Shown here piece after piece: positions 1 to 64,000 of a stretch of 64,000 nt of DNA. Within the stretch, counting starts at the first letter, position 1, and each line of letters begins with the position of its first letter. The stretch covers positions 2,752,001 to 2,816,000 of the forward strand of contig CBDCCK010000002.1 in NCBI GenBank assembly GCA_965214835.1, in the 5' to 3' direction. The notes beneath the pieces were generated by a model. The model searched no databases. It saw nothing but the letters and a program-made list of their open reading frames with translations, and was not told where the DNA came from. The translations under genes and the position numbers were made by a program. Origin of the DNA: Nitrosopumilaceae archaeon (GTDB taxonomy: Archaea > Thermoproteota > Nitrososphaeria > Nitrososphaerales > Nitrosopumilaceae).

Positions 1-53
1 TCCTCCTCTGCCATGACCTGATCCGGGCTCCGGACGCTCTGCGTGCGCGGCAC

Positions 54-788
54 CTAGCGGACCCCCATCTCGCTCACCGTGAGCCTTACTGCCTTGGCTG
101 CCCTGTTTGTCCTGTTCTCAAGCATGGCAAAGTTCCTCATTACGTGGATCTTGAACCTGTCATACCCGTCGGGATCATCCTTGAAGTGTTTCCGCCGGGA
201 CGACATCTCCCGGTTCAGCCCGTACTCCACGGACTGCCCGTCGTTGGTGTCGACTCCAAGCCTTACGGCGTCCTCGTGCATCTCGGATATGACGCCGAGC
301 ATCTTTGGCGTCTTTTTGACGCACAGGACGACGGATATGGTCTCCCGTATGTCCTTTTCTGGTACGAACTGGCAGGACTCCCTGCATGCTACGTATATGG
401 CAAAGGCCGCGCACTTTGCCCTGGCATAGTGAGTTCTTGCGTGCAGCGTATCGTATATGTTCCACGCCCTATACCGTATGTGCTCCACAAGCCCAAGCTT
501 GCTGCATATGTTTGAAAAGTCAGACGAGGTCCGCGGGTTGCCGATGTGGATGTTCGGGTTGATCACCTTCATGTCCCCGGGATCCCCGCCGCTCTCCACC
601 TGGTGATACAGCATGGGCCTGCTCTCCGATGGCACGCACGACCTGTCGGGGATCCTCTCCTCCAGAACCACGCCGCACCTGCAGACGGACTCGCCGTCCT
701 CCGTCGTCACGATCCTGGAGGGATCGTCGTGGCGGCATGTGATTATGAGGCCGTATCGCTGCATATCGTACCGTAATTTACGGATCAC
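54..788 (-). CDS. Divergent TFIIB/TFB-like protein (Zn ribbon + one cyclin-like repeat)
   Basis: N-terminal CRH...VCRCGVVLEE zinc ribbon, then ICSKLGL..YRAWNIY..AAFAIYVACRE, typical of the TFB cyclin fold. Confidence 0.75.
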   Translation of the reverse strand: MIRKLRYDMQRYGLIITCRHDDPSRIVTTEDGESVCRCGVVLEERIPDRSCVPSESRPMLYHQVESGGDPGDMKVINPNIHIGNPRTSSDFSNICSKLGLVEHIRYRAWNIYDTLHARTHYARAKCAAFAIYVACRESCQFVPEKDIRETISVVLCVKKTPKMLGVISEMHEDAVRLGVDTNDGQSVEYGLNREMSSRRKHFKDDPDGYDRFKIHVMRNFAMLENRTNRAAKAVRLTVSEMGVR

Positions 789-958
789 TGATCCCCGCCG
801 CTATTTGATCATTGACTGAACGCACGATCGGGGATGCCAGAAACGCCGATCAACCGTTCCTGTCGATGATCCTGGAGGGTCGTCGGCGGCAGGCGTAGCT
901 GCCACGACGGCTTTTAAGATATGCACAAACGCATGAAGGGACATGCGCATGAAGGGAC

Positions 959-1222
959 ATGCCAGAAGGGGGGACTCCGATCAAGGCAAGGCTGGGAAGA
1001 AACGCCTGCATACTGTATGCGGGAAACGGCGCCATATCCGTAGAGTTTACAAGGTTTCAAAAGTCACTGTGTATTCCATACGAGAGCATACGGTGCATCC
1101 AGACGTGGGATGACTGCCTGCTTGTCAACGCCTCCGGGAAGGGATCCGTCCTGTACGTGTTCAGGCTTGCAGGCGCAAAAAAGATGTACGACACGATACG
1201 CTCAAGGCTCGGTATAAAGTGA
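959..1222 (+). CDS. Small hypothetical protein, possibly PH-like beta fold
   Basis: 87-aa ORF with IPYESIRCIQ motif; TTTTAAG box upstream at ~912. Confidence 0.45.
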   Translation: MPEGGTPIKARLGRNACILYAGNGAISVEFTRFQKSLCIPYESIRCIQTWDDCLLVNASGKGSVLYVFRLAGAKKMYDTIRSRLGIK

Positions 1223-1501
1223 GTCAAGCGTTCTACGAAGCTTTTTGTAGTGTTTTGTCCGAAACTCGAATGTATGTTCTGACCCGTCCTCCTCCCAGTG
1301 CATCCTGCACCGCTCCTCGAAGACTCCCCCCAGCGACACGGTCTTCTTCAGGGCAGATAGTGGCACAAAGTCAAGATAGATTCCGCGCCGGTGCACCTCG
1401 TATGCCACTGCCATGTTGGTCACACATAGCGTGCCTGCGCCAAACTCGGAGCTTGCAGGTATGCGGAGAAGAACCCTCTCTCCCATGTCTCTGCGCGGCA
1501 C
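1202..1501 (-). CDS. Small hypothetical protein, possibly PH-like fold
   Basis: GTLCVTNMAVAY...VPLSAL pattern; lies directly downstream of the VirB6-like gene. Confidence 0.55.
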   Translation of the reverse strand: MPRRDMGERVLLRIPASSEFGAGTLCVTNMAVAYEVHRRGIYLDFVPLSALKKTVSLGGVFEERCRMHWEEDGSEHTFEFRTKHYKKLRRTLDSLYTEP

Positions 1502-1503
1502 TA

Positions 1504-3330
1504 TCAGGATTCGTCCCCGTCCGTGACCATCCGTCCTGCCCCGACCGGATGCCTCCTTATCTGGCGGGTTACCTTGTCGTCAAACTTTTTCCTCGCCTCG
1601 GGCGGTGCGCCGTCAAGCCCGGCGTCCCTGCGGGCAGAGTCAAGAAACCTCTCCCTTGCGTCGGGGTCGTCCGTCATGGACTGTCCGGCATCAAGGGGCC
1701 GGGCGTTGTGCATCATGGCGTTGAGCGGTTCTCCCGGGTTCACCAGCGTATTGTCCTCGAATACGTGCGGGGCCACCGCGCGCTCTGCGGACTCCATCTT
1801 TCTGGTGACTTCCCTGGCGGCCCCTCCCGCAAGCGCGCCATATGCGGCATTCTGTATGCGCGCGTCCCCGCCGTGGATCATCTGGCCCGATACGCCTGAT
1901 GCCGCAGATCCCATGCCCATCTGCTGTGTCGCCGACTGGACCATTCCGGAGCCAAGGCCGCCAAGAAACCCGGCGGCCCCGGCCCTGCCGTACACCCTCA
2001 TCTTGTCCAGTACGGACATTCTTCCCAGGCTGGCCCCGGAGGTCGCAGATCCGACCGAGGCGGAGCTGAACCCGTTTCCGGCCGAACCCGCTACGGCCCC
2101 GGCAGCGGCCCCGCCCACGATACCTGATACCCCCCGCATGGCAGCAGAGGCCCGTCCCACCCCGTGCGTTATCCCGCGCAGCGCCCCGGATCCGGCCACG
2201 CTTGCAGACGTTATGGACGATGATACCATGCTGCCCACCTTTGTCGAGAGGTTTCCAAGCATCGGGGAGAGCATGACTGGGAAGAACACTGCCAGGAATC
2301 CCACGCTCAGCAGCTGGAACCACATGCGTAGTGGCGGCAGCTCCTGCGAGTCTATGGTGGAGATACCGACTGAGAGAACCAGTGCGGACAGTACAGGGGC
2401 CATGGCAAGCCCGACCAGGTTCTGCTGGAACATCGACGAGATCCTGCCCGTGTTTATCCACGGGATCAGACCTATGGCAGTAACCAGTGGGAATGACACT
2501 ATGATTATCTCGGTAAGCATGACGCGTACCGCGGACAGCACGAACATCATGGCAGTCATGAACATCACGGCAAACCCCTTGAAGAGCGACAGTATGACGT
2601 TTACAAGAAGGTCCTCGCCAAACAGTGGGTTCTGGAGCGACTCGTTCCACGATTCCAGGTTCAGCGTATCGTCGCGGTCGTACCGGCTGACGTCATCAAA
2701 TATCCCCACGGGGTCTATGGATGTCGTGCCGTCGATGCTGCATGCCACCGATCCCATAAGGCACCACAATCTGGTGGTCCTGGCATGCGGGTCGCCGCCG
2801 AACGGATCCATGAGATACAGCGAGGAGGACTCTATGACCAGCGCGACGGTATCCCACAGGTACGGCAGCACCAGGTATATCGGAACTAGGATGACAAGCT
2901 TTGCAAGTATCCCGTATGCCGTGCCGGGCCTGACCAGGTTGAACTCCTCAAAGAAATAGGATACGCCTGCAAGCATTACAAGTATCACGAATATCCCCAT
3001 GGCTATCTTTACCATCAGGCCGTACATCGCGATGGATGGGAACAGCTCCGCAAACTCCTGCTCTGAGAGGACAGTATCAGAGTCACCGACGGCTATCTCT
3101 CCGGAGTCAAGTGTTGGAACGTACTGCGGGATCCTGGTGCCGTCATCGGCATAGTGGAATATCGTGGGCATGTCTGCAAGCAGGTCCGGGACCATCGGCC
3201 CTCCTACGCCCACGAACAGCTGCGATATGGCAATCATCGACGAGAATATCAGGATCCCCATGCCCAGCATGAGCGGCATCGTGAAGAGAAAGCCGCGCCG
3301 CCTGCGGCTCATCCGGGTGCGAAAGGACAC
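1504..3330 (-). CDS. VirB6/TrbL-like polytopic membrane protein of a type IV secretion system
   Basis: Many TM segments, AVRVMLTEIIIVSFPL segment, long Gly/Ala/Ser-rich tail; same cluster as VirB4. Confidence 0.75.
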   Translation of the reverse strand: MSFRTRMSRRRRGFLFTMPLMLGMGILIFSSMIAISQLFVGVGGPMVPDLLADMPTIFHYADDGTRIPQYVPTLDSGEIAVGDSDTVLSEQEFAELFPSIAMYGLMVKIAMGIFVILVMLAGVSYFFEEFNLVRPGTAYGILAKLVILVPIYLVLPYLWDTVALVIESSSLYLMDPFGGDPHARTTRLWCLMGSVACSIDGTTSIDPVGIFDDVSRYDRDDTLNLESWNESLQNPLFGEDLLVNVILSLFKGFAVMFMTAMMFVLSAVRVMLTEIIIVSFPLVTAIGLIPWINTGRISSMFQQNLVGLAMAPVLSALVLSVGISTIDSQELPPLRMWFQLLSVGFLAVFFPVMLSPMLGNLSTKVGSMVSSSITSASVAGSGALRGITHGVGRASAAMRGVSGIVGGAAAGAVAGSAGNGFSSASVGSATSGASLGRMSVLDKMRVYGRAGAAGFLGGLGSGMVQSATQQMGMGSAASGVSGQMIHGGDARIQNAAYGALAGGAAREVTRKMESAERAVAPHVFEDNTLVNPGEPLNAMMHNARPLDAGQSMTDDPDARERFLDSARRDAGLDGAPPEARKKFDDKVTRQIRRHPVGAGRMVTDGDES

Positions 3331-3397
3331 ACACCCATAATCCCGGCGTCATTTAAGACCACATATCCGGCTTTTATGACGTACGGAATTTGACCGT

Positions 3398-3802
3398 ATG
3401 AACGAGATAATCGCGGCAGTCATGCTGTTTGGCGTCGTAACTGCCGTCTTTGTGCCGCTTATCGCCGACTCGGGCTCGCAGATATTCTCAAGATCCACTA
3501 CCATAAGGGACTCCATGGAGGATGCGCGCGTGCAGTCGGGCCAGTCCGCGGTGGCCACCCATGCCCAGCAGGTCAACGGGACCATTACCGTATTCGTATC
3601 CAACATCGGAACCGAGGACATTTACATACGCACCGTCCTGGTCGACGGATACGAGTCGCCATACGTGCTGAATGACCAGGACGGCGACGAGGCAGGCGTG
3701 CTTGCAGCAGGCGGCCTGGGCTCGCTGGGCATAACGGGCACGGGGAACAGGGTACAGGTAATCACGACTGCAGGCAAGCTCTTTGAATTTGATGCCGGGT
3801 GA
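3398..3802 (+). CDS. Archaeal type IV pilin-like protein
   Basis: NEIIAAVMLFGVV hydrophobic N-terminus, VFVSNIGTEDIYI and VITTAGKLFEF motifs. Confidence 0.7.
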   Translation: MNEIIAAVMLFGVVTAVFVPLIADSGSQIFSRSTTIRDSMEDARVQSGQSAVATHAQQVNGTITVFVSNIGTEDIYIRTVLVDGYESPYVLNDQDGDEAGVLAAGGLGSLGITGTGNRVQVITTAGKLFEFDAG

Positions 3803-4065
3803 CGTGTTTGGGGGTCAGGGGATTTTGGTGGGCGGCTCCGGCACTGTCAGGCGCTTTATCGCATTGTGTTTCCCCACATGACTTTGATTTTGATATCCGG
3901 TCTTCCCAAAAAGCACTAACCATACCCAACATTCTTAAACACAAACTTTGCATAGATCATGCATGCCTGATACCAAAAAAATAACGATGGAACTAGAGGA
4001 TGTCAGTGATAGTTTGGCCAAAAGAGCCCACGAAGAGTGGAAGGAGCTAGGCGAAGACTAAAAAA

Positions 4066-4362
4066 TTATTCTGTTTTGTTTGGCTTGGGAACACAATAGC
4101 GGATAAAGTGCCTGTAGGCTTCCCTGCCGACATATTTGGCAAACCAGTGTCTCATCAGGTTCCATTCCTCTACATCCGCATCATCGGATTCAACACGCAG
4201 TCCGATCTCACTTGCGAGGTTTCTGTCAATTACAAACCCGTGTGTGGGCAGCTTGAAGAGCAACTCGTCCGTTATTTGCTCAATGCCTTCCTCATCACAA
4301 CTCCCTGATTGCCTGTGCGATCTTAAATTATGACGCAACCCCGCCGACGACAGAATTGGCAA
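4066..4362 (-). pseudogene. C-terminal remnant of a Clp-fold (SDH_sah-like) serine protease
   Basis: LPTHGFVIDRNLASEIGLRVE motif; upstream part is broken. Confidence 0.5.
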
Positions 4363-4629
4363 GCAGGTACGCCTTTTTCTTTTCTGCAGGCTTCATCTTT
4401 TGCCCAATGCCAACAAGCACATCTTCAATTCCAATCTCAAAACAATTCAGATTAGGCCGCATGCAGTCCATCATGTCACCATCCGAACCGCCACAAGTCT
4501 GATTGCATCCGGGAAGACTGGACGACAGGGCAGGGTTTATCCCTCCTGCAGTCTTCATACGTGGCTCGCGAAGGCACCGTGGGAGCGTATGGGAGGATCG
4601 CATCCGTCTCCTGAATTTTATTTTTAATT

Positions 4630-4678
4630 AAAAAAAAGGCTAGTACAACGCTAGCACTACTTGCCTAAGACTCAAGGA
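4630..4678 (-). ncRNA. Candidate small antisense RNA to the adjacent tRNA
   Basis: Minus strand CUUGAGUCUUAGGCAAG-UAGUGCUAGCGUUGUACUAG-CC-U8; complementary to tRNA 4715-4750; TTTAAAA box (4702-4696) about 20-25 nt upstream; oligo-T terminator. Confidence 0.55.
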
Positions 4679-4708
4679 TTATAGGATGTGTTGCATTTTA
4701 AACCTTGT

Positions 4709-4779
4709 GGGCCCCTAGTATAATGGTAGTACGCTTGCCTAAGACTCAAGAGGTCCGGGTTCGATTCCCGGGGGGTCCA
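4709..4779 (+). tRNA. tRNA with AAG (Leu) anticodon on an Ala-type body
   Basis: Acceptor GGGCCCC/GGGGTCC (G3:U70), A73; D stem GTAT/GTAC; anticodon arm CTTGC-CTAAGAC-TCAAG (AAG at 4741-4743, C31:U39 mismatch); variable loop AGGT; T arm CCGGG-TTCGATT-CCCGG. Confidence 0.9.
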
Positions 4780-4835
4780 CGCTAATTCAGAATGAGCGTA
4801 TCTCTCCGAGACAGCGGCTGCCGGTTCACCATATA

Positions 4836-5267
4836 TCACGGATGGATTTTCTCAAACACCATGCCGCATTCCTCCACGGAGCCGTCCCCGGAGGTTACCG
4901 TCGCCCTTACCATGTGGGCTGAATTCGTAACAGATGCGGCAAACGTACCTGACGGCTTCCACGAGTCCCCCGGGCCAAGGGCCGTCCCGTTGAGTCCGTG
5001 TACGGCACCGTCATCATCGAGGAACCTCACCGCTGCAGAGTCGACTGTCGCGGTTCCCGTGTTGTATATGGACGCGGCAAAATACGCCCTCCCCGCCCCG
5101 GTCCCGTGCAGCACAACATCGGATATCTCGCATCCTATGGATCCCGTAAGGTTGTCCACCTGGCCCGTCAGTACAGATGCCACCGCCGCCGCCATGACAG
5201 AGGCAAGTCCTATGAGGAGCGACACTGCGACCAGGCTGTGGATGCCCCGGCGTGTCCCGGTGATCAA
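4836..5267 (-). CDS. Archaeal type IV pilin-like protein
   Basis: Class III signal-like RRG/IHSLVAVSLLIGL, SIYNTGTATV motif; overlaps the VirB4 stop. Confidence 0.75.
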   Translation of the reverse strand: MITGTRRGIHSLVAVSLLIGLASVMAAAVASVLTGQVDNLTGSIGCEISDVVLHGTGAGRAYFAASIYNTGTATVDSAAVRFLDDDGAVHGLNGTALGPGDSWKPSGTFAASVTNSAHMVRATVTSGDGSVEECGMVFEKIHP

Positions 5268-7084
5268 GGTTTCTCCCCGGGCGGGGACGTGTCAAACAGT
5301 GTTCTTTCCTCCCCGGATGGCTCGAACCTCACGTGCAGGCGGTACCTCTTTGTGAGCAGTATGGCGTTTCCCGGATCAAAGGACTTTATCCGGGAGGCCT
5401 CGTGCGGTGATAAATTGAGTATCTTTGCGGCGCTGTCGGTGGCCTCCTCCTCCATGTTCAACAGAATCTTGGTCTCCATGTTGTCCACGATGCGGTTTGC
5501 CCCGCCCCTGTCGCGCGCAATGTCGTCTATGTTCTGCGATACGAACAGGAATTTTACGTTGCGCTTTCTTCCCATGCGGACTATCTGCTCGATGTACTTT
5601 TGTGCGCCCTCCATCTTGAAGATCATCCATGCCTCGTCCAACAAAATTATCTTCTGTACGTTCTGCGGCATGGCCTCTATCCTCTTCCATACCCTGCTCA
5701 GGGCGAGGATCAGCAGCATTATCTCGTGCGGCTTGCCGTCTGCCTTTCTCATCGATATCACGATCCGGTCAGACATCTTCGGGGTTCCGCGCATCATCCT
5801 GGCAAGCGGGCCGTCCACAAGATCGTCTAGCCACTTTTGCGAGCCCGGATTGTCTGCAAGTATATCGTACAGCTCATCGACGCTGCCCACCCTGTCAGAA
5901 AACCTGCGGAACTGCTTTACCACATCCTCGGGCGCCCGGGTCACGCCGCCCAGTATGTCGGCCGCATCCGCAGGCTCGAGCAGTTTGAACGGGTCAAGGC
6001 CCAGCTCGGCGTCCCCGCCGGTTATCTGTATCCGGTCAAGGCCCAGCTCTGGGGCTATGTCGTGGTACTCGCCCATCGGGTCTATCACAAAGCACAGACT
6101 CTCCGGATGCTTCTCAATCAGCCTGCGCAGGATCATCTTTGCCGTAAAGGACTTGCCCGAGCCCGACGTCCCGATTATGGCCATGTTGTAGTTTGTCCGC
6201 TTTTGAAAGTCAAATATCACGGGCGCCCCGCTGTCGGTGTTTATTCCCAGCACGAGTCCGTTTGGGACCTCCAGCATGTCGCCTGACACCATCGAGTAAA
6301 GGCACGACATGCTTCCAAGGTCAAAGGTGAGGGTCTTGCCCCACCCCTCTGCAAGCATGGCCCCCTGCCTTGCCATCTGCGTGCAGAACTCCCCGCCCTG
6401 GATGCTCGATGCGTTGCGCAGCTCCCGGACTGCCGTCCGCAGTCCCTTGAGGTCCTGTGCCACCAGTACGCATATCACCCTGCACCTGAACAGGCCCGAG
6501 TGGTTCTGCCTCATCGACGTCTCTGCGCGCTCCAGCTTTTCGTACTCGACTGCGGCCTGCTTTGAGCGCAATGACGACTCGTAGACCAGCTCCTTTCTCT
6601 TGCGTATGCCCTCGAGCGCGTCCCGGTGCTGCACGGGCTCTATCCAGATGCCCACCTCGTGGCATGCGGGAAATATCCCCGTCGCAATCCACCCCCACGC
6701 AATCTCGTAGGGGAGGCGGCGCAGCGTAAAGCACTTGGCCACGGCTGTCGCCCCGTCGCCGATGTCAACGTCCATGTGGCGCCATCCCTCGCGCAGTATC
6801 CTTATCTGCCTGTGCCCGCCGATGTCGGCGGTATACTCGTAGCGCAGCGCGTCAAATATGTGGTTGAGCGGCTCGCCGCTTGAGACATACAGCTGCAGTA
6901 TGGGCATCCCCACCATCTGCCCGTCCACCGGGATTGTCAGCATCTTTCTTGCCAGTCTTATCCGAATCGGTTTTGATATTACGCGCAGCAAATCAAAGAA
7001 CTCGCCCAGCTTCTTGCGCTGCTTTTGCTCGGGAAGCGTGACAAAGTTTGTCGGCGTTACCGTATAGTGGTAGGATAGCTTCAC
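5264..7084 (-). CDS. virB4: VirB4-family T4SS ATPase
   Basis: Walker A GTSGSGKS, VIDPMGEY, Walker B ILLDEAW, RMGRKRNV..VSQ; GTG start at 7084 chosen to avoid overlap with the divergent gene. Confidence 0.9.
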   Translation of the reverse strand: MKLSYHYTVTPTNFVTLPEQKQRKKLGEFFDLLRVISKPIRIRLARKMLTIPVDGQMVGMPILQLYVSSGEPLNHIFDALRYEYTADIGGHRQIRILREGWRHMDVDIGDGATAVAKCFTLRRLPYEIAWGWIATGIFPACHEVGIWIEPVQHRDALEGIRKRKELVYESSLRSKQAAVEYEKLERAETSMRQNHSGLFRCRVICVLVAQDLKGLRTAVRELRNASSIQGGEFCTQMARQGAMLAEGWGKTLTFDLGSMSCLYSMVSGDMLEVPNGLVLGINTDSGAPVIFDFQKRTNYNMAIIGTSGSGKSFTAKMILRRLIEKHPESLCFVIDPMGEYHDIAPELGLDRIQITGGDAELGLDPFKLLEPADAADILGGVTRAPEDVVKQFRRFSDRVGSVDELYDILADNPGSQKWLDDLVDGPLARMMRGTPKMSDRIVISMRKADGKPHEIMLLILALSRVWKRIEAMPQNVQKIILLDEAWMIFKMEGAQKYIEQIVRMGRKRNVKFLFVSQNIDDIARDRGGANRIVDNMETKILLNMEEEATDSAAKILNLSPHEASRIKSFDPGNAILLTKRYRLHVRFEPSGEERTLFDTSPPGEKP

Positions 7085-7133
7085 ACCAGACAAATCGGGC
7101 CTGACCTTAAAAGGACGGCAACGCTTGACGCAT

Positions 7134-8579
7134 ATGGAGCACCATGTCGGCGAGTTCAGCATAGTGCGGTTTGAGACGGGCGATCCGGGAGACGTGATAA
7201 GGTCATACGGGGTAAACGGTGCCACGATCCACATAACGCGTGACGGCAGGTACCTGGTATCGGAACCCGGGCTGAGCGGCAGGGCGGAGAAGGTGTGGCA
7301 GGGACTGATGGAGAACCTGTACTATTCGTTTGCAGACACGCACGTGGGGGATGCCGTGCAGGCGGTAAAGGACAGGCTTGAGGAGGAGGCAAGGCAGACC
7401 GCCGTCCTTGACGTTTACGGGGCAGAAAAGGAGGCAATCGAGTACTATCTGATACGCGACATCGCCGGATACAGGGAGCTTGACGTGCTGATGAGGGATC
7501 CAGGGATAGAGGACATCATATGCACCAGGTTTGACAGGGAGGTGGCAGTCATCCACCGCGACCACCCGGAGGCCGAGATGCTGAAGACCAACATCAGGTT
7601 TGCAACGCAGGAGTCCCTTGACGGCCTGCTGCAGATAATGGCCCAGCGCAACGGCACGGCCCCCACGATATCCAAGCCCATAGCGTACTGCTCGACCCCG
7701 GACAACGACAGGATAACCATAACGTGGAAGGACGAGGTATCAAGGCCCGGATCCACACTTGCAATTAGAAAGTTTCCAAGGGAGCCGTATACCATAACGC
7801 ACCTGCTGGAATCAGGCGTGCTCAGCCCGCTGCTTGCCGCATACGTCTGGGTGATGAACGACGCAAGATCGTTCTCCTTTATAGTAGGCGAGACGGGCTC
7901 GGGCAAGACCACCATGATAAACGCCCTTGCCTGCATGATGCACCCCCGGTGGCATATACTGACCATAGAGGAGACACGGGAGCTGAGCATACCGCACTAC
8001 TGGAACGAGTACATGGTCACGAGGACCAGCCCGCACCTTGCAAGGTCGGAATACGACATTGACATCATGGGCCTCGGCATGGCCGCGCTGAGAAAAAAGC
8101 CGCACTATGTCATAGTCGGCGAGGTGCGCGGAAGGGAGGCGCAGCAGCTGTTTCAGGTCGCGCTCACCGGACACGGGTGCGTCTCCAGCATACATGCGCC
8201 CGGCGCAGGCGACCTGATGGTCAGGCTGGGCGGAGACGAGATGGGAATCACGCAGACCCAGCAGGCAAGCATCGACTATCTCATCCAGATACAGAAGGTA
8301 AAGACGGGCGGCGGGGTCGTGGCAAGGAGGGTCACGGGTGTAACGGAGGTGGCTGGGGGAACCGTGCCGGAGCTGCACGAGCTGTTCTCGTATAATCCGG
8401 AAGCGGAGTCGTTTCTGCCCGGCGATACAGATGATGTGATATCAGACAGCATAAAGCTGAAGGATGCCACGAGGTTTCTCGGGATAGATGACATCGGAGA
8501 AGACATCGGGAGGCGCATCTCGCTTCTTGACGAGTGCGTGAGGAGCAGGCGCACAGCGTGCGCGACGTGTTTGGGATAA
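7134..8579 (+). CDS. VirB11/FlaI/TadA-type secretion ATPase (possible frameshift near C-terminus)
   Basis: GETGSGKTT, TIEETREL, ALRKKPHYVIVGEVRGREA, TGHG..SSIHA. Confidence 0.9.
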   Translation: MEHHVGEFSIVRFETGDPGDVIRSYGVNGATIHITRDGRYLVSEPGLSGRAEKVWQGLMENLYYSFADTHVGDAVQAVKDRLEEEARQTAVLDVYGAEKEAIEYYLIRDIAGYRELDVLMRDPGIEDIICTRFDREVAVIHRDHPEAEMLKTNIRFATQESLDGLLQIMAQRNGTAPTISKPIAYCSTPDNDRITITWKDEVSRPGSTLAIRKFPREPYTITHLLESGVLSPLLAAYVWVMNDARSFSFIVGETGSGKTTMINALACMMHPRWHILTIEETRELSIPHYWNEYMVTRTSPHLARSEYDIDIMGLGMAALRKKPHYVIVGEVRGREAQQLFQVALTGHGCVSSIHAPGAGDLMVRLGGDEMGITQTQQASIDYLIQIQKVKTGGGVVARRVTGVTEVAGGTVPELHELFSYNPEAESFLPGDTDDVISDSIKLKDATRFLGIDDIGEDIGRRISLLDECVRSRRTACATCLG

Positions 8580-8622
8580 CCTCCAGGTACTACGGCACGG
8601 CATCGCCCGGATCCTGAACATA

Positions 8623-9027
8623 TCATAATGCTTTGTTTGATCCTAGAAATCTCTCATTGGACAGTATTGCAAAACCGTGAAGCGTGGCAAACAGGTATGC
8701 CACTGCCGTGCTTGCCGCCGGGTCGAATCCGTGCACGACTATGACGGGCAGTGATACAACGCATGCCGCCTCGATTGCCATCGTTATAATCCAAGAGGTT
8801 CGGGTTGAAAACCTTCCGTATACAGCAGACAGCATGACGCTCTGCTCGTGTCTTGATATGCGGGAGCTGTTCGCAAGCGTGATGTGCAGATCCAGGTACA
8901 TGGAAGATGCCCACATCCCGAGTATCGCCAGTACAGAGGCCCAGTCTATATCGGGCCTTGCAAAAAAATACAAAAAGAGTACGGATGCCGAGGATATGAT
9001 CCCGGCACGGTCAGGGGCGCGGAACAA
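8623..9027 (-). CDS. Hypothetical membrane protein
   Basis: 134-aa ORF with 3-4 hydrophobic segments, overlapping the end of the VirB2-like gene. Confidence 0.55.
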   Translation of the reverse strand: MFRAPDRAGIISSASVLFLYFFARPDIDWASVLAILGMWASSMYLDLHITLANSSRISRHEQSVMLSAVYGRFSTRTSWIITMAIEAACVVSLPVIVVHGFDPAASTAVAYLFATLHGFAILSNERFLGSNKAL

Positions 9028-9349
9028 GCCTGTACTGGATGCCCTTTATCCCAAAGGCCACGATTATCACCACGGCCCCGCCTATCCGTATCGCGTTGAG
9101 GGCGATGCTTATCAGGCCCGTGACATCCTCTGAGAATATCGCGTTCTCCTGGCACTGCTCGTCCTCGCCTACCGCACAGAACGTGTTGATGTCGACCCCC
9201 ATGAGGGGCGCTATGATTGTAGGTGCTGCAATGATGAATATCATCGCGACGAACGCCTTTTTTCCGAACCTGACAAGGTCTCCCTTGCTTTTTCCCTCGT
9301 CATCGTCTCCAAACATGGTGTGTATGATGCCGTTTGATTTAAGGGACAA
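9011..9349 (-). CDS. VirB2/TrbC-like small two-TM pilin
   Basis: Two hydrophobic helices (KKAFVAMIFIIAAPTII; NAIRIGGAVVIIVAFGIKG) in T4SS context. Confidence 0.55.
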   Translation of the reverse strand: MSLKSNGIIHTMFGDDDEGKSKGDLVRFGKKAFVAMIFIIAAPTIIAPLMGVDINTFCAVGEDEQCQENAIFSEDVTGLISIALNAIRIGGAVVIIVAFGIKGIQYRLVPRP

Positions 9350-9646
9350 AAACCCGGTGTGACGGGTCGCAGATCTGCAAGCCTGTCGGCGGATTTACAC
9401 AGGAATTATGGACTACACCAAGTCAGAATTTAGGCTCGAGATCCACTCGCACCTGGACTGTTTTGGCTGCCCCAGCCCAAGATCCCCGCGACATTTTTTT
9501 AAAAACTGCCCAAGGTTTGGCACGTGCTTAAATAATTCGTTACAAGGGATTTATAAAACATGAAGATCTAACTAGTGCAGGTAACACGGAGCGTGTTACT
9601 AGAGGGCGTGTTGAATGGGGGGTACCTTGTTGCATGCTCTTGACCC

Positions 9647-10363
9647 TTATCTTGGAAACACCTCATAACCGTGCCCCATTGCATTTCCATGACCGTCAGT
9701 TCGAAACTTCCCATAAATCAGATTCCAGTACTTTTCAAATTCATCTGGCGTTGAATGGTGACGAAACGACCCATATGCGACTGCGTCTGCAACCTGAACT
9801 CCTTCAACTGCGGATGAATCGACAAAAACAGGGGGCTCTGTCTGCGCTTTTCTTTGGTAATCTGGCCCCTTTTCTCTCATCTCTCTGATTATGTCGGCAA
9901 TATCCCTGTGAAACCTGCTTGAGCTCCTGTCAATTTTTATGATTCCGTGATTGTTTTCGCCCGATCTTTCTTCTAGAAACTTGTCGAATCTTTTGACTAG
10001 CGACACCCATGCAGTGTTGAATACCTTCCAGCCCGGATATCGACGTCTTAGTGATTCCTTGTCAATTACCACGGAAACTGCGGTGATGTCCAAGCTTGAT
10101 ATGTTACGGTATAATTCGTCTGACATCTCTTGCTGTTTTGAAAAACTCAAACTGGCAAAATCTCCCTTGGCCTTGAAGATGTCGTGCGCATGAATCTCCG
10201 CATCGACATACTGCCCGGTAAAATGCTTTAGTTTGTACTCGTACGTGGATCTTTTGAGATCGTTGATTTTGTCCTCCTCTACAATCACTCCCGACAAAAC
10301 GAAGAAATTTGTGTTATCATTATAGCTCACAGAGCCAGATTCGTCTACATACATAACTGGCAT
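9647..10363 (-). CDS. DUF3800 family protein (RNase H-like)
   Basis: MYVDESG N-terminal motif, EIHA, VDS...VQVADAVA (QxxD) C-terminal motif. Confidence 0.85.
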   Translation of the reverse strand: MPVMYVDESGSVSYNDNTNFFVLSGVIVEEDKINDLKRSTYEYKLKHFTGQYVDAEIHAHDIFKAKGDFASLSFSKQQEMSDELYRNISSLDITAVSVVIDKESLRRRYPGWKVFNTAWVSLVKRFDKFLEERSGENNHGIIKIDRSSSRFHRDIADIIREMREKGPDYQRKAQTEPPVFVDSSAVEGVQVADAVAYGSFRHHSTPDEFEKYWNLIYGKFRTDGHGNAMGHGYEVFPR

Positions 10364-10417
10364 ACAATTATTGCCTTTGTGTTTCTGCTATTAATGTCAA
10401 GCTATTTTGTTTTGATG

Positions 10418-10534
10418 GTCTTCCCAAAAATTCCACGTCAAACGGTTCCAAACTCGAAACAATTCAGGTTGGACTGCCTGCATATCCGCATGCTGCCGTC
10501 TGCACCGCCACGAGCCGGATACGTTTGGGAAGAC
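10418..10534. mobile_element. MITE family B copy
   Basis: GTCTTCCCA...TGGGAAGAC inverted ends; interior similar to 51582-51826. Confidence 0.65.
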
Positions 10535-10839
10535 TGTTTGAAAAAATGAGCAATTCATAAAAACTGTGGTTGCGATTAAGAGTTCCTCATCACGTGTGGG
10601 CATGAATCATACAGAAAGGTGCTTGCTGTTGTTAAAAAGCTTTGAATCGGTACTTGGGGAGCAGGAGTTTTCGCCCAACTGGCATGATTGCCAACAACAA
10701 GCTCGTCAGTTGATGGATGATAATATGATCGCAGTTGGTCACATGCCTTGAACAGATTTTATAGTTTTAGGCATGGGCTGCGTGTTTTTGGATCATCTGG
10801 ACAGACTCCCCAGCACGATGTGACCAGCCGCATACCCGT

Positions 10840-11598
10840 CTATTTGGATCTCCTCACGTCAAGAACCGCGTCCACCGCGGGCCGGTTCTGGCCGTCGACT
10901 TCGATCCTGAGTCGCTTCTGTCCCTCAGAGCGCGGCACGAACGTCATCCCCATGGTGCCGTCAGAATCGGTCGTAACCGAGGCCTGGAGCATGTCGTCAA
11001 CATATGCGCGTGCAAGCCTGTTGCGGATGGGAACCCCGTGTATGTCGTATAGGGTCACCGTGATACTCTTTGGAACCCCGAGCTCGGTCACGGATACGAT
11101 GTGTGTACCCTCCCGGCGGGGCAGTGGTCCGGCCTCATATGGATCTGCAAATCCTGCCAGCCTGCTCTCCTTCTTGCCGCCTGCAGTCTTGCCCTTTCTG
11201 CCGCCTGCCGGGCCCCGTCGGGCCGGCCGGGTAGATTTGAGTGACGTATGATATATCATGAACCGTATGATCATTGCCACCAGCACGTCCATCGGCACGA
11301 GTTTGGGCCTGCCAAGCCCCAGTATCAGGCCTGCGGGGACCGGCAGCAGCGCCAGCACCACATCCCACGTGACGTCCACTCCGGCGTTTACCGCATCAAT
11401 TGAGAGTATGGGATCCGGCATCGCCTGGAGGATGTGAGATGACGCCCCCGAGTATATCACCATGGGCAGGATGACTGACAGGCCCATCAGAAAACCTATC
11501 TGCCGGAACGACACCTTGCCTGCCATCGGAAGCGAGATGACGGGCTCGTTTATCGTGCCGTCCCCCTCAAAGACCGTAAGTACCGTATAGCTGGACAA
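10840..11598 (-). CDS. PrgI/VirB3-like membrane protein with C-terminal Ig-like domain
   Basis: VSFRQIGFL followed by two TM segments; TTDSDG Ig-like tail; T4SS context. Confidence 0.55.
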   Translation of the reverse strand: MSSYTVLTVFEGDGTINEPVISLPMAGKVSFRQIGFLMGLSVILPMVIYSGASSHILQAMPDPILSIDAVNAGVDVTWDVVLALLPVPAGLILGLGRPKLVPMDVLVAMIIRFMIYHTSLKSTRPARRGPAGGRKGKTAGGKKESRLAGFADPYEAGPLPRREGTHIVSVTELGVPKSITVTLYDIHGVPIRNRLARAYVDDMLQASVTTDSDGTMGMTFVPRSEGQKRLRIEVDGQNRPAVDAVLDVRRSK

Positions 11599-11632
11599 CT
11601 CACCGTGAATAAAAAAAATGAATAAAAGGAGG

Positions 11633-12106
11633 TCACTGGACGCGGACAGTCGACAGCTCGCTCAGCATGCTGCCACCCGTGGTATTGCCGCGCACCACGA
11701 TGGACAGATCCTGCCCGTAGGTCAGCGCAATGTCGTCGCCGTCAGAGTCCACAATCTTCTCGTACCCGGAGGCAGTCACCCCGGGCTCCAGCGGGGAGGG
11801 GTTTACATCCATCACGAACGGCTGTATGCCCGTCGTGTTGGTATCGGTATCGACCAGGACGTCGACTGAGACGGAGTCAATCGCGCTGGTCCCCACGTTC
11901 CGTATGCTGGCAGACAGGTACGCCTCCTCGCCGACCTTCTGCACGAATACCTTGCGCAGCGAGATCGAGTCCGCAGTAGTCTGTATCTCGAATATGTCGC
12001 TTGCAAAGGCAAACAGTATCCCGGCAAAGATGATGACGATGCCGATTATCATTGCCACCTGCATCAGGCCGCTTATTCCGCGCCTCTTCTTTGATGATGT
12101 GATCAT
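11633..12106 (-). CDS. Archaeal type IV pilin
   Basis: KKRRG/ISGLMQVAMIIGIVII class III signal peptide, SIRNVGTSAI motif. Confidence 0.85.
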   Translation of the reverse strand: MITSSKKRRGISGLMQVAMIIGIVIIFAGILFAFASDIFEIQTTADSISLRKVFVQKVGEEAYLSASIRNVGTSAIDSVSVDVLVDTDTNTTGIQPFVMDVNPSPLEPGVTASGYEKIVDSDGDDIALTYGQDLSIVVRGNTTGGSMLSELSTVRVQ

Positions 12107-12170
12107 TACAGTACAAGGTCCGGCCGCATAAAAGGCCGGTTGCCCCTGTCCGTTTTATGCGCCGGTACCA

Positions 12171-14045
12171 TTGTGTTACATGCTGGGATACAGGGGGGCG
12201 ATAATCATTCCGGTCTCCGCCATGATCCTGGCATCGCTGATTCTCAACCGGCCGTATGTCTTTGCCGTACTTGCCGGGATCCTGCTGCCTGTACTGCTGT
12301 GGGGTATGATACGCCGGACAAGGCTTGTGCGCATGCCGGCAGAGCCCGTCAGGTTCCGCATACGCGCCAGGGATCTAAGGCCGGACGTGCTGGCATCCGT
12401 ATTCCGTCCAGTCCTTGACTGGACGCCTGTGCAGAGGGCCCGAAACAAGATAGAGAAAGACCTGAGGCCCCACATTCTGAGATCCGGCTCTGCCCAGAAC
12501 CCGCGCATACTGGGAGGCAGGAGCGTCCTGTACCCGATTGCCGCCGCAGTCGTGACCGTACCCGCAGGGATCATCCTTGCGGTATCCCTCGATCCGGCGT
12601 TTCTTGCCATATCCCTTGCATCGCCCCTCCTGGCAGGCGTGTACTTTGTGACACTCCGCATAAGAACCGCGGAGAGGAGCTCCGATACCACCGAGGAGCT
12701 TGCAAGCTTTGCCGTCCTTGCAGGAATCATGGAGTCGGTAAACGTTCCGATGTTCTCGACCCTGCTGATTCTGGCAGAATCCCCCTCTGCCGTCTTTGCA
12801 GTAATGAGGAGGGAGGGGCGCAGGATAAGGAACCTCATGGTGCTGGGAAGGAGCCCGACAGAGGCGCTGCTGGAACTATCGGACTCGCACCCGAACACGG
12901 AGTTTCGCGACTTTGTGACGGGGTACGTCTCGGCGTTCAACACGGGCGGGTCGGACACGGCGGGATACCTGCACGAGCAGGCAAACAGGTTCTTCCGCCA
13001 GGTCCAGTTCCGCATGGTATCGTACGCAAGGCAGGCAGACATCATCTCCCAGGTCGTCCTTACCGTGATGATGCTGCTGCCGATGATGGGGCTGTCGATG
13101 ACGTTCTTCTCGTCGGGGCACCTGGCAGGGACGATGACGCTTCTGATGATTGCCGTCTTTCCGTTTGCCACCGCGGTGATGGTGGCGTTCGTGCACGCCA
13201 AACAGCCAAGGGGCAGGGACCGCATCAGGGTCTCGTGGATGATATTTCCGGTAGGTGTCTGCTGCGCGGTTATAGTGTATCTTGCCGGGATGCAGGCCTG
13301 GGAGGCGGCAGGCGCGGGTGTCGTGGCATCCTCGCTGCTCAACCATATATTGACAAGGAGGAGGTTTGCAGAGATCTGGGGTATCGACAGGGCGCTGCCC
13401 GAGTTCATGCGGCGCCTCACCAGGCTCAGAAACGTGGGCTTTGATATCATACATGCAATCAGGACCATCCGCGCCGAGGCCGCCGCGCGCGAAAAAGGTG
13501 GAGAGGCGTTTTACGCGATGCTGGACGGCATATGCAGGAGGGTCTCGGTGGGAGGCTCCCTTGAGGATGCGGTGGGCAGGGCGGATATCTCATCATGGAA
13601 CGCGCGACTGGTCTTTTTCATCCTTGGCAGGATCAACGAGTCAGGCGGCGGCACGGCCAAGACCACAAGCGACCTTGCGTACTGGATAGCGCAGTACCAC
13701 GAGGCGCGCAGGGAGATGATCTCGTCGCTGCGCTCATCGCTTGTCACGGCCCTCGTGGGTCCCGTACTGATGGTCATGATGATGGCAGTATCTGACAGGC
13801 TGGCAGCCACCCTGGGGGAGGGCCTTCTCCCGGACGCTGGCGGGCTTCCGGTGAATATCGTAGTGTCCGCAGACCCCTCCGGGTTATCAGAGCTGCTCAT
13901 AGTCACGGCAGTCGCATGCATGGGGGTTATACTATCCAAGATCAACTACTTTACGATACGGCACTCGCTGTTTACCGGGATGATCACGGGTGCGACCATG
14001 GCGATGATGTACGCGGTGCCGTACCTTCCCGACCTTGGGTTCTAG
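12171..14045 (+). CDS. TadC/FlaJ-like (T2SSF) pilus assembly membrane platform
   Basis: Two T2SSF-like repeats (LGRSPTEALLEL; IDRALPEFMR..ESGGG) with TM clusters; start uncertain. Confidence 0.85.
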   Translation: MCYMLGYRGAIIIPVSAMILASLILNRPYVFAVLAGILLPVLLWGMIRRTRLVRMPAEPVRFRIRARDLRPDVLASVFRPVLDWTPVQRARNKIEKDLRPHILRSGSAQNPRILGGRSVLYPIAAAVVTVPAGIILAVSLDPAFLAISLASPLLAGVYFVTLRIRTAERSSDTTEELASFAVLAGIMESVNVPMFSTLLILAESPSAVFAVMRREGRRIRNLMVLGRSPTEALLELSDSHPNTEFRDFVTGYVSAFNTGGSDTAGYLHEQANRFFRQVQFRMVSYARQADIISQVVLTVMMLLPMMGLSMTFFSSGHLAGTMTLLMIAVFPFATAVMVAFVHAKQPRGRDRIRVSWMIFPVGVCCAVIVYLAGMQAWEAAGAGVVASSLLNHILTRRRFAEIWGIDRALPEFMRRLTRLRNVGFDIIHAIRTIRAEAAAREKGGEAFYAMLDGICRRVSVGGSLEDAVGRADISSWNARLVFFILGRINESGGGTAKTTSDLAYWIAQYHEARREMISSLRSSLVTALVGPVLMVMMMAVSDRLAATLGEGLLPDAGGLPVNIVVSADPSGLSELLIVTAVACMGVILSKINYFTIRHSLFTGMITGATMAMMYAVPYLPDLGF

Positions 14046-14288
14046 GGGAGGGCCGCACGGGGGTTCCCCGGGATCTTCTGCGTGCCGGCAGGGCACGAGG
14101 CTCCAAGGCGTGATCTCTATTGGCCTGCCGCATGACTCCGACCAGAGTCCGGTTGATCCTCCCGGGCAATGACCGGCGGGCGGCTCTGACCACACGGCAG
14201 GCATCTACGCAACCTGTTTGGTGGTTTTTGGAAAATTCCAAATTTCAGGCGGGGTTGTGTAGCAACCTGCAACAATAGCCAGTTTTTT

Positions 14289-15008
14289 ATGTCCCTCTTT
14301 TTTGTCAAGTGTTGTTTAGCAATGCCACACGTTTCGGTTTATGTTGACGAGTCAGGGGATGCAGGATTTGATGACAAGACTTCGGAATTTTTTACTGTAG
14401 GCTACGCATTTGCGGTGGACGGATCAGCGGCAAAGGAGAACAAGACAGTAAAGCGTGCCTTGAAAAACATCAACGCCGGGAGCAAAATGAAAATTTCCGA
14501 GTTCAAGTTTTCGGCAAACACTGACGTGGTCAGAAGGAGGTTCCTAAAAACCGTCAACGGACTGGATGCTGATCTGGGGGTTTTCTGCGTCAGCAAGGAC
14601 TCGGTGAAACCAGACCTCAAAAAAGGCCCCTATGCGTTTTATGAACATGCCGTAGTAGACACAATAGCTGCCCATTTGGTTGAGGATTATATCCGGGCAC
14701 ATGATCATGACAATTCGGTTAGCCTTACCATCGACAGAAGCTTGGCAGAGAATGCAAGGCATTCATTCGACGAATACTGCAGGAATAAAATTCATGATAA
14801 GATGAGGCAAAAAAAATTGAAGGCAGATCTTGCTCTAGGCATTTACCATGAGGATTCAAAAAGCGTGCCCATGCTTCAGGTTGTGGATTATATTGCAAGC
14901 GCGACCCAGGGATTCATTGTTCATGGTGATGCGGCGTTTTACAACGCGTACAGTGGCAAGTTGAAATATCGTGAAAAATGGGATTGGAATGACAAGATAA
15001 AATGGTGA
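14289..15008 (+). CDS. DUF3800 family protein
   Basis: VYVDESGDAG, EFKFS, EDSKSVPMLQVVDYIA. Confidence 0.85.
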   Translation: MSLFFVKCCLAMPHVSVYVDESGDAGFDDKTSEFFTVGYAFAVDGSAAKENKTVKRALKNINAGSKMKISEFKFSANTDVVRRRFLKTVNGLDADLGVFCVSKDSVKPDLKKGPYAFYEHAVVDTIAAHLVEDYIRAHDHDNSVSLTIDRSLAENARHSFDEYCRNKIHDKMRQKKLKADLALGIYHEDSKSVPMLQVVDYIASATQGFIVHGDAAFYNAYSGKLKYREKWDWNDKIKW

Positions 15009-15220
15009 CTCTCGACCTACTTCTCCCTATCTGTCCAAACAGCCGTCATTGGTTCGATCAAGATCCTATTGATTGCTCAATAGACTTTACCCACCTGCTT
15101 GGTATTCTCATGTCTGATATTAAAAGTATAAGCATGGGCAGTCTTGCACAGCCCCGATTTCAGGCACAAAAGACCAGCTGCTTTTACGCGCTCAGGCACG
15201 GTTGTGCAACAGGCTAGGTT

Positions 15221-15338
15221 GTAACAAGTTAGCCCCTGCCTAGGCAGCAATCAGGCGCGAATCTACCTGCAGTTGTGATTTTCATGCCTGTCCTGCAAGG
15301 GACGCAACTCCAACTCTAGGCAGGGGCTAACCTGTTAC
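15221..15338. mobile_element. MITE with 23-bp TIRs enclosing a family A core in reverse orientation
   Basis: GTAACAAGTTAGCCCCTGCCTAG / CTAGGCAGGGGCTAACCTGTTAC; interior resembles the reverse complement of the 26309-26401 interior. Confidence 0.7.
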
Positions 15339-16918
15339 TAATCGACCGGATCGAAATATTCCGACGGTGGCCGGCCACACATGCAAGGCTGACGGCATCA
15401 CATGACGTGTACAGGGGCGGCAGAGTCCGTATATCGTGCAGCTACGGACCATTCCAGCTAGTAAAAACTACAATGTCGTGCGGCATCGTGTGGCGCCGCA
15501 ATGCGCTCCGTATCGTGGTATCAGAACCCATGCATGAGCTTCTTGTTCCGCCTGTCCCACAGCAGCCTAAAGTTGGCAAGCCCGGCCGTCACCTGGAACT
15601 CCCTGTCGAACTCCTCGGGCAGTCCCGTCGTACGGATCACGCATCCGCTTGTACTACTTTATCCGTCCTATGGCGTGCTCTACGGTCACCCTCTTGCTGC
15701 TTATCCTCCTGTTCTGCGCTTTCTGTTTCTTTGTAAGCTTGCCTTTCCTTGGCTTCTTGTTGGGCTGCACGGATATGACCCCGGGATGCACCTCCTTGAT
15801 TCCCACGTATCCCAGATCCGAGAACATCTTTACCTTCTCGTCCTCGTGGTGCTTTCTGTTGCTGCGCATCCTAGCAGTCAGGATTCCCAGATCCGGTGGG
15901 TTGTTCTTTATCATGGTGAGGTCGTGCGCGCTTCCGGGCGCCGACTTGCATACATCGCCAGTCCCTTCTTGCCGGCAATTACCCATGGGTGTTGCGCGTA
16001 AAGCTCTTCTTCTTGCCCGAGTACGCCCCCCTTTCTTGGCTCCTTGTCTGTGGGACGCTGTATGTCGATGTGCGTGCCGTCTACAATCACGGTCAGATCC
16101 GGGACGATCTCCCTGAGCCCCTCGATCGTGCGGGCGTTTCGTATCTTCTGAGATACGGCGTCCGGCGTGGGCAGTATCTTGAGAAATATCATGTCGCAAT
16201 ACCTGAGGTACCTGCATACCGTGCTCTGGTCTATGCCAAAGAACGCCGCAAGCTGCTCCTGTGTCGGGTTTCCGTACTTGCGCATCAGCGACATCAGCAG
16301 GGCGTGGCGGTAGGACAGCTTGCACCGGTTTCCGGGCCCGTCGTCCTCGTCCTCTGAGAACAGGGGTGCCCTCCGCGTGCTTTTTGGCAAGCTTCGTAAA
16401 CCGGTCGGATGTATAGTCAAACCGGCAGCGGCTCATCGACGTGGTGGGCTGCAGGGACCCGCCGCCGATTATGTCCTCGAGCACCTCGAGCCTGTGCATG
16501 AGGGCGGCGTTGTCCGCGGTGCGCCTGTCGTCATCCCAGGTTGCGGGCCACATCCGGCGTTCGGCGTCCAGCTGCTGCTCCAGCTGCCCTATCCTCTCCT
16601 GATCCCGCTCGTGCCTCCTGCCGTCCTGCCTGCCCTTCTTCTCGTATTCTGATCTCCTTCCTGTCCTGCACCTTCTCCTTCTCGTACTACTCGATTCTCT
16701 TCCTCAGCCGTCGTATCAGCTCGGTCTCGGACTTTGCCATTACTCTTGTGCGAGAATGGATCCCGGATCTAAATCAATCGTCTGAAAACAATTGCAGGTT
16801 TGATCAAATATTTTCAACGTTGTGAGATGTCATCACGCGTGTACCGGCCCTGGCTAGCCCCATTTGTAGCCCGGGTGCCGGGGGCAACGCCGCTAATTTC
16901 GTTTACGCATAAGGTCTA
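15339..16918 (-). mobile_element. IS5-like (DDE_Tnp_4) element IS-A, degenerate copy 1
   Basis: Frameshifted transposase (IVDGTHI, SDLGY, RVTVEHAIGRIK); TIR TTACGCATAAGGTCTA at right; left TIR truncated by the MITE. Confidence 0.85.
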
Positions 16919-17080
16919 TTGTATGCACTCTACTCAAAATCATATGTTCAAGATCTGTTCCATATTTGATTATCAATGCTTGCGTTCTGCTTAAAATGGA
17001 TGCAAGTTGTTGATTGCCAAAACATCGAAAGTTTGCCTCACCCTGACACTTCTTCTTTTGTATCTGATAGTTTGACCAAT

Positions 17081-17260
17081 TTAACCTCTAATATCACAGC
17101 CAAGAAAGTTACGATTAACAGCGTTGCATGAATCTAAAACTGAAAATGATCCTGCTGCGGGATCAACAACCAAGTCATTTTCACAGGTTACTGCTTCGAT
17201 AAGTCGTGATTGTAAATCTATTGGTTTCGTATGAGGAAGAATCCGTGATATTGGTCTTTG
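17081..17260 (-). pseudogene. DNA methyltransferase (N4/N6, beta class) C-terminal remnant
   Basis: PHTKPIDL..LVVDPAAGS..RNFLGCDI. Confidence 0.75.
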
Positions 17261-17376
17261 AGCGGGGGCTGGCAGGCCGCGGCATGAGGCCAGAGACAAG
17301 CAGGATTCTTGCTGTGGGCCTAATCTTTAACAAGACGATATGGTATTATAATGGCAAGGAATGTGTGTGAACAAGT

Positions 17377-18960
17377 ATGAAGAATCAGATTTTGGTAGAA
17401 GTTAAAGAATCACTTGAGAGAATGGAAGAAACAGGGAGGGTGGATCTTTCCATATTGGACAATCTTACGGCATTACGTACTTTTCTAAATACAATTAAGA
17501 TTAAATGGCTAGACATGGAAAATTCTGATGGATTCTATTTCTATCAGGCTGTCCGTAACGTAGAACTATAGCAACGAGCATAAGTCTTTGAGCCAAAACA
17601 AGGTCATTCGAAAGGTATAATGATCACGTAACTGGTGCAGTATGTATGACAAAAGAAACAGACATCCTGTCAGAGGCCATGCGCAAAGAAAAGGATGCCA
17701 AAGTCTACAAGAAGATCATGGCGCTGATGTTTGTGCTAGAAGACGACATGGGCGTACCCGAGACTGCAAGAAAGATCCGGTGCAGTGAGAATTCCGTGCG
17801 CAACTGGCTGGCGAGGTTTTCGGAGGGCGGCATAGACGGTCTCCGGGATCTTCCCCGTTCCGGATGCAGATCAAAGGTGGACAGAGAAAGTATTGCAGCC
17901 ATAATGGATCTGTCCACTGCATGCAAAAGTACCGATGTCATGACGGTACGCGATGACATAAGGAATGCCACCGGGATAGAATACAGCATAGAGCATGTCC
18001 GAAGACTGATGTGCCAGCACGGCCTGTCGCGCCGCAAGGTGCAAAACATACATGTCAACCATGCCACCCCAAGCTCGGTATACTCGTGGCAGCGATACCT
18101 TGAAAACGTGCGGATTCCGTGCCTGAAAAACGACGGTTTTACGCTGGTGTCATCTGATGAGGCGTTCTTCGTGCAGGGCGCATACGACAGATACGTGTGG
18201 GGTCCGGTCGGCACCAGAAGCGTGGCATCGTATTCGGGGGACCACACAAAGGTGGCCGTGTTTGGAAGCATCGCAGAAGACGGCAGAAGGCTATTCAGGA
18301 CGTTTACGGGATCGTTTACGTCGGTGCAGTTCATAGAATGTCTGGAGGCGCTGCGCATCAAGTTTGGCAAGGTTGCAGTCTTTTGCGATAGGTGGAGTGT
18401 GCACAGATCTACTGATGTCGCAGAATATCTGGTGGGCCATCCCGACGTCAGACTGATAATGATTCCGAAAGGATCGCCGTACCTCAATATCGTGGAAGAA
18501 TGCTGGAACCTGGGCAAACATTTTGTTTTCAGGGGGATAGTGTACAGAAGGATCAGCGAGCTGCGGCACACCATATCCGAATATTATAGGACGGTGTCAT
18601 TTGCCCACCTTTGCATGTACAAGTACATTTACAGATCGCCGGTCAAAGCCCTCAATTACTTGTGACCGTTGCTATAATATTAGGAAAAATGGAATCCCGT
18701 TTCAAAAATTCTCAAAAAGCTGATGATAATCCAAAAATTGCCGAAGATTCGATGTTGCTACTGCCAAACATAGACAGCATTCTAGAAGCAACCCAGGAAT
18801 TTACGATTAACAAAGAAGCCATTAATGACGTATTAAGCAAAACACATTCACTGAGAAACGAAGCTGCACGTGCCAATCTCATAGAACCATTAGAGATAAG
18901 CAGAGAGGCGCTTGACAAAGACAGTTTGAAGATGCAGTTTACAGCACTAGTGCAAAAACT
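17377..18960 (+). pseudogene. Hypothetical helical protein split by IS630 and truncated by IS-A
   Basis: Removing 17569-18676 rejoins the frame (...RNVEL-ILGKMESRF...); the 3' end runs into the IS-A TIR. Confidence 0.7.
17569..18674 (+). mobile_element. IS630-family element (transposase 17646-18665)
   Basis: HTH plus SSDEA, FCD, GSPYLNIVEECW; TAGCAACG/CGTTGCTA ends; TA duplication. Confidence 0.9.
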
Positions 18961-20679
18961 AGACCTTATGCGTAATCGACCGGATCGAAATATTCCGACG
19001 GTGGCCGGCCATACATGCAAGGCTGACGGCATCACATGACGTGTATGAGGGCGGCAGAGTCCGTATATAGTGCAGCTACGAGCCATTACAGCTGGTAAAA
19101 ACTACAGTATAGTGCGGCATCGTGTGGCGCCGCAATGCGCTCCGTATCGTGGTATCAGAACCCATGCATGAGCTTCTTGTTCCGCTTGTCCCACAGCAGC
19201 CTAAAGTTGGCAAGCCCGGCCGTCACCTGGAACTCCCTGTCGAACTCCTCGGGCAGTCCCGTCGTACGGATCACGCATCCGCTTGTACTGCTTTATCCGT
19301 CCTATGGCGTGCTCTACTGTCACCCTCTTGCTGCTTATCCTCCTGTTCTGCGCTTTCTGTTTCTTTGTAAGCTTGCCTTTCCTTGGCTTCTTGTCGGGCT
19401 GCACGGATATGACCCCGGGATACACCTCCTCGATTCCCATGTATCCCAGATCAGAGAACATCTTTACCTTCTCGTCCTCGGGGTGCTTTCTGTTGCTGCG
19501 CATCCTGGCAGTCAGGATTCCCAGATCCGGTGGGTTGTTCTTTATCATGGTGAGGTCGTGCGTGCTTCCGGGCGCCGACTTGCTTGCATACATCGCCAGT
19601 CCCTTCTTGTCGGCAATCACCCGGGGTGTTGCGCGTAAAGCTCTTCTTCTTGCCAGAGTATGCCTCCTTTCTTGGCTCCTTGTCTGTGGGGCGCTGTATG
19701 TCGATGTGCGTGCCGTCTACAATCACGGTCAGATCCGGGACGATCTTCTTGACTTCCTTGATCGTGCGGGCGTTTCGTATCTTTCGCGATACGGCGTCCG
19801 GCGTGGGCAGTATCTTGGTGAATATCATGTCGCAATACCTGAGGTACCTGCATACGGTGCTCTGGTCTATGCCAAAGAATGCCGCAAGCTGCTCCTGTGT
19901 CGGGTTTCCGTACTTGCGCATCAGCGACATCAGCAGGGCGTGGCGGTAGGACAGCTTGCACCGGTTTCCGGGCAAGTTGTCCTCGTCTTCTGAGAACAGG
20001 GGGCCTTCTGTGTGCTTTTTGGCAAGCTTCGTAAACCGGTCATATATGTAGTCAAACTGGCGGAGGTTCATCGACGTGGTGGGCTGCAGGGACCCGCCAC
20101 CGATTATGTCATCGAGCACCTCGAGCCTGTGCATGAGGGCGGCGTTGTCCGCGGAGCGCCTGTCGTCATCCCAGGTTGCGGGCCACATCCGGCGCTCGGC
20201 GTCCAGCTGCTGTTCCAGCTGCCCTATCCTCTCCTGATCCCGCTCCTGCCTCCTGCCGTCCTGCCTGCTCTTCTTCTCGTACTCTGATCTCCTTCCTGTA
20301 CTGCATCCTCTCCGTCCTGTCCCGCGCCTTCTCCTTCCTGTCCTGCCTGCTCTTCTTCTCGTGCCTCTTGATCCTCTTCTCATACTTCTTGATCTTCTTT
20401 TTGTCCCGCGCCTTCTCCTTCCTGTCCTGTACCTTCTCCTTCTCGTACTGCTCGATTCTCTTCTTCAGCAGTCGTATCTGCTCGGTCTCGGACTTTGCCA
20501 TTACTCTTATGCGAGAATGGATCCCGGATCTAAATCAATCGTCTGAAAATAGTTGTGGTTTTGATCAAATATTTTCAACGTTGTAAGGTACAGTCGCGCG
20601 TGCGCCGGCCCTGACTTGCCTCATTTGTAGCCCGTGCGCCGGGGGCATCGCCGCTAATTTCGTTTACGCATAAGGTCTA
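18960..20679 (-). mobile_element. IS5-like element IS-A, full-length frameshifted copy 2
   Basis: TAGACCTTATGCGTAA / TTACGCATAAGGTCTA ends; DDE_Tnp_4-type motifs. Confidence 0.9.
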
Positions 20680-20814
20680 TTCAACTACGAGTGCGCCATG
20701 CACATGAAAAAGAAGGGGTTGATCATCACCCTGACTACGGCGGGGGTGTTTTTATCATGTGTTCAACTACTGGAAAAATTCCAAAGCTTATATTCTGGAT
20801 GGCGTCGACATGTC

Positions 20815-21753
20815 ATGATGAGGCTGGTTGTGCTAATCCCGGCGTATAACGAAGAGTCCACAATAGGGGACGTCATTGCAGGAATACCAAAGTCAATCCC
20901 ACACGTTACTGAGATATCCGTCGTTGTAGTTGATGACGGCTCTACGGACGGCACCGAAAAAACGGCAAGAGAGGCCGGCGCGATCGTGTGTTCCTTTGAA
21001 AAAAACAATGGGCTTGCACGGGCTGTATCGTTTGGTTTTTCCAAGTGCCTAGAACTCAAGGCAGACATTGTAATTACACTGGACGCCGACGATCAGTACG
21101 ATCCGGCGCAAATCCCCATCGTTTTAAAACCAATATTAGACAACAAGGCAGACATTGTGATAGGCGACAGGCAGGTCCACAGGCTTGAACACATGTCCCG
21201 GCAAAAAAGGATCGGCAACAGGTTGGTATCCAAGACGGTCTCGCGTATCATGAGCAAAAAAATCAACGATGCGCAGACTGGGTTTAGGGCGTTTAGCCGC
21301 CATGCGCTTGCAAAACTGCACATCTTTTCCAGATACACCTACACGCAGGAAACGCTATTGCAGGCAAGCTTCAAGGGACTGAGAATATCCGAGGTTCCCG
21401 TAGAATTTCGGAAGAGACGGGTAGGCAAATCCAAACTGATCTCAAGCATCTTTACGTATGCGGCAGAAACCATATACCTGATCATGTCCACGATAATCTT
21501 TTACAAGTCCGCAATGTTTTTTGGCATCATTGCGGCCATACTGTTTGTTCTAGGCATCGGACTGTCCGCTTTCCTGCTTGCCCATTTTTGGGCGACCGGA
21601 CAAATCCAACCACATTATCCTACAATGATACTGGCCTCGCTTTTTCTGATAACTGCCTCGATATCCTCACTGATGATCATCATATCCTCCATACTAAACA
21701 GGCAGTCGGTGCTGCAAGAAGAGATACTGTACAGGCTAAGGAAGAAGACATGA
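20815..21753 (+). CDS. GT2 glycosyltransferase (DPM/DPG synthase-like)
   Basis: IPAYNEE, VDDGSTD, LDADDQY, DAQTGFRAF, two C-terminal TM helices. Confidence 0.9.
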   Translation: MMRLVVLIPAYNEESTIGDVIAGIPKSIPHVTEISVVVVDDGSTDGTEKTAREAGAIVCSFEKNNGLARAVSFGFSKCLELKADIVITLDADDQYDPAQIPIVLKPILDNKADIVIGDRQVHRLEHMSRQKRIGNRLVSKTVSRIMSKKINDAQTGFRAFSRHALAKLHIFSRYTYTQETLLQASFKGLRISEVPVEFRKRRVGKSKLISSIFTYAAETIYLIMSTIIFYKSAMFFGIIAAILFVLGIGLSAFLLAHFWATGQIQPHYPTMILASLFLITASISSLMIIISSILNRQSVLQEEILYRLRKKT

Positions 21754-21842
21754 GGCCACGTGCCCTTGCTGTGGCCAGGCATGAAAATCACAATTGTACG
21801 TGCTAATTCGTGCCTGACTGGTGAGGGTAGATGGCCACACAC
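21748..21842. mobile_element. MITE family A, degenerate copy
   Basis: Core CCCTTGCT..CAGGCATGAAAATCACAAT..AATTCGTGCCTGA shared with the other copies. Confidence 0.65.
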
Positions 21843-22721
21843 AGGTCTAGTATTCCACACCCATGCCTGCATCCATGTCTATGACGAGCCTTACATCCCT
21901 GCGGCACACGTCAAGAAAGTGGTAAAGGAACGGCCGTATGTGCGCCCACCTCGTTTCTGGCATGACGTAATCCAGCCACAGCGATACCAGCGTCGGGTCA
22001 TTATCTTTGGTGCAGCATCGCTCTCCATGACGCCGGATTCTCTTATCATCTGGCGGCATGCGGACTCGACGTATCCAAAGGCACCATCGTTTTTTGTTAT
22101 TATCCCAAGTGATATCCAGCGCGACAGAGAGCTGCCAGGATCCGGCGTATCCCACCTACCAAATAGGATTGCAAACTCGTCGCCCCAGACGCCTATCCCC
22201 TAGGCTCACTCCCGAGGATCCAGGTCGTGGCTTTGCAGGATTGTCCAGGCTCTGGTAGTCGAGAGGTATCGGAGGCCGACGCCATGAACCTGGTGCCACT
22301 GCCAGAACTCCGAGAAGGTCTCATCCCTAGAGTCGGCCTCCAGATCCGCCGAACCCCTCAGGATTACGCGGACGCCGCCTCCGCGTGTGCCACTTGGAAG
22401 CACCCCGGCGTGCGCATCGAGATATCTAGGGCGGATGCTCATGTATTGGGACGGTACAGGCACTTCCATGGCATTGTAGCGCTCCATAGTCTTGAACGCG
22501 ATCTTCACGAACAGGCTGTACTCAGGCTTTATCGCCATGATGCGGTACAAGGTTCCCACAAAAAAAGAGATCATCCATGCATTAAGGAAATACAAGTAGG
22601 ACGTGTCCAAGAAAAATTTCGAGAATTTGTTGGGGGTTTTGATATTATGACTGCATGGGATCGGACGGTCTGTGCTTGTCTGAATCGCCGTTTTTGGCAG
22701 GTGCGGCAGCAGGATCGTTTG

Positions 22722-25700
22722 CTACTCGTATCGAATTATCTGGTGTTTGTTTTCCAACACAACCTTGTTTATTTCAGATCCTATATTGTTTAGATCATTG
22801 ATTTTGATAAGCGACGGCGTTATCGTATACAGAAAATCACCTATGTATAGAGATCTTGCCCGGTCATGGCTGGCATGCTCTGTTCCATGTTTGACCTCCC
22901 CTGCCGGTACAAACTTTCCATTCTCTGTAATCCCATATACAAAGAAGGACAGGGTGCCGTTGTCATGTATTGGTATTGACATAAACGCCCTTTTTTTGTC
23001 AACCAGAACGGACTTGTGATCATGCAATGACGCCGAATGGGCTTTCCAGTCCCCAATTACGACATAATCAACCTGCGTTGGGTTGTTGACGTCTGACACA
23101 TCGAACATTGATATTTTGACTCCCAGCTCTTGTGCCCCTCCCCACTGGTTTTCTGCGGCATCCCGCCCTATGCCGATTATCAGGTTTTCGTCGTATGGAT
23201 GCAGATAGTCCGAAAACCCCGGGATCTTCAGCTCGCCCAATATTTTTGGCTGGTTTTCAGACAGATCAATTACAAAAAACGGATCAATTTGCTTGAAGGT
23301 TACAAGGTAGAGTTTGTCGCCCATAAACCTTGCAGAGTGCATATTTTCTCCGGGCGCTATGTTTTCAAGCTGGCCTATTATGTCAAGATCTGCGTCTATA
23401 CTGATGGTCATTGAAAATTTCGCCTGATCACACATCTTGTAAAGGTTTATAGCTCCCCACCATGTCACTCCCGGCATGAACAAGACGAAAATCCTCACGG
23501 ATGCCATGCATGTCGAAAAGGATCTCAAGACTCACACCAGAATCATGGCGGTGCGCTCCGTACTGCTTGGCAACACCACCGCACATACTGCGGAGATTGC
23601 CGACGTGACACAGCGCACCGTACAGATGTGGGTTGAAAGGTTCGAGCTTGACGGCATCGAGGGCCTCCGTGACTCCCCCAACAGGGGCAAAAAACCAAAG
23701 GTTCCGGTCGGCAGGATAAAAAAGATCGCCACGAGGCTGCGCAGGATGGAAAAGCTCACCCCGAAGAAGCTGTGCAACTGGGTACGCCACAGGCTGCATG
23801 TCACATACAGCGTGGGAAGCATCAGGAGGATCCTGCGCGCGATGGGGTTTTCGCTAAAGACATCAACTACCAAGCTGGCAGATGCTGCCGACGCAAAAGC
23901 TGTAAGACGGTGGCAAAGAGAGGCAAAAACTGCGATAAAGCTTGCAAAAAGGCGCGGATTTAGGATAACCGTACAGGACGAATCGATATTCGTCAGTACG
24001 GGAAGGGACGGCAAAAAGTTCTGGTCGCCCGTGGGGGACAGGATCGAGGTGGAACGATCCGGCAGAAGGGAGCGCGTCGTGGTGTATGGAACGATTGCAG
24101 ACGACGGAACCAGGCTGATGCGCACGTACGACAAGTTCAACAGCGCAAACTTTGTGCATTATCTTAAACAGGCGCATAAAAAGTGGGGAAAGGTCCTGAT
24201 GGTGATGGACAACGCAGCACAGCACAAGACCAAAAAGGTCCGCAGATACCTAAAGAAAAATCCCGACGTTGTCTTGCTGTACCTGCCGGTAGCTAGGCCG
24301 GAGCTGAGCGCCATAGAGGCAGTCTGGAAGGATGCCAAGTACAGGCTGGTCACGTCGGCCTTTTACGACACGGTGGATCACCTCAAAAAGGCCGTCTCGG
24401 AATACTTTAGGACGTGTTCCATCAGGGTTGACATCTACAAGTATCTTGAGCGCAGCTTGTAAGGGAGGCGAAATTTTCAATGGTCATCAGTATAGGTTGT
24501 ATACCGCGTTGGTTAGTTTCCAGCTTTTGTCTGTTGTGGCTATTCTGAACCTGTTGTCAAACTCATCCATGGCAAACTGGTTGATGGGATGGCCCGGAAC
24601 TGCCCCCGTAGACTCGTGTGTAAATGAGGTACCGTCAAGACTGATCTTGTGAATTATTGTTTTAGGATTGTGGAGCTCGCGGTGGTTTGTAACGTTTTGG
24701 TCTTCAAGCAGTTTTGAGATTATCTTTTCTTGCTGCGTGCGATCCAGTCTTTCATACAAGTCCAAGAATAGATCAAGCAGTTTTGTCTGAACTCGGTTTG
24801 CATCTACAATGTTGTCTTCATATGCGGAGCTTAGCAACAGCAGTTCAAACTGTTCGGTTATGCTCAGGTTCTCCAAAACAGAATCAAAGAATTCGTCGTT
24901 CCCAAATGGATTCAATATGAATTCAGGATAGATGTTTATGTAAGTTATGTACATGTTTTTTTCAGAAACATAAACGCCACCTGCATCACCCATGATGTAT
25001 GATTCGGAGTTTATCGTGTCTCCGACGGTGTCAAAGGCAGTTATTGTGTTAAAGACATATCTGTGGTGCATGTCATGTGGAAAATAAAACACGTCCGAGT
25101 CCATGGACATTCCCAGTGAATCGGTAATTTCCGGCATCATGATATCATCGGGGTTGAGATCGCTTGATGTGAGAAGATACACGTGATCCTCAATCATTCT
25201 GGCTTCTACGTATGCGCCCGTGATAGAAAAACTCCTCATGATTTGCGGGTTTTCCTTATCGTCCATGTCCAGTATAAAGACATCTGTTGCCGATGTGTGT
25301 TGGGGGTTTTCGGAAAAAAGAATCAGCCTGTCGCCACTTAACAGCATAGTGTCAAGACTCTGCTCTGAACCGATCCCTATTTTGGATAGCAGTGCAGCAC
25401 CTGATGGGGGGAATGCCTTTACCGTTGCAAGCTTGTCATCGCCTAATACGTAGATGTTGAACGCATCGTTTTTTACAAAATCAGGCTCGTCTACGTTTTT
25501 TACCTGGATGTTGGTAGTCGAGTATTCTACGGGGCCGTCTCCCCCAATCTCCCAAGCTTTGGGTGATGCTTGTGGAATTGATGGTTGGAGTGAGAGGGAC
25601 TCCTCCCACAATCCGTCGGCGAGCCCGCTTTCACGGAAGCCGGAATGGGAATCAAGTGTAATATAATTGCCTGAGAGCATCTCGTTCACATGGATTTTAT

Positions 25701-26067
25701 TTTGTGAGGATTCTAGGAATTCCCGAATTTCAAGAGCCGTTTGCAGCTTTTCAGGCGCGTTGGAATCAACTTCAAAAAGGTCTCTGATTACTTTGAATTT
25801 TATGTCATATGATTTGTCTCCAGCCGCAGTTGCAAATCCAATCGCAGACAATCTTGCGACACTTTTTTCCATTACGCAAATTGGCTTGCCGTCAAATGTT
25901 TTAATCATTAACTGATATGCATTTTTACAGGTTATGTTGTACGGATCAATTCCGCTTGGGGCCTGTTCGTTCGGTCTGGACGGTGTTTCAGAAAAGGACA
26001 AAGGAACGGCTACCAGTGCGAGGCTTGAAAATAAAACAAGGGCCGGCAGCAGAATTTTTTTGTGCAT
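22722..26067 (-). pseudogene. Secreted beta-propeller domain protein interrupted by IS630
   Basis: Signal peptide, YSTTNIQVKNVDEPDFVK, NQFAMDE..RIATT, ELKIPGFSDYLHP; frame rejoins as YNL-DADL once the IS is removed. Confidence 0.9.
23399..24492 (+). mobile_element. IS630-family element (transposase 23476-24462)
   Basis: VQDES, VMDNA, PELSAIEAVW; TIR containing CATTGAAAATTTCGCCT; TA duplication. Confidence 0.9.
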
Positions 26068-26199
26068 TTTTATATAAAAAAAACTCCGTTAGTTAAGACT
26101 TGCGTATTAATGATACGTAAGAGCTTACCCCTTCATAACAGCTCGGGCTCTGGAAGTTCAGGCGTGAGATTTGCCACCTTGGATGCCCCCTTGGACAGT

Positions 26200-26530
26200 A
26201 CCCCCGCACTGGTCAGGGAGCAGCTAACAGAATGGAATGGCAACGTGGTGCTAAAGTTCCTGCCTTCGTACACGCCGGAGCTGAGCTCGATAGAGGAGCA
26301 GTGGCGCGGTATGAGGTCACGTCCCCTTGCTAGCTAGGCACGAAAATCATAATTGTACCTGCCAATTCATGCCTGATTGATAGAGGTAGGTGACCACATA
26401 CGTGGCGCGGGGTCAAAAAGGCGACTGCAAACCGCCTGTATCAGACCGTCGACGAGATGCAAAAGTCCATGCGCGTCATGTTGCGCAGGGGCGAGATAAA
26501 GGTGGTAGAGATGAACAAATGGCTGACGTA
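26200..26530 (+). pseudogene. IS630 transposase C-terminal remnant hit by a MITE
   Basis: FLPSYTPELSSIEEQW motif. Confidence 0.65.
26309..26401. mobile_element. MITE family A (93 bp)
   Basis: GTATGAGGTCAC...GTGACCACATAC; 8-bp TSD GTGGCGCG. Confidence 0.9.
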
Positions 26531-27033
26531 GATACTACGTTAGCCAAACGACATTTACCGGCCAACCTTCCGACATTTACCGGATAATCTTTCAAAGAGT
26601 CTCCACATTTCTTTGTACGTATTAGGTGTTTTTTTCCATCAACCCAGATTCTTGATTTTCGGATTATCTCGTGGGCAGAATGATTGTAACTTTTTGCCAG
26701 CAGAATCATATACAGAGAAAATCTTCCCGGCTCCAAAGACCTTGCCATGTCTATGGACTTTTTGCCACTGTTGGTAAATTTATCGATGATCTTGTCTACG
26801 CCAAGGGATCTTCTCTTCAGCTCAACTATGGCAATTTTTTTATCGTTTTGAAAGACTAGACAGTCACACATTTTTTCCGGCCGCGCCCGTACCAGCCGCT
26901 CCCCCTTTAATATTACCGAGTCTTTTCCCGTATCTATGCGAATGTTACATCCGTGTTCATTGCAGCAGTCTACTACTGCATGTACGTATTTTTCCTTGAT
27001 TGCATGAACAATCATCGGTCTTCGGGAATGCAT
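26476..27033 (-). CDS. Putative PD-(D/E)XK nuclease partner of the ABC ATPase
   Basis: CDCLVF...IAIVELK motif; overlaps the ATPase stop; C-terminal tail runs into the IS remnant. Confidence 0.6.
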   Translation of the reverse strand: MHSRRPMIVHAIKEKYVHAVVDCCNEHGCNIRIDTGKDSVILKGERLVRARPEKMCDCLVFQNDKKIAIVELKRRSLGVDKIIDKFTNSGKKSIDMARSLEPGRFSLYMILLAKSYNHSAHEIIRKSRIWVDGKKHLIRTKKCGDSLKDYPVNVGRLAGKCRLANVVSTSAICSSLPPLSRPCAT

Positions 27034-28541
27034 TCCTGTAATATGATGGATTGTGAGTGGAGAACATCGCTTACTCTTATGAACTCGTCCTGGGGAATGC
27101 CCTCCTCATCGTTTGTCTCAATTGGATGGATTTCGTGGTCGTCGTCGCCTTTTCTGACAAATACGTATGGGGCGACCTCGTCTGGATGTAAGAAGTCACC
27201 ACGGTCAAGCCCTAGCTTTCTCTCCCTGATCTCCGGCTTGACCTTGCTGGCAAGCATGAGTTTTCCCAGGCATTCTAGTAGGAATACGCTGTGAGTAGTA
27301 ATCAACACGTTGAGTCCGGAACGAATCATCCTCGCAATGTATTTTGCAAAAATCAATTGGTTGGCAGGATGCATATGTGCTTCTGGTTCCTCAATGATCA
27401 GCAGGCTGTTAGACGGTATGAGGTGTTTTAGACATAAAGTAAGCGGGGCAATCTCTGAAATTGTAGATGATGCCCTGTGCAATGGAATTCCATATTGCTT
27501 TGTTTTGTATGTGATTTCAGGCCAAGCTCCCTTCTCCCCAGGCCGCTGTTCAATGTGTCCGTGAAGGAGCTCAGATTCCAACTCCTGTGCCAGTTGGAAA
27601 AAATGCGCCCGACGATCAGGTAGCAGAATAACATCGATAATGAAATCTGACACCGCGCCTGTCAGTTTGGGCACCTGGATTGGCTCAATTCCCCCAAACT
27701 GGGCATTGTTAATTATGCTGGCAGACAGTGACTTGTGCCCCTGTAATATGCCAGATCTTCCTGCTTGAAAATAGAATGAATGTTCAGGAACAGTGTTGTG
27801 TCTGATCCTCTCCTGCATCAAGTGTATTATGTCCAACGTCACTCCTGATGCATGGGATTTTTCCACAAAAAACCTGCTTACGCGCATGATCTGGTCACCA
27901 TCGCTGGTTTTTGAATCAGTGATGTATTCTTGTTCTTTTGAAATTTCAACTTTGAGTTTGCTAACAAATTTTGGATCTGCCTTTACGCTTAATTTTTCGT
28001 TTATTGATATGTCGTACCTTCCTGAATTTGAGACTCTGATCTTTGACGTTGCTTGTTTTACCCTGACAAGTTCGGACACCGCTTCTGTGCCAAAGTTTCT
28101 TTGAATTTCCGACTCTAGGTTTTCACTAAACTGATTCCTGACTATCGTTCTAAAAATTTTTTTTGTGATCTCTGTTGGAATCTCAAAGGATCCCTTGCCC
28201 TTATTTTGTTTGACAATTCCTTGTATGTCATTGTTAAACGAATTATACAGCTTGAGGACGCTGGAACGCCTCAAGCCATACGGCCTGAGGATGCCGGGAT
28301 TCCCCACAAGACTCCGCCTGCCAAATCCGGACGTTTTGTTTTCCGCAGTCAGAATTGAATGGATAAGCATTGTGACGTATGACTTTCCCGAGTTGTTAGG
28401 ACCGACAAAAACTGTCAGGGGCTTTAGTCTCACACTGCCTTTTGAAACAGGGCCAAAATTCGTTACATCTATCTTTAAATCGATCGGTACAGGATCACCA
28501 TCTTCTTCTCTAGAACGTCGGCGTCTCGAAAGCATGCCCAA
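27012..28541 (-). CDS. AAA_15/AAA_21-type ABC ATPase
   Basis: NFGPV, GPNNSGKS, ASS signature, IEEPEAHMHP, ITTHS. Confidence 0.9.
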   Translation of the reverse strand: MGMLSRRRRSREEDGDPVPIDLKIDVTNFGPVSKGSVRLKPLTVFVGPNNSGKSYVTMLIHSILTAENKTSGFGRRSLVGNPGILRPYGLRRSSVLKLYNSFNNDIQGIVKQNKGKGSFEIPTEITKKIFRTIVRNQFSENLESEIQRNFGTEAVSELVRVKQATSKIRVSNSGRYDISINEKLSVKADPKFVSKLKVEISKEQEYITDSKTSDGDQIMRVSRFFVEKSHASGVTLDIIHLMQERIRHNTVPEHSFYFQAGRSGILQGHKSLSASIINNAQFGGIEPIQVPKLTGAVSDFIIDVILLPDRRAHFFQLAQELESELLHGHIEQRPGEKGAWPEITYKTKQYGIPLHRASSTISEIAPLTLCLKHLIPSNSLLIIEEPEAHMHPANQLIFAKYIARMIRSGLNVLITTHSVFLLECLGKLMLASKVKPEIRERKLGLDRGDFLHPDEVAPYVFVRKGDDDHEIHPIETNDEEGIPQDEFIRVSDVLHSQSIILQECIPEDR

Positions 28542-28602
28542 GTCACGTGTACGAAAAACGTTACTGCGCTATTAACCTTCTTAGGTGTGCTAGGTTGTCT
28601 AT

Positions 28603-28684
28603 TAGACTTTATGCATAATCGGTTCAGATTCAAGATTATTAGGAACAAATTCATCACATTCAGATCGATTACGCATAAAGTCTA
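28603..28684. mobile_element. MITE derived from IS-A ends
   Basis: TAGACTTTATGCATAATCG...CGATTACGCATAAAGTCTA; a further solo end at 28814-28831. Confidence 0.75.
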
Positions 28685-28830
28685 CTCTTCCACTGTTCTA
28701 TTCCACGGATAAGTCATTCCGTGATTTGAAAAACGATTCTGACTTTGGTAGAACAGCATTTCAAGTGATTCCGTACACCCTCAACGCGGGATCGTTTCCA
28801 ATGATATCCTCAATAGATCTTATGCGTAAT

Positions 28831-28930
28831 CACAGGGACTGGTGGGAATACCCCGGCAGACAGGGCCGGAATCAGGATTCGGGGGAATAACAAGTGTAAG
28901 ACGATAATCCAGAATGCGGCAAAGTCAGAC
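28831..28930 (+). pseudogene. 3' remnant of an IS6-like transposase
   Basis: Translates GNTPADRAGIRIRGNNKCKTIIQNAAK, similar to the C-terminus at 56720-56818. Confidence 0.6.
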
Positions 28931-29029
28931 TCCTGCACCCGGCGCTTCCCAAGGAGAATCAGCACCCGTTAACTTCCCAGTTCCACCTGCGGTCAAGACT
29001 TTTAATCTCCTGTTTGAAAACCGTGTTGA

Positions 29030-29431
29030 ATGTTTTCGTATTTTACCGTAACGCAGGCAAACGAGGCACTGCCTGTCGTCATCAAAAAATTCGAGTCGGC
29101 CCTGGCAAAAAAGAACGAGGTGTCAAGAATCGAGCACCAGATACAGGCAAGCATGTCGGCCGGCGGCAAGTTTGAGGAATATGTGGCGCTAAAACAGAGG
29201 CTGAACTCCGCCGTCACGCGGTTTTACCGATCCGTGGAGGAGCTTGAGGAAACAGGGGTCGTTGTAAAGAGCATCGATCAAGGGCTGCTGGACTTTCCCT
29301 CTCGGAGGTTCGACGAGGAGGTGTGGCTGTGCTGGAAGTACGGGGAGACCGAGATCAAGTTCTGGCATGAAAAGGATTCTGGATTTGCGGGCAGAAAGCC
29401 ACTGGAGATCAGCGACGACGCCCTGGTCTAG
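29030..29431 (+). CDS. DUF2203 family protein
   Basis: YFTVTQAN..GLLDFPS..LCWKYGE..FWH...GFAGRKP. Confidence 0.9.
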   Translation: MFSYFTVTQANEALPVVIKKFESALAKKNEVSRIEHQIQASMSAGGKFEEYVALKQRLNSAVTRFYRSVEELEETGVVVKSIDQGLLDFPSRRFDEEVWLCWKYGETEIKFWHEKDSGFAGRKPLEISDDALV

Positions 29432-29898
29432 GCACGGCTGTCCTGGGATCCTTTGGCAATTTTTTTGAGACTTGTTACATTTGGAGGACGAGGCCGTAAC
29501 GGACATGCCGTGCTGGAAACAAGTCCCCGTGGGTCGCCTTCTGCTGACCGGCACGCCTGATCATGAAACACTGCGAGAGCCCCTGCCCGTGATCATGCGG
29601 GACTCGCGTCGGGCCGGCATGCCTGCAGCCTGGAGCCGTGGAATGCACCGGGGCAGGATCGGAGCTGCCTTCCCAAAAGTTTCCACAGCCCCGAAACAGG
29701 CCGAACCATGGTGCGTACAGTTGAAGATCGATTGTCTTTATCGGAACAGGCACAACGTGCCAAAATCATGATCCATTTTTTGACGTGCGTGCTACGGGGT
29801 TGCCTGCAGATCCGCCTGCACCGCCGGAGCCGGACACGTCTGGGAGGGCCGCGTGAAGGGGAGGAAATTTAACTAGAAATCCACAGCCACAAGTAGTT

Positions 29899-30783
29899 AT
29901 GCTACGTGTCTGGCTGCGTGTGATTCGTATTCGGTTCCTCCTGGCCTCAGTTATAGCAGTCTCTGTAGGGCTTTCCCTTCACTGGTGGCAGTCTGGGACG
30001 ATCGACATGGCACACGCCGCAATTACCGTCGCCGGTGTAATGGCGCTCCATGCCAGCGTTGACCTGCTAAACGACTACTGGGACTTTAAGCGCGGCATAG
30101 ATACTGCGACAAAGCGCACCAAGATGAGCGGCGGTACCGGCGTCTTGCCCGAGGGACTGCTTGATCCGTCCTCAGTGTATCGCGCAGGTGTTGCATTCCT
30201 GGTGGCCGGTGCTGCAATAGGGAGCTACTTTATGGTGACAAACGGGTGGGTCATCGCAGTCTTGCTTGGATTTGCCATCGTTGCAATCTACTTTTATTCC
30301 ACGCGGATCGTCGACTCTGGGATGGCAGAGATCTTCGTCGCCGTAAAGGGTTCCATGATTGTCATGGGCACCTATTTTATCCAGTCTGATGTCCTGACAG
30401 CGGAGTCCGGACTGGCAGGAATTACAGTCGGCGCCCTGTCCTCCCTGGTGCTGTTCATTGCCTCGTTTCCAGATCACGACGCGGACAAGGCGGGGGGCAG
30501 AAAGACGCTGGTGGTTGCTGCGGGGCCCAGGCAGGCCACAAAATTCTACTGGGCCTTTCCCGCCGTCTCCTATACGGCAGTCCTGCTGGGGGCCTCCCTG
30601 GGGCTGTTCCCAGCATCTACCCTGATTACCCTGCTGGCCATCCCACTGGTGGTTCAGGCCGGCATCGGACTGAAAAACAGCTATAACGACACCGACAGTC
30701 TGGTGCCCTTTATGGCAAAGGCCATGTCGTTTAGCAGGATCACCGGCGCACTGCTTGCGATTGGCTTCATCATCGGGCTATAG
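29899..30783 (+). CDS. menA: MenA/UbiA-family prenyltransferase
   Basis: NDYWDFKRGID and DHDADKAGGRKTL motifs; multiple TM segments. Confidence 0.85.
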   Translation: MLRVWLRVIRIRFLLASVIAVSVGLSLHWWQSGTIDMAHAAITVAGVMALHASVDLLNDYWDFKRGIDTATKRTKMSGGTGVLPEGLLDPSSVYRAGVAFLVAGAAIGSYFMVTNGWVIAVLLGFAIVAIYFYSTRIVDSGMAEIFVAVKGSMIVMGTYFIQSDVLTAESGLAGITVGALSSLVLFIASFPDHDADKAGGRKTLVVAAGPRQATKFYWAFPAVSYTAVLLGASLGLFPASTLITLLAIPLVVQAGIGLKNSYNDTDSLVPFMAKAMSFSRITGALLAIGFIIGL

Positions 30784-30819
30784 ACTACAATTAAATCCAG
30801 CGGACGCCATATCCGTACT

Positions 30820-31923
30820 GTGATCTCAGGATTTGCAACTCCGGAGGGGACTGCCAGGTTTGCCTCAAGGCACGCATCGGTCCCCCCTAAAAACTACAAA
30901 AAGACACACGGCCTTACCCTGTCAAACGTCGGCATCGGGACCTACCTTGGGGATGCGGACGCCCAGACAGACGCACTGGTCGCCGGCGCCGTAAAGTCCT
31001 CAGTCGAGTCCGGAATCAACGTGGTCGATACGGCAATCAACTACCGCGCGCAAAAGGCGGAACGCTCGGTAGGCAGGGCAGTCTCCGAGCTGGTTGCAGA
31101 GAAAAAGATTTCGCGCGATGAGGTCTTTATCAGTACGAAAAATGGATACGTCACAAGCGACGCCGACGTGCAGCTGGACTTTTGGCCGTATGTGAACCGG
31201 GAGTACGTGCAGAGGGGCGTGATTTCAGAGGGCGACGTGTCCTCCGGATACCACTGCATGTCTGTGAAATACCTGGAGGATCAGCTGGAGCGGAGCCTCA
31301 GGAACCTTGATCTGGAGTGCGTCGACCTGATGTATCTCCACAACGCCGTGGAGGGGCAGATCAAGGATGTTCCCCGGGATGATTTCCTCGACAAGCTCAA
31401 GCTGGTATTTGAGATGTACGAGCAAAAGCGCGGCGAGGGCAGGATCAGGTACTACGGGATGGCGACATGGGAGTCATTCCGGGTGGCAAGGGACGACCCC
31501 CGGTACCTCCCGCTAGACGAGGTTCTAGGCCTGGCAGAGCGGGCCGGTGGCCCGGGGCACGGCTTTAGGTTCATCCAGCTGCCATTCAACATGTACTATG
31601 ACCAGGCACTGCTCCTCAGGAACCATGCCCTAGACGGCCGGGACTCTTCCGTACTAGAGGCCGCAAAGGGGAGGGACATCGGCGTGTTCTCAAGTGTTCC
31701 ACTAATGCAGGGCAGGCTGCTGCAGCCCGGGACAATGCCTGAATTCGGAGACCTGTCCCCAAGTCTCAGGGCGCTGCAGTTTGTCCGCTCGGCACCCGGA
31801 GTGGTCGCGCCGCTGGTTGGCCACAAATCGCCCGGACACGTCCGGGAAAACCTCAAAATCATGGAGATTCCACCCCTGGATGCAGGCGAGTTCTCTGATC
31901 TGGTCAGGAAGCTGACCTCCTAG
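30820..31923 (+). CDS. Aldo/keto reductase
   Basis: GIGTY, DTAINYR, STKNG, VDLMYLHN, IQLPFN. Confidence 0.9.
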   Translation: MISGFATPEGTARFASRHASVPPKNYKKTHGLTLSNVGIGTYLGDADAQTDALVAGAVKSSVESGINVVDTAINYRAQKAERSVGRAVSELVAEKKISRDEVFISTKNGYVTSDADVQLDFWPYVNREYVQRGVISEGDVSSGYHCMSVKYLEDQLERSLRNLDLECVDLMYLHNAVEGQIKDVPRDDFLDKLKLVFEMYEQKRGEGRIRYYGMATWESFRVARDDPRYLPLDEVLGLAERAGGPGHGFRFIQLPFNMYYDQALLLRNHALDGRDSSVLEAAKGRDIGVFSSVPLMQGRLLQPGTMPEFGDLSPSLRALQFVRSAPGVVAPLVGHKSPGHVRENLKIMEIPPLDAGEFSDLVRKLTS

Positions 31924-31974
31924 GGCGCCGGCCACCAATATGTTTTTCAAACCCCTGAACCGACATACTGTACA

Positions 31975-32343
31975 GTGTCAAGCAAAATCTATGACTATAA
32001 CCAGATCTGTGATCTGATCAAGGCGCTAGATGCCAAGATCAGGTTTGCAGGCATAATCAACGAGCGGGGCAGGCTGGTGGCCGGCGGGATGAAGCCCGGC
32101 GTCACCCCGCTTGAGAACGAAAAGGACGACGAGATGCTGTTCATGGAGCTTGCACTGAGGATCAAGATGCGCCGCGAGTTTGACAGGCAGCTGGGACCTG
32201 TAAACTTTGCGATGGCCTCCAGGAAAAGAGCAACCACCATGAGCTTTCTAATCAACGGCGACATCCTGTATGTTGCAGCAGAACCTGACGCCGACTATTG
32301 CAGGCTCCCAAAGGAAATCCTGGAGATTATCGAGTCTGACTAG
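31975..32343 (+). CDS. Conserved thaumarchaeal roadblock-like (DUF6659-type) protein
   Basis: IRFAGIINERGRLVAGG..REFDRQLGPV. Confidence 0.75.
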   Translation: MSSKIYDYNQICDLIKALDAKIRFAGIINERGRLVAGGMKPGVTPLENEKDDEMLFMELALRIKMRREFDRQLGPVNFAMASRKRATTMSFLINGDILYVAAEPDADYCRLPKEILEIIESD

Positions 32344-32388
32344 CGCGTCCTGCCAATACATAAATAGAATTGCCGGAGGCTAGACTTG

Positions 32389-32535
32389 ATGCCGGTGGAT
32401 CCTGTGTGTGGAATCGAGCTTGACGAGGGCCTCGCACTGATCCACGAGCACGACGGGCAAAGATACTATTTCTGCTGCAACGGCTGCAGGCGCATCTTTG
32501 TCAAAAAACCGCGCAAGTGGAAGAAGAACGGCTAG
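32389..32535 (+). CDS. YHS/TRASH domain protein (48 aa)
   Basis: MPVDPVCG...YYFCCNGCRRIF; TAAATA box upstream. Confidence 0.9.
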   Translation: MPVDPVCGIELDEGLALIHEHDGQRYYFCCNGCRRIFVKKPRKWKKNG

Positions 32536-33476
32536 ACAGGAAACCTTCCGCACATCCTGCAAAACCTGGACCCCGCCTCGACTGCATGCCTGCAGTCCGG
32601 ACAGGCGTCCTCGGATCCAGAGTCCGGACTGGGGTGGAACCTCCTAAACGCCTGGTAGTAGTGAAGCGACTCCTTGGTCCTTATGTTCACACCGTCTGCC
32701 TCCAGAATCTCCACCCTTCTCTGCACGAATGCCTCGTCTGAGATCAGGGTCTCAAACAGGCCGGTCAGTCCCGCGGTTCCAGAGCCGTCCTGCATCGGAG
32801 CCTTTTGCCTCCAGACGACTTGATCCGGGATCCTGCCCTCTAGCGCCCTTCTGATGATCATCTTTCCGAACCTGCGCCCCCCGTGCGAGCCGACCTTGTA
32901 CTCTGGCGGCAGGCTCCCGGCAAACTCGACCATCTCCTCGTCCAAAAACGGGGCCTGCACTGCAACCCCAAGCGACCTGCCTATCTTCTTTGAGGGAAAG
33001 TGCATGATGCCAGCAATTCTTTGCAGGTCCCTTTCCAGCTCCGCGGCGGGCTTTTTCAGCAGAAAGCTGTATCCTGCAAACAGCTCGTCTGCGCCATCCC
33101 CTGTTATGATGGAGGCCTTGCCGTCCTCCTTTGCAGCCCTGATTGCAAGGTACATCACAAGCGAGTTTCTGATCTCAATGTCGTTAAAGTTCCCCAGAAT
33201 TTTTACCGTCTCGTCGGCTGCGGACACGACCTCCTCGGTTCCCGCCCTTTTCATGTACAGCGGCAGATCCAGCCGGGATGAGATCACCTGGCAGTATGTC
33301 AGATCGGATGAGGCAAAGTCCCTTGCGATTACTGCGTATGCGTCCGGCCTCCTATCTCGCATACAGTATGCAATTGCGCTGCTGTCAAGGCCACCCGAGA
33401 GCGCAATGCTTCCTGACGGGCACCTTGACGAGGAGTCCTCCAGAATCTCTAGGAACCTTTCCCGGTACTGGCCCAT
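32532..33476 (-). CDS. Asparagine synthase C-terminal domain protein with Zn ribbon
   Basis: LSGGLDSS, TGDGADELFAGY, CPDC...CRMCG. Confidence 0.88.
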   Translation of the reverse strand: MGQYRERFLEILEDSSSRCPSGSIALSGGLDSSAIAYCMRDRRPDAYAVIARDFASSDLTYCQVISSRLDLPLYMKRAGTEEVVSAADETVKILGNFNDIEIRNSLVMYLAIRAAKEDGKASIITGDGADELFAGYSFLLKKPAAELERDLQRIAGIMHFPSKKIGRSLGVAVQAPFLDEEMVEFAGSLPPEYKVGSHGGRRFGKMIIRRALEGRIPDQVVWRQKAPMQDGSGTAGLTGLFETLISDEAFVQRRVEILEADGVNIRTKESLHYYQAFRRFHPSPDSGSEDACPDCRHAVEAGSRFCRMCGRFPV

Positions 33477-33524
33477 CGGTCTTGTTTTCAGGCGCGACTA
33501 TAATAGGTTGGCCTGGCCTCAACG

Positions 33525-33616
33525 GCAAGAGTTTGCCCCTCCAGAGGATATGGCGTGGAAGGCATGTCGTGGAGGGCCTTGGCAGGTGGGGGTCGCCTGA
33601 GGGGCAGACTCCAGAG
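33525..33616. mobile_element. MITE family C, degenerate copy
   Basis: GAGTTTGCCCCTC...GAGGGGCAGACTC ends. Confidence 0.55.
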
Positions 33617-33777
33617 CTGTCCCTTTTTGCACTCTTGCAGGCGGGTACTGCCGTTGCAAGCATCATCCGTATGTGGACACCTTTTGACGTTAAATGGGGG
33701 CCATAGTGATGGTTAAAGGCTTGAGCACGCATGGGCGCAAACTGCGCAAAAGGACACCTTTTGGTGATCAAAGACCT

Positions 33778-34938
33778 TCAGCCGCCGTTATGGTTGGTAT
33801 CATGGATGCGCGAAAGCACGTACGGCCGCTCGTTTGGCTCTAGCGACAGCATGACCCTTTCCGTCTCAAAAACAAACTCGCCCAGATACGTGCCGTCCGA
33901 GTAGACTGCAAACGGCGCGCCCTTCCAGTCCGCGGGCTGGTCAAACAACACGGTCAACGGCTGGTCAAAGACTGCGTCGTCCAGCCCGTCTGAGACGGTA
34001 ATCTTGATGCGCTCAATTCGCGGCGGCGGGTGGTCTGTTGCCACCTCGACGGTCACCTGTGCGTCTGCCCTCTCCCTTGCATACAGCGTTATCTCGTTCA
34101 TGGGAGACACCCAAAAGTCGCGGACTGCAATGGATTCCACGTCCTTTCGGAACTCGTCCATGTCGTACCACCCGTACCCCTCAGGCAGTCCTATGTTGTG
34201 GTATGTCAGTATGATCCACGAGGTCCGCTCCAGCGCCTCGTCGAGGACCGGCTCCAGCTCGCCGTTGTCGTTTATGCATGACTCGCACGGCCCATGGTCC
34301 TCCGACTCGAAATGTATGCTCTGCATGGGCAGTGACTGCAGGGCAAACCAGTTGTCCGGCTCCGTCCTGTCGTCTGCAATGTTGTGGAACCTGTCCGGAT
34401 TGGTCGTCAGCAGCCTGCCGCTGAGAAATCCCGCATCCTCCAGGGCCTGCTGCGTCTCCCCCTCAGATCCGGCGTTTCGCGGGTAGGCGTAGGCGACCGG
34501 CTTTAACCCCATCCATACCATGGCATCAAAGCAGGCCTGAAACGACTCTAGCGCCTCCCCGTATGACATTTTGTCGTGGTCGACGTGGTTGTGGCCGTGC
34601 CCGAAATAGCCGGCGCCGCCGGGAATCAGATCCGTCAGCAGGTAGATCAGATCGGCATCATGCGGATTGCTGTATTCTGGAACACCGTGATAGCTGCTTC
34701 CGGTCACCATCTCGTATCCAATAGCCACGCCGTGCTCATCGGCGTGGCTGACTGCCTCCGGGATGTCCGAGGGACGGCCGTCATACGTGATTGATGCCGC
34801 AGCGGTATGGTTGTCAAACCACTTTGCGACCCGTGCGCCCGACGGCAGGTCTCCTGCCTTAACCACGTGCCACTGCATCCTCTCAGCGGTGGCCTCCCCC
34901 ACGCACGCCGGGCTCCAGTCCCCACGGATTACAGGCAC
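33778..34938 (-). CDS. Polysaccharide deacetylase-like protein (N-terminus uncertain)
   Basis: SITYD, GHGHNH, YAYPR, ILTYH. Confidence 0.75.
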   Translation of the reverse strand: MPVIRGDWSPACVGEATAERMQWHVVKAGDLPSGARVAKWFDNHTAAASITYDGRPSDIPEAVSHADEHGVAIGYEMVTGSSYHGVPEYSNPHDADLIYLLTDLIPGGAGYFGHGHNHVDHDKMSYGEALESFQACFDAMVWMGLKPVAYAYPRNAGSEGETQQALEDAGFLSGRLLTTNPDRFHNIADDRTEPDNWFALQSLPMQSIHFESEDHGPCESCINDNGELEPVLDEALERTSWIILTYHNIGLPEGYGWYDMDEFRKDVESIAVRDFWVSPMNEITLYARERADAQVTVEVATDHPPPRIERIKITVSDGLDDAVFDQPLTVLFDQPADWKGAPFAVYSDGTYLGEFVFETERVMLSLEPNERPYVLSRIHDTNHNGG

Positions 34939-35115
34939 CAGACCGTCTGCGCACCGTACATCCCCGAGGGATGCCCCGGACTCTATCTGCTGCCTGAGGC
35001 TTTGGGGGGGGGATCAGCCCAGCCGTATGATGGCGCCATGATCAAGAGAATGCCGGCACAGGGGAGCAGGAGCAGCACATGCGACCGGGACGCGTGGCGG
35101 AGGGCCGCCTTGCCG

Positions 35116-36987
35116 TCAAACCGCCATGGTGGATTCGTCATACTCGCTTTCTGCACCCATTTCCTTGAGGGCCTCGTCGCCGATATCCCTCAGGCTGGAG
35201 CCGAACCTTTTCTCCAAGAGCTCAAGTGCCTTTTTGTTGTTGGTTGACTCGGCCTTGTCGCCCAGGATCTTTCTTATCACGTCGCCCTTGGATGTCAGGA
35301 TTTCTGCTATGTACTCGTCAAAGGTGTCGGTTCCTATGATATAGTGCGAAAAGACGCGGTTTTTCTGCCCTATGCGGTGCAGCCTGTCCTCTGCCTGCGC
35401 GTGCACTGCTGGGGACCAGTCAAGCTCTGCAAATATCACGTATGATGCCTCGGTGAGGTTTATTCCGACGTTGCCTGCGCGCAGGCCGCAGATCATGACC
35501 CGCTCATGCCTGTCCCTCTGGAACGAGTCTATGGCCTTTTGTCTTGCAAAGTCGGACTGGCCGCCGATTATCTGCAGTGGATGGTGCTGCCACAGTCCGT
35601 CTGCGAGGATCTTGTGCACCCTCCTGTGGTGGCAGAACACGACGAATTTTTCGTCCACATAGTCGTCCAAAAGCCCCTTGATGTATTCGATCACGTACGG
35701 AACCTTGGCAAGGCCTGCTATCTGCCGCTCCTCGACCCTCATCTCAAGCAGCAGGCTGTTGAACCTGGCCAGCTTGCGCTTTTTGTCTGCGCCCTCGGCG
35801 GCGGCCCCCAGGGCCATCCTTGCCTCTGCTATCTTGTCGTACAGCTCCCTTATCTTTTCCTCGTACATTTTCTTGTCAATCGGGATGGTCTGCTGGATCC
35901 TGTTCTTCTCGGGAAGGTCTGCCAGCACGTCTGCCTTCCTCCTCCTTATCATGAGGTTTCTCTGCAGGAACTTGGAAAGCTCGTCCTGCTTGAAGGTGAC
36001 TGTCCCGTATATCTCGTCCACATGGTAATAGTCCTCCTTGAACTGCTCCTTGTTGCCAAATATGCCAGGCCTTAGAATCTCGGCGATCTCGTACATCTCC
36101 TCCCCGTTGTTGTATACCGGGGTTCCAGACAGGCCTATTCTGTGGATCGTCGAGTCATGGTTTGCAAGATCCGTGCAGGCGTTAATCTTGTACGTGTTGG
36201 AGCGGCGCAGGTTTTGTATCTCGTCAAAGACTGCCGTTTTCGGGTTTGTTGATACGATGTCCTTTATGCGCTTGTGAACCAGCTCGTAGTTTATGAGGTA
36301 AAAGTCTGCATCCTCAAGATCCTTGCCCTTGCCGGACCGTATTATCTGCACGCGCGGTATGCGCCTGTCTTTGCCCGTGCCCAGCCTGAGAAACCTCTGT
36401 ATCTCCCTTTTCCAGTTCTCCAGCGTGACTAGGGGGGCAACGACGACTACGGGTATCGACTGCGGCTGCTGGGCCACAAATGCCAGGGTCTGAACGGTCT
36501 TGCCAAGCCCCATCTCGTCGGCCATGAGTGCGCTGCCGCCGGTCCTGAGCAAAAAGTCCAGCCCGTACTTTTGAAACGGCATGAGGACCCCCGTAAAGTG
36601 TTCCGGGTTGGGCGTGACGGGGACAAGGCTCGAGATGGTATCCTGTACGTATTTTTTCTCCTTCATCTCCATCAAAAGGCCGTACCACCTGTCCTTGCCC
36701 ACTATGTGCAACGGGTATTCGCCAAGGGCCATGTTCAGCATGCGTACATTCTCGCTTTTCGCGTCAAATGAGAACGGACGCGCCCTGTGCGACGGTATGA
36801 GGCGATCCAGCACCTCCACCACCTCGGGCTGCGCGGTTATGACGATGTTGTGGTGCTTGGCATCCCCGTACAATGCGTTTTTTTGCATGACCTCCATCAT
36901 GCCATACGACTTGGCCCTAGCCATGAATTCGGGAATGCGCCTGGACTTAAAAACTGTCTGTATGTAATTTTTTTTACAACCGTACAA
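35116..36987 (-). CDS. SNF2/HARP-like helicase
   Basis: ADEMGLGKT, FDEIQ, LSGTP, GINLT, QAEDRLHRIGQ. Confidence 0.92.
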   Translation of the reverse strand: MYGCKKNYIQTVFKSRRIPEFMARAKSYGMMEVMQKNALYGDAKHHNIVITAQPEVVEVLDRLIPSHRARPFSFDAKSENVRMLNMALGEYPLHIVGKDRWYGLLMEMKEKKYVQDTISSLVPVTPNPEHFTGVLMPFQKYGLDFLLRTGGSALMADEMGLGKTVQTLAFVAQQPQSIPVVVVAPLVTLENWKREIQRFLRLGTGKDRRIPRVQIIRSGKGKDLEDADFYLINYELVHKRIKDIVSTNPKTAVFDEIQNLRRSNTYKINACTDLANHDSTIHRIGLSGTPVYNNGEEMYEIAEILRPGIFGNKEQFKEDYYHVDEIYGTVTFKQDELSKFLQRNLMIRRRKADVLADLPEKNRIQQTIPIDKKMYEEKIRELYDKIAEARMALGAAAEGADKKRKLARFNSLLLEMRVEERQIAGLAKVPYVIEYIKGLLDDYVDEKFVVFCHHRRVHKILADGLWQHHPLQIIGGQSDFARQKAIDSFQRDRHERVMICGLRAGNVGINLTEASYVIFAELDWSPAVHAQAEDRLHRIGQKNRVFSHYIIGTDTFDEYIAEILTSKGDVIRKILGDKAESTNNKKALELLEKRFGSSLRDIGDEALKEMGAESEYDESTMAV

Positions 36988-37198
36988 GGTTACCTAGACT
37001 TTCATTTAGGCATCAATGGTGAGTATCCAAGACTGACAATCGATCGCAGGGGGACGGACAATTTTCGTCAATGGATCTAGACTAGATGTGATTATACACA
37101 GTGCCTATGTGAAGCAGTCGATCATGGTTTTGACACGCCGTGCCTGCCTGCACAAAAATGATCGGCCTTCGATCGCAGGCGCTACGCGCCCGTCCCAG

Positions 37199-38887
37199 TC
37201 ATGATTCCATCTGTTCTGCAAGCTGCGGGTATTTTGCCTCCAGATCCGAGACCAGCTCCCTGCTCTTTGTGACGTGGTTTGGTATGTTCTTCATGATCCT
37301 AATGTGCCTCTTTATGGCATCATAATCGTGTATGGTCATGGCAGACTTGACCAGCATGGGAAGCTGCTCTGCATACTTTTCATAATACTGGTTTGGGTAT
37401 TTGCGGGAGAACTCCCCACTGTATGCGTCAAGCAGATCCAGGTTGCAGCTCTCAAGTGCGGCCTTGACGGCATCATCGGCCTTTTTCTCATGCAATAGCA
37501 CATCTATGCAGGTATGGATATGCCCATAGCTCCTGAGATCAGCAAGAATCATCCCCAGCTGCGACTCCCAGTCGTCGGCGATGTCCTTTATCTTTTCATA
37601 GTACGTCCAGTTGGATGTCGCAATGAACATATCGCGTAGGGCGCCGACCTGGTTTGGATCCCCCTTTTGCTCCAGAATAAAGCTCCGTATCCGCGCAAAT
37701 TGCTCGGGATTTTTAAACATCTTGGAGGCCTTGTGTGCGATCCGCAGCGCCTCATCAGCGTCGCTTTCCATCAGATTCCAAATGTACTTTGTGCACAGGC
37801 TCTCGCTTTGCTCGTGATGATCAGAGAGAAAGTCCATCATGTCGTCACTGCCGCCCTCCATCCTCTCTAGCACCGATGAGGCCGCCTCTAGGATCTCGGT
37901 CTGATCCCGCTGCAGGCGGTCTGGTGCAACGACGGGTTTGCCGCCAAGAATCTGCGACTCAAAAAGTGACTTGCAGTACCGGGCGTCCTCGATGCCGTCT
38001 AGCATGTTTAAGAGCGCGCCAAGGTAGATTGGTGCAAAGTGGCCGACCTTTTCTTGCATGTGCCTCTCAAAGAAATACAGGATATGATCCCGCTTTTTGT
38101 CGTGATCTAGCTTGAGCCTGCGTATGAGCGTGACGGCATCCAACATGGAACGCCTGACCTGTCCCGTATAGTAGTGCTTCATGTTGTCTACCACGTCGAT
38201 ATTCTCCGAGATGTACTCGCACATGTGCCTGTACACCTCTATTGCCTTTTCGGGATGGCCACAGTCGTTGTAACTTGTCGCCATATTCTCGATTGAGTCA
38301 AACGAGACCCTGTTTTTGCTCGTGATGCGGCCGTTTTTGCCTTTTGCGCCCTCGTACAGGCGCTTCATATGCTGCCTGCACTTGCGTGAAGGCGGTGTCT
38401 TGTCATTTACTGCCGCAGGAGGCCTTTTGACGTCCCATCCCTTTGGCATTACGCCCCTTCCTGTGCCGATACCCTGTAATGCATTCCTTACGAACTCCAA
38501 GACAGCACTAGGATCATCATACGGCATGCCGTAATCCCGGGCGCTACTGCCGTGGCCTCCTCTCGGCGCATACTTGTAGTCAAGATCCACGTCGTTTATT
38601 ATGTCGACGTTTCCTGTGCGGTCATACACACTAAACAGTACGGCCACTATGTGCTTGCAAAATCCATCACGGTCATACGGGCACGTACAGTGTAAAATGG
38701 ACTTTTTGTAGTTCTTTACTATTGAGACCGAATATACCTTCGTGTCTGTCACCTTTGCTGTCACAACATCATCGTCTATGTGCAGCTGGCCCACGCGTCC
38801 CTCATGGAAATACCGGATCCCCTCCATGTGTGAACTGATGGTGGACATCTCTTCTATTATCTGCAGGTGGGGCTGGTCGTAGCTCAT
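37199..38887 (-). CDS. SWIM zinc-finger protein
   Basis: CTCPY...CKHIVAV followed by helical repeats. Confidence 0.85.
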   Translation of the reverse strand: MSYDQPHLQIIEEMSTISSHMEGIRYFHEGRVGQLHIDDDVVTAKVTDTKVYSVSIVKNYKKSILHCTCPYDRDGFCKHIVAVLFSVYDRTGNVDIINDVDLDYKYAPRGGHGSSARDYGMPYDDPSAVLEFVRNALQGIGTGRGVMPKGWDVKRPPAAVNDKTPPSRKCRQHMKRLYEGAKGKNGRITSKNRVSFDSIENMATSYNDCGHPEKAIEVYRHMCEYISENIDVVDNMKHYYTGQVRRSMLDAVTLIRRLKLDHDKKRDHILYFFERHMQEKVGHFAPIYLGALLNMLDGIEDARYCKSLFESQILGGKPVVAPDRLQRDQTEILEAASSVLERMEGGSDDMMDFLSDHHEQSESLCTKYIWNLMESDADEALRIAHKASKMFKNPEQFARIRSFILEQKGDPNQVGALRDMFIATSNWTYYEKIKDIADDWESQLGMILADLRSYGHIHTCIDVLLHEKKADDAVKAALESCNLDLLDAYSGEFSRKYPNQYYEKYAEQLPMLVKSAMTIHDYDAIKRHIRIMKNIPNHVTKSRELVSDLEAKYPQLAEQMES

Positions 38888-39184
38888 ACTCTGTCCTACA
38901 CACTTGGCCTACACAGACATATTTACAGGGTTTTGGGTTTTCTTAGTTTACCATACAGCTCGATTTTTTTGCCTAACTTGGCGAATATAGAAGGATCGCG
39001 ATCGATTTCAGATCAACTCCTTGCTCCGATCTCGCGGCGTACGGGGCGGCGTCCTTTCGATGTCCATTCGGCGCGCTTGTGGCATACGGATCAGTATTGC
39101 CATCGATGCCCAACTGGTAGTTAGGTGGGCGTGACCTAATACCTTTTTACGGTCTATCCGCGTGCCCATCTGGCGGGATATCTG

Positions 39185-40269
39185 AGAAGCGATTCTTAAT
39201 TAGCAGATTTTGACCCACTTGGGCACTAATCTATGCCTGACGGATCAAAATACCTGTAAAACCATGTACAAATCATGTGTTTGATCGATAGACTGACAAA
39301 AAACCCACGGACGTTCCGGATGTTTGCAGGAATGACCGAGGCAGAGTTTGACCAGCTGTGTACCGAGGTGCAAAAGAAATTTCCAGATACCGAGAAGAAG
39401 AGGCTCTCAAGGCCCGACCGTGTGCGGGATATAGGCGCAGGCAGGCCCTTTGCCCTAGATCTGAGGAACCGCGTACTGCTGGTCTTGTTCTACTACAGGA
39501 CGTACGTCTCCCAGGACGTGGCTGGCGCCATGTTCGGTATAGGACAGGCGTCGGTCTCGCGCTCCATAAGCCTGACTGAGCCCCTGCTAAAACAATGCCT
39601 GCCGATCCCCGAGAAGATTTACAAGGACTCCAAGAGGATCTCCTCAGTCGAGGAGCTGGCCGAGATCTTCCCGGGGATGGTGTGCCTGACTGACGCCTCC
39701 GAGCAGCCCACAAACAGGCCCAAGAGAAAGGACATGGAAAAGTCGCACTATTCGGGCAAGGCAGGCACGCACACGGCCAAGGTCCAGTATACGGTCAACA
39801 TACACGGTGCCATAGTGCACAAGACCCCGCACTCGCCGGGGCGCGTAAACGACGTCAAGATATACCAGATGAAGCACCCCACATTCTGGAGCGGTGAGGA
39901 GGACGGCGAGGAGCTGCGGCACTATATGGATCGCGGATACCAGGGTGCGCAGCACATCGATGCAGGGACGAAGGTTATACTTCCAATCAAGAAGAGTCCT
40001 GGCGGCAAGCTGACCGACGATGAAAAAGAGTACAACAGAACACACTCAAAGATACGGGTGTACGTGGAGAATGGCATACGCAGGGTCAAGACATTCAAGA
40101 TAATGAGCTACAAGTACAGAAACAGGCTCAGAAAGTACGATCTGGCCAACAGTATCGTGTGCGGGCTGGTCAACCTGAGGATACTGGAACGGATAGCTGC
40201 TGTGGCCTGAAAAACACGGCAGAAAACAACTGCAACCTGCCACTCGTAATTTAATTACGGATTGCTTCT
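39185..40269 (+). mobile_element. IS5-family (DDE_Tnp_4) element IS-B, intact transposase 39275-40210
   Basis: DASEQ, YSGK, MDRGYQG, RVYVEN; AGAAGC..TAATTA inverted ends; near-identical copy at 57579-58663. Confidence 0.92.
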
Positions 40270-40824
40270 CAGGGCTGCCATGCGGCGCGTGCCGTATGTG
40301 GGCCTCTGCTTGCCAATCCGCTCCACATACATGACCGTCTGCCCGTCCGGCGGCACATTCCTGGGCGTCTTGTTATAGTATAGCGCCGTCCGGGTTGCCC
40401 CGCTGTACTGTAACGCCCTGTGCGTGCTCCAGTCCCTGTCCTTCAGTTCGGTTGCGGCCGTCACCTTTTGCCTGCCTCCAAGGTTTTTTTTAATACCGCA
40501 TTGGCCACGGCGTACTCTCCGACTATCTTTTTGAGCGATTCGATCTCCTTTTGCTGTCGCTCCTCCGTTGACTTGTGGCCCCTGCCAGACAGTGAGGCGC
40601 GTCCGGCCTGCAAAAAGCGCTCCCTCCACTGGTAAAACGTCCTCGGGGAGAGGTTGTGGCGGCGGCACAGCTCTGCAGTCTCAATGTTGGTGTTAAGATG
40701 CCCCCATGACTATCCCTATCTTGTCCTGTGCACTCCATGTTTTCTTGGTCATATTTGTGATTCGACCTCCTGACTCAAAAAGTGTGCGAAAAAAAGCGTT
40801 CCTATTCTAGTGGGGTCCGCACCA
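40270..40824 (-). mobile_element. Truncated IS3-like element
   Basis: orfA AELCRRHNLSPRTFYQWRERF, orfB start RPTYGTRRMAA; cut by IS-B. Confidence 0.75.
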
Positions 40825-41200
40825 ATTGGAATATTCCTGGACTCTTATTATCTAGCGTTTTGAGTATTTTCTAATACAGAAGCCTAAAGAGACCAACAAC
40901 GGATTGCTTTTCGTAGATGCCAGTCAAAAGATTCCAGAGTCGGAAATCAAAGACATAGTTTGGAGACTGGTTAGAATAGGCAGTTTGTGGCAACAAGTTG
41001 AGCATGTTATTAAAGATCCGATTTTCACCAAATCACATTTGCGAAATTTGATTCAGCTTGCAGATATGATCGCATATGTAATTCACAAGCATTACAAAGG
41101 TGATCCTAAATTCGCAGATTGGTTTGAGATGTTAAAACCAAAGATGTATCAGCCTAATGGAAAATCGCATGGTTTTGGCATCAAAGAATTTCCTGACTGA
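40825..41200 (+). pseudogene. DUF3800 protein, C-terminal half (5' part lost to IS)
   Basis: DPIFTKSH..LIQLADMIAY..GFGIKEFP. Confidence 0.8.
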
Positions 41201-41483
41201 TATAAACAATAGCAGGAAGCAGGTCCACACAGATGCAGAGTACTACTTCCCTACAATCGCACCGATGCGATTCTTATCGCATTATGTCATCTCGCTATAT
41301 ATTTTCTTTTTGTATGTCAGCCTTCCCAGATGTAATCAGGCTCATGACGGTGCAGACTGCAACGTGCGGATCTGCAGGCAGTACGGCCCGGATTGTACCA
41401 AACATGGAGTCGTTTTACGGGGAGCTTTTGGGAAGACCGACAGTGCTACACAAATTTATTACAGAAGACGGATCAGTGGAGGC

Positions 41484-41765
41484 ATGAATGAAGACATGTT
41501 TGAGGCATTTATCAACCAGACTTTAGACGCAGTATTGGCAACCGTGCCAGTACAGCTGCAGGAGGTTGAGCAAAATGGCGTGGAGTGGAAGGTGGAAAAT
41601 CCAAAGGAATTTGTCTACGGCTTTGTTGTGGGAACGGCACTGTCAATGGGAGGCGCGTTGCTTAGTGCGCAATCAGAGGGCATGCCAACCCCAGAAGAAC
41701 AGATGAAGGTAAGAGATGCCGTTTATGACAGGATTCCGGATATCAGGGAAAGGATATTTGGATGA
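41484..41765 (+). CDS. Conserved hypothetical protein (93 aa)
   Basis: MNEDMFEAF..KEFVYGFVVG; GGAGG just upstream. Confidence 0.7.
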   Translation: MNEDMFEAFINQTLDAVLATVPVQLQEVEQNGVEWKVENPKEFVYGFVVGTALSMGGALLSAQSEGMPTPEEQMKVRDAVYDRIPDIRERIFG

Positions 41766-41871
41766 AGGGACTCAACGAAGGGCGAGTCAGGCCTCTCGAA
41801 TCCGCAAATGGGCTCCGGATCTGCCGCAAGTCACAGGGACATCGTGCATGCAGGGCCGGTCTGAAGCGGAG

Positions 41872-41979
41872 GTGCCTGAAACGCTAAAGATAATAGCAGA
41901 CGGGAAGTTCCTTATCATCTACGGGCAGAGCTATAGTTAGCGCGTGCCTGAAACGCTAAAGATAATAGCAGACGGGAAG
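41872..41979 (+). repeat. 36-bp direct repeat duplicating the parvulin upstream region
   Basis: GTGCCTGAAACGCTAAAGATAATAGCAGACGGGAAG at 41872-41907 and 41944-41979. Confidence 0.85.
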
Positions 41980-41989
41980 ACTGCCAGTC

Positions 41990-42265
41990 ATGAACAAGAT
42001 CAAGTGCTCGCACATTCTGGTAAAAAGGCAGGGCGAGGCCCTAGAAATACTGGAGAGGATCAAAGGCGGGGAAAAGTTTGGAAGGCTGGCAAGGGAGCTC
42101 TCGACTGACTCGGGCAGTGCAAAAAGGGACGGAAACCTAGGGTATTTTGCAAGGGGCAAGATGGTAAAACCGTTTGAGGAGGCAGCGTTCAGGCTGCAGG
42201 TCGGCCAGATTTCCGGGCCCGTAAGGTCAGAGTACGGCTATCACATAATCAAGAGGCTAGGCTAG
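41990..42265 (+). CDS. Parvulin-type peptidyl-prolyl isomerase
   Basis: CSHILVK, GNLGYF, MVKPFEEAAF, GYHII. Confidence 0.95.
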   Translation: MNKIKCSHILVKRQGEALEILERIKGGEKFGRLARELSTDSGSAKRDGNLGYFARGKMVKPFEEAAFRLQVGQISGPVRSEYGYHIIKRLG

Positions 42266-43755
42266 GTAAAATCATCGAGTCCTGTTTGCTCCTGGTTTTC
42301 CTCCAGCACCTTGGTCATCCTGGCCCCCATGCTCCTTGCAGACTCTATCTTCCGCTTCCCGATCCAATAATAGGTCTCATCAATGGTGTCCCTGGCAATC
42401 AAGACAATCAGCCTCCCGCTGTCCTTTCGTCCGGTTCTGCCCCTGCGCTGGACAAACCTGATGGAGCTTGGAACGTTGTCATAAAAAACCACCAGGTTGA
42501 CCTCTGAGACGTCAAGCCCCTCCTCGCCGACCCGGGTTGCAACCAGTACTTGGTATTGGCCGCTTCGGAACTTTTCGACGGCCTCAATCTGTGCCTTTTG
42601 TTTCAGGCCGGCCTCGCCTGCCTTTCCAATCAGGATTCCCGCACGTATCCCGTCCCGGATCAAATTCTTGTGGATTACGTCCACGGAGTCCCGATAGCTG
42701 GAAAACACAAGCGCCTTGCCCTCAAGATTCTGCAGTATTTGAAGAAGCTTGGGGATCTTAGAGTGCTCGATGCCCTTTTGCTGTGCAGAATGCGCCAGCT
42801 GAACCGCACGCGTAAAGTTCGGGTCTGTCTCAAAGAGCTCCCTTACGCCGGCCCCCTTCTTCTGCCTTGCCCGCTCGCAGAACTTCAAAAATGGGGTGAT
42901 GCCGTGGGCCTCCAGGATGCCAAGCGCATAATGAATCCGGATGGCGGTGAAAAGCGGTTTTGCAGAACGTCGGTTCTGTGCAAGCACGAACTGCCGGGTT
43001 CGAAGCAGTGCAGACAGTGATTTTTGCTTGGACAGGTCTATCCCGTTTTTTTTCAGTGTATCATATCTCTCGTCGAGTGCATTCTTTACCAGAGCCTGGA
43101 TTGTCCTGAGCTCGTCGGGCAGCCTGACGCTAACCCACCTGGTATCAGTCTCCTGGACATACGGCTTTACGTCGTCGCTTTCTTCGGTACGCTGCGCCAC
43201 GCTTGCGATTCTCAGGGTGGTCAGGATTTCTGTCGCCTTTTCCTTTTCACTGGGCAGTGTTGCAGTCATTCCCATCATCCTGGCATTAGAGCCTGCAAAG
43301 CGCCCTGCGATTCCCGAATAGGCATAGTCGCCTACGGTCCTGTGGGCCTCATCAAAGATCACCAAGGCAAACTGATCCGAGTCTACGATTCCGCGGTCTA
43401 GATCGTTTTTTGTGATTTCGGGGGTGGCGCAGACGATGCTGTTGGACCACAGCTTTTTTCGCTTGGATATATGATCCGTGCCGGTAACGACTCCGATATC
43501 ATCAAGCAGGACGTTTTCCTTGAGAAACTGATAGTGCTGGTTTACCAGGACGCGGGTCGGCGCAAGAAACAGAACCCCGCCGGCCCCCTTTTGCAGATAC
43601 TCGCATATTACCTGCAGTGCTATCGTGGTCTTTCCAAGGCCGGTGGGCAGGACCACGATACAGTTCTCAGAGACGGCCTGCCGGGCAAGGCTTACCTGGT
43701 AATCCCGCCTTTCAATGGAGTCCTTTTTCACGAACCTGTTCTCGAAATATTCCAA
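42262..43755 (-). CDS. Hef/FANCM-like DEAH helicase
   Basis: LPTGLGKT, FDEAH, MTAT, EEGLD, QRRGRTGR. Confidence 0.92.
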   Translation of the reverse strand: MEYFENRFVKKDSIERRDYQVSLARQAVSENCIVVLPTGLGKTTIALQVICEYLQKGAGGVLFLAPTRVLVNQHYQFLKENVLLDDIGVVTGTDHISKRKKLWSNSIVCATPEITKNDLDRGIVDSDQFALVIFDEAHRTVGDYAYSGIAGRFAGSNARMMGMTATLPSEKEKATEILTTLRIASVAQRTEESDDVKPYVQETDTRWVSVRLPDELRTIQALVKNALDERYDTLKKNGIDLSKQKSLSALLRTRQFVLAQNRRSAKPLFTAIRIHYALGILEAHGITPFLKFCERARQKKGAGVRELFETDPNFTRAVQLAHSAQQKGIEHSKIPKLLQILQNLEGKALVFSSYRDSVDVIHKNLIRDGIRAGILIGKAGEAGLKQKAQIEAVEKFRSGQYQVLVATRVGEEGLDVSEVNLVVFYDNVPSSIRFVQRRGRTGRKDSGRLIVLIARDTIDETYYWIGKRKIESARSMGARMTKVLEENQEQTGLDDFT

Positions 43756-43888
43756 TCAGCCTTCTAGTGGCATGGCTTTGATTTTATTCTTTTAGTGTAG
43801 CATAAAGGAAGCTATTGCTCAATTCTGCGTCAGCCTCGGATCCAAAGATCCGCTGAATATTAAATAAGGGGCGGTAAAAACCCCAACC

Positions 43889-43978
43889 ATGAACAGCGAC
43901 TTCAAGGCAATAGGGTATTCCTTGATCGGCATAATAGCCCTAGGCATAGCCTGGGGATTCTATACAGTCTACGGCTAG
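43889..43978 (+). CDS. Small single-TM protein (29 aa)
   Basis: MNSDFKAIGYSLIGIIALGIAWGFYTVYG; TTAAATA box ~27 nt upstream. Confidence 0.65.
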   Translation: MNSDFKAIGYSLIGIIALGIAWGFYTVYG

Positions 43979-44012
43979 TCGTTTAGATCGGTTCCCGGCT
44001 CAAATCCATATA

Positions 44013-44555
44013 TTGCGGCAGTGGCAACTGTGCGTGTTGAGCACCTTTGAGAGGCCAGGCTGGGACGAGTACTTTATGCTGCAGGCAGAGCTGGCCAAGC
44101 TGCGCTCCAACTGCATAGCAAGGCAGGTCGGCGCGGTGATTGTAAGGGACAACAGGCAGCTTGCCACAGGCTATAACGGAACACCGCCTGGCGTAAAAAA
44201 CTGCTTTGATGGCGGGTGCAAGAGATGCCAGCTGCGCACGGAGGGGAAGATCAAGTCAGGGGATCTGCTTGACAGGTGTCTTTGCAACCATGCAGAGGCC
44301 AATGCAATCATGCACTGCGCGATCCTAGGCATCGAGGCAGGCGTCAAAGGGGCAATGCTGTATACGACGCTGGTGCCATGCCTAGAGTGCACAAAAATGG
44401 CAGTCACGATTGGAATCAGGAGGATTATTTGCCTTGACTCCTACCCCGAAACAGATTATGGGCTGATAAAGGAGGCAGGGGTGAAGGTGGTCACGCTGGA
44501 TAAAAACAAGATTCAAAAATGGGCACAGCAGCTAACGGGTGATTATTCAAAATAG
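44013..44555 (+). CDS. dCMP deaminase
   Basis: RPGWDEYF, TGYNG, HAEANA, PCLEC; start probably slightly downstream. Confidence 0.92.
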   Translation: MRQWQLCVLSTFERPGWDEYFMLQAELAKLRSNCIARQVGAVIVRDNRQLATGYNGTPPGVKNCFDGGCKRCQLRTEGKIKSGDLLDRCLCNHAEANAIMHCAILGIEAGVKGAMLYTTLVPCLECTKMAVTIGIRRIICLDSYPETDYGLIKEAGVKVVTLDKNKIQKWAQQLTGDYSK

Positions 44556-44557
44556 CC

Positions 44558-47104
44558 ATGTCAGTACAACAAGCACAAAGAGTAACCGAGCTGCCTCCCT
44601 CCATGCTGGTGTCTGCGACATATGACAGCAAGAACAGGTGCGCAGTACTAAAGTTCTACGAACCAGAGTCGCAGAAAATCATCCTATGGCGGGACGAGAT
44701 AGGCCACAGGCCGTACTGCTACTCAAAGCTAAACCCGGACGAGCTTGGATTCATCGCAGGCAGGAAGGATCTGATAGAAATCAAGGACGTCCGGCGAAAC
44801 GACCTGCTCAGGAGCGAGGAGATTCCGCTATCAAAGATTGTCGTAGAGGATCCGCTGGCCATAGGCGGCACTGCAACGGACAAAAGCCTGAGAAACGTAA
44901 TCGAGACGTGGGAGTCAGACATAAAATACTATGAGAGTTATCTTTACGACAGATCGTTGATCATCGGCAAGTTCTACGAGATCAAGGACTCAAAGGTGAC
45001 CCCGCACGACATGGAGATCCCCCCGGAGGTAAAAGAGTCGCTCAAGACCCTGCTGTGGGAGAATATCTCAGATGAGAAGATGGTAGATCCCGGGCAGTTT
45101 GAGGAGTACATTTCAGACTGGGCGGATCTGCTCAACCAGCCCATTCCAAAGATGAGACGGGTGAGCGTGGACATAGAGGTAGAGGCGGAGGTCGGCCGCA
45201 TTCCGGATCCCAAGCTGGCCGAAAGGAAGGTTACGGCCATAGGGTTTTCAGGAAGCGACGGGTTCAGGGAGATCCTTGTGCTAAGGAAAGCGGGGGTTCA
45301 GCAGGGGGCCAACGACCTGGACTTTGAGCCAAGGTTCTACGAGGAGGAGGACGAAAGACAGATGATACTGGACGCCTTTGGCCTGCTCAGGGAGTTTGCG
45401 TTCGTCCTGACGTATAACGGGGACGAGTTTGATCTGCCGTACCTTTTCAATCGGGCAGAGAGGCTGGGAGTCAAGACGGAGGACAACCCGCTGTACATGA
45501 TGAGGGACTCGGCCACCCTAAAGCACGGCGTGCACATCGACCTGTACAGGACCCTGTCCAACAGATCCTTTCAGATCTACGCATTCAGCCACAAGTATTC
45601 GGACTTTTCGCTCAACAGCGTCTCAAAGGCGCTGCTGGGCAAGGAGAAGATCGACTATGGCGTGGAGTTAAACGACCTGACGCTTTACCAGACTGCAAAC
45701 TATTGCTACAACGACGCGCTACTGACCTACGAGCTTGCAAGCTTTAACAGCGACCTGCTGATGAACCTGCTAGTCGTAATCGCAAGAATCGGCAGGATGC
45801 CGATTGACGACATTGCAAGGCTCGGGGTGTCGCAGTGGATTCGCAGCCTGATGTATTACGAGCACCGCCAGAGAAACGCGCTGATTCCAAAGAGGGAGGA
45901 GCTGCAAAAGCACTCGGCTGCGGTGTCCTCAGAGGCCGTAATCAAGGACAAAAAGTACCGGGGCGGCCTGGTCGTGGATCCCATGGAGGGAATCCACTTT
46001 AACGTCACGGTGATGGACTTTGCAAGCCTGTATCCGAGCATCATCAAGGTGCGAAACCTGTCCTATGAGACGGTAAGGTGTCCGCACGAGGAGTGCAGGG
46101 CAAACACCATCCCGCAGACCAGCCACTGGGTATGCACCAAGAAAAACGGGATGACGGCCATGCTCATAGGCTCGCTACGGGACCTTAGGGTAAACTACTA
46201 CAAGAGCCTGTCAAAAAGGGAGTCGATTACAGAGGAGCAGAGGCAGCAGTACACGGTCGTCAGCCAGGCGCTCAAGGTCATCCTCAACGCCAGCTACGGT
46301 GTAATGGGCGCAGAGATATTCCCCCTGTACTTCCTGCCTGCCGCGGAGGCCACGACTGCCATCGGGAGGCACATAATTTTGCAGACGATTGAAAGGTGCA
46401 AGGAGTTTGGAGTCGAGGTGCTATACGGCGACACGGACTCGCTGTTCATCAAGAACCCCACGCAGGAGCAGATCGACAGGGTCATCAAGCAGGCAAAAAA
46501 GGATCACGGTGTTGACCTTGAGGTGGACAAGGAGTACAGGTATGCGGTGCTGAGCAACAGAAAGAAGAACTACCTGGGGGTCACAAGGTCAGGCAAGGTG
46601 GACGTCAAGGGGCTGACGGGGAAAAAATCCCACACGCCGGGGTTCATCAAAAAGCTGTTTTATGAGCTGCTCGACGTGCTATCCGAGGTCGAAACAATAG
46701 AGGGCTTTGAGCGCGCCAAAAAGGAGATCAGCGACAGGATTGCAGGCTATGCAAAAAAGGTGCAGGAAAAGGAGATCCCGCTTGAGGATCTGGCGTACAA
46801 CGTCATGATAAGCAAGGCGCCCTCAGAGTATGTCAAGACGGTCCCCCAGCACATCAGGGCCGCCAAGATGCTAGAGTCCACAAGGGAGATCAAAAAGGGT
46901 GACATCATATCGTACATCAAGACGCTGGGCAAGCCAGGTGTAAAGCCAGTCGAGCTTGCAAGGCAGACCGAGATTGATCCGAAGAAATACCTCGAGTTCA
47001 TGGAGTCGACACTTGACCAGATAACGTCCTCCATGGATCTTGACTTTGACACCATACTGGGCAAGCCAAAGCAGACCGGCCTGGACCAGTTTTTCTGGAA
47101 CTGA
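44558..47104 (+). CDS. polB1: Family B DNA polymerase (PolB1)
   Basis: DIEV, DFASLYPS, KVILNASYG, YGDTDS, KKNY. Confidence 0.97.
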   Translation: MSVQQAQRVTELPPSMLVSATYDSKNRCAVLKFYEPESQKIILWRDEIGHRPYCYSKLNPDELGFIAGRKDLIEIKDVRRNDLLRSEEIPLSKIVVEDPLAIGGTATDKSLRNVIETWESDIKYYESYLYDRSLIIGKFYEIKDSKVTPHDMEIPPEVKESLKTLLWENISDEKMVDPGQFEEYISDWADLLNQPIPKMRRVSVDIEVEAEVGRIPDPKLAERKVTAIGFSGSDGFREILVLRKAGVQQGANDLDFEPRFYEEEDERQMILDAFGLLREFAFVLTYNGDEFDLPYLFNRAERLGVKTEDNPLYMMRDSATLKHGVHIDLYRTLSNRSFQIYAFSHKYSDFSLNSVSKALLGKEKIDYGVELNDLTLYQTANYCYNDALLTYELASFNSDLLMNLLVVIARIGRMPIDDIARLGVSQWIRSLMYYEHRQRNALIPKREELQKHSAAVSSEAVIKDKKYRGGLVVDPMEGIHFNVTVMDFASLYPSIIKVRNLSYETVRCPHEECRANTIPQTSHWVCTKKNGMTAMLIGSLRDLRVNYYKSLSKRESITEEQRQQYTVVSQALKVILNASYGVMGAEIFPLYFLPAAEATTAIGRHIILQTIERCKEFGVEVLYGDTDSLFIKNPTQEQIDRVIKQAKKDHGVDLEVDKEYRYAVLSNRKKNYLGVTRSGKVDVKGLTGKKSHTPGFIKKLFYELLDVLSEVETIEGFERAKKEISDRIAGYAKKVQEKEIPLEDLAYNVMISKAPSEYVKTVPQHIRAAKMLESTREIKKGDIISYIKTLGKPGVKPVELARQTEIDPKKYLEFMESTLDQITSSMDLDFDTILGKPKQTGLDQFFWN

Positions 47105-47108
47105 TTGC

Positions 47109-47396
47109 ATGTACCTGGACGAAGGCACGCTTACCCTAGTCGGAATTCTTGCGGGAATCCTGATTTTGTCTGGATGGGTGCAGCAGATCATCAAGGGATA
47201 CAGGACAAAAAGCCTCAAGGACGTATCCAGGTACCTGATGTCCCTGATTGCAGCAGGGGCGGCGCTGTGGCTGGTCTACGGGATAGAGGTGGAGGACGTC
47301 TACATCATAGGCACGAACCTTGCGGCAATAGTGCTGATGGTAATCGTGATTGCCATGAAGCAAAGGTACGACAGGAACATCCGGATCAAGGATTAA
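47109..47396 (+). CDS. SemiSWEET/PQ-loop small transporter
   Basis: Three TM segments, TKSLKDVS, LWLVYG. Confidence 0.85.
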   Translation: MYLDEGTLTLVGILAGILILSGWVQQIIKGYRTKSLKDVSRYLMSLIAAGAALWLVYGIEVEDVYIIGTNLAAIVLMVIVIAMKQRYDRNIRIKD

Positions 47397-47849
47397 ATAG
47401 CAACAAGGGGTGCATTGAGACAGGCCTTGTTTGTCGGGACTAGTAAGTTAACGGGAGCTGATTTATCTTGGAAAGCGTCGGGAGCTGGAACTTGTGACCA
47501 TTCTAGGCACTAACCGCCGAGTGATGCGTTCAACTGGCAGACCTGCGCTTACTCAGTTTAATCGAATATCTCCATCGACTATCTTCTGTATCTCAAGCGG
47601 ATCCCCCTGTCTAAAATCGAACTTTGGCGTAAGCTGGCCTGCTCATATTAAACTAGGCGTGGGTTAGAGAGACACCGTCCGCCACCGCTAAAGGGCCCGA
47701 ACGTTTTAACATAGATGGGAAGACTGCACGTCTAGAAAGACTGAAATGAGACGATCACTTTTTGTGTATGTAACCATTTATCGTTCTATTGTATGAAAAT
47801 TGCAAAATTCAAAAGTAGAATCAAGGTGGCAGGCAGGGCTGTTGAATAC

Positions 47850-50800
47850 TAGACCTTATGCGTAAACGAAATTAGCGGTGGTACCCCCGATACCCATGCT
47901 ACAAAGAGAGGGCGCAGCAGTGACGGCACACACACATGACGGTGCCTTGCAATGTTCAAAATATTTGATCAAAACCACAACTGTTTTCAGACGATTGATT
48001 TAGATCCGGGATCCATTCCCTCACAAGAGTAATGGCAAAGTCCGAGACCGAGCAGATACGACTGCTGAGGAAGAGAATCGAGCAGTACGAGAAGGAGAAG
48101 GTACAGGACAGGAAGGAGAAGGCGCGGGACAAAAAGAAGATCAGGAAGTATGAGAAGAGGATCAAGAGGCACGAGAAGAAAATCGGGAAGGACAGGAAGG
48201 AGAAGGCGCGGGCAGGCAGGAGAGGATGCGGTACAGGAAGGAGATCAGAGAGTACGAGAAGAAGGGCAGGCAGGACGGCAGGAGGCACGAGCGGGATCAG
48301 GAGAGGATAGGGCAGCTGGAGCAGCAGCTGGACGCCGAGCGCCGGATGTGGCCCGCAACCTGGGATGACGACAGGCGCACCGCGGACAACGCCGCGTTCA
48401 TACACAGGCTCGAGGTGCTCGAGGACATAATCGGCGGCGGATCCCTGCAGCCCACCACGTCGATGAACCGCCGCCGGTTTGACTATACATACGACCGGTT
48501 TACGGAGTTTGCCAAAAAGCACACGGAGGGCCCCCTATTCTCAGAGGACGAGGACGACGGGCCCGGAAACCGGTGCAAGCTGTCCTACCGCCACGCTCCC
48601 CTGCTGGCCCTGATGCGCAAGTACGGAAACCCGACACGGGAGCAGCTTGCGGCGTTCTTTGGCATAGACCAGAGCACGGTATGCAGATACCTCAAGTATT
48701 GCGACATGATATTTCTCAAGATACTGCCCACGCCGGACGCCGTATCTCAGAAGATACGAAACGCCCGCACGATCGAGGGGCTCAGGGAGATCATCCCGGA
48801 TCTGACCGTGATTGTAGACGGCACGCACATCAGTAGTTCCTCGATGTACTTTTGCAGGCACGATAATTACGCAATTTGCCGAGATTTTTTGACCATCATA
48901 CTATAGATCAGGCGGTGTGCCAACCATCATCATGATACCAACACAAAACGACGTGTTTGCACACCAGTTTGACATAACATCGAGACAGTTTAAAACATTG
49001 CGACGGCGGTTTCCCAAGCTCGGGCTGGCCGTCTCAAAGAGTCGCAACGCAGTGTATGACCACATCGACGCACTGCGCGTTCTATATTTCATGTCTGAGA
49101 GGAGGATGTTTGCAGAATCTGCCGTGACGCACCTTCGCAGGCGGGCCTCAAAATGCAGCAGGCAGCAGCATGACGACGGGGCTGCCTCCAAGGGCGGCGC
49201 GTATAGTTGCCGTACGCCTAGTCCGGACTGGATCCTAAAGGCGATCCGGGGCGTCAGCCTGGATGATGCGCAAAAGTGGTGCAGCTCCATGCTGCAGCAT
49301 ACGGTAAGGTGCGCCCGCAGGTCAGGCATGCTGCACAACACGGACGTCGTGGCAGTGGACGTTACCGACGTGGAATACTATGGCAAGGGCCTGGAGGATA
49401 TCGCCAGAAAGTCAAAGCCCAAGAACGGCACGTCGACGTTTCTCTCGCACATTACCATGCACGGAATAGGATCAGATGACGGGTCTGACCTCGTGCTTTC
49501 CTCGCTGCAGCTTCCAAAAGAGGCAAAACTGGCCGATTTCGTGCCTAAAATGATCCGCAAGGCGTCCAGATCAGGGATGAGGATCAAGACGTTCCTGTAT
49601 GACCGCGGGTTCTTTAACGTGGACTGCATGAGGGCTGCAGAAACAAGCACGGGCAGCTACATCATGCCTGCCGTCAAGAACAGGAGGATAGTGGCGGCAA
49701 TAGAGGAGCATGACCGCGGAGAACGCGGTGCGGTATCAAAATATACAATGACCAACAAGGACGGCAAGAGCGCCACATTCAGGCTAGTCATTGTGGAAAA
49801 GGACGAGGTAGAAAAGGACGGCACGGCAGCAGCAAAGAAGGACAAGGCAGAAGAGACCATAGCCGACAGGTATCTGGTCTTTGCCACCAACATGTCTGCT
49901 AAAAGTGCAGAGGCAGTCATTGAGCAGATACCGGAGGAGTACCGCAGTCGGTGGGGAATCGAGACCGGGTTCAGGGTGATCAAGGGGATAATGGGCAAGA
50001 CGTGCAGCAATTCCCCGGTCGTCAGGCTGCTGCTGTTCTATATGTCTGTCATACTGTACAACCTGTGGAGGACTGCCGTGTTCATAGACGTGGAATCCAA
50101 GTGGGACGGATTTGCAGGAGGGAAGGGGTTTACCATGATGCTGTTTGTCGCGTGCATTGTCGATGCGGCCGACTCGTTTGTAAACGATCGCGGAAAGTAG
50201 CGGAGGTGCCGTGTCGGGTCTGCAAAAGTACATCTAGGAAGTACTGACATCGACATACAGCGCCCCTCGGACAAGGAGCCAAGAAAGGGGGGCGTACTCG
50301 GGCAGGAAGAAGAGCTTTACGCGCAACACCCAGGTGATTGCCGGCAAGAAGGGACTGACGATGTATGCAAGTCGGCGCCCGGAAGCGTGCACGACCTCAC
50401 CATGATAAAGAACAACCCACCGGATCTGGGAATCCTGACTGCCAGGAGCGCGGCAACAGAAAGCACCACGAGGACGAGAAGGTAAAGATGTTCTCGGATC
50501 TGGGATACGTGGGAATCGAGGAGGTGTATCCCGGGGTCAGATCCGTGCAGCCCAACAAGAAGCCAAGGAAAGGCAAGCTTACAAAGAAACAGAAAGCGCA
50601 GAACAGGAGGATAAGCAGCAAGAGGGTGACAGTAGAGCACGCCATAGGACGGATAAGGCAGTACAAGCGGATGCGTGATCCGTACGACGGGACTGCCCGA
50701 GGAGTTCGACAGGGAGTTCCAGGTGACGGCCGGGCTTGCCAACTTTAGGCTGCTGTGGGACAAGCGGAACAAGAAGCTCATGCATGGGTTCTGATATCAC

Positions 50801-50989
50801 GATACGGAGCGCATTGAGGCGCCACACGATGCCGCACGACATGGTAGTTTTTACCAGCTGGAATGGTCCGTAGCTGCACGATATACGGACTCTGCCGCCC
50901 CTGTACACGTCATGTGATGCCGTCAGCCTTGCATGTGTGGCCGGCCACCGTCGGAATATTTCGATCCGGTCGATTACGCATAAGGTCTA
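47850..50989 (+). mobile_element. IS5-like element IS-A copy 3, interrupted by ISH3-like element
   Basis: Both TIRs present; transposase split at DGTHI. Confidence 0.9.
48831..50246 (+). mobile_element. ISH3/IS4-like element (transposase 48917-50200)
   Basis: 27-bp TIR CAGTAGTTCCTCGATGTACTTTTGCAG; TSD ACAT; AVD, YDRGF, YRSRWGIETGF. Confidence 0.92.
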
Positions 50990-51122
50990 GTCTCTTCCTC
51001 TGATCTTCAAGAGCCTCATCGACGATGTATTCCTCCATGCTCTGCTCGATACATCTGAAGGTCTTCACCGGGACACTGCGTGTCAGAATTCCCCTTTCAA
51101 CCCTGGAAAAATCGACTTGCAA
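50990..51122 (-). pseudogene. Probable GNAT toxin N-terminus truncated by IS-A
   Basis: KTFRCIEQSMEEYIVDEALEDQ resembles the start of TacT-like GNATs; follows a small acidic ORF. Confidence 0.45.
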
Positions 51123-51269
51123 TTAGAAAGTCACGGTGGGGATGTCTTTGGCGGACTTGAGCGCCTCTTTCAGTGCTTGGGCCTGTTCTGCCGTCTGCCC
51201 GGCCTCCACATCATCCGTAAGCTCCTTCCACTCAGCATCATCCAACGGCTCGATCTCTCTTAATGTCAT
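51123..51269 (-). CDS. Small acidic putative antitoxin
   Basis: MTLREIEPLDDAEWKELTDDV...; abuts the GNAT-like ORF. Confidence 0.45.
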   Translation of the reverse strand: MTLREIEPLDDAEWKELTDDVEAGQTAEQAQALKEALKSAKDIPTVTF

Positions 51270-51581
51270 GCATTTGGCAACCATCACTCCTTTAATAAAA
51301 ATTGAGGCTTCCTTCAGGAGCAAGAGTTTACCCCTCATGCGGCACTGCTGGCCGGAGCCTTCATGATCACGCATGCTGGAGGAGTTCCTCGGTTTCACAG
51401 CATTGATTTCCTCAAAATCATCCAACCGGCAAAATCCGCCTACTCGACCTCACAGAATCACCCGTCTTTAACCTCTCAGGCAGAAACTCACATGTCACTG
51501 TGATCTTCGCGCCCTGATGATAGTGGACTCTGCCTGATCAACACCGGTCACTCCGCGCTTAAATCATCGTACGTATGGTGA

Positions 51582-51826
51582 CAGTCTTCCCAGAAGTAAC
51601 CCAGAAAACGGCCCCAGATTTGAAACAAATCAAATTAGGATATCTACAGATTCGCCTGCCGCCATCTGCACAGTCATGAATCACGTACTTCTGGGAAGAC
51701 TGCTAATCAGTCTTCCCAAAAGTACCGCATCAAATCATCCTAGGCTCGAAACAATTCAGATGATGATGCCTGCAGATCCACATGTCACCTACTGCACCGC
51801 CGTGAGTCGGTTACTTCTGGGAAGAC
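51582..51826. mobile_element. Two tandem MITE family B copies (51582-51702, 51708-51826)
   Basis: CAGTCTTCCCA(G/A)AAGTA / TACTTCTGGGAAGAC ends. Confidence 0.8.
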
Positions 51827-51876
51827 GATGTACCAATTACGCACAAAGTCTAGTATAGTGTAGATAAAGCTACTGA

Positions 51877-51967
51877 GTACGAGTTTACCACTTGGGCGTC
51901 ATTGGTGTCTGGAGCCTTCATGATCACGCCTGTCACACCGTATCTCAGGTGAGGGGTAAACTCGTAC
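51877..51967. mobile_element. MITE family C (91 bp)
   Basis: GTACGAGTTTACC...GGTAAACTCGTAC; 5-bp TSD ACTGA; partial copy at ~51321-51380. Confidence 0.85.
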
Positions 51968-52419
51968 ACTGAGTGACATCTACGACGTGGATTTCTCTTT
52001 TCTCAACAAAAAGCGCACATCGAAGTATGACATCTTCCTCTTTGACATACACCTTGAAGCCTTCTCCACATGTAATAAAATGAAGCGATCCCATGGCTCT
52101 TGCCATGTTCCTAATGCTTTCAATCTCTTTCATGTAGATTTCAAAAGAATTAGAATCCTGTGAGTTGCGTGATCTAATCCAACTAATGACAGTTTGACTT
52201 ATTAGAGTATGCCAGCCATTTTGAGACAATTTCAAGTCACGAACTTAGAATATCTTTCAGGTTTCCCGTATAGTGCAATGGCGTTATGGAACCATCACGT
52301 ACCTTGGCCTTGTATGCCTTAATTGCGTCCGTATCATCCTGTGTCCATTCAAGCTTGCTAGGATTCATGTTACACAGCACAAGTGCAATTATTTAAAGGT
52401 AATTATTTTAGGGGACTGG

Positions 52420-53470
52420 TGTGTTATATGAAAATTAGGTTCGTTAGTCATTGATGTCCCTCTCCATCCATTTTGGGTCTTTTTTTCTGATCGCTTCTGT
52501 AGCCTCCCTTGCCAAAAAGGCCTGCAGTGGCGTCTCACACTTGTCGATATCCAGTGCAGTGCAGCCTGCGCTCGTTATAGTACTCCACGTATGCAGCCAG
52601 GCTCTCATAGTGGTGGATTTCCTTCTCTATGCTGCCGTGCAACCGTTCCAGCTTGCCGTTGGTCTCCGGATGGTACGGCCTGGAGTTTATCAGCCCGATG
52701 CCCCGGTCCAGCAGCTCGGCCTCAAATGCAGTCGGCTTCCACGTCCCCTTTGGCATGTTCTTCTTGCTACGGCCGCCGTTGAAGCACCTGCCGTTGTCAG
52801 ACAGTATGGTAGCCGGCGTGCCAAATCTGTCTATGGCATCCCTGAGTGTTATCACCACGTTTTCTGATGTGGCCTCGGCAAACGTCCGTGCCGCCATGAT
52901 ACATCTGGATGAATCGTCCAAAAACGTGACTAATTTGAGCCCTCTCAGGCGTGGATCCTTCATATCGTGCCAGTCCACGTGCCACATTGCGTTGGAGTAC
53001 TTGCGCTCATAGCGTAGCCACTTGCGCTGTCCGGATCTTGCAGCAGACTTTGAGACCAGCTTGTTCTCACTCATTATCCTGTATACAGAGTTGTAGCTTA
53101 TATTCAATTCCTCCCTTGCACGCCTGGCCGTGCGCACCACACCGATGTCCTGCTCGGCGTACAGGCGAAGTACCGTCCGAACCTCATCGCTTGAGGGCGG
53201 CGGCGATGCTGGCCTGCCGGGACTCTTTTGCACGTGTATTACGCCGGTTCTTTCGAACTCGGCGCACAGTCTGCCCACGTACTGGGGCGTCACCTTCAGC
53301 TCCTCTGCTATTGCCTTGAGCGTCCTGCCCTTCTTACGCTGTCTTGTGGCGTATCTTATCTGTCGCTCTGTCAGTGCTTTCTTTTTCGTCGTTTTTCTTG
53401 ATCGGTAAAGGGTAAAGTATTCCTTGGCTTTTCTCAAAATCTTAGGCGAACCTAATTTCCATATAAGACA
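52420..53470 (-). mobile_element. IS481-family element (transposase 52535-53437, 3' frameshift)
   Basis: WHVD, FLDDSSR, LSDNG, HPETNGKLER; TGT..TATATG.AAATTAGGTTCG TIRs. Confidence 0.9.
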
Positions 53471-53523
53471 ACCGAACCTGTGTCCAGATATGTGGTCTTG
53501 GCCGATGCCAGAACCAATGAAAG

Positions 53524-53616
53524 GTATGTGGTCACTTCCCCCTGCTGGCCAGGCGTGAAAATCATAACCCTACATGCCAATTCGTGCCTGATTGATAGGG
53601 GTAGGTGACCTCGTAC
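53524..53616. mobile_element. MITE family A (93 bp)
   Basis: GTATGTGGTCAC...GTGACCTCGTAC; 8-bp TSD AATGAAAG. Confidence 0.9.
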
Positions 53617-53634
53617 AATGAAAGTATGTTTATG

Positions 53635-53871
53635 TCAAGTCCAGCGGTGGGGATTCCTGCAAGGACACCCTCGACACATACCCCCCCCCCCACCACAGAA
53701 TGGGTCTAGCAACGATACAGGTTTAGTCTCTTGGATCATCTTTTTTGCAAGAGCTGGAATCATAGATGCCACATACGGATGCATTCCATGAGTGGCATAA
53801 GTGGTGCTGATTTTCTTGAATTGGAAATCATCACGCAGAATAGGTCTGGCTAGTCGTGCATGTGTCGTCAT
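53635..53871 (-). pseudogene. DNA methyltransferase N-terminal fragment
   Basis: THGMHPYVA...LLDPFCGGG; frame lost in a poly-G run. Confidence 0.75.
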
Positions 53872-54044
53872 TTTTCACACCCACCTTTCACCATTATTTT
53901 TTTGCCCTCAATCACAAATTGAATCGATTTGGGGTTATTAAGGAAATCTCTGATCGGTTTGGGTACTCGGCAGATTATACTATGCCTTCCATCATCTGAC
54001 AGTTTTACACAAAACCTAGTTTCGTCTTCCTTCCATCTTGTCAA
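53868..54044 (-). CDS. Small AbrB-like DNA-binding protein (58 aa)
   Basis: TTG start; MTRWKEDETRFCVKL..CRVPKPIRDFLNNPKSIQFVIEGKKIMV; ATGA-coupled to the MTase. Confidence 0.6.
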   Translation of the reverse strand: MTRWKEDETRFCVKLSDDGRHSIICRVPKPIRDFLNNPKSIQFVIEGKKIMVKGGCEK

Positions 54045-54077
54045 TAATCCATTTACGCTGACAGGTTATATTAAGCG

Positions 54078-54142
54078 ATCGGATAACTATGCATACGGAT
54101 AGCAGCAAGGATTAAATAAGCATACGGATAATATCGCGTATG
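54078..54142. promoter_or_regulatory. tRNA promoter with operator-like repeats
   Basis: TTAAATA at 54112-54118; GCATACGGATA at 54091 and 54120; imperfect palindrome CATACGGATAATATCGCGTATG at 54121-54142. Confidence 0.6.
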
Positions 54143-54225
54143 GCGAGGTTGCTTAGGCAGGTAGAGCGACGATCTGAAAAATCGTTGGGTGTGCACCTAC
54201 GGGGGTTCGAATCCCCCTCTCGCCG
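54142..54225 (+). tRNA. tRNA with GAA (Phe) anticodon on a Ser-type class II body
   Basis: Acceptor GGCGAGG/TCTCGCC, G73; anticodon arm ACGAT-CTGAAAA-ATCGT (GAA at 54176-54178); 15-nt variable arm TGGGTGTGCACCTAC; T arm GGGGG-TTCGAAT-CCCCC. Confidence 0.92.
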
Positions 54226-54276
54226 CTTACAACATTTTCCATTATTCTCTATTTTAACTTTTGAGCGGGATCAGAT

Positions 54277-56818
54277 ATGAACGCAAGGGAAAAGAAGGCC
54301 AGACAGATCATGTCGGTGCCAAACCACGCATTCGAAACAATAGGAGAAAATACATTCAAGGTAAGGTCACAATCCGACCCATCCAAGTTCTACATAATCA
54401 CAAGAACCGGCAACGGGCTTGTCTGCGAGTGTCCAGACCACCGGATCAGAAAGGCGGACTGCAAGCACATCAAGGTCATACTGGAGTATGTCAGAAGAAA
54501 CGTGTTCGGACACGAGGGATTCAGGATAATGGAGAGGTCGAAGATCAGGCTGTGCAAGTTCTTCGATTCTGGCAACGTCATCAAGAAGGGAACGAGAAAA
54601 AACAAGAATGGCGATGTGCAGATTTTCAAGTGTACCGACTGCAACAGACGATTTACAGCAAACTTTGGCTTTGAGAAAAAACAGTTTGATGACAGAACCG
54701 TAACTGCTGCCTTGTAGATGTACTATACGGGAATGTCAGTACGGGATATCGCAGACCATTACGAGATGATGGGAATTGATGTGTGCCATAAGACCGTCTA
54801 CAACTGGATTGACGAGTACTCCAAACTCACCACACGGTACATAAACGGAATCGTCCCAAGGGTCGGCAGTTGGTTCAGGGCCGACGAGGTATGGGTAAAA
54901 ATCGCAGGAAAGCAGTGCTGTATTTTTGCATCAATGGATGATGACACACGATACTGGCTGGCCTCCGACCTTGCAGACAACAAGTTCCAGCACAATGCGG
55001 ACAGCCTACTACAGCTAACCAAGCTACAAGCTGGCAAGTCACCTAGGAACTTTATCACTGATGGCCTGCCTGCCTACATGAAATCATCCAAGAAGGTGTT
55101 TGGAAATAAGACAAACCACGTAAGGCACATCCACCTGGCTGGAAAAAGAGACCGTGACAATAACAACAAGATGGAGAGGCTCAACGGCGAGATCAGAGAC
55201 CGTGAGAAGGTGTTTCGGGGCCTCAAGAAGATGGATACTTCAGTACTTCCTAGATGTACTTTTGCAGACCCGACACGGCACCTCCGCTACTTTCCGCGAT
55301 CGTTTACAAACGAGTCGGCCGCATCGACAATGCACGCGACAAACAGCATCATGGTAAACCCCTTCCCTCCTGCAAATCCGTCCCACTTGGATTCCACGTC
55401 TATGAACACGGCAGTCCTCCACAGGTTGTACAGTATGACAGACATATAGAACAGCAGCAGCCTGACGACCGGGGAATTGCTGCACGTCTTGCCCATTATC
55501 CCCTTGATCACCCTGAACCCGGTCTCGATTCCCCACCGACTGCGGTACTCCTCCGGTATCTGCTCAATGACTGCCTCTGCACTTTTAGCAGACATGTTGG
55601 TGGCAAAGACCAGATACCTGTCGGCTATGGTCTCTTCTGCCTTGTCCTTCTTTGCTGCTGCCGTGCCGTCCTTTTCTACCTCGTCCTTTTCCACAATGAC
55701 TAGCCTGAATGTGGCGCTCTTGCCGTCCTTGTTGGTCATTGTATATTTTGATACCGCACCGCGTTCTCCGCGGTCATGCTCCTCTATTGCCGCCACTATC
55801 CTCCTGTTCTTGACGGCAGGCATGATGTAGCTGCCCGTGCTTGTTTCTGCAGCCCTCATGCAGTCCACGTTAAAGAACCCGCGGTCATACAGGAACGTCT
55901 TGATCCTCATCCCTGATCTGGACGCCTTGCGGATCATTTTAGGCACGAAATCGGCCAGTTTTGCCTCTTTTGGAAGCTGCAGCGAGGAAAGCACGAGGTC
56001 AGACCCGTCATCTGATCCTATTCCGTGCATGGTAATGTGCGAGAGAAACGTCGACGTGCCGTTCTTGGGCTTTGACTTTCTGGCGATATCCTCCAGGCCC
56101 TTGCCATAGTATTCCACGTCGGTAACGTCCACTGCCACGACGTCCGTGTTGTGCAGCATGCCTGACCTGCGGGCGCACCTTACCGTATGCTGCAGCATGG
56201 AGCTGCACCACTTTTGCGCATCATCCAGGCTGACGCCCCGGATCGCCTTTAGGATCCAGTCCGGACTAGGCGTACGGCAACTATACGCGCCGCCCTTGGA
56301 GGCAGCCCCGTCGTCATGCTGCTGCCTGCTGCATTTTGAGGCCCGCCTGCGAAGGTGCGTCACGGCAGATTCTGCAAACATCCTCCTCTCAGACATGAAA
56401 TATAGAACGCGCAGTGCGTCGATGTGGTCATACACTGCGTTGCGACTCTTTGAGACGGCCAGCCCGAGCTTGGGAAACCGCCGTCGCAATGTTTTAAACT
56501 GTCTCGATGTTATGTCAAACTGGTGTGCAAACACGTCGTTTTGTGTTGGTATCATGATGATGGTTGGCACACCGCCTGATCTATAGTATGATGGTCAAAA
56601 AATCTCGGCAAATTGCGTAATTATCGTGCCTGCAAAAGTACATCGAGGAACTACTGACTTCCATACTTGACGGAATGAGGGTATACTATAATTTCACGAA
56701 AAAACACGGTGCACTGGACGGTCAGACCCCCGCAGAGTCGGCCCTGATAAGCGTGGACGGTACGAACAAGTGGAAAACCATAATCCAGAACGCCTCACTA
56801 AGTAAAAATTCAGCCTAG
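54277..56818 (+). pseudogene. IS6-like DDE transposase with N-terminal SWIM and Zn ribbon; internal TAG and ISH3-like insertion
   Basis: CECPD..CKH, FRADE, MDDDTRYW, ITDGL, NNKMERLNG; TAG at 54715-54717; frame resumes at 56657. Confidence 0.88.
55241..56656 (-). mobile_element. ISH3/IS4-like element, second copy (transposase 55287-56570)
   Basis: Same length (1416 bp) and same protein as 48831-50246; TSD ACTT. Confidence 0.92.
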
Positions 56819-56888
56819 TCGTAAAAATCGAATCTGAAGAAGATCCATATTTCAGGTCTCGAAGATTACACAGAACCTTATTTTAGGG

Positions 56889-57343
56889 TCACGTGAATTC
56901 CCCGGTAGATGATTTCAATGTGCATCCCTGTCTTGTAGGTCGTGAACCCGCCTCCCGCACCAACGGAGTGAATCCTTTCTGCCCGGCTCAGATCCATTTT
57001 CAGCCACTCTGCTATCCGCCTCGGAATAAAGCAGGAGTATGTGGTCACGTCCCTTGCTAGCTAGGCACGAAAATCACAATCATGCATCTAATTCGTGCCT
57101 GACTGATGGGGGTAGTTGACCTCGTACAAGCAGGAATCTGCCCGAGTCAACCAGCCCACGTACACTCAATTCTGGATTGGTCTTGGCGTCTGCGCCTTCT
57201 GATCCCTTTCGTATGACTACTGCCACTCTTGGACGTCTTGTCAGGGTTTCCTTTCCGTCCACGCCTACAGCCCGATCGACTCGGTAGTCGAACTTCATCA
57301 CGTCTGTAGGACTGTCCCTGTCGGCCATGTCAGCAGCTCGCAT
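56889..57343 (-). pseudogene. Retropepsin-like aspartyl protease interrupted by a MITE
   Basis: RRPRVAV..GLVDSG motif; MITE inserted right after the active site. Confidence 0.65.
57037..57127. mobile_element. MITE family A (91 bp)
   Basis: GTATGTGGTCAC...GACCTCGTAC; 8-bp TSD AAGCAGGA. Confidence 0.9.
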
Positions 57344-57344
57344 G

Positions 57345-57569
57345 TCAGAGGATGTACGTTGTGGCCTCTAGGTTTGCCGGAATATGCTCTACAAAAGGCG
57401 TCTTTCCATTTGTCTTCTCTGCTGCCTCCTGGCATACCTTATAGACGTCCTTGCCAGATGCGACGATCTCCCTGCCGACAATCGCAATCCACTTTCCCTT
57501 GTACGGCTCGATATCCTTCAGGCTCAGAGACTCTAAAAACTCATCTTCCACGCTTGACATTGCCTTCAA
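57345..57569 (-). CDS. DUF5678-like small protein
   Basis: YKGKWIAIVGREIVASGKD; lies upstream of the aspartyl protease. Confidence 0.75.
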   Translation of the reverse strand: MKAMSSVEDEFLESLSLKDIEPYKGKWIAIVGREIVASGKDVYKVCQEAAEKTNGKTPFVEHIPANLEATTYIL

Positions 57570-57578
57570 CCCTCACTG

Positions 57579-58663
57579 AGAAGCAATCCGTAATTAAATT
57601 ACGAGTGGCAGGTTGCAGTTGTTTTCTGCCGTGTTTTTCAGGCCACAGCAGCTATCCGTTCCAGTATCCTCAGGTTGACCAGCCCGCACACGATACTGTT
57701 GGCCAGATCGTACTTTCTGAGCCTGTTTCTGTACTTGTAGCTCATTATCTTGAATGTCTTGACCCTGCGTATGCCATTCTCCACGTACACCCGTATCTTT
57801 GAGTGTGTTCTGTTGTACTCTTTTTCATCGTCGGTCAGCTTGCCGCCAGGACTCTTCTTGATTGGAAGTATAACCTTCGTCCCTGCATCGATGTGCTGCG
57901 CACCCTGGTATCCGCGATCCATATAGTGCCGCAGCTCCTCGCCGTCCTCCTCACCGCTCCAGAACGTGGGATGCTTCATCTGGTATATCTTGATGTCGTT
58001 TACGCGCCCCGGCGAGTGCGGGGTCTTGTGCACTATGGCACCGTGTATGTTGACCGTATACTGGACCTTGGCCGTGTGCGTGCCTGCCTTGCCCGAATAG
58101 TGCGACTTTTCCATGTCCTTTCTCTTGGGCCTGTTTGTGGGCTGCTCGGAGGCGTCAGTCAGGCACACCATCCCCGGGAAGATCTCGGCCAGCTCCTCGA
58201 CTGAGGAGATCCTCTTGGAGTCCTTGTAGATCTTCTCGGGGATCGGCAGGCATTGTTTTAGCAGGGGCTCAGTCAGGCTTATGGAGCGCGAGACCGACGC
58301 CTGTCCTATACCGAACATGGCGCCAGCCACGTCCTGGGAGACGTACGTCCTGTAGTAGAACAAGACCAGCAGTACGCGGTTCCTCAGATCCAGGGCAAAG
58401 GGCCTGCCTGCGCCTATATCCCGCACACGGTCGGGCCTTGAGAGCCTCTTCTTCTCGGTATCTGGAAATTTCTTTTGCACCTCGGTACACAGCTGGTCAA
58501 ACTCTGCCTCGGTCATTCCTGCAAACATCCGGAACGTCCGTGGGTTTTTTGTCAGTCTATCGATCAAACACATGATTTGTACATGGTTTTACAGGTATTT
58601 TGATCCGTCAGGCATAGATTAGTGCCCAAGTGGGTCAAAATCTGCTAATTAAGAATCGCTTCT
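57579..58663 (-). mobile_element. IS5-family element IS-B copy 2 (transposase 57638-58573)
   Basis: 1085 bp, near-identical to 39185-40269; CTG on both flanks. Confidence 0.92.
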
Positions 58664-58712
58664 CTGGATATAATGCGCAAATCTTACTATTAAAGACAGA
58701 TGAGAACCGATC

Positions 58713-58803
58713 GTAAGAGTTTGCCGCCTAGGCGACACTGCTGGCCGAAGCCTTCATGATCACGTCTGCTGTGCCGTATCTCGAGGGAGGGGTAAACTCT
58801 TAC
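58713..58803. mobile_element. MITE family C copy
   Basis: GTAAGAGTTTGCC...GGTAAACTCTTAC. Confidence 0.75.
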
Positions 58804-59166
58804 TACCTGTGGTATGTCAGGGACAGGGACTCGCACACGTTCAACCTGGACGCCGTAAGGGATCAAAACGTGGCGTATCCGGGGCAGAAAAAGAACGGCA
58901 GGCCAAGGTGCAACCCGCTTGGAAAGAATCCGACAAACGTGTGGGAGATTCCGAAGGTCACCTCCGGCAGGAACAGGTCGTCCAGGGAGCGTGCAGACCA
59001 CATCACAAATGCATTCATATTGTTTCTTGGTATCCGGGGCAGGAACAGGTCGTCCAGGGAGCGTGCAGACCACCCTGCGCAGTTTCCACTTGCCGTCCTG
59101 GACCGCATAATAAGGGCCTCAAGTGACTGCGGCGACCTTGTCTTTGATCCGTTCATCGGCTCTGGC
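58804..59166 (+). pseudogene. N4/N6 DNA methyltransferase fragment with internal 36-bp duplication
   Basis: GKNPTNVW, HPAQFP, LVFDPFIGSG. Confidence 0.85.
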
Positions 59167-59408
59167 AGGGCAGTGTCAACGGAGCGGCCCGACTTGATTG
59201 CCGGTGCCGCAAAGGCCGTAAGGGGTGCGGGGGGAAAGACAAGGCTGCTATGCGGGACCGGGATGTCTCAGGGGAGGATGTTGCCAAGGCAGTAGAGCTG
59301 GGATCGGCAGGAGTACTCGTGGCAAGCGGCATCGTCAGGGCCAAAAACTGGGACAGGGCAATATCAGAGTTTGCAAGGTCGATGCGACCTGGCACTCCAG
59401 GGAAGTAA
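59155..59408 (+). pseudogene. tpiA: Triosephosphate isomerase C-terminal remnant
   Basis: IGSGRAVSTERPDLI..LLCGTG, then frameshift, then SGEDVAKAVELGSAGVLVASGIVRAKNW. Confidence 0.85.
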
Positions 59409-59673
59409 AATCCCCCACGCCCTCGTTTCTTGATCAGGGTCAGGGGCCCAAGGGGTCTGGCCGGGAGGCGCATCCAAGGCTTTGATTGCAATTGGATCTT
59501 TTCTGAAAAAACAATCCCGTCCTCAAGCAGGCTGCTTGATCCCGAAAAAGCCCATGTAGCAGAGTTTCCGGGACTGACGGCAAGATCTGCCAGGAAAAGA
59601 TCAGGCCGCCGAAACGAATCGTTTTTTCATGATATTCATTTAATACACCCATTTCCGGTTCAGGTTTCTAGTA

Positions 59674-62331
59674 ATGAAGTCGGTATACGCATTTGAGGAG
59701 GCAGACAGCAAGAACAGAATGCTTCTAGGCGGAAAAGGCGCCGGACTAAGCGAGATGACCCGGCTAAAGCTGCCGGTGCCACCGGGGTTTACCATCACGA
59801 CTGAGGTCTGCGCCAAGTATTACGCAAACGGTCAAAGACTGCCAAAGGACGTGATGCCCTCAGTGATGAAAAACATTGAAAAAATAGAGAAAAAGACAGG
59901 CAAGAAGTGGAACTCCGCCAAGAATCCACTGCTGGTCTCGGTGCGATCCGGTGCGGCAATATCGATGCCGGGCATGATGGATACGATTTTGAATTTGGGG
60001 CTAAACGAGGGAACCGTCAATGGACTGGCCGAGCAGACGCAAAATCCGCGTTTTGCCTGGGATTCATACAGGCGGTTTGTCCAGCTGTTTGGAAAGGTGG
60101 TGTTTGGTGTAAATGATGAAAGGTTCGAAGACGTGCTGGACTCGGCAAAATCCAGGCAGGGCACAAGGGACGACGGCCAGCTAAGCGTCGAATCGCTAAA
60201 GAAGGTCGTTGCGCAGTACAAAAGGATCTGTGAAAAACACGCCAAAAGGAGATTCCCAGACTCGCCTGACGAGCAGCTGAGCCTGTCAATCGAGGCGGTA
60301 TTCAAAAGCTGGATGGGCGAGAGGGCAGTCGTTTACCGTGAGAAAAACGGCATAACCAGGGACGTTGCAAGCGGAACCGCGGTAAACGTCGTGGCAATGG
60401 TATTTGGCAACATGGGCGACGACAGTGCCACAGGAGTCGTATTTACAAGAAACGGCCACAACGGCAGAAAGGAGCTGGAGGGCGAATACCTGATCAACGC
60501 GCAGGGAGAAGACGTTGTTGCAGGAGCAAGAACGGGGAAAAACGTATCCCTACTCAGAAAGGAGATGCCAGAGTCATATGACGAGCTAAACAAGGCATGC
60601 GCAAAGCTGGAAAGGCACTTTAGGGAGCCGCAGGACATCGAGTTTACCATAGAGCAGGGAAGGTTCTACCTGCTGCAGACAAGGGCCGCAAAAATGAGCG
60701 CCATGGCGCTGGTAAAGACGTCAGTTGACATGGTAAGGGAGAAGCTGATTGACAAGAACAGGGCACTCATGAGGATACCTGCACAGCAGCTAGAGGCACT
60801 GCTGCACAGGACGGTGGACGAGTCAGGGGTCAAGGACTTCAAGAAGCTGTGTGTGGGAATCGCCGCCTCGCCGGGGGCCGCAAGCGGGACTGCGGTATTT
60901 GACGTAAAAAAGGCAATAGAGCTCGGAGAGGCAGGAAGGAGGGTCATCCTGATCAGGCGGGAGACAAAGCCAGAGGACGTTCCGGCGTTCTTCTCATCAG
61001 AAGGCGTCCTGACCAGCCTGGGCGGCAAGTCATCACATGCTGCAATCGTCTCAAGGGGCATGGGAAAGCCGTGCATAGTGGGATGTGCGGATCTGAAAAT
61101 AGACTATGACGGCAGCAGGTGCACGGCAGGCGGGGTCACCGTAAGGGAGGGCCAGACGGTATCCATCGACGGCAGTACGGGCGCAGTATACATAGGCAAA
61201 GTCCCCACGGTGGAGCCAAGGGTCACAAGGGACTTTGAGCAGATCCTAGACTGGGCGCAAGGGGCAAAGGTTCTGGGGGTCAGGGCCAATGCAGACACGC
61301 CGGAGGCCGCAAGGCTTGCACGGAGGTTCGGTGCAAGGGGTATAGGACTGTGCAGGACCGAGAGAATGTTCAACGCAGGCGACAGGATCGGACTGTTCGT
61401 CGACATGATCATGGCAGACGGCACCGACGAGCGCGCCAGGATCCTCAAAAAGCTGGGACGGCTGCAAAAAAGCGACTTTGTCCAGATCCTGAGGGCAATG
61501 GAGGGCCACGAGGTGACCATCAGGCTGCTTGATCCCCCGCTGCACGAGTTCCTGCCAAACCCGGAGGAGCTGGCAGAGAAAATCCGCAAGCTAAAGGCAA
61601 AAAAGGCGGCAGGGGAGCTCAAAAAGGCAGAGGTCGTCCTGAGACGGGCAAGGGAGCTGGCAGAGGTAAACCCGATGATGGGGCACAGGGGGGTCAGGGT
61701 CGGAATCACGTATCCGGAGATCTACGAGATGCAGATTCGCGCAGTATTTGAGGCGCTTGTGGCACTGACAAAGAGGGGGACAAGAGCGCACCCCCAGATC
61801 ATGATTCCCCAGATCAGCAGCGTCGCAGAACTGGATCACATCAAGAAGATTTATGACAAAATAAAGAGCGAGGTCGAGGCCAAAAACAGGATGAGGCTGA
61901 CGGTAAGCTTTGGGACGATGATCGAGGTCGTGAGGGCCGCACTGACTGCAGGCGAGCTTGCAGGAACGGCGGAGTTCTTCAGCTTTGGCACCAATGATCT
62001 GACGCAGGGAACGTTCAGCTTCAGCAGGGAGGACGTGGAGGGAAAGTTCCTTCCCGAATACATGGAAAAGGAGCTACTAGAGAAAAGCCCGTTCCAGTCA
62101 ATTGACGTAGGCGGGGTCGGCAGCCTAATGAGGATGGGAATCGCCCACGGACGAAAGGCCAGAAAGGGCATGGAGGTCGGAATATGCGGGGAGCACGGTG
62201 GGGATCCAAGCTCGATTGAGTTCTGCCATGATGCGGGCCTAAGCTACGTCAGCGCCTCGCCGCACAGGATACCCATTGCAATCGTCGCCGCAGCACAGGC
62301 GGCGATCAAGAAGCCGGCGGGACGAAAATAG
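59674..62331 (+). CDS. ppdK: Pyruvate, phosphate dikinase
   Basis: LLGGKGA, SVRSGA..SMPGMMDT, SHAAIV, GIGLCRTE, FSFGTNDL, GICGEHGG. Confidence 0.97.
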   Translation: MKSVYAFEEADSKNRMLLGGKGAGLSEMTRLKLPVPPGFTITTEVCAKYYANGQRLPKDVMPSVMKNIEKIEKKTGKKWNSAKNPLLVSVRSGAAISMPGMMDTILNLGLNEGTVNGLAEQTQNPRFAWDSYRRFVQLFGKVVFGVNDERFEDVLDSAKSRQGTRDDGQLSVESLKKVVAQYKRICEKHAKRRFPDSPDEQLSLSIEAVFKSWMGERAVVYREKNGITRDVASGTAVNVVAMVFGNMGDDSATGVVFTRNGHNGRKELEGEYLINAQGEDVVAGARTGKNVSLLRKEMPESYDELNKACAKLERHFREPQDIEFTIEQGRFYLLQTRAAKMSAMALVKTSVDMVREKLIDKNRALMRIPAQQLEALLHRTVDESGVKDFKKLCVGIAASPGAASGTAVFDVKKAIELGEAGRRVILIRRETKPEDVPAFFSSEGVLTSLGGKSSHAAIVSRGMGKPCIVGCADLKIDYDGSRCTAGGVTVREGQTVSIDGSTGAVYIGKVPTVEPRVTRDFEQILDWAQGAKVLGVRANADTPEAARLARRFGARGIGLCRTERMFNAGDRIGLFVDMIMADGTDERARILKKLGRLQKSDFVQILRAMEGHEVTIRLLDPPLHEFLPNPEELAEKIRKLKAKKAAGELKKAEVVLRRARELAEVNPMMGHRGVRVGITYPEIYEMQIRAVFEALVALTKRGTRAHPQIMIPQISSVAELDHIKKIYDKIKSEVEAKNRMRLTVSFGTMIEVVRAALTAGELAGTAEFFSFGTNDLTQGTFSFSREDVEGKFLPEYMEKELLEKSPFQSIDVGGVGSLMRMGIAHGRKARKGMEVGICGEHGGDPSSIEFCHDAGLSYVSASPHRIPIAIVAAAQAAIKKPAGRK

Positions 62332-62359
62332 TTTAAACCAGCACCCTGCAAGTACCATC

Positions 62360-62911
62360 ATGCTTCCAAGGATCGACTCGATCAAGCAGATGAGGCTCAA
62401 GGCAGGAATCACGCAGAAAAGGCTGGCAGGCATGGCAGGGGTCAGCACCTCGATGATAAACCAGATAGAGTCAGGCAGGAGCAGGCCGAGCTATGAGACG
62501 GCAAAAAGGATCTTCGACAGCCTGGCCACGCTCGAGGGCGAGTCGTCATCACATACGGCGGGGGACTTTTGCAGCAGGGATATTGCAAAGCTCAGGCCGG
62601 GCAACACCCTGTATGATGCAATCAAAAAGATGCACGAGCTCTCAATCAGCCAGATTCCGATATTTGACGGGGCCGAGCCGGTAGGCCTGGTCTCAGAGGA
62701 CGGCATCGTAAGGCACCTCTCAGACGGCGGGACGGAGCTGAAAAAGGCCAAGATCTCAGACGCCATGGACTCGATCCCGCCGATAGTGGACTTTGAGACC
62801 CCTGCAAACGTACTGGTTCCCCTGATCAGGTACTCAAAGTGCATCCTTGTCTCAAGGCAGACGAGGGTCATCGGGATAATCACGGCATCAGACACCCTGA
62901 GGATGGTATAA
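62360..62911 (+). CDS. XRE-HTH + CBS domain regulator
   Basis: ITQKRLA..MINQIESG; ISQIPI; GIITASD. Confidence 0.92.
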   Translation: MLPRIDSIKQMRLKAGITQKRLAGMAGVSTSMINQIESGRSRPSYETAKRIFDSLATLEGESSSHTAGDFCSRDIAKLRPGNTLYDAIKKMHELSISQIPIFDGAEPVGLVSEDGIVRHLSDGGTELKKAKISDAMDSIPPIVDFETPANVLVPLIRYSKCILVSRQTRVIGIITASDTLRMV

Positions 62912-62925
62912 CGGCAGACCCAAGG

Positions 62926-63037
62926 GTCTGCGCGGCTCCAGCCGGCAGGACTGCTGTCCAAGCCTCAGGGCAGCCGAGCAGAGACTCAAGACACTTAATG
63001 TCTGCGCGGCTCCAGCCGGCAGGACTGCTGTCCAAGC
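62926..63037 (+). repeat. 38-bp direct repeat
   Basis: GTCTGCGCGGCTCCAGCCGGCAGGACTGCTGTCCAAGC at 62926 and 63000. Confidence 0.8.
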
Positions 63038-63212
63038 ACGGAGGCCGCAGCTGCGCGTGGACTCATGCAATTAGTTAAAGGTCGGTGACCACATACTCTA
63101 CTAGATTTGGGTCTAAATTTAATAGCGTATTGTGGGCATGTTCGGTATGGACATATTGTATGCCACCCCCCCCCCCGGGGCGGCCCGGATGCGGCAGAGG
63201 TAGTCTGTGGCC

Positions 63213-64000
63213 ATGATATGTAGGCACACATCAGATCCTGCAGTGACGGTTTGCATGCTCATTGCGTTCGTCGCGGCAGCGGCGGGCCTGACAGCGGTAG
63301 GCGAGCCTGTGCCGGTGGCGCACGCCCTGCAAACGCAGTATCTCAACGTGACTGCCGCCGGGCATCTGGCCGACGCCGGGGAGCTGATCCTCGACGAGCC
63401 GCTCGACTTGGATCTGTACACGATCGGAGACAAAATCTACGTGGCAGTATCCACGCGCGGCGGCCCCTTTAATGGCCCAGGTCCCCACGGCCTCCAGCTG
63501 ATCAACATTACCGATCCCTATGATCCTGTCGGCCTAGGACAGCTTACAAACGAAGAGATCCCGGCACTGTACCAGCCAGGCAGCATACACGCCTTTCAGA
63601 TCGGAGGCGGCGCATATGCGGCGATGGGCAGCGCCAATGGGGGCATCCAGTTCATCAACGTCACCGATCCCACCGATCCGGAGGCCGCAGCGCATATGAG
63701 CAGCGCCGCCTTGAACTTAACCAGGAACGTCTACATGGACACGTTCACGTCTGGAGGCGAGACCCACATGGTGGCAGTAGCCGCAAACAACAAAGGCATC
63801 CGGGTGATCAACGTGACGGATCCGTACGACCCGCGGCACGTTGGAACCCTGCTGGACGACGAATCCCTTTTGCTTAACAGCGGCCGCAGCGCGGACATAT
63901 TTGAGACAGATGGCAGAGTCTACACACTGGTGGTCTCGCGCGCCGGCGGCATTCAGATAGTAGATGTCAGTGATCCCCGCAGTCCGGCTCCGGCAGGACA
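63213..64000 (+). CDS. LVIVD-repeat surface protein (runs off the window)
   Basis: Signal peptide, then repeats GLQLINITDP / GIQFINVTDP / GIRVINVTDP / GIQIVDVSDP. Confidence 0.85.
   Translation, partial: MICRHTSDPAVTVCMLIAFVAAAAGLTAVGEPVPVAHALQTQYLNVTAAGHLADAGELILDEPLDLDLYTIGDKIYVAVSTRGGPFNGPGPHGLQLINITDPYDPVGLGQLTNEEIPALYQPGSIHAFQIGGGAYAAMGSANGGIQFINVTDPTDPEAAAHMSSAALNLTRNVYMDTFTSGGETHMVAVAANNKGIRVINVTDPYDPRHVGTLLDDESLLLNSGRSADIFETDGRVYTLVVSRAGGIQIVDVSDPRSPAPAG

What the first reader, a model, noticed from the sequence alone, without database searches (positions are those of the whole stretch)
4709..54225. Two unrelated anticodon-swapped tRNAs converge on anticodon-blind synthetases
Both tRNAs I found in the window lie in mobile DNA, differ in sequence and class, and use bodies (Ala, Ser) that are charged regardless of anticodon. 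Both would replace a large hydrophobic residue (Leu, Phe) with a small one, which is strongly proteotoxic. Each has an adjacent candidate off-switch. This recurrence argues against random decay and suggests a family of mobile mistranslator tRNAs in archaea.
Basis: inference. Interest (0 to 1): 0.9.

Follow-up and report, generated by a model that had tools for sequence, protein, structure and literature searches.

The report
Mobile archaeal tRNAs with mismatched anticodons
An ammonia-oxidising archaeon carries intact transfer RNA genes, in mobile or defence-rich DNA, that look as if they would be loaded with alanine or serine yet read codons for other amino acids, and the alanine type always comes with a small matching element that may switch it off.

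Summary
tRNA1 (4709-4780, anticodon AAG) has the alanine marks G3:U70 and A73. tRNA2 (54142-54226, anticodon GAA) has a long variable arm and G73, the serine marks.

tRNA1 is one of six such genes in this genome, with anticodons AAG x2, GAA, GAG, GUC and UCU. I found 19 in Nitrosopumilaceae genomes; 12 read Phe or Leu codons. Their stems carry compensatory changes, so they are not decaying.

New: 15 of the 19 carry, about 49 nt upstream, a copy of their own anticodon arm that changes with the anticodon. It is preceded by a hairpin and an A-run. Read on the minus strand this gives promoter, anticodon-complementary RNA, hairpin and U-run. I read it as a candidate anti-tRNA small RNA, an RNA off-switch. 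Its strand and expression are not shown.

tRNA2 has no such partner. It sits inside an IS6-family element between the promoter region and the transposase gene, as do two paralogues.

The closest known relatives are the bacterial allo-tRNAs. Charging and mistranslation are untested.

The parts
4709..4780 (+). tRNA1: class I tRNA with G3:U70, A73 and anticodon AAG (4741-4743). The anticodon arm is 4734-4750 and pair 31:39 is a C-U mismatch.
4660..4676 (.). Upstream copy of tRNA1's own anticodon stem-loop, 17 of 17 nt identical, starting 49 nt before the tRNA.
4630..4678 (-). Predicted anti-tRNA small RNA. On the minus strand it reads anticodon-arm complement (the loop carries the codon CUU), then a 5-bp hairpin (4639-4655), then U8 (4630-4637). 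Its strand and expression are not shown.
   Evidence: inference
4678..4704 (.). AT-rich spacer with two TATA-like boxes. ATTATAGG (4678-4685) lies about 27 nt before the tRNA on the plus strand. TTTAAAAT, read on the minus strand (4694-4704), lies about 26 nt before the start of the anticodon-arm complement. These are predicted crossed divergent promoters.
   Evidence: read from the sequence; inference
5264..7234 (-). TraG/VirD4-like and HerA/FtsK-like ATPase, a conjugation-type gene next to tRNA1.
7125..8579 (+). T2SSE (VirB11-like) secretion ATPase.
54017..54141 (+). Conserved 5' region of the IS6-family element, with two GCATACGGATA repeats. In other Nitrosopumilaceae genomes this region is followed directly by the transposase start codon.
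54142..54226 (+). tRNA2: class II tRNA with a long variable arm, G73 and anticodon GAA (54176-54178). It is inserted between the IS6 5' region and the transposase ORF.
54277..55239 (+). IS6-family transposase gene: an N-terminal zinc-finger ORF (54277-54717) and a DDE_Tnp_IS240 ORF (from 54718). It is cut at 55239/55240 by another IS and resumes after 56657.
55240..56657 (-). IS4-like element of 1418 bp (DDE_Tnp_1) inserted into the IS6 transposase gene. It has many copies in the genome.
56860..56877 (-). Right terminal inverted repeat of the IS6-family element. The same repeat abuts nucleotides 6-7 of two truncated tRNA1-type units elsewhere.

Best explanation
Both tRNAs are intact genes kept by selection. 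Each belongs to one of two tRNA families, found here in mobile or defence-rich DNA, whose bodies carry the marks read by a synthetase that ignores the anticodon. For tRNA1 that is alanyl-tRNA synthetase, through G1:C72, G2:C71, G3:U70, C4:G69 and A73. For tRNA2 it is seryl-tRNA synthetase, through the long variable arm and G73. In both families the anticodon arm changes freely.

If they are charged as their bodies predict, tRNA1 would put Ala at CUU codons and tRNA2 would put Ser at UUC/UUU codons.

The Ala-type gene is one half of a two-part module. A small RNA gene lies head to head with it and is predicted to be transcribed divergently from an overlapping promoter region. It would encode an RNA complementary to the tRNA's own anticodon arm and part of its D arm, ending in a hairpin and a U-run. 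I propose that this RNA pairs with the tRNA or its precursor and silences it. The pair would then behave like an RNA-only toxin-antitoxin or addiction module of mobile and defence islands.

The Ser-type gene has no such partner. It rides in the 5' untranslated region of an IS6-family transposase gene and would be released from the same transcript.

Shown: the anatomy, the identity marks, the covariation, the distribution and the conservation. Inferred: charging, decoding, toxicity, the transcribed strand of the partner element, and silencing.
For: 1. Intact tRNAs. Rfam scores are 60.8 and 54.0 bits.

2. Family size and conservation. Nineteen G3:U70/A73 tRNAs with non-Ala anticodons were collected in all. 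One search analysed 19 sequences: 18 of these plus the decayed A3:U70 copy on L013; the L012 GAU member was skipped by the script.
- 369 of 399 stem positions pair in those 19 sequences.
- G1:C72, G2:C71 and C4:G69 are invariant in 19 of 19.
- Position 3:70 is G:U in 18 of 19.
- Acceptor pairs 5-7, the D stem, the anticodon stem and T-stem pair 49:65 each show 2-4 Watson-Crick pair types.

3. Anticodons are polymorphic on one scaffold. Across the 19 tRNAs: GAA 7, AAG 3, GAG 2, GAU 2, GUC 2, UCU 2, AUC 1.

4. Descent from tRNA-Ala. The nearest relatives of the UCU member in other genera are canonical tRNA-Ala(UGC) genes, in 7 of 8 loci examined.

5. The genome has a single AlaRS gene.

6. The partner element.
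- In this genome, 6 of 63 ARAGORN predictions of 160 nt or less have an upstream copy of their own anticodon arm. They are exactly the six G3:U70 non-Ala tRNAs.
- The copy is also present in 9 of 13 members from other genomes, at offset -48 to -53.
- Over the first 14 nt of the arm, the match to a unit's own upstream region averages 13.4 of 14. The match to other units' upstream regions averages 7.8. A unit's own region is the best or tied-best match in 14 of 15 units.
- A hairpin next to a run of 6-8 U is predicted on the minus strand in 16 of 16 units. The stem sequences differ between subfamilies (GCUAG/CUAGC, AGUAC/GUACU, AGUGC/GCACU, GGUGC/GCACC).
- The predicted RNA pairs best with its own tRNA in 6 of 6 units of this genome. 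Own tRNA gives -50 to -59 kcal/mol; the best tRNA outside the family gives -34 to -44.

7. Orphan partners. Three units in this genome and three elsewhere keep the partner element but lose the tRNA after 3-9 nt. In two of them the end of an IS6 element abuts the tRNA stub.

8. Setting in this genome: conjugation ATPases, SAM and DNA methylases, ResIII, Mrr, GmrSD, HNH, an actin-like partition protein and many IS elements.

9. tRNA2.
- Two of seven IS6-like copies carry a class II G73 tRNA 40-50 nt before the transposase start, with anticodons GAA and UAU. A third copy (C2:702318-702406) shares the same flanks.
- Their anticodon stems and variable-arm stems differ by fully compensated changes.
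- In another genome the same IS 5' region runs straight into the start codon.

10. Precedents.
- Yeast tRNA-Ala with non-Ala anticodons mistranslates, and the GAA variant slows growth (PMC10543346, abstract and section 12).
- A human tRNA-Ser G35A variant puts Ser at Phe codons (PMC12993449, abstract in a search listing).
- Bacterial allo-tRNAs with Ser or Ala identity and 35 different anticodons insert Ser at Leu codons, kill E. coli, and lie near toxin-antitoxin and transposon genes (PMC5389517, passages read).
Against: - Nothing shows that either RNA is made, charged or used. No RNA run was listed, and the four runs laid were metagenome contigs.
- The strand of the partner element is not settled. 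The formal pair count on the 16-sequence alignment is weak: 69% of cells pair, and 4 of 500 shuffles reach that value. The minus-strand fold is more stable than the plus-strand fold in only 12 of 16 related sequences.
- Substitutions between the tRNA arm and its copy do not clearly favour G-U-compatible changes for a minus-strand RNA: 15 of 23 transitions, plus 4 transversions.
- In several units the 3' strand of the copied arm has diverged. What is kept is about 13-14 nt of sequence identity, not a hairpin.
- Four of the 19 Ala-type tRNAs (from G088, G213, G062 and G168) have no upstream copy; the best match is 9 of 17 or less.
- The neighbours of six units in G004 and G019 show no mobile or defence family. 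Six of 10 ORFs have no Pfam match and the rest look like housekeeping genes.
- The codons read are common in this genome (CUU 14.5, UUU+UUC 35.3 per 1000 codons). Expressed mistranslators would be costly to the host itself.
- GAA, GUC, GAU and UCU anticodons are strong marks for PheRS, AspRS, IleRS and ArgRS (general knowledge), so those members could be charged by two enzymes.
Confidence: 0.4

Rival explanations
1. The matched element is a plus-strand 5' leader of the pre-tRNA, not an antisense RNA. It would be a half-tRNA mimic (a D-like hairpin plus an anticodon stem-loop copy) released by RNase P. It could then act as a decoy or competitor for something that reads the anticodon arm, such as an anticodon nuclease, a modification enzyme or the decoding site.
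For: A TATA-like TTTTTAATTA lies just upstream of the A-run in most units. The copy has the same sense as the tRNA. In some units it folds as a stem-loop on the plus strand. The substitution-direction test does not exclude it.
Against: A start site about 26 nt after that TATA box would fall inside the hairpin, so the hairpin would be cut (read from the sequence; inference from usual archaeal promoter spacing). A-run-then-hairpin has no known role, whereas hairpin-then-U-run is a standard 3' end. In G019 and G004 units the copied arm no longer forms a stem.
Confidence: 0.2
2. The tRNA-shaped RNAs are not used in translation. tRNA2 would be a processing signal: RNase P and RNase Z cuts would free or regulate the IS6 transposase mRNA. 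The tRNA1 family would be decoys or spare parts against tRNA-cutting defences, or recombination targets. Their anticodons would then drift because nothing reads them.
For: tRNA2 and two paralogues lie in the transposase 5' untranslated region. The paralogue at C2:702318-702406 has a 6-nt anticodon loop. Pair 31:39 is unpaired in 12 of 19 Ala-type members. Many allo-tRNA(UAU) species were inactive in translation tests (PMC5389517, passage read).
Against: Of the 19 sequences analysed (all but the decayed L013 copy) keep the full Ala acceptor set, a 7-nt loop, U33 and A14/G18G19/T-loop features. All but the two UCU members keep a purine at 37. Anticodons are not random: 12 of 19 read Phe or Leu codons. 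Selection for a copy that tracks the anticodon loop itself is hard to explain if the loop is not read.
Confidence: 0.2
3. They are ordinary helper tRNAs of mobile elements, charged according to their anticodon (Phe, Asp, Ile, Arg). G3:U70 would be a harmless inheritance from a tRNA-Ala ancestor.
For: PheRS, AspRS, IleRS and ArgRS rely on the anticodon (general knowledge; review PMC9976931 seen only in a search listing). Mobile elements often carry tRNAs.
Against: Five of the 19 carry Leu anticodons (AAG, GAG) on a class I body that lacks the long arm archaeal LeuRS needs (general knowledge). tRNA2 has G73, not the A73 of the genome's tRNA-Phe. G3:U70 alone confers Ala charging in all systems tested (PMC10543346 abstract; PMC5389517 passage). 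The genome already has canonical tRNAs for these anticodons.
Confidence: 0.1
4. They are decaying pseudogenes or leftovers of integration at tRNA genes (att-site duplications).
For: Thaumarchaeal elements often integrate into tRNA genes (PMC6563490, passages read). Truncated units exist. The copy on L013 has A3:U70 and stem mismatches.
Against: 92% of stem positions pair, with compensatory changes across genera. The partial copy sits at a fixed 48-53 nt in units whose sequences no longer align by BLAST. Integration leaves 3' fragments a whole element away, not a 5' half 30 nt away.
Confidence: 0.05

Closest known systems
Bacterial allo-tRNAs (Mukai et al. 2017, PMC5389517; passages read)
   Same: They are natural tRNAs with Ser identity (long variable arm, G73/U73) or Ala identity (G3:U70) and highly polymorphic non-cognate anticodons, with UAU and GUC among the commonest. 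They are active and toxic when expressed in E. coli. They are found near toxin-antitoxin genes and transposon-related ORFs.
   Different: Allo-tRNAs are bacterial and are defined by an 8/4 or 9/3 acceptor/T-stem layout. The tRNAs here are archaeal with the ordinary 7/5 layout. The Ala type here is class I. The passages I read describe no matched anticodon-arm copy and no placement in an IS 5' UTR.
tRNA-Ala and tRNA-Ser anticodon variants that mistranslate in eukaryotes (yeast: PMC10543346, abstract and section 12 read; human tRNA-Ser AGA G35A: PMC12993449, abstract in a listing)
   Same: The logic is the same: the synthetase ignores the anticodon, so an anticodon change gives Ala or Ser at other codons. 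tRNA2's GAA is one change from the Ser anticodon GGA, like the human G35A variant.
   Different: Those are single-gene variants or engineered constructs. They are not conserved multi-copy families on mobile DNA, and they have no partner element.
Bacterial tRNA-Pro mistranslators with a dedicated ProRS (PMC10404621; abstract in a listing only)
   Same: They are naturally kept tRNAs that decode non-cognate codons.
   Different: They depend on a second, specialised synthetase. Here only one AlaRS gene is present and the identity marks are the standard ones.
RNA toxin-antitoxin pairs (type I/III antisense control; type VIII such as CreT-CreA, which traps tRNA-Arg(UCU)) - recalled, not from a call
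   Same: Each has a small RNA partner encoded beside a harmful RNA, works through base pairing, lies on mobile or defence DNA, and leaves orphan antitoxin-like remnants.
   Different: I know of no described case where the toxin is itself a tRNA and the partner is complementary to its anticodon arm. My searches found none. Function here is untested.
IS6-family insertion sequences (Pfam DDE_Tnp_IS240)
   Same: The DDE domain, the GG-starting terminal repeat and the compact size match.
   Different: This one has an N-terminal zinc-finger ORF and carries a tRNA gene between its 5' region and the transposase start, in 2 of 7 intact-start copies plus one remnant. The left end is only tentatively placed.

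Membership tests
tRNA (Rfam RF00005) | A cloverleaf that scores above the curated gathering score | tested here: met
   60.8 and 54.0 bits against 29. ARAGORN calls both.
tRNA-Ala identity set | A G3:U70 wobble pair in the acceptor stem | tested here: met
   tRNA1 has G3:U70. The pair is present in 18 of the 19 sequences analysed; the exception is the decayed L013 copy, with A3:U70.
tRNA-Ala identity set | A73 discriminator and the G1:C72, G2:C71, C4:G69 context of the genome's own tRNA-Ala | tested here: met
   Invariant in 19 of 19 sequences and identical to the canonical Ala(GGC/UGC/CGC) genes.
tRNA-Ala identity set | Ala anticodon (NGC) | tested here: not met
   The anticodon is AAG.
tRNA-Ala identity set | Charged by AlaRS | not testable with these tools
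   One AlaRS gene is present. No biochemical data.
tRNA-Ser identity set | Long variable arm (class II) and G73 | tested here: met
   tRNA2 has a 15-nt variable arm and G73. The genome's tRNA-Leu genes have A73.
tRNA-Ser identity set | Ser anticodon (NGA or GCU) | tested here: not met
   The anticodon is GAA.
allo-tRNA (PMC5389517) | 8/4 or 9/3 acceptor/T-stem layout | tested here: not met
   Both tRNAs fit 7/5. The 7-bp acceptor and 5-bp T stems pair across the family.
allo-tRNA (PMC5389517) | Ser or Ala identity marks combined with polymorphic non-cognate anticodons | tested here: met
   Seven different anticodons on the Ala scaffold. GAA, UAU, CAG and CCU on class II/G73 bodies.
RNA toxin-antitoxin module | A partner RNA complementary to the toxin RNA | tested here: inconclusive
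   The sequence complementarity exists if the minus strand is transcribed. The strand is not determined.
RNA toxin-antitoxin module | The toxin harms the cell and the partner neutralises it | not testable with these tools
   No expression or growth data. No RNA run was listed.
IS6 family | DDE_Tnp_IS240 transposase and terminal inverted repeats | tested here: inconclusive
   The domain is found at E 1e-10. The right repeat is exact at 56860-56877. No matching left repeat is in the window. The left end is inferred only from homology with other genomes.

The most novel reading that the evidence does not exclude
Archaea of the Nitrosopumilaceae carry RNA-only addiction or abortive-defence modules. 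The toxin would be a mis-acylating tRNA: an Ala body with a Phe, Leu, Ile, Asp or Arg anticodon. The antitoxin would be a roughly 45-nt small RNA made from a crossed divergent promoter, whose loop carries the matching codon and which pairs with the tRNA's anticodon and D arms. The anticodon and its antidote would co-evolve as a lock-and-key pair. A second lineage, Ser-body tRNAs, would spread as passengers inside IS6 elements.
Probability: 0.3. Interest if true: 0.95.

Novelty: new variant of a known kind. Interest (0 to 1): 0.8.

Why it matters
Deliberate or tolerated mistranslation by natural tRNAs is known from bacteria (allo-tRNAs, tRNA-Pro variants) and from human variants. My searches found no description of it for archaea, nor of a built-in RNA partner.

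A tRNA whose anticodon arm is mirrored by a neighbouring element that changes with it is a clean, testable case of RNA-RNA co-evolution. If the partner is an antisense silencer, the tRNA would be the first tRNA known to act as the toxin of a toxin-antitoxin pair. That would offer a new way for mobile or defence islands to hold a host hostage or to abort infection.

The IS6-borne tRNAs show that insertion sequences can carry tRNA passengers inside the transposase transcript.

The modules are small (about 190 nt) and easy to synthesise and test. They may also be useful as switchable missense suppressors.

Tried and rejected
- RNA evidence: no RNA holder was listed for window 4300-9300.
- The four runs laid were metagenome contigs. 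They showed paralogue-like variants at matching places in the copy (4667) and in the tRNA (4741). They also showed a loose end with a GAA version of the anticodon arm on an A-like scaffold. They cannot show strand, ends or expression.
- A viral-contig scan with the upstream-element pattern gave 0 hits.
- A metagenome-contig scan with a relaxed pattern gave 10 loci. On alignment none carries the unit, so all are chance matches.
- The idea that G-U-compatible substitutions prove a minus-strand RNA looked good on the first 10 units (8 of 9 transitions). It fell to 15 of 23 when six more units were added, so I dropped it as evidence.
- A formal covariation count for the two hairpins was weak, because the hairpin sits in different registers in different subfamilies.
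- The idea that the tRNAs hit only codons rare in the host and common in AT-rich invaders is not supported here. CUU, UUY and GAY are common in this genome's long ORFs.
- Whole-unit and single-tRNA folding gave no significant z-scores.
- Rfam at a permissive threshold names nothing for the upstream element.
- A search for a second AlaRS found only one gene.
- No orthologue of tRNA2 appeared in 300 other family genomes. The hits were the T arm of tRNA-Ser or the IS 5' region.
- Supplementary tables of the papers cited were not available. Those of PMC5389517 and PMC6563490 could hold archaeal or tRNA-cargo cases that I could not see.

Full report
**1. The observation**

ARAGORN finds two tRNAs in the 64-kb window: 4709-4780 (+), anticodon AAG, and 54142-54226 (+), anticodon GAA. 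Rfam's tRNA model scores them 60.8 and 54.0 bits, against a gathering score of 29.

tRNA1 is a 71-nt class I tRNA. Its acceptor stem is GGGCCCC/GGGGUCC, which gives G1:C72, G2:C71, G3:U70 and C4:G69, and its discriminator is A73. It has a C-U mismatch at 31:39.

tRNA2 is a class II tRNA with a 7/5 layout, a 15-nt variable arm and G73.

The genome's own tRNA-Ala genes share tRNA1's first four acceptor pairs and A73. Its tRNA-Ser genes share tRNA2's G73 and T arm. Its tRNA-Leu genes have A73. So the two body/anticodon conflicts are real.

**2. tRNA1 belongs to a family**

The window lies on a 3.2-Mb contig of a two-contig genome. Record titles of related loci place the family in the Nitrosopumilaceae.

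ARAGORN on the whole genome gives 65 predictions in intron mode. Six of them combine G3:U70 and A73 with a non-Ala anticodon:

| Place on C2 | Anticodon |
|---|---|
| 66616-66687c | AAG |
| 2234423-2234494 | GAA |
| 2749119-2749192c (2.8 kb left of the window) | GUC |
| the window copy | AAG |
| 3019690-3019761 | GAG |
| 2568241-2568318 | UCU |

Four of them share identical acceptor, D and T arms and differ only in the anticodon arm, including a compensated C:G to U:A change at 29:41.

A pattern for Ala-type acceptor and T arms was run over 301 genomes of the family.
- Most genomes have three or fewer matches (the GGC, CGC and UGC alanine tRNAs). This genome has 8, G004 has 6, G213 has 6 and G019 has 5.
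- Among the matches printed, further non-Ala members are: G004 (AAG, GAA x3), G019 (GAA, GAU), G088 (GAA), G213 (GAA), G062 (GUC) and G168 (AUC). One sequence in G143 was unclear.
- 634 matches were not printed, so 7 of 301 genomes is a lower bound.
- The tallies include seven unpublished genomes (G117, G283, G229, G102, G281, G251, G116). No named example comes from them.

Two more genomes reached through a genome-contig scan add GAU, UCU and GAG members.

In all I have 19 such tRNAs: GAA 7, AAG 3, GAG 2, GAU 2, GUC 2, UCU 2 and AUC 1. There is also one decayed copy with A3:U70, on L013.

**3. The family is not decaying**

One search analysed 19 sequences: 18 of the 19 family tRNAs plus the decayed L013 copy. 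The L012 GAU member was skipped by the script.
- 369 of 399 stem positions pair. Eight of the misses come from my D-stem rule failing on the two UCU members.
- G1:C72, G2:C71 and C4:G69 are invariant.
- Acceptor pairs 5-7, the D stem, the anticodon stem and pair 49:65 show two to four Watson-Crick pair types.
- Pair 31:39 is unpaired in 12 of 19. A 4-bp anticodon stem is therefore a family trait.

The nearest relatives of the UCU member in other genera are ordinary tRNA-Ala(UGC) genes, in 7 of 8 loci examined. The genome has one AlaRS gene.

**4. The matched upstream element (the main new finding)**

About 49 nt before tRNA1, at 4660-4676, lies a 17-of-17 copy of its own anticodon stem-loop.

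- An 11-mer scan of the 250-nt flanks of 63 ARAGORN predictions finds such an upstream self-copy for six genes only. They are exactly the six Ala-type conflicted tRNAs.
- The copy tracks the anticodon: AAG, GAA, GAG, GUC and UCU each appear in both places.
- It is also present, at -48 to -53, in 9 of 13 members from other genomes. It is absent from those of G088, G213, G062 and G168.
- Over the first 14 nt of the arm, the match to a unit's own upstream region averages 13.4. The match to other units' upstream regions averages 7.8. A unit's own region is best or tied-best in 14 of 15 units.

The architecture holds even where the sequences no longer align. It runs: A-run of 6-8, a hairpin that resembles the tRNA's D arm, the anticodon-arm copy, an AT-rich spacer with two TATA-like boxes, a short conserved motif, then the tRNA.

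**5. Which strand is read?**

On the minus strand the element reads: TATA-like box, then about 26 nt on the complement of the anticodon arm (its loop carries the codon), then a hairpin, then U6-8.
- That 3' hairpin plus U-run is predicted in 16 of 16 units, with different stem sequences in different subfamilies.
- The plus-strand TATA-like box upstream of the A-run would start transcription inside the hairpin (read; usual archaeal spacing assumed).
- The predicted minus-strand RNA pairs best with its own tRNA in 6 of 6 units of this genome.

Against this:
- The formal pair count is weak.
- The minus fold is more stable in only 12 of 16 related sequences.
- The direction of substitutions between arm and copy is not decisive: 15 of 23 transitions are G-U compatible.
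- In G004 and G019 units the copied arm no longer forms a stem. What is kept is sequence identity over 13-14 nt, as expected for a pairing partner.

I put the minus-strand reading at about two to one over a plus-strand leader.

**6. Truncated units**

Three loci in this genome and three in other genomes keep the upstream element and the first 3-9 nt of the tRNA, then break off. In two of them the break is the terminal repeat of the same IS6 family that sits next to tRNA2. Loss of the tRNA with survival of the partner is what one expects if the tRNA is the harmful half.

**7. Setting**

- In this genome the units lie beside a TraG/VirD4-like ATPase and a T2SSE ATPase (the window copy).
- Other units lie beside a SAM methyltransferase with a DNA methylase and ResIII or Mrr, beside GmrSD and HNH nucleases, and beside an actin-like partition protein.
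- The window as a whole is dense in transposases and holds two DUF3800 genes, an AbiEii-like ATPase, and SNF2 and SWIM proteins.
- In G004 and G019 this link is not seen. Six of the 10 neighbouring ORFs scanned have no Pfam family, and the rest look like housekeeping genes.

**8. tRNA2**

- It is single-copy and has no orthologue in 300 other family genomes.
- It lies 50 nt before the start of a zinc-finger plus DDE_Tnp_IS240 transposase gene. That gene is cut at 55240 by a 1418-bp IS4-like element and resumes after 56657. The IS6 right repeat is at 56860-56877.
- The 125 nt upstream of tRNA2 are conserved (77-85% identity) in other genera. There, in L058, they run straight into the transposase start codon. 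So tRNA2 is an insertion in the transposase 5' untranslated region.
- Two of seven IS6-like copies in this genome carry such a tRNA (GAA here; UAU at C2:381278-381363c). A third copy, at C2:702318-702406 with a 6-nt loop, has the same flanks, but its transposase has been replaced by another IS end.
- Their anticodon and variable-arm stems differ by fully compensated changes, so the fold is under selection.
- No copy or complement of the anticodon arm lies within 700 nt.
- Two further class II/G73 tRNAs, with CAG and CCU anticodons, lie elsewhere in the genome.

**9. Mechanism**

Shown: the identity marks, the polymorphic anticodons, the conserved folds, the co-varying partner element and the IS placement.

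Inferred:
- AlaRS and SerRS charge these tRNAs, so that Ala goes in at CUU and Ser at UUY.
- This is harmful. The codons are common here: CUU 14.5 and UUU+UUC 35.3 per 1000 codons.
- The partner RNA silences the Ala-type tRNA by pairing with it.
- The crossed promoters make expression of the two RNAs mutually exclusive.

**10. Comparison with what is known**

- The closest match is the bacterial allo-tRNAs. They have Ser or Ala identity and 35 different anticodons, are active and lethal in E. coli, and lie near toxin-antitoxin and transposon genes (PMC5389517, passages read). Their defining 8/4 or 9/3 layout is not met here.
- Yeast tRNA-Ala anticodon variants mistranslate, and the GAA variant has an intermediate growth cost (PMC10543346, abstract and section 12).
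- A human tRNA-Ser G35A variant puts Ser at Phe codons (PMC12993449, abstract in a listing).
- A survey of integrated elements in Thaumarchaeota treats tRNA genes only as integration targets in the passages I read (PMC6563490).
- Six literature searches found no archaeal case and no tRNA paired with an anticodon-matched partner RNA. Supplements were closed.

**11. Verdict**

The finding is confirmed and extended. It is a new archaeal variant of naturally polymorphic, anticodon-blind tRNAs, with a new and testable partner element. Its function remains unproven.

Noticed in passing
window 15003-15096 (-), 14289-15008 (+), 9647-10363 (-): An Rfam DUF3800-X RNA match (44.3 bits against a gathering score of 38.2) abuts the 3' end of a DUF3800 gene on the opposite strand. 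A second DUF3800 gene lies 4 kb away.
   Followed up: no
window 55240-56657 and 48.8-50.25 kb; about 30 places on C2: A 1418-bp IS4-like element (427-aa DDE_Tnp_1 transposase) is present as two inverted copies that flank the tRNA2 region, with 248 nt of 100% identical arms. It has about 30 near-identical copies in the genome.
   Followed up: partly
G000 C2:182875, 1090321c, 1824008, 1826707, 2887467c: A five-copy repeat of about 95 nt that ARAGORN calls as long 'tRNAs' with varying anticodons (GAU, GAA, CAG). It has a tRNA-like T arm. Its nature is unknown.
   Followed up: no
G000 C2:65293-65382 (-): A second copy of the initiator-like tRNA-Met with a 12-nt insertion in the D loop lies 1.2 kb from the Ala-type unit at 66616-66687. 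It may mark an element boundary.
   Followed up: no
G000 C2:914323-914410 (+), 148333-148419 (-): Two more class II tRNAs have G73 and non-Ser anticodons: CAG (Leu) and CCU (Arg). ARAGORN listed no other tRNA-Arg(CCU).
   Followed up: partly
family-wide: Pair 31:39 is unpaired in 12 of the 19 sequences analysed, giving a 4-bp anticodon stem. A 2026 paper (PMC13092985, abstract in a listing) links 4-bp anticodon stems to relaxed decoding.
   Followed up: no
G000 C2, more than 40 sites: The IS6 terminal repeat occurs at many sites without a transposase nearby, often as two same-sense copies 91 nt apart. This suggests derived miniature elements.
   Followed up: no
runs X2-X4 laid on window 4300-5300: Metagenome contigs hold a variant anticodon arm with GAA on the scaffold that carries AAG at C2:66616-66687. 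They also hold variants at matching places of the copy (4667) and the tRNA (4741). These are probably paralogues or strains.
   Followed up: partly
window 54-788 (-), 27012-28541 (-), 35116-38887 (-), 44558-47104 (+): The island also encodes a TFIIB-like protein, an AAA_15/AbiEii-like ATPase, an SNF2 helicase next to a SWIM protein, and a family B DNA polymerase.
   Followed up: no

Follow-up and report, generated by a model that had tools for sequence, protein, structure and literature searches.

A serine-type tRNA with a phenylalanine anticodon in a broken IS6-family transposon of a Nitrosopumilaceae archaeon, a candidate archaeal analogue of bacterial allo-tRNAs

Introduction

Natural tRNAs whose body and anticodon belong to different amino acid identities are rare, and they constitute raw material for genetic-code change and regulated mistranslation. 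Two synthetases, those for serine and alanine, charge their tRNAs without regard to the anticodon. In yeasts of the CTG clade, a serine-identity tRNA, tRNA-Ser(CAG), reads the leucine codon CUG, which represents a fixed chromosomal reassignment of a single codon. The nev-tRNAs of nematodes, which Hamashima et al. are said to have described in 2012, reportedly combine a long variable arm with Gly or Ile(UAU) anticodons and are charged according to the arm. In bacteria, the genes of allo-tRNAs neighbour those of toxin-antitoxin systems and transposons (Mukai et al. 2017, NAR 45:2776; PMC5389517), and those with Leu anticodons insert serine and are toxic in E. coli (PMC5389517). The tRNA-ProX of Streptomyces/Kitasatospora likewise joins a body and an anticodon of different identities and causes mistranslation when expressed (PMC11415595). 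Within the literature searched, which included the texts of two reviews (PMC11415595, PMC9499178), no archaeal or thaumarchaeal tRNAs of such kind were found; as far as that literature extends, the tRNAs described below would be the first set of identity/anticodon-mismatched tRNAs in Archaea.

In this study, we analyse a stretch of 64,000 nucleotides (hereafter the window, to which coordinates refer unless they are given as genome coordinates) from a Nitrosopumilaceae archaeon with a genome of 3.22 Mb and 52.6% G+C. A preliminary description made from the letters of the window had proposed that one of its tRNA genes joins a serine-type body to the phenylalanine anticodon GAA. Host tRNAs were listed by ARAGORN together with an intron search, and tRNA identity was judged on named determinants and pairwise identity. 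The survey of other mismatched tRNAs in the same genome took the form of a feature table of all ARAGORN calls with their sequences.

The tRNA gene and its signals

ARAGORN called two tRNA genes in the window, one of which lies at 54142-54226 and carries the anticodon GAA. With 54.0 bits against Rfam RF00005 (E 8.2e-9), the stretch 54142-54225 exceeds the gathering score of 29 and thus passes as a tRNA, and ARAGORN, the Rfam score of 54 bits and family covariation together delimit a type-II tRNA on the forward strand that spans positions 1-73 (54142..54225). Its acceptor stem has 7 bp (GGCGAGG/TCTCGCC, including G7:U66) and is followed by U8, and the D arm consists of a 4-bp stem and the loop AGGCAGGUA, which contains A14, G15, G18, G19, U20, and A21. 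All five pairs of the anticodon stem (ACGAU/AUCGU) are formed, and the loop reads C-U-GAA-A-A, with the anticodon at 54176-54178. The variable region of 15 nt (U-GGGU-GUGC-ACCU-A-C) folds into a 4-bp stem with a 4-nt loop, succeeded by a lone unpaired A and C48, while the T arm (GGGGG-UUCGAAU-CCCCC) has a 5-bp stem. The discriminator is G73 at 54225, and CCA is not encoded. All conserved tertiary positions are present, and no structural position has decayed.

A TATA-like box, TTAAATA, at 54112..54118 on the forward strand (-30 to -24) is a putative promoter of archaeal type for the tRNA gene, and an A/T box of this type occurs at an equal distance from the tRNA in all seven aligned homologous loci. 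On the other side, the spacer at 54226..54276 (forward strand) comprises T runs, likely to be the tRNA terminator, and a TATTTTAA box 20-27 nt before the ATG of a transposase gene, which was recognized in the sequence and in alignments as a weak form of the TCTATATTAATTTTCGAGG promoter/RBS motif conserved in relatives. The anatomy given in the preliminary description (the fully paired anticodon stem, the CU-GAA-AA loop, the paired 15-nt arm, G73, and G15:C48), as well as the TTAAATA box at -30 and the T-rich 3′ flank, was found in the sequence item by item. Two other views of the gene were ruled out: that the variable arm is an intron, since an identical arm layout occurs in all four host tRNA-Ser genes, and that the tRNA is a leader of the transposase mRNA, since the transposase has a TATA-like box of its own, 20-30 nt ahead of its start codon, and T runs follow the tRNA.

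A serine-type body beside separate host tRNAs for serine and phenylalanine

The host encodes tRNA-Ser(GGA) at genome coordinates 1603102-1603201, a gene that contains a 13-nt intron and encodes its CCA, along with Ser(GCU), Ser(UGA), and Ser(CGA), and a canonical tRNA-Phe(GAA) at genome coordinates 2398337-2398413, with G20, A73, CCA, and a 5-nt variable loop; all of these were called by ARAGORN. Because the host thus possesses its own tRNA-Ser(GGA) and tRNA-Phe, the GAA tRNA is neither the only Ser(GGA) nor the only Phe tRNA of the genome, a circumstance that the preliminary description had named as fatal to its reading and that does not apply, the two host genes existing separately.

The layout of the variable arm, namely U44, 4 bp, a 4-nt loop, A, and C48, is shared by the GAA tRNA and the four host tRNA-Ser genes, unlike the three host tRNA-Leu genes examined, which have a 3-bp variable stem followed by UU, together with A73. 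Pairwise identity to the GAA tRNA amounts to 58-67% for host Ser, 45-48% for Leu, and 50% for Phe tRNAs. The gene carries the two main serine marks, the long variable arm and G73, combined with an anticodon that is GAA and not of the serine types NGA or GCU. The pair G30:C40 is a weaker determinant for bacterial-type and archaeal SerRS (PMC9976931); the GAA tRNA has A30:U40 at this place, and 14 members of the family described below have G:C in seven cases and C:G in six. Phenylalanine identity rests on G34, A35, A36, and A73, with G20 added in some species (PMC9976931), and only the anticodon part of this set (G34, A35, A36) is present here, whereas G73, U20, and the 15-nt variable region do not fit. 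The proposal of a Ser-type body with a Phe anticodon is therefore borne out at the level of anatomy by G73, the arm layout of the host serine tRNAs, and the identity to these tRNAs. Judged by its sequence, the GAA tRNA is a complete, translation-competent cloverleaf that descends from a serine tRNA and whose anticodon has left the serine boxes.

The host has a single SerRS of the standard type (TIGR00414, 511.7 bits), encoded at genome coordinates 472011-473252, with no second copy, and a single AlaRS.

A broken IS6-family element around the tRNA

The GAA tRNA lies within a 4992-bp stretch flanked by two identical inverted copies of a 1418-bp IS, and its immediate neighbours are a divergent ORF of 58 aa on one side and an IS6-family transposase gene on the other. 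The transposase gene (54277..55239, forward strand) is broken, as established from its translation, the Pfam match DDE_Tnp_IS240 (E 1.1e-10), alignment with a paralog, and tblastn with intact copies. Its N-terminal part, with a CxC...CxH zinc finger, occupies 54277-54714; an in-frame TAG stands at 54715-54717, where the paralog has CAG; and the DDE part (54718-55239) is cut at 55240 by an IS insertion. The inserted IS of 1418 bp (55240..56657, reverse strand), identified by repeat search and Pfam, encodes a DDE_Tnp_1 transposase of 427 aa and has 34-nt terminal inverted repeats; the identical inverted copy is situated at 48830-50247. Beyond the insertion, the C-terminal remainder of the IS6-family transposase was detected by tblastn at 56657..56800 on the forward strand, corresponding to residues 321-368 of the intact copy c680640 with 94% identity. 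A genome motif search placed the right terminal inverted repeat of the transposon, CGAAGATTACACAGAACC, at 56860..56877 (forward strand). The same kind of motif search did not find the left inverted repeat in the window, and this repeat was presumably lost to insertions of an IS (52419-53470) and a MITE-like element (53523-53619).

The conserved 58-aa ORF (53871..54044, reverse strand), recognized by ORF scan and alignment, begins with TTG and is divergent from the tRNA. It has no Pfam match and no sequence match in the PDB, and Foldseek returned nothing below E 2.4; its AlphaFold model (pLDDT 75.8) has a beta-alpha-beta-beta layout. A motif-based guess that the ORF encodes an AbrB/antitoxin-type protein was not established, as Pfam, PDB, and Foldseek lent it no support. 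Downstream of the small ORF, a 78-aa remnant (53635..53871, reverse strand) with a weak Pfam match to UPF0020 (E 0.14) is cut by the MITE-like repeat at 53523-53619 and may possibly be the N-terminus of a methyltransferase; relatives have an EcoRI-type or N4/N6-type methyltransferase in its place.

The genome is very rich in IS elements, and several repeats of the window occur in tens of copies across it, including an element of about 745 bp (50248-50990), tandem units of about 120 nt (51582-51826), and the MITE-like element at 53523-53619, which is about 95 nt long and ends in GTGACCTCGTAC. Just upstream of the IS cluster lies a gene (44558-47104, forward strand) for a family B DNA polymerase of 848 aa that includes an exonuclease domain. 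Farther away in the window, the reverse strand at 15003-15096 matches the Rfam DUF3800-X RNA with 44.3 bits, above the gathering score of 38.2.

The tRNA as transposon cargo in relatives

Within the same genome, blastn revealed a paralogous unit at 381363-380710 that consists of an 86-nt long-arm tRNA with G73 and the anticodon UAU, followed by the same transposase, with 74% identity from the T arm onward. In a third unit (t702, at genome coordinate 702318), the anticodon loop has only six bases and the transposase has been replaced by another IS. A tRNA precedes the transposase in only two of the ten copies in this genome. Across the seven aligned loci, an ORF of 54-61 aa is always located on the opposite strand upstream of the tRNA, followed by a DNA methyltransferase of varying type, and in one relative the cargo comprises an EcoRI-type methyltransferase (E 1e-137) together with a GmrSD_N-HNH nuclease.

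The units are bounded by the motif GGTTCTGTG(T/C)AATC and its complement. The UAU unit of the same genome (L201, 378331-383409) measures 5079 bp and has the 8-bp duplication GGACGGGC on both sides; a second unit, L197 of genome G387, measures 6444 bp and has perfect repeats of 34 nt and the 8-bp duplication TGGGTTGC; and the third bounded unit measures 4169 bp, with 23-nt repeats and no target duplication. The cargo-bearing IS6-family transposons (L199 of genome G386, L197, and L201) therefore range from 4.2 to 6.4 kb, with 8-bp target duplications in two of three. Because inverted repeats and 8-bp target duplications bound the whole unit in relatives, the tRNA is transposon cargo. The transposase is intact in two relatives, and the carrier is, to go by these sequences, an active element there. 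The unit as we reconstruct it is ordered as follows: the left repeat, methyltransferase or other restriction-modification cargo, the 58-aa ORF, the tRNA and the transposase in divergent orientation to that ORF, and finally the right repeat. The text of a 2019 survey reports that passenger-gene transposons were not detected in archaea (PMC6563490); the present units show archaeal transposons with passenger genes, both restriction-modification genes and a tRNA.

The tRNA is not a constant component of these elements. At least 485 relatives of the transposase are present in genome_contigs, and a long-arm tRNA with G73 lies directly upstream in 3 of the best 80; among the best 80 loci in metagenome_contigs, no long-arm tRNA was found upstream of the transposase. 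Of 131 genomes of a related genus, 40 contain the small ORF, each with up to 18 copies, and a Ser-like tRNA adjoins it in 5 of 30 and 7 of 20 loci. Since the tRNA is present in 12 of these 50 small-ORF loci and in none of the 80 metagenome transposase loci, it is dispensable for the element. The linked transposases neither avoid nor prefer the codon read by their own tRNA, although the genes are too few for a conclusion: AUA makes up 7 of 20 Ile codons in L033, and CUG makes up 4 of 17 Leu codons in L038 and 7 of 22 in L053, values similar to those of tRNA-less relatives of like G+C.

Anticodons and fold of the tRNA family

All 14 relatives that have an intact 7-nt loop and stand beside the small ORF carry the anticodon GAA (L250), UAU (t381, L033, and L240), CAG (L038, L053, L245, L248, and L221, all five of which keep G73), GAU (L114, L241, and L244), or UAG (L256, with A73). 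Each of these anticodons has A35, which with the target included gives 15 of 15 loci. The expectation that homologs might vary among non-serine anticodons was thus confirmed, and none of them has GGA.

An alignment of 14 rows (A4), comprising the target, t702, and 12 of the intact-loop relatives, has an invariant A35 column. In this alignment, 98.6% of the stem cells are paired, 14 of 21 pairs have changed on both sides, and none of 500 shuffles reaches the covariation score. The anticodon stem differs in each subfamily yet is always paired, four of its five pairs having changed on both sides, and the loop pattern Y32-U33-NNN-R37-A38 is kept in most family members. One subfamily shows loop decay: the loop of t702 is reduced to 6 nt, L114 has C33, and L214 has gained 15 nt by insertion. 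In L221, the T loop is degenerate. The capacity to decode has therefore not been kept throughout. A35 carries modest statistical weight, for a rough count gives at least four anticodon changes, all at position 34 or 36, and hence a chance of (2/3)^4 = 0.2; the chance falls to about 0.03, again by rough count, once two other families of the same genome are added.

Other tRNAs with mismatched body and anticodon

A second family with G73, distinguished by a 9-bp variable stem, belongs to a unit of about 220 nt that is repeated in the genome with its flanks conserved, and includes three members with GAU, one with GAA, one with CAG, and a distant relative with CAG. Its loci lie outside the window at genome coordinates 182875, 1824008, 1826707, 1090321 (reverse strand), 2887467 (reverse strand), and 914323, often with IS66-like genes inserted just downstream. 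Additionally, one long-arm tRNA with G73 in this genome has the anticodon CCU.

A further family is Ala-like: its members are 72 nt long, have G3:U70 and A73, and belong to a unit about 165 nt long that is present four times, with the anticodons AAG (twice), GAG, and GAA. One of them, with the leucine anticodon AAG, is situated in the window at 4709-4780 on the forward strand, with an upstream element at about 4661-4677. The bodies of the copies are identical at 52-54 of 55 positions, while the 17-nt anticodon arm matches at only 11-14 of 17, and each unit contains, 48 nt upstream, a same-sense copy of the arm that matches its own tRNA at 14-16 of 17 positions and so co-varies with it. For the GAA tRNA at 54142-54225, no second copy of the anticodon arm was found within the window at up to 3 mismatches. 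A tRNA with G3:U70, A73, and the Asp anticodon GUC lies at genome coordinates 2749119-2749192 (reverse strand), 2.8 kb before the start of the window; its leader shares 69% identity with the leader of the Ala-like unit, and the canonical tRNA-Asp (G73, CCA) is at genome coordinate 1337904.

Other genera contain Ala-like tRNAs with AAG, GAA, AUC, and CAG as well as Ser-like tRNAs with UAA, GAC, ACG, and UAU; the G3:U70/A73 tRNAs with CAG, AUC, GAA, and AAG were located in other Nitrosopumilaceae genera (L209 in G356, L236 in G160, L237 in G080, and L235 in G052). Most of the mismatched anticodons, though not all, read hydrophobic codons.

Possible functions of the GAA tRNA

The explanation that we place first, at roughly even chances, is that the GAA tRNA receives serine from the host's only SerRS, which is blind to the anticodon, and can deliver it to UUY codons, as an archaeal analogue of the bacterial allo-tRNAs. 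The gene would be transcribed from its own TATA promoter, and the transcript would be matured and receive its CCA post-transcriptionally. The standard-type SerRS of the host, reading the long variable arm and G73 and not the anticodon, would then charge it with serine, and the resulting Ser-tRNA(GAA) would compete with the genuine tRNA-Phe at UUC and UUU, so that serine might replace phenylalanine at a low or conditional level. The relatives would likewise place serine at isoleucine codons (UAU and GAU) and leucine codons (CAG and UAG). Because the anticodons of the relatives all stand for hydrophobic amino acids too, isoleucine and leucine being the others, the GAA tRNA may mistranslate proteins deliberately, and by analogy with the bacterial allo-tRNAs its role is probably that of a "missense" or toxic tRNA of a mobile element. 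A30:U40 in the target, loop decay in one subfamily, and the absence of the tRNA from most copies of the element speak against a missense function, and PheRS, which reads G34, A35, and A36, could compete for the charging of the GAA tRNA. Moreover, since the transposon in the window is dead, this particular copy could be a drifting relic.

Two of the alternatives concern the origin of the anticodon. A sequencing or assembly error at its middle base has nothing in its favour beyond the single-base distance from GGA, and its probability is next to nil: contigs from runs X5 and X6 of an independent study cover 53650-54400 with a single difference, which lies outside the tRNA, and the tRNA gene in them is identical. 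A third study contributes a 180-nt contig (X7, depth 2.8) that spans 54061-54226; it has 13 differences over 166 nt and keeps the anticodon GAA. Eight of these were itemised, namely seven in the stretch of 40 nt that precedes the tRNA, and G7A, which changes G7:U66 to A:U; none affects the anticodon. The remaining five are close to the ends of the contig. In all, four runs of three studies yield contigs without a difference at the anticodon site, which refutes an error and also removes the concern, raised in the preliminary description, that GAA might be an error or a private mutation. That the gene is instead a decaying duplicate of the host tRNA-Ser(GGA) with a private G35A change is suggested by the loops, CUGAAAA against CUGGAAA in the host, where position 35 is the sole difference, and by the broken state of the surrounding transposon. 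However, the GAA tRNA and the host Ser(GGA) share only 62% identity, the intron and encoded CCA of the host gene are absent from the GAA gene, whose flanks are homologous to transposon units of other genomes and in which no structural position has decayed, and GAA is kept in the diverged metagenome copy; a duplicate of this kind is largely refuted and very improbable. Outside its own genome, a blastn search across 41 genomes recovered only 20-27-nt T-arm matches to the GAA tRNA, and exact patterns spanning its anticodon arm had no match in genome_contigs, viral_contigs, or metagenome_contigs.

The other two alternatives concern what the tRNA does. If the anticodon dominated, PheRS would charge the molecule with phenylalanine, making it a harmless extra tRNA-Phe and its relatives extra Ile and Leu tRNAs supplied by a mobile element. 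Of the four Phe determinants that are strictly conserved, G34, A35, and A36 make up three, and PheRS mischarges a yeast tRNA-Tyr once its anticodon is changed to GAA (PMC9976931). The anticodons that PheRS and the synthetases for Ile and Leu read all contain A35, and L256 (UAG) has A73, which together with its long arm fits leucine identity. Against such charging stand G73 in place of the conserved A73 and U20 in place of G20, where the host tRNA-Phe has G20 and A73, as well as a 15-nt variable arm that is foreign to tRNA-Phe; moreover, G73 acts as an antideterminant against archaeal LeuRS (PMC9976931) and is nevertheless retained in all five CAG members. Cognate charging is accordingly rather unlikely in our estimation. 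A tRNA-shaped passenger that takes no part in decoding, whether as a non-ribosomal aminoacyl donor, a decoy for anticodon nucleases, a promoter or boundary element, or a tolerated hitch-hiker with a drifting anticodon, would accommodate the fact that the anticodon differs in every subfamily, the C33, 6-nt loop, and insertion seen in one of them, the absence of the tRNA from most copies of the transposon and the small ORF, and the neutrality of the (few) linked transposase genes toward the codon of their own tRNA. Mukai et al. also held that most allo-tRNA(UAU) species may go unused in translation (PMC5389517). On the other hand, compensatory changes rebuild the anticodon stem in every subfamily (both sides of four of the five pairs), Y32-U33-NNN-R37-A38 is kept in most members, and positions 34 and 36 vary while A35 never does; neither the stem compensation nor the loop pattern nor A35 is required for recognition by SerRS or for a mere promoter. 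A non-decoding passenger is unlikely, but it retains an appreciable share of the probability.

Extending the preferred reading, misinsertion of serine, to the other families is more speculative. Tentatively, and with some doubt on our part, IS-rich Nitrosopumilaceae may hold a mobile toolkit of "missense tRNAs" built on serine bodies (long arm and G73) and alanine bodies (G3:U70 and A73), with A35-containing anticodons for the hydrophobic codons of Leu, Ile, and Phe. Their conditional expression would exchange hydrophobic residues for serine or alanine throughout the proteome and could provide a device, linked to the transposon, for addiction, abortive infection, or stress, in which the arm copy 48 nt upstream of the Ala-like tRNAs might act as a regulator, either as an antisense source or as a decoy.

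Comparison with known systems

The nev-tRNAs are eukaryotic and reportedly of leucine identity, and they are not known to be carried by transposons, unlike the archaeal family. With the yeast tRNA-Ser(CAG), the family shares the combination of G73, a long arm, and CAG, found in L038, L053, L245, L248, and L221; in contrast to the yeast tRNA, the archaeal tRNAs are multi-copy mobile passengers that exist beside intact cognate tRNAs. The tRNA-ProX differs in having a dedicated ProRSx and A33 (PMC11415595), whereas the archaeon has one SerRS and one AlaRS, and the GAA tRNA has U33. The carrier resembles IS6 (IS26-type) elements in its DDE_Tnp_IS240 transposase and, in relatives of the window's copy, in short terminal inverted repeats starting with GGTTCTG and 8-bp target duplications, but it differs from them in carrying methyltransferase or GmrSD-HNH restriction genes, the small ORF, and the tRNA, and in the N-terminal CxC...CxH zinc finger of its transposase.

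The likeness to the allo-tRNAs consists in the long arm, serine identity (G73/U73 in allo-tRNAs and G73 here), and a non-Ser anticodon, with UAU prominent (PMC5389517), and the archaeal family likewise adjoins mobile-element genes. Unlike the allo-tRNAs, which are bacterial (Acidobacteria and others) and have 8/4 or 9/3 acceptor/T stems forming a 12-bp branch (PMC5389517), the present family is archaeal and has the canonical 7/5 arrangement. Since the defining 8/4 or 9/3 fold is absent, the GAA tRNA would work like an allo-tRNA and yet stand outside that family. Allo-tRNA anticodons correspond to 35 codons, with UAU, GCG, and GUC predominant (PMC5389517), whereas the target and its 14 intact relatives all have A35, and such a common limitation to hydrophobic codons may point to selection on which codons are misread. 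The sequences of SerRS, PheRS, and the tRNAs are in hand, so the case can be tested directly. In contrast to the allo-tRNAs, the archaeal tRNA demonstrably lies, in relatives, inside an IS6-family transposon with target duplications, and it is the canonical fold together with this demonstrable vehicle that distinguishes the archaeal set.
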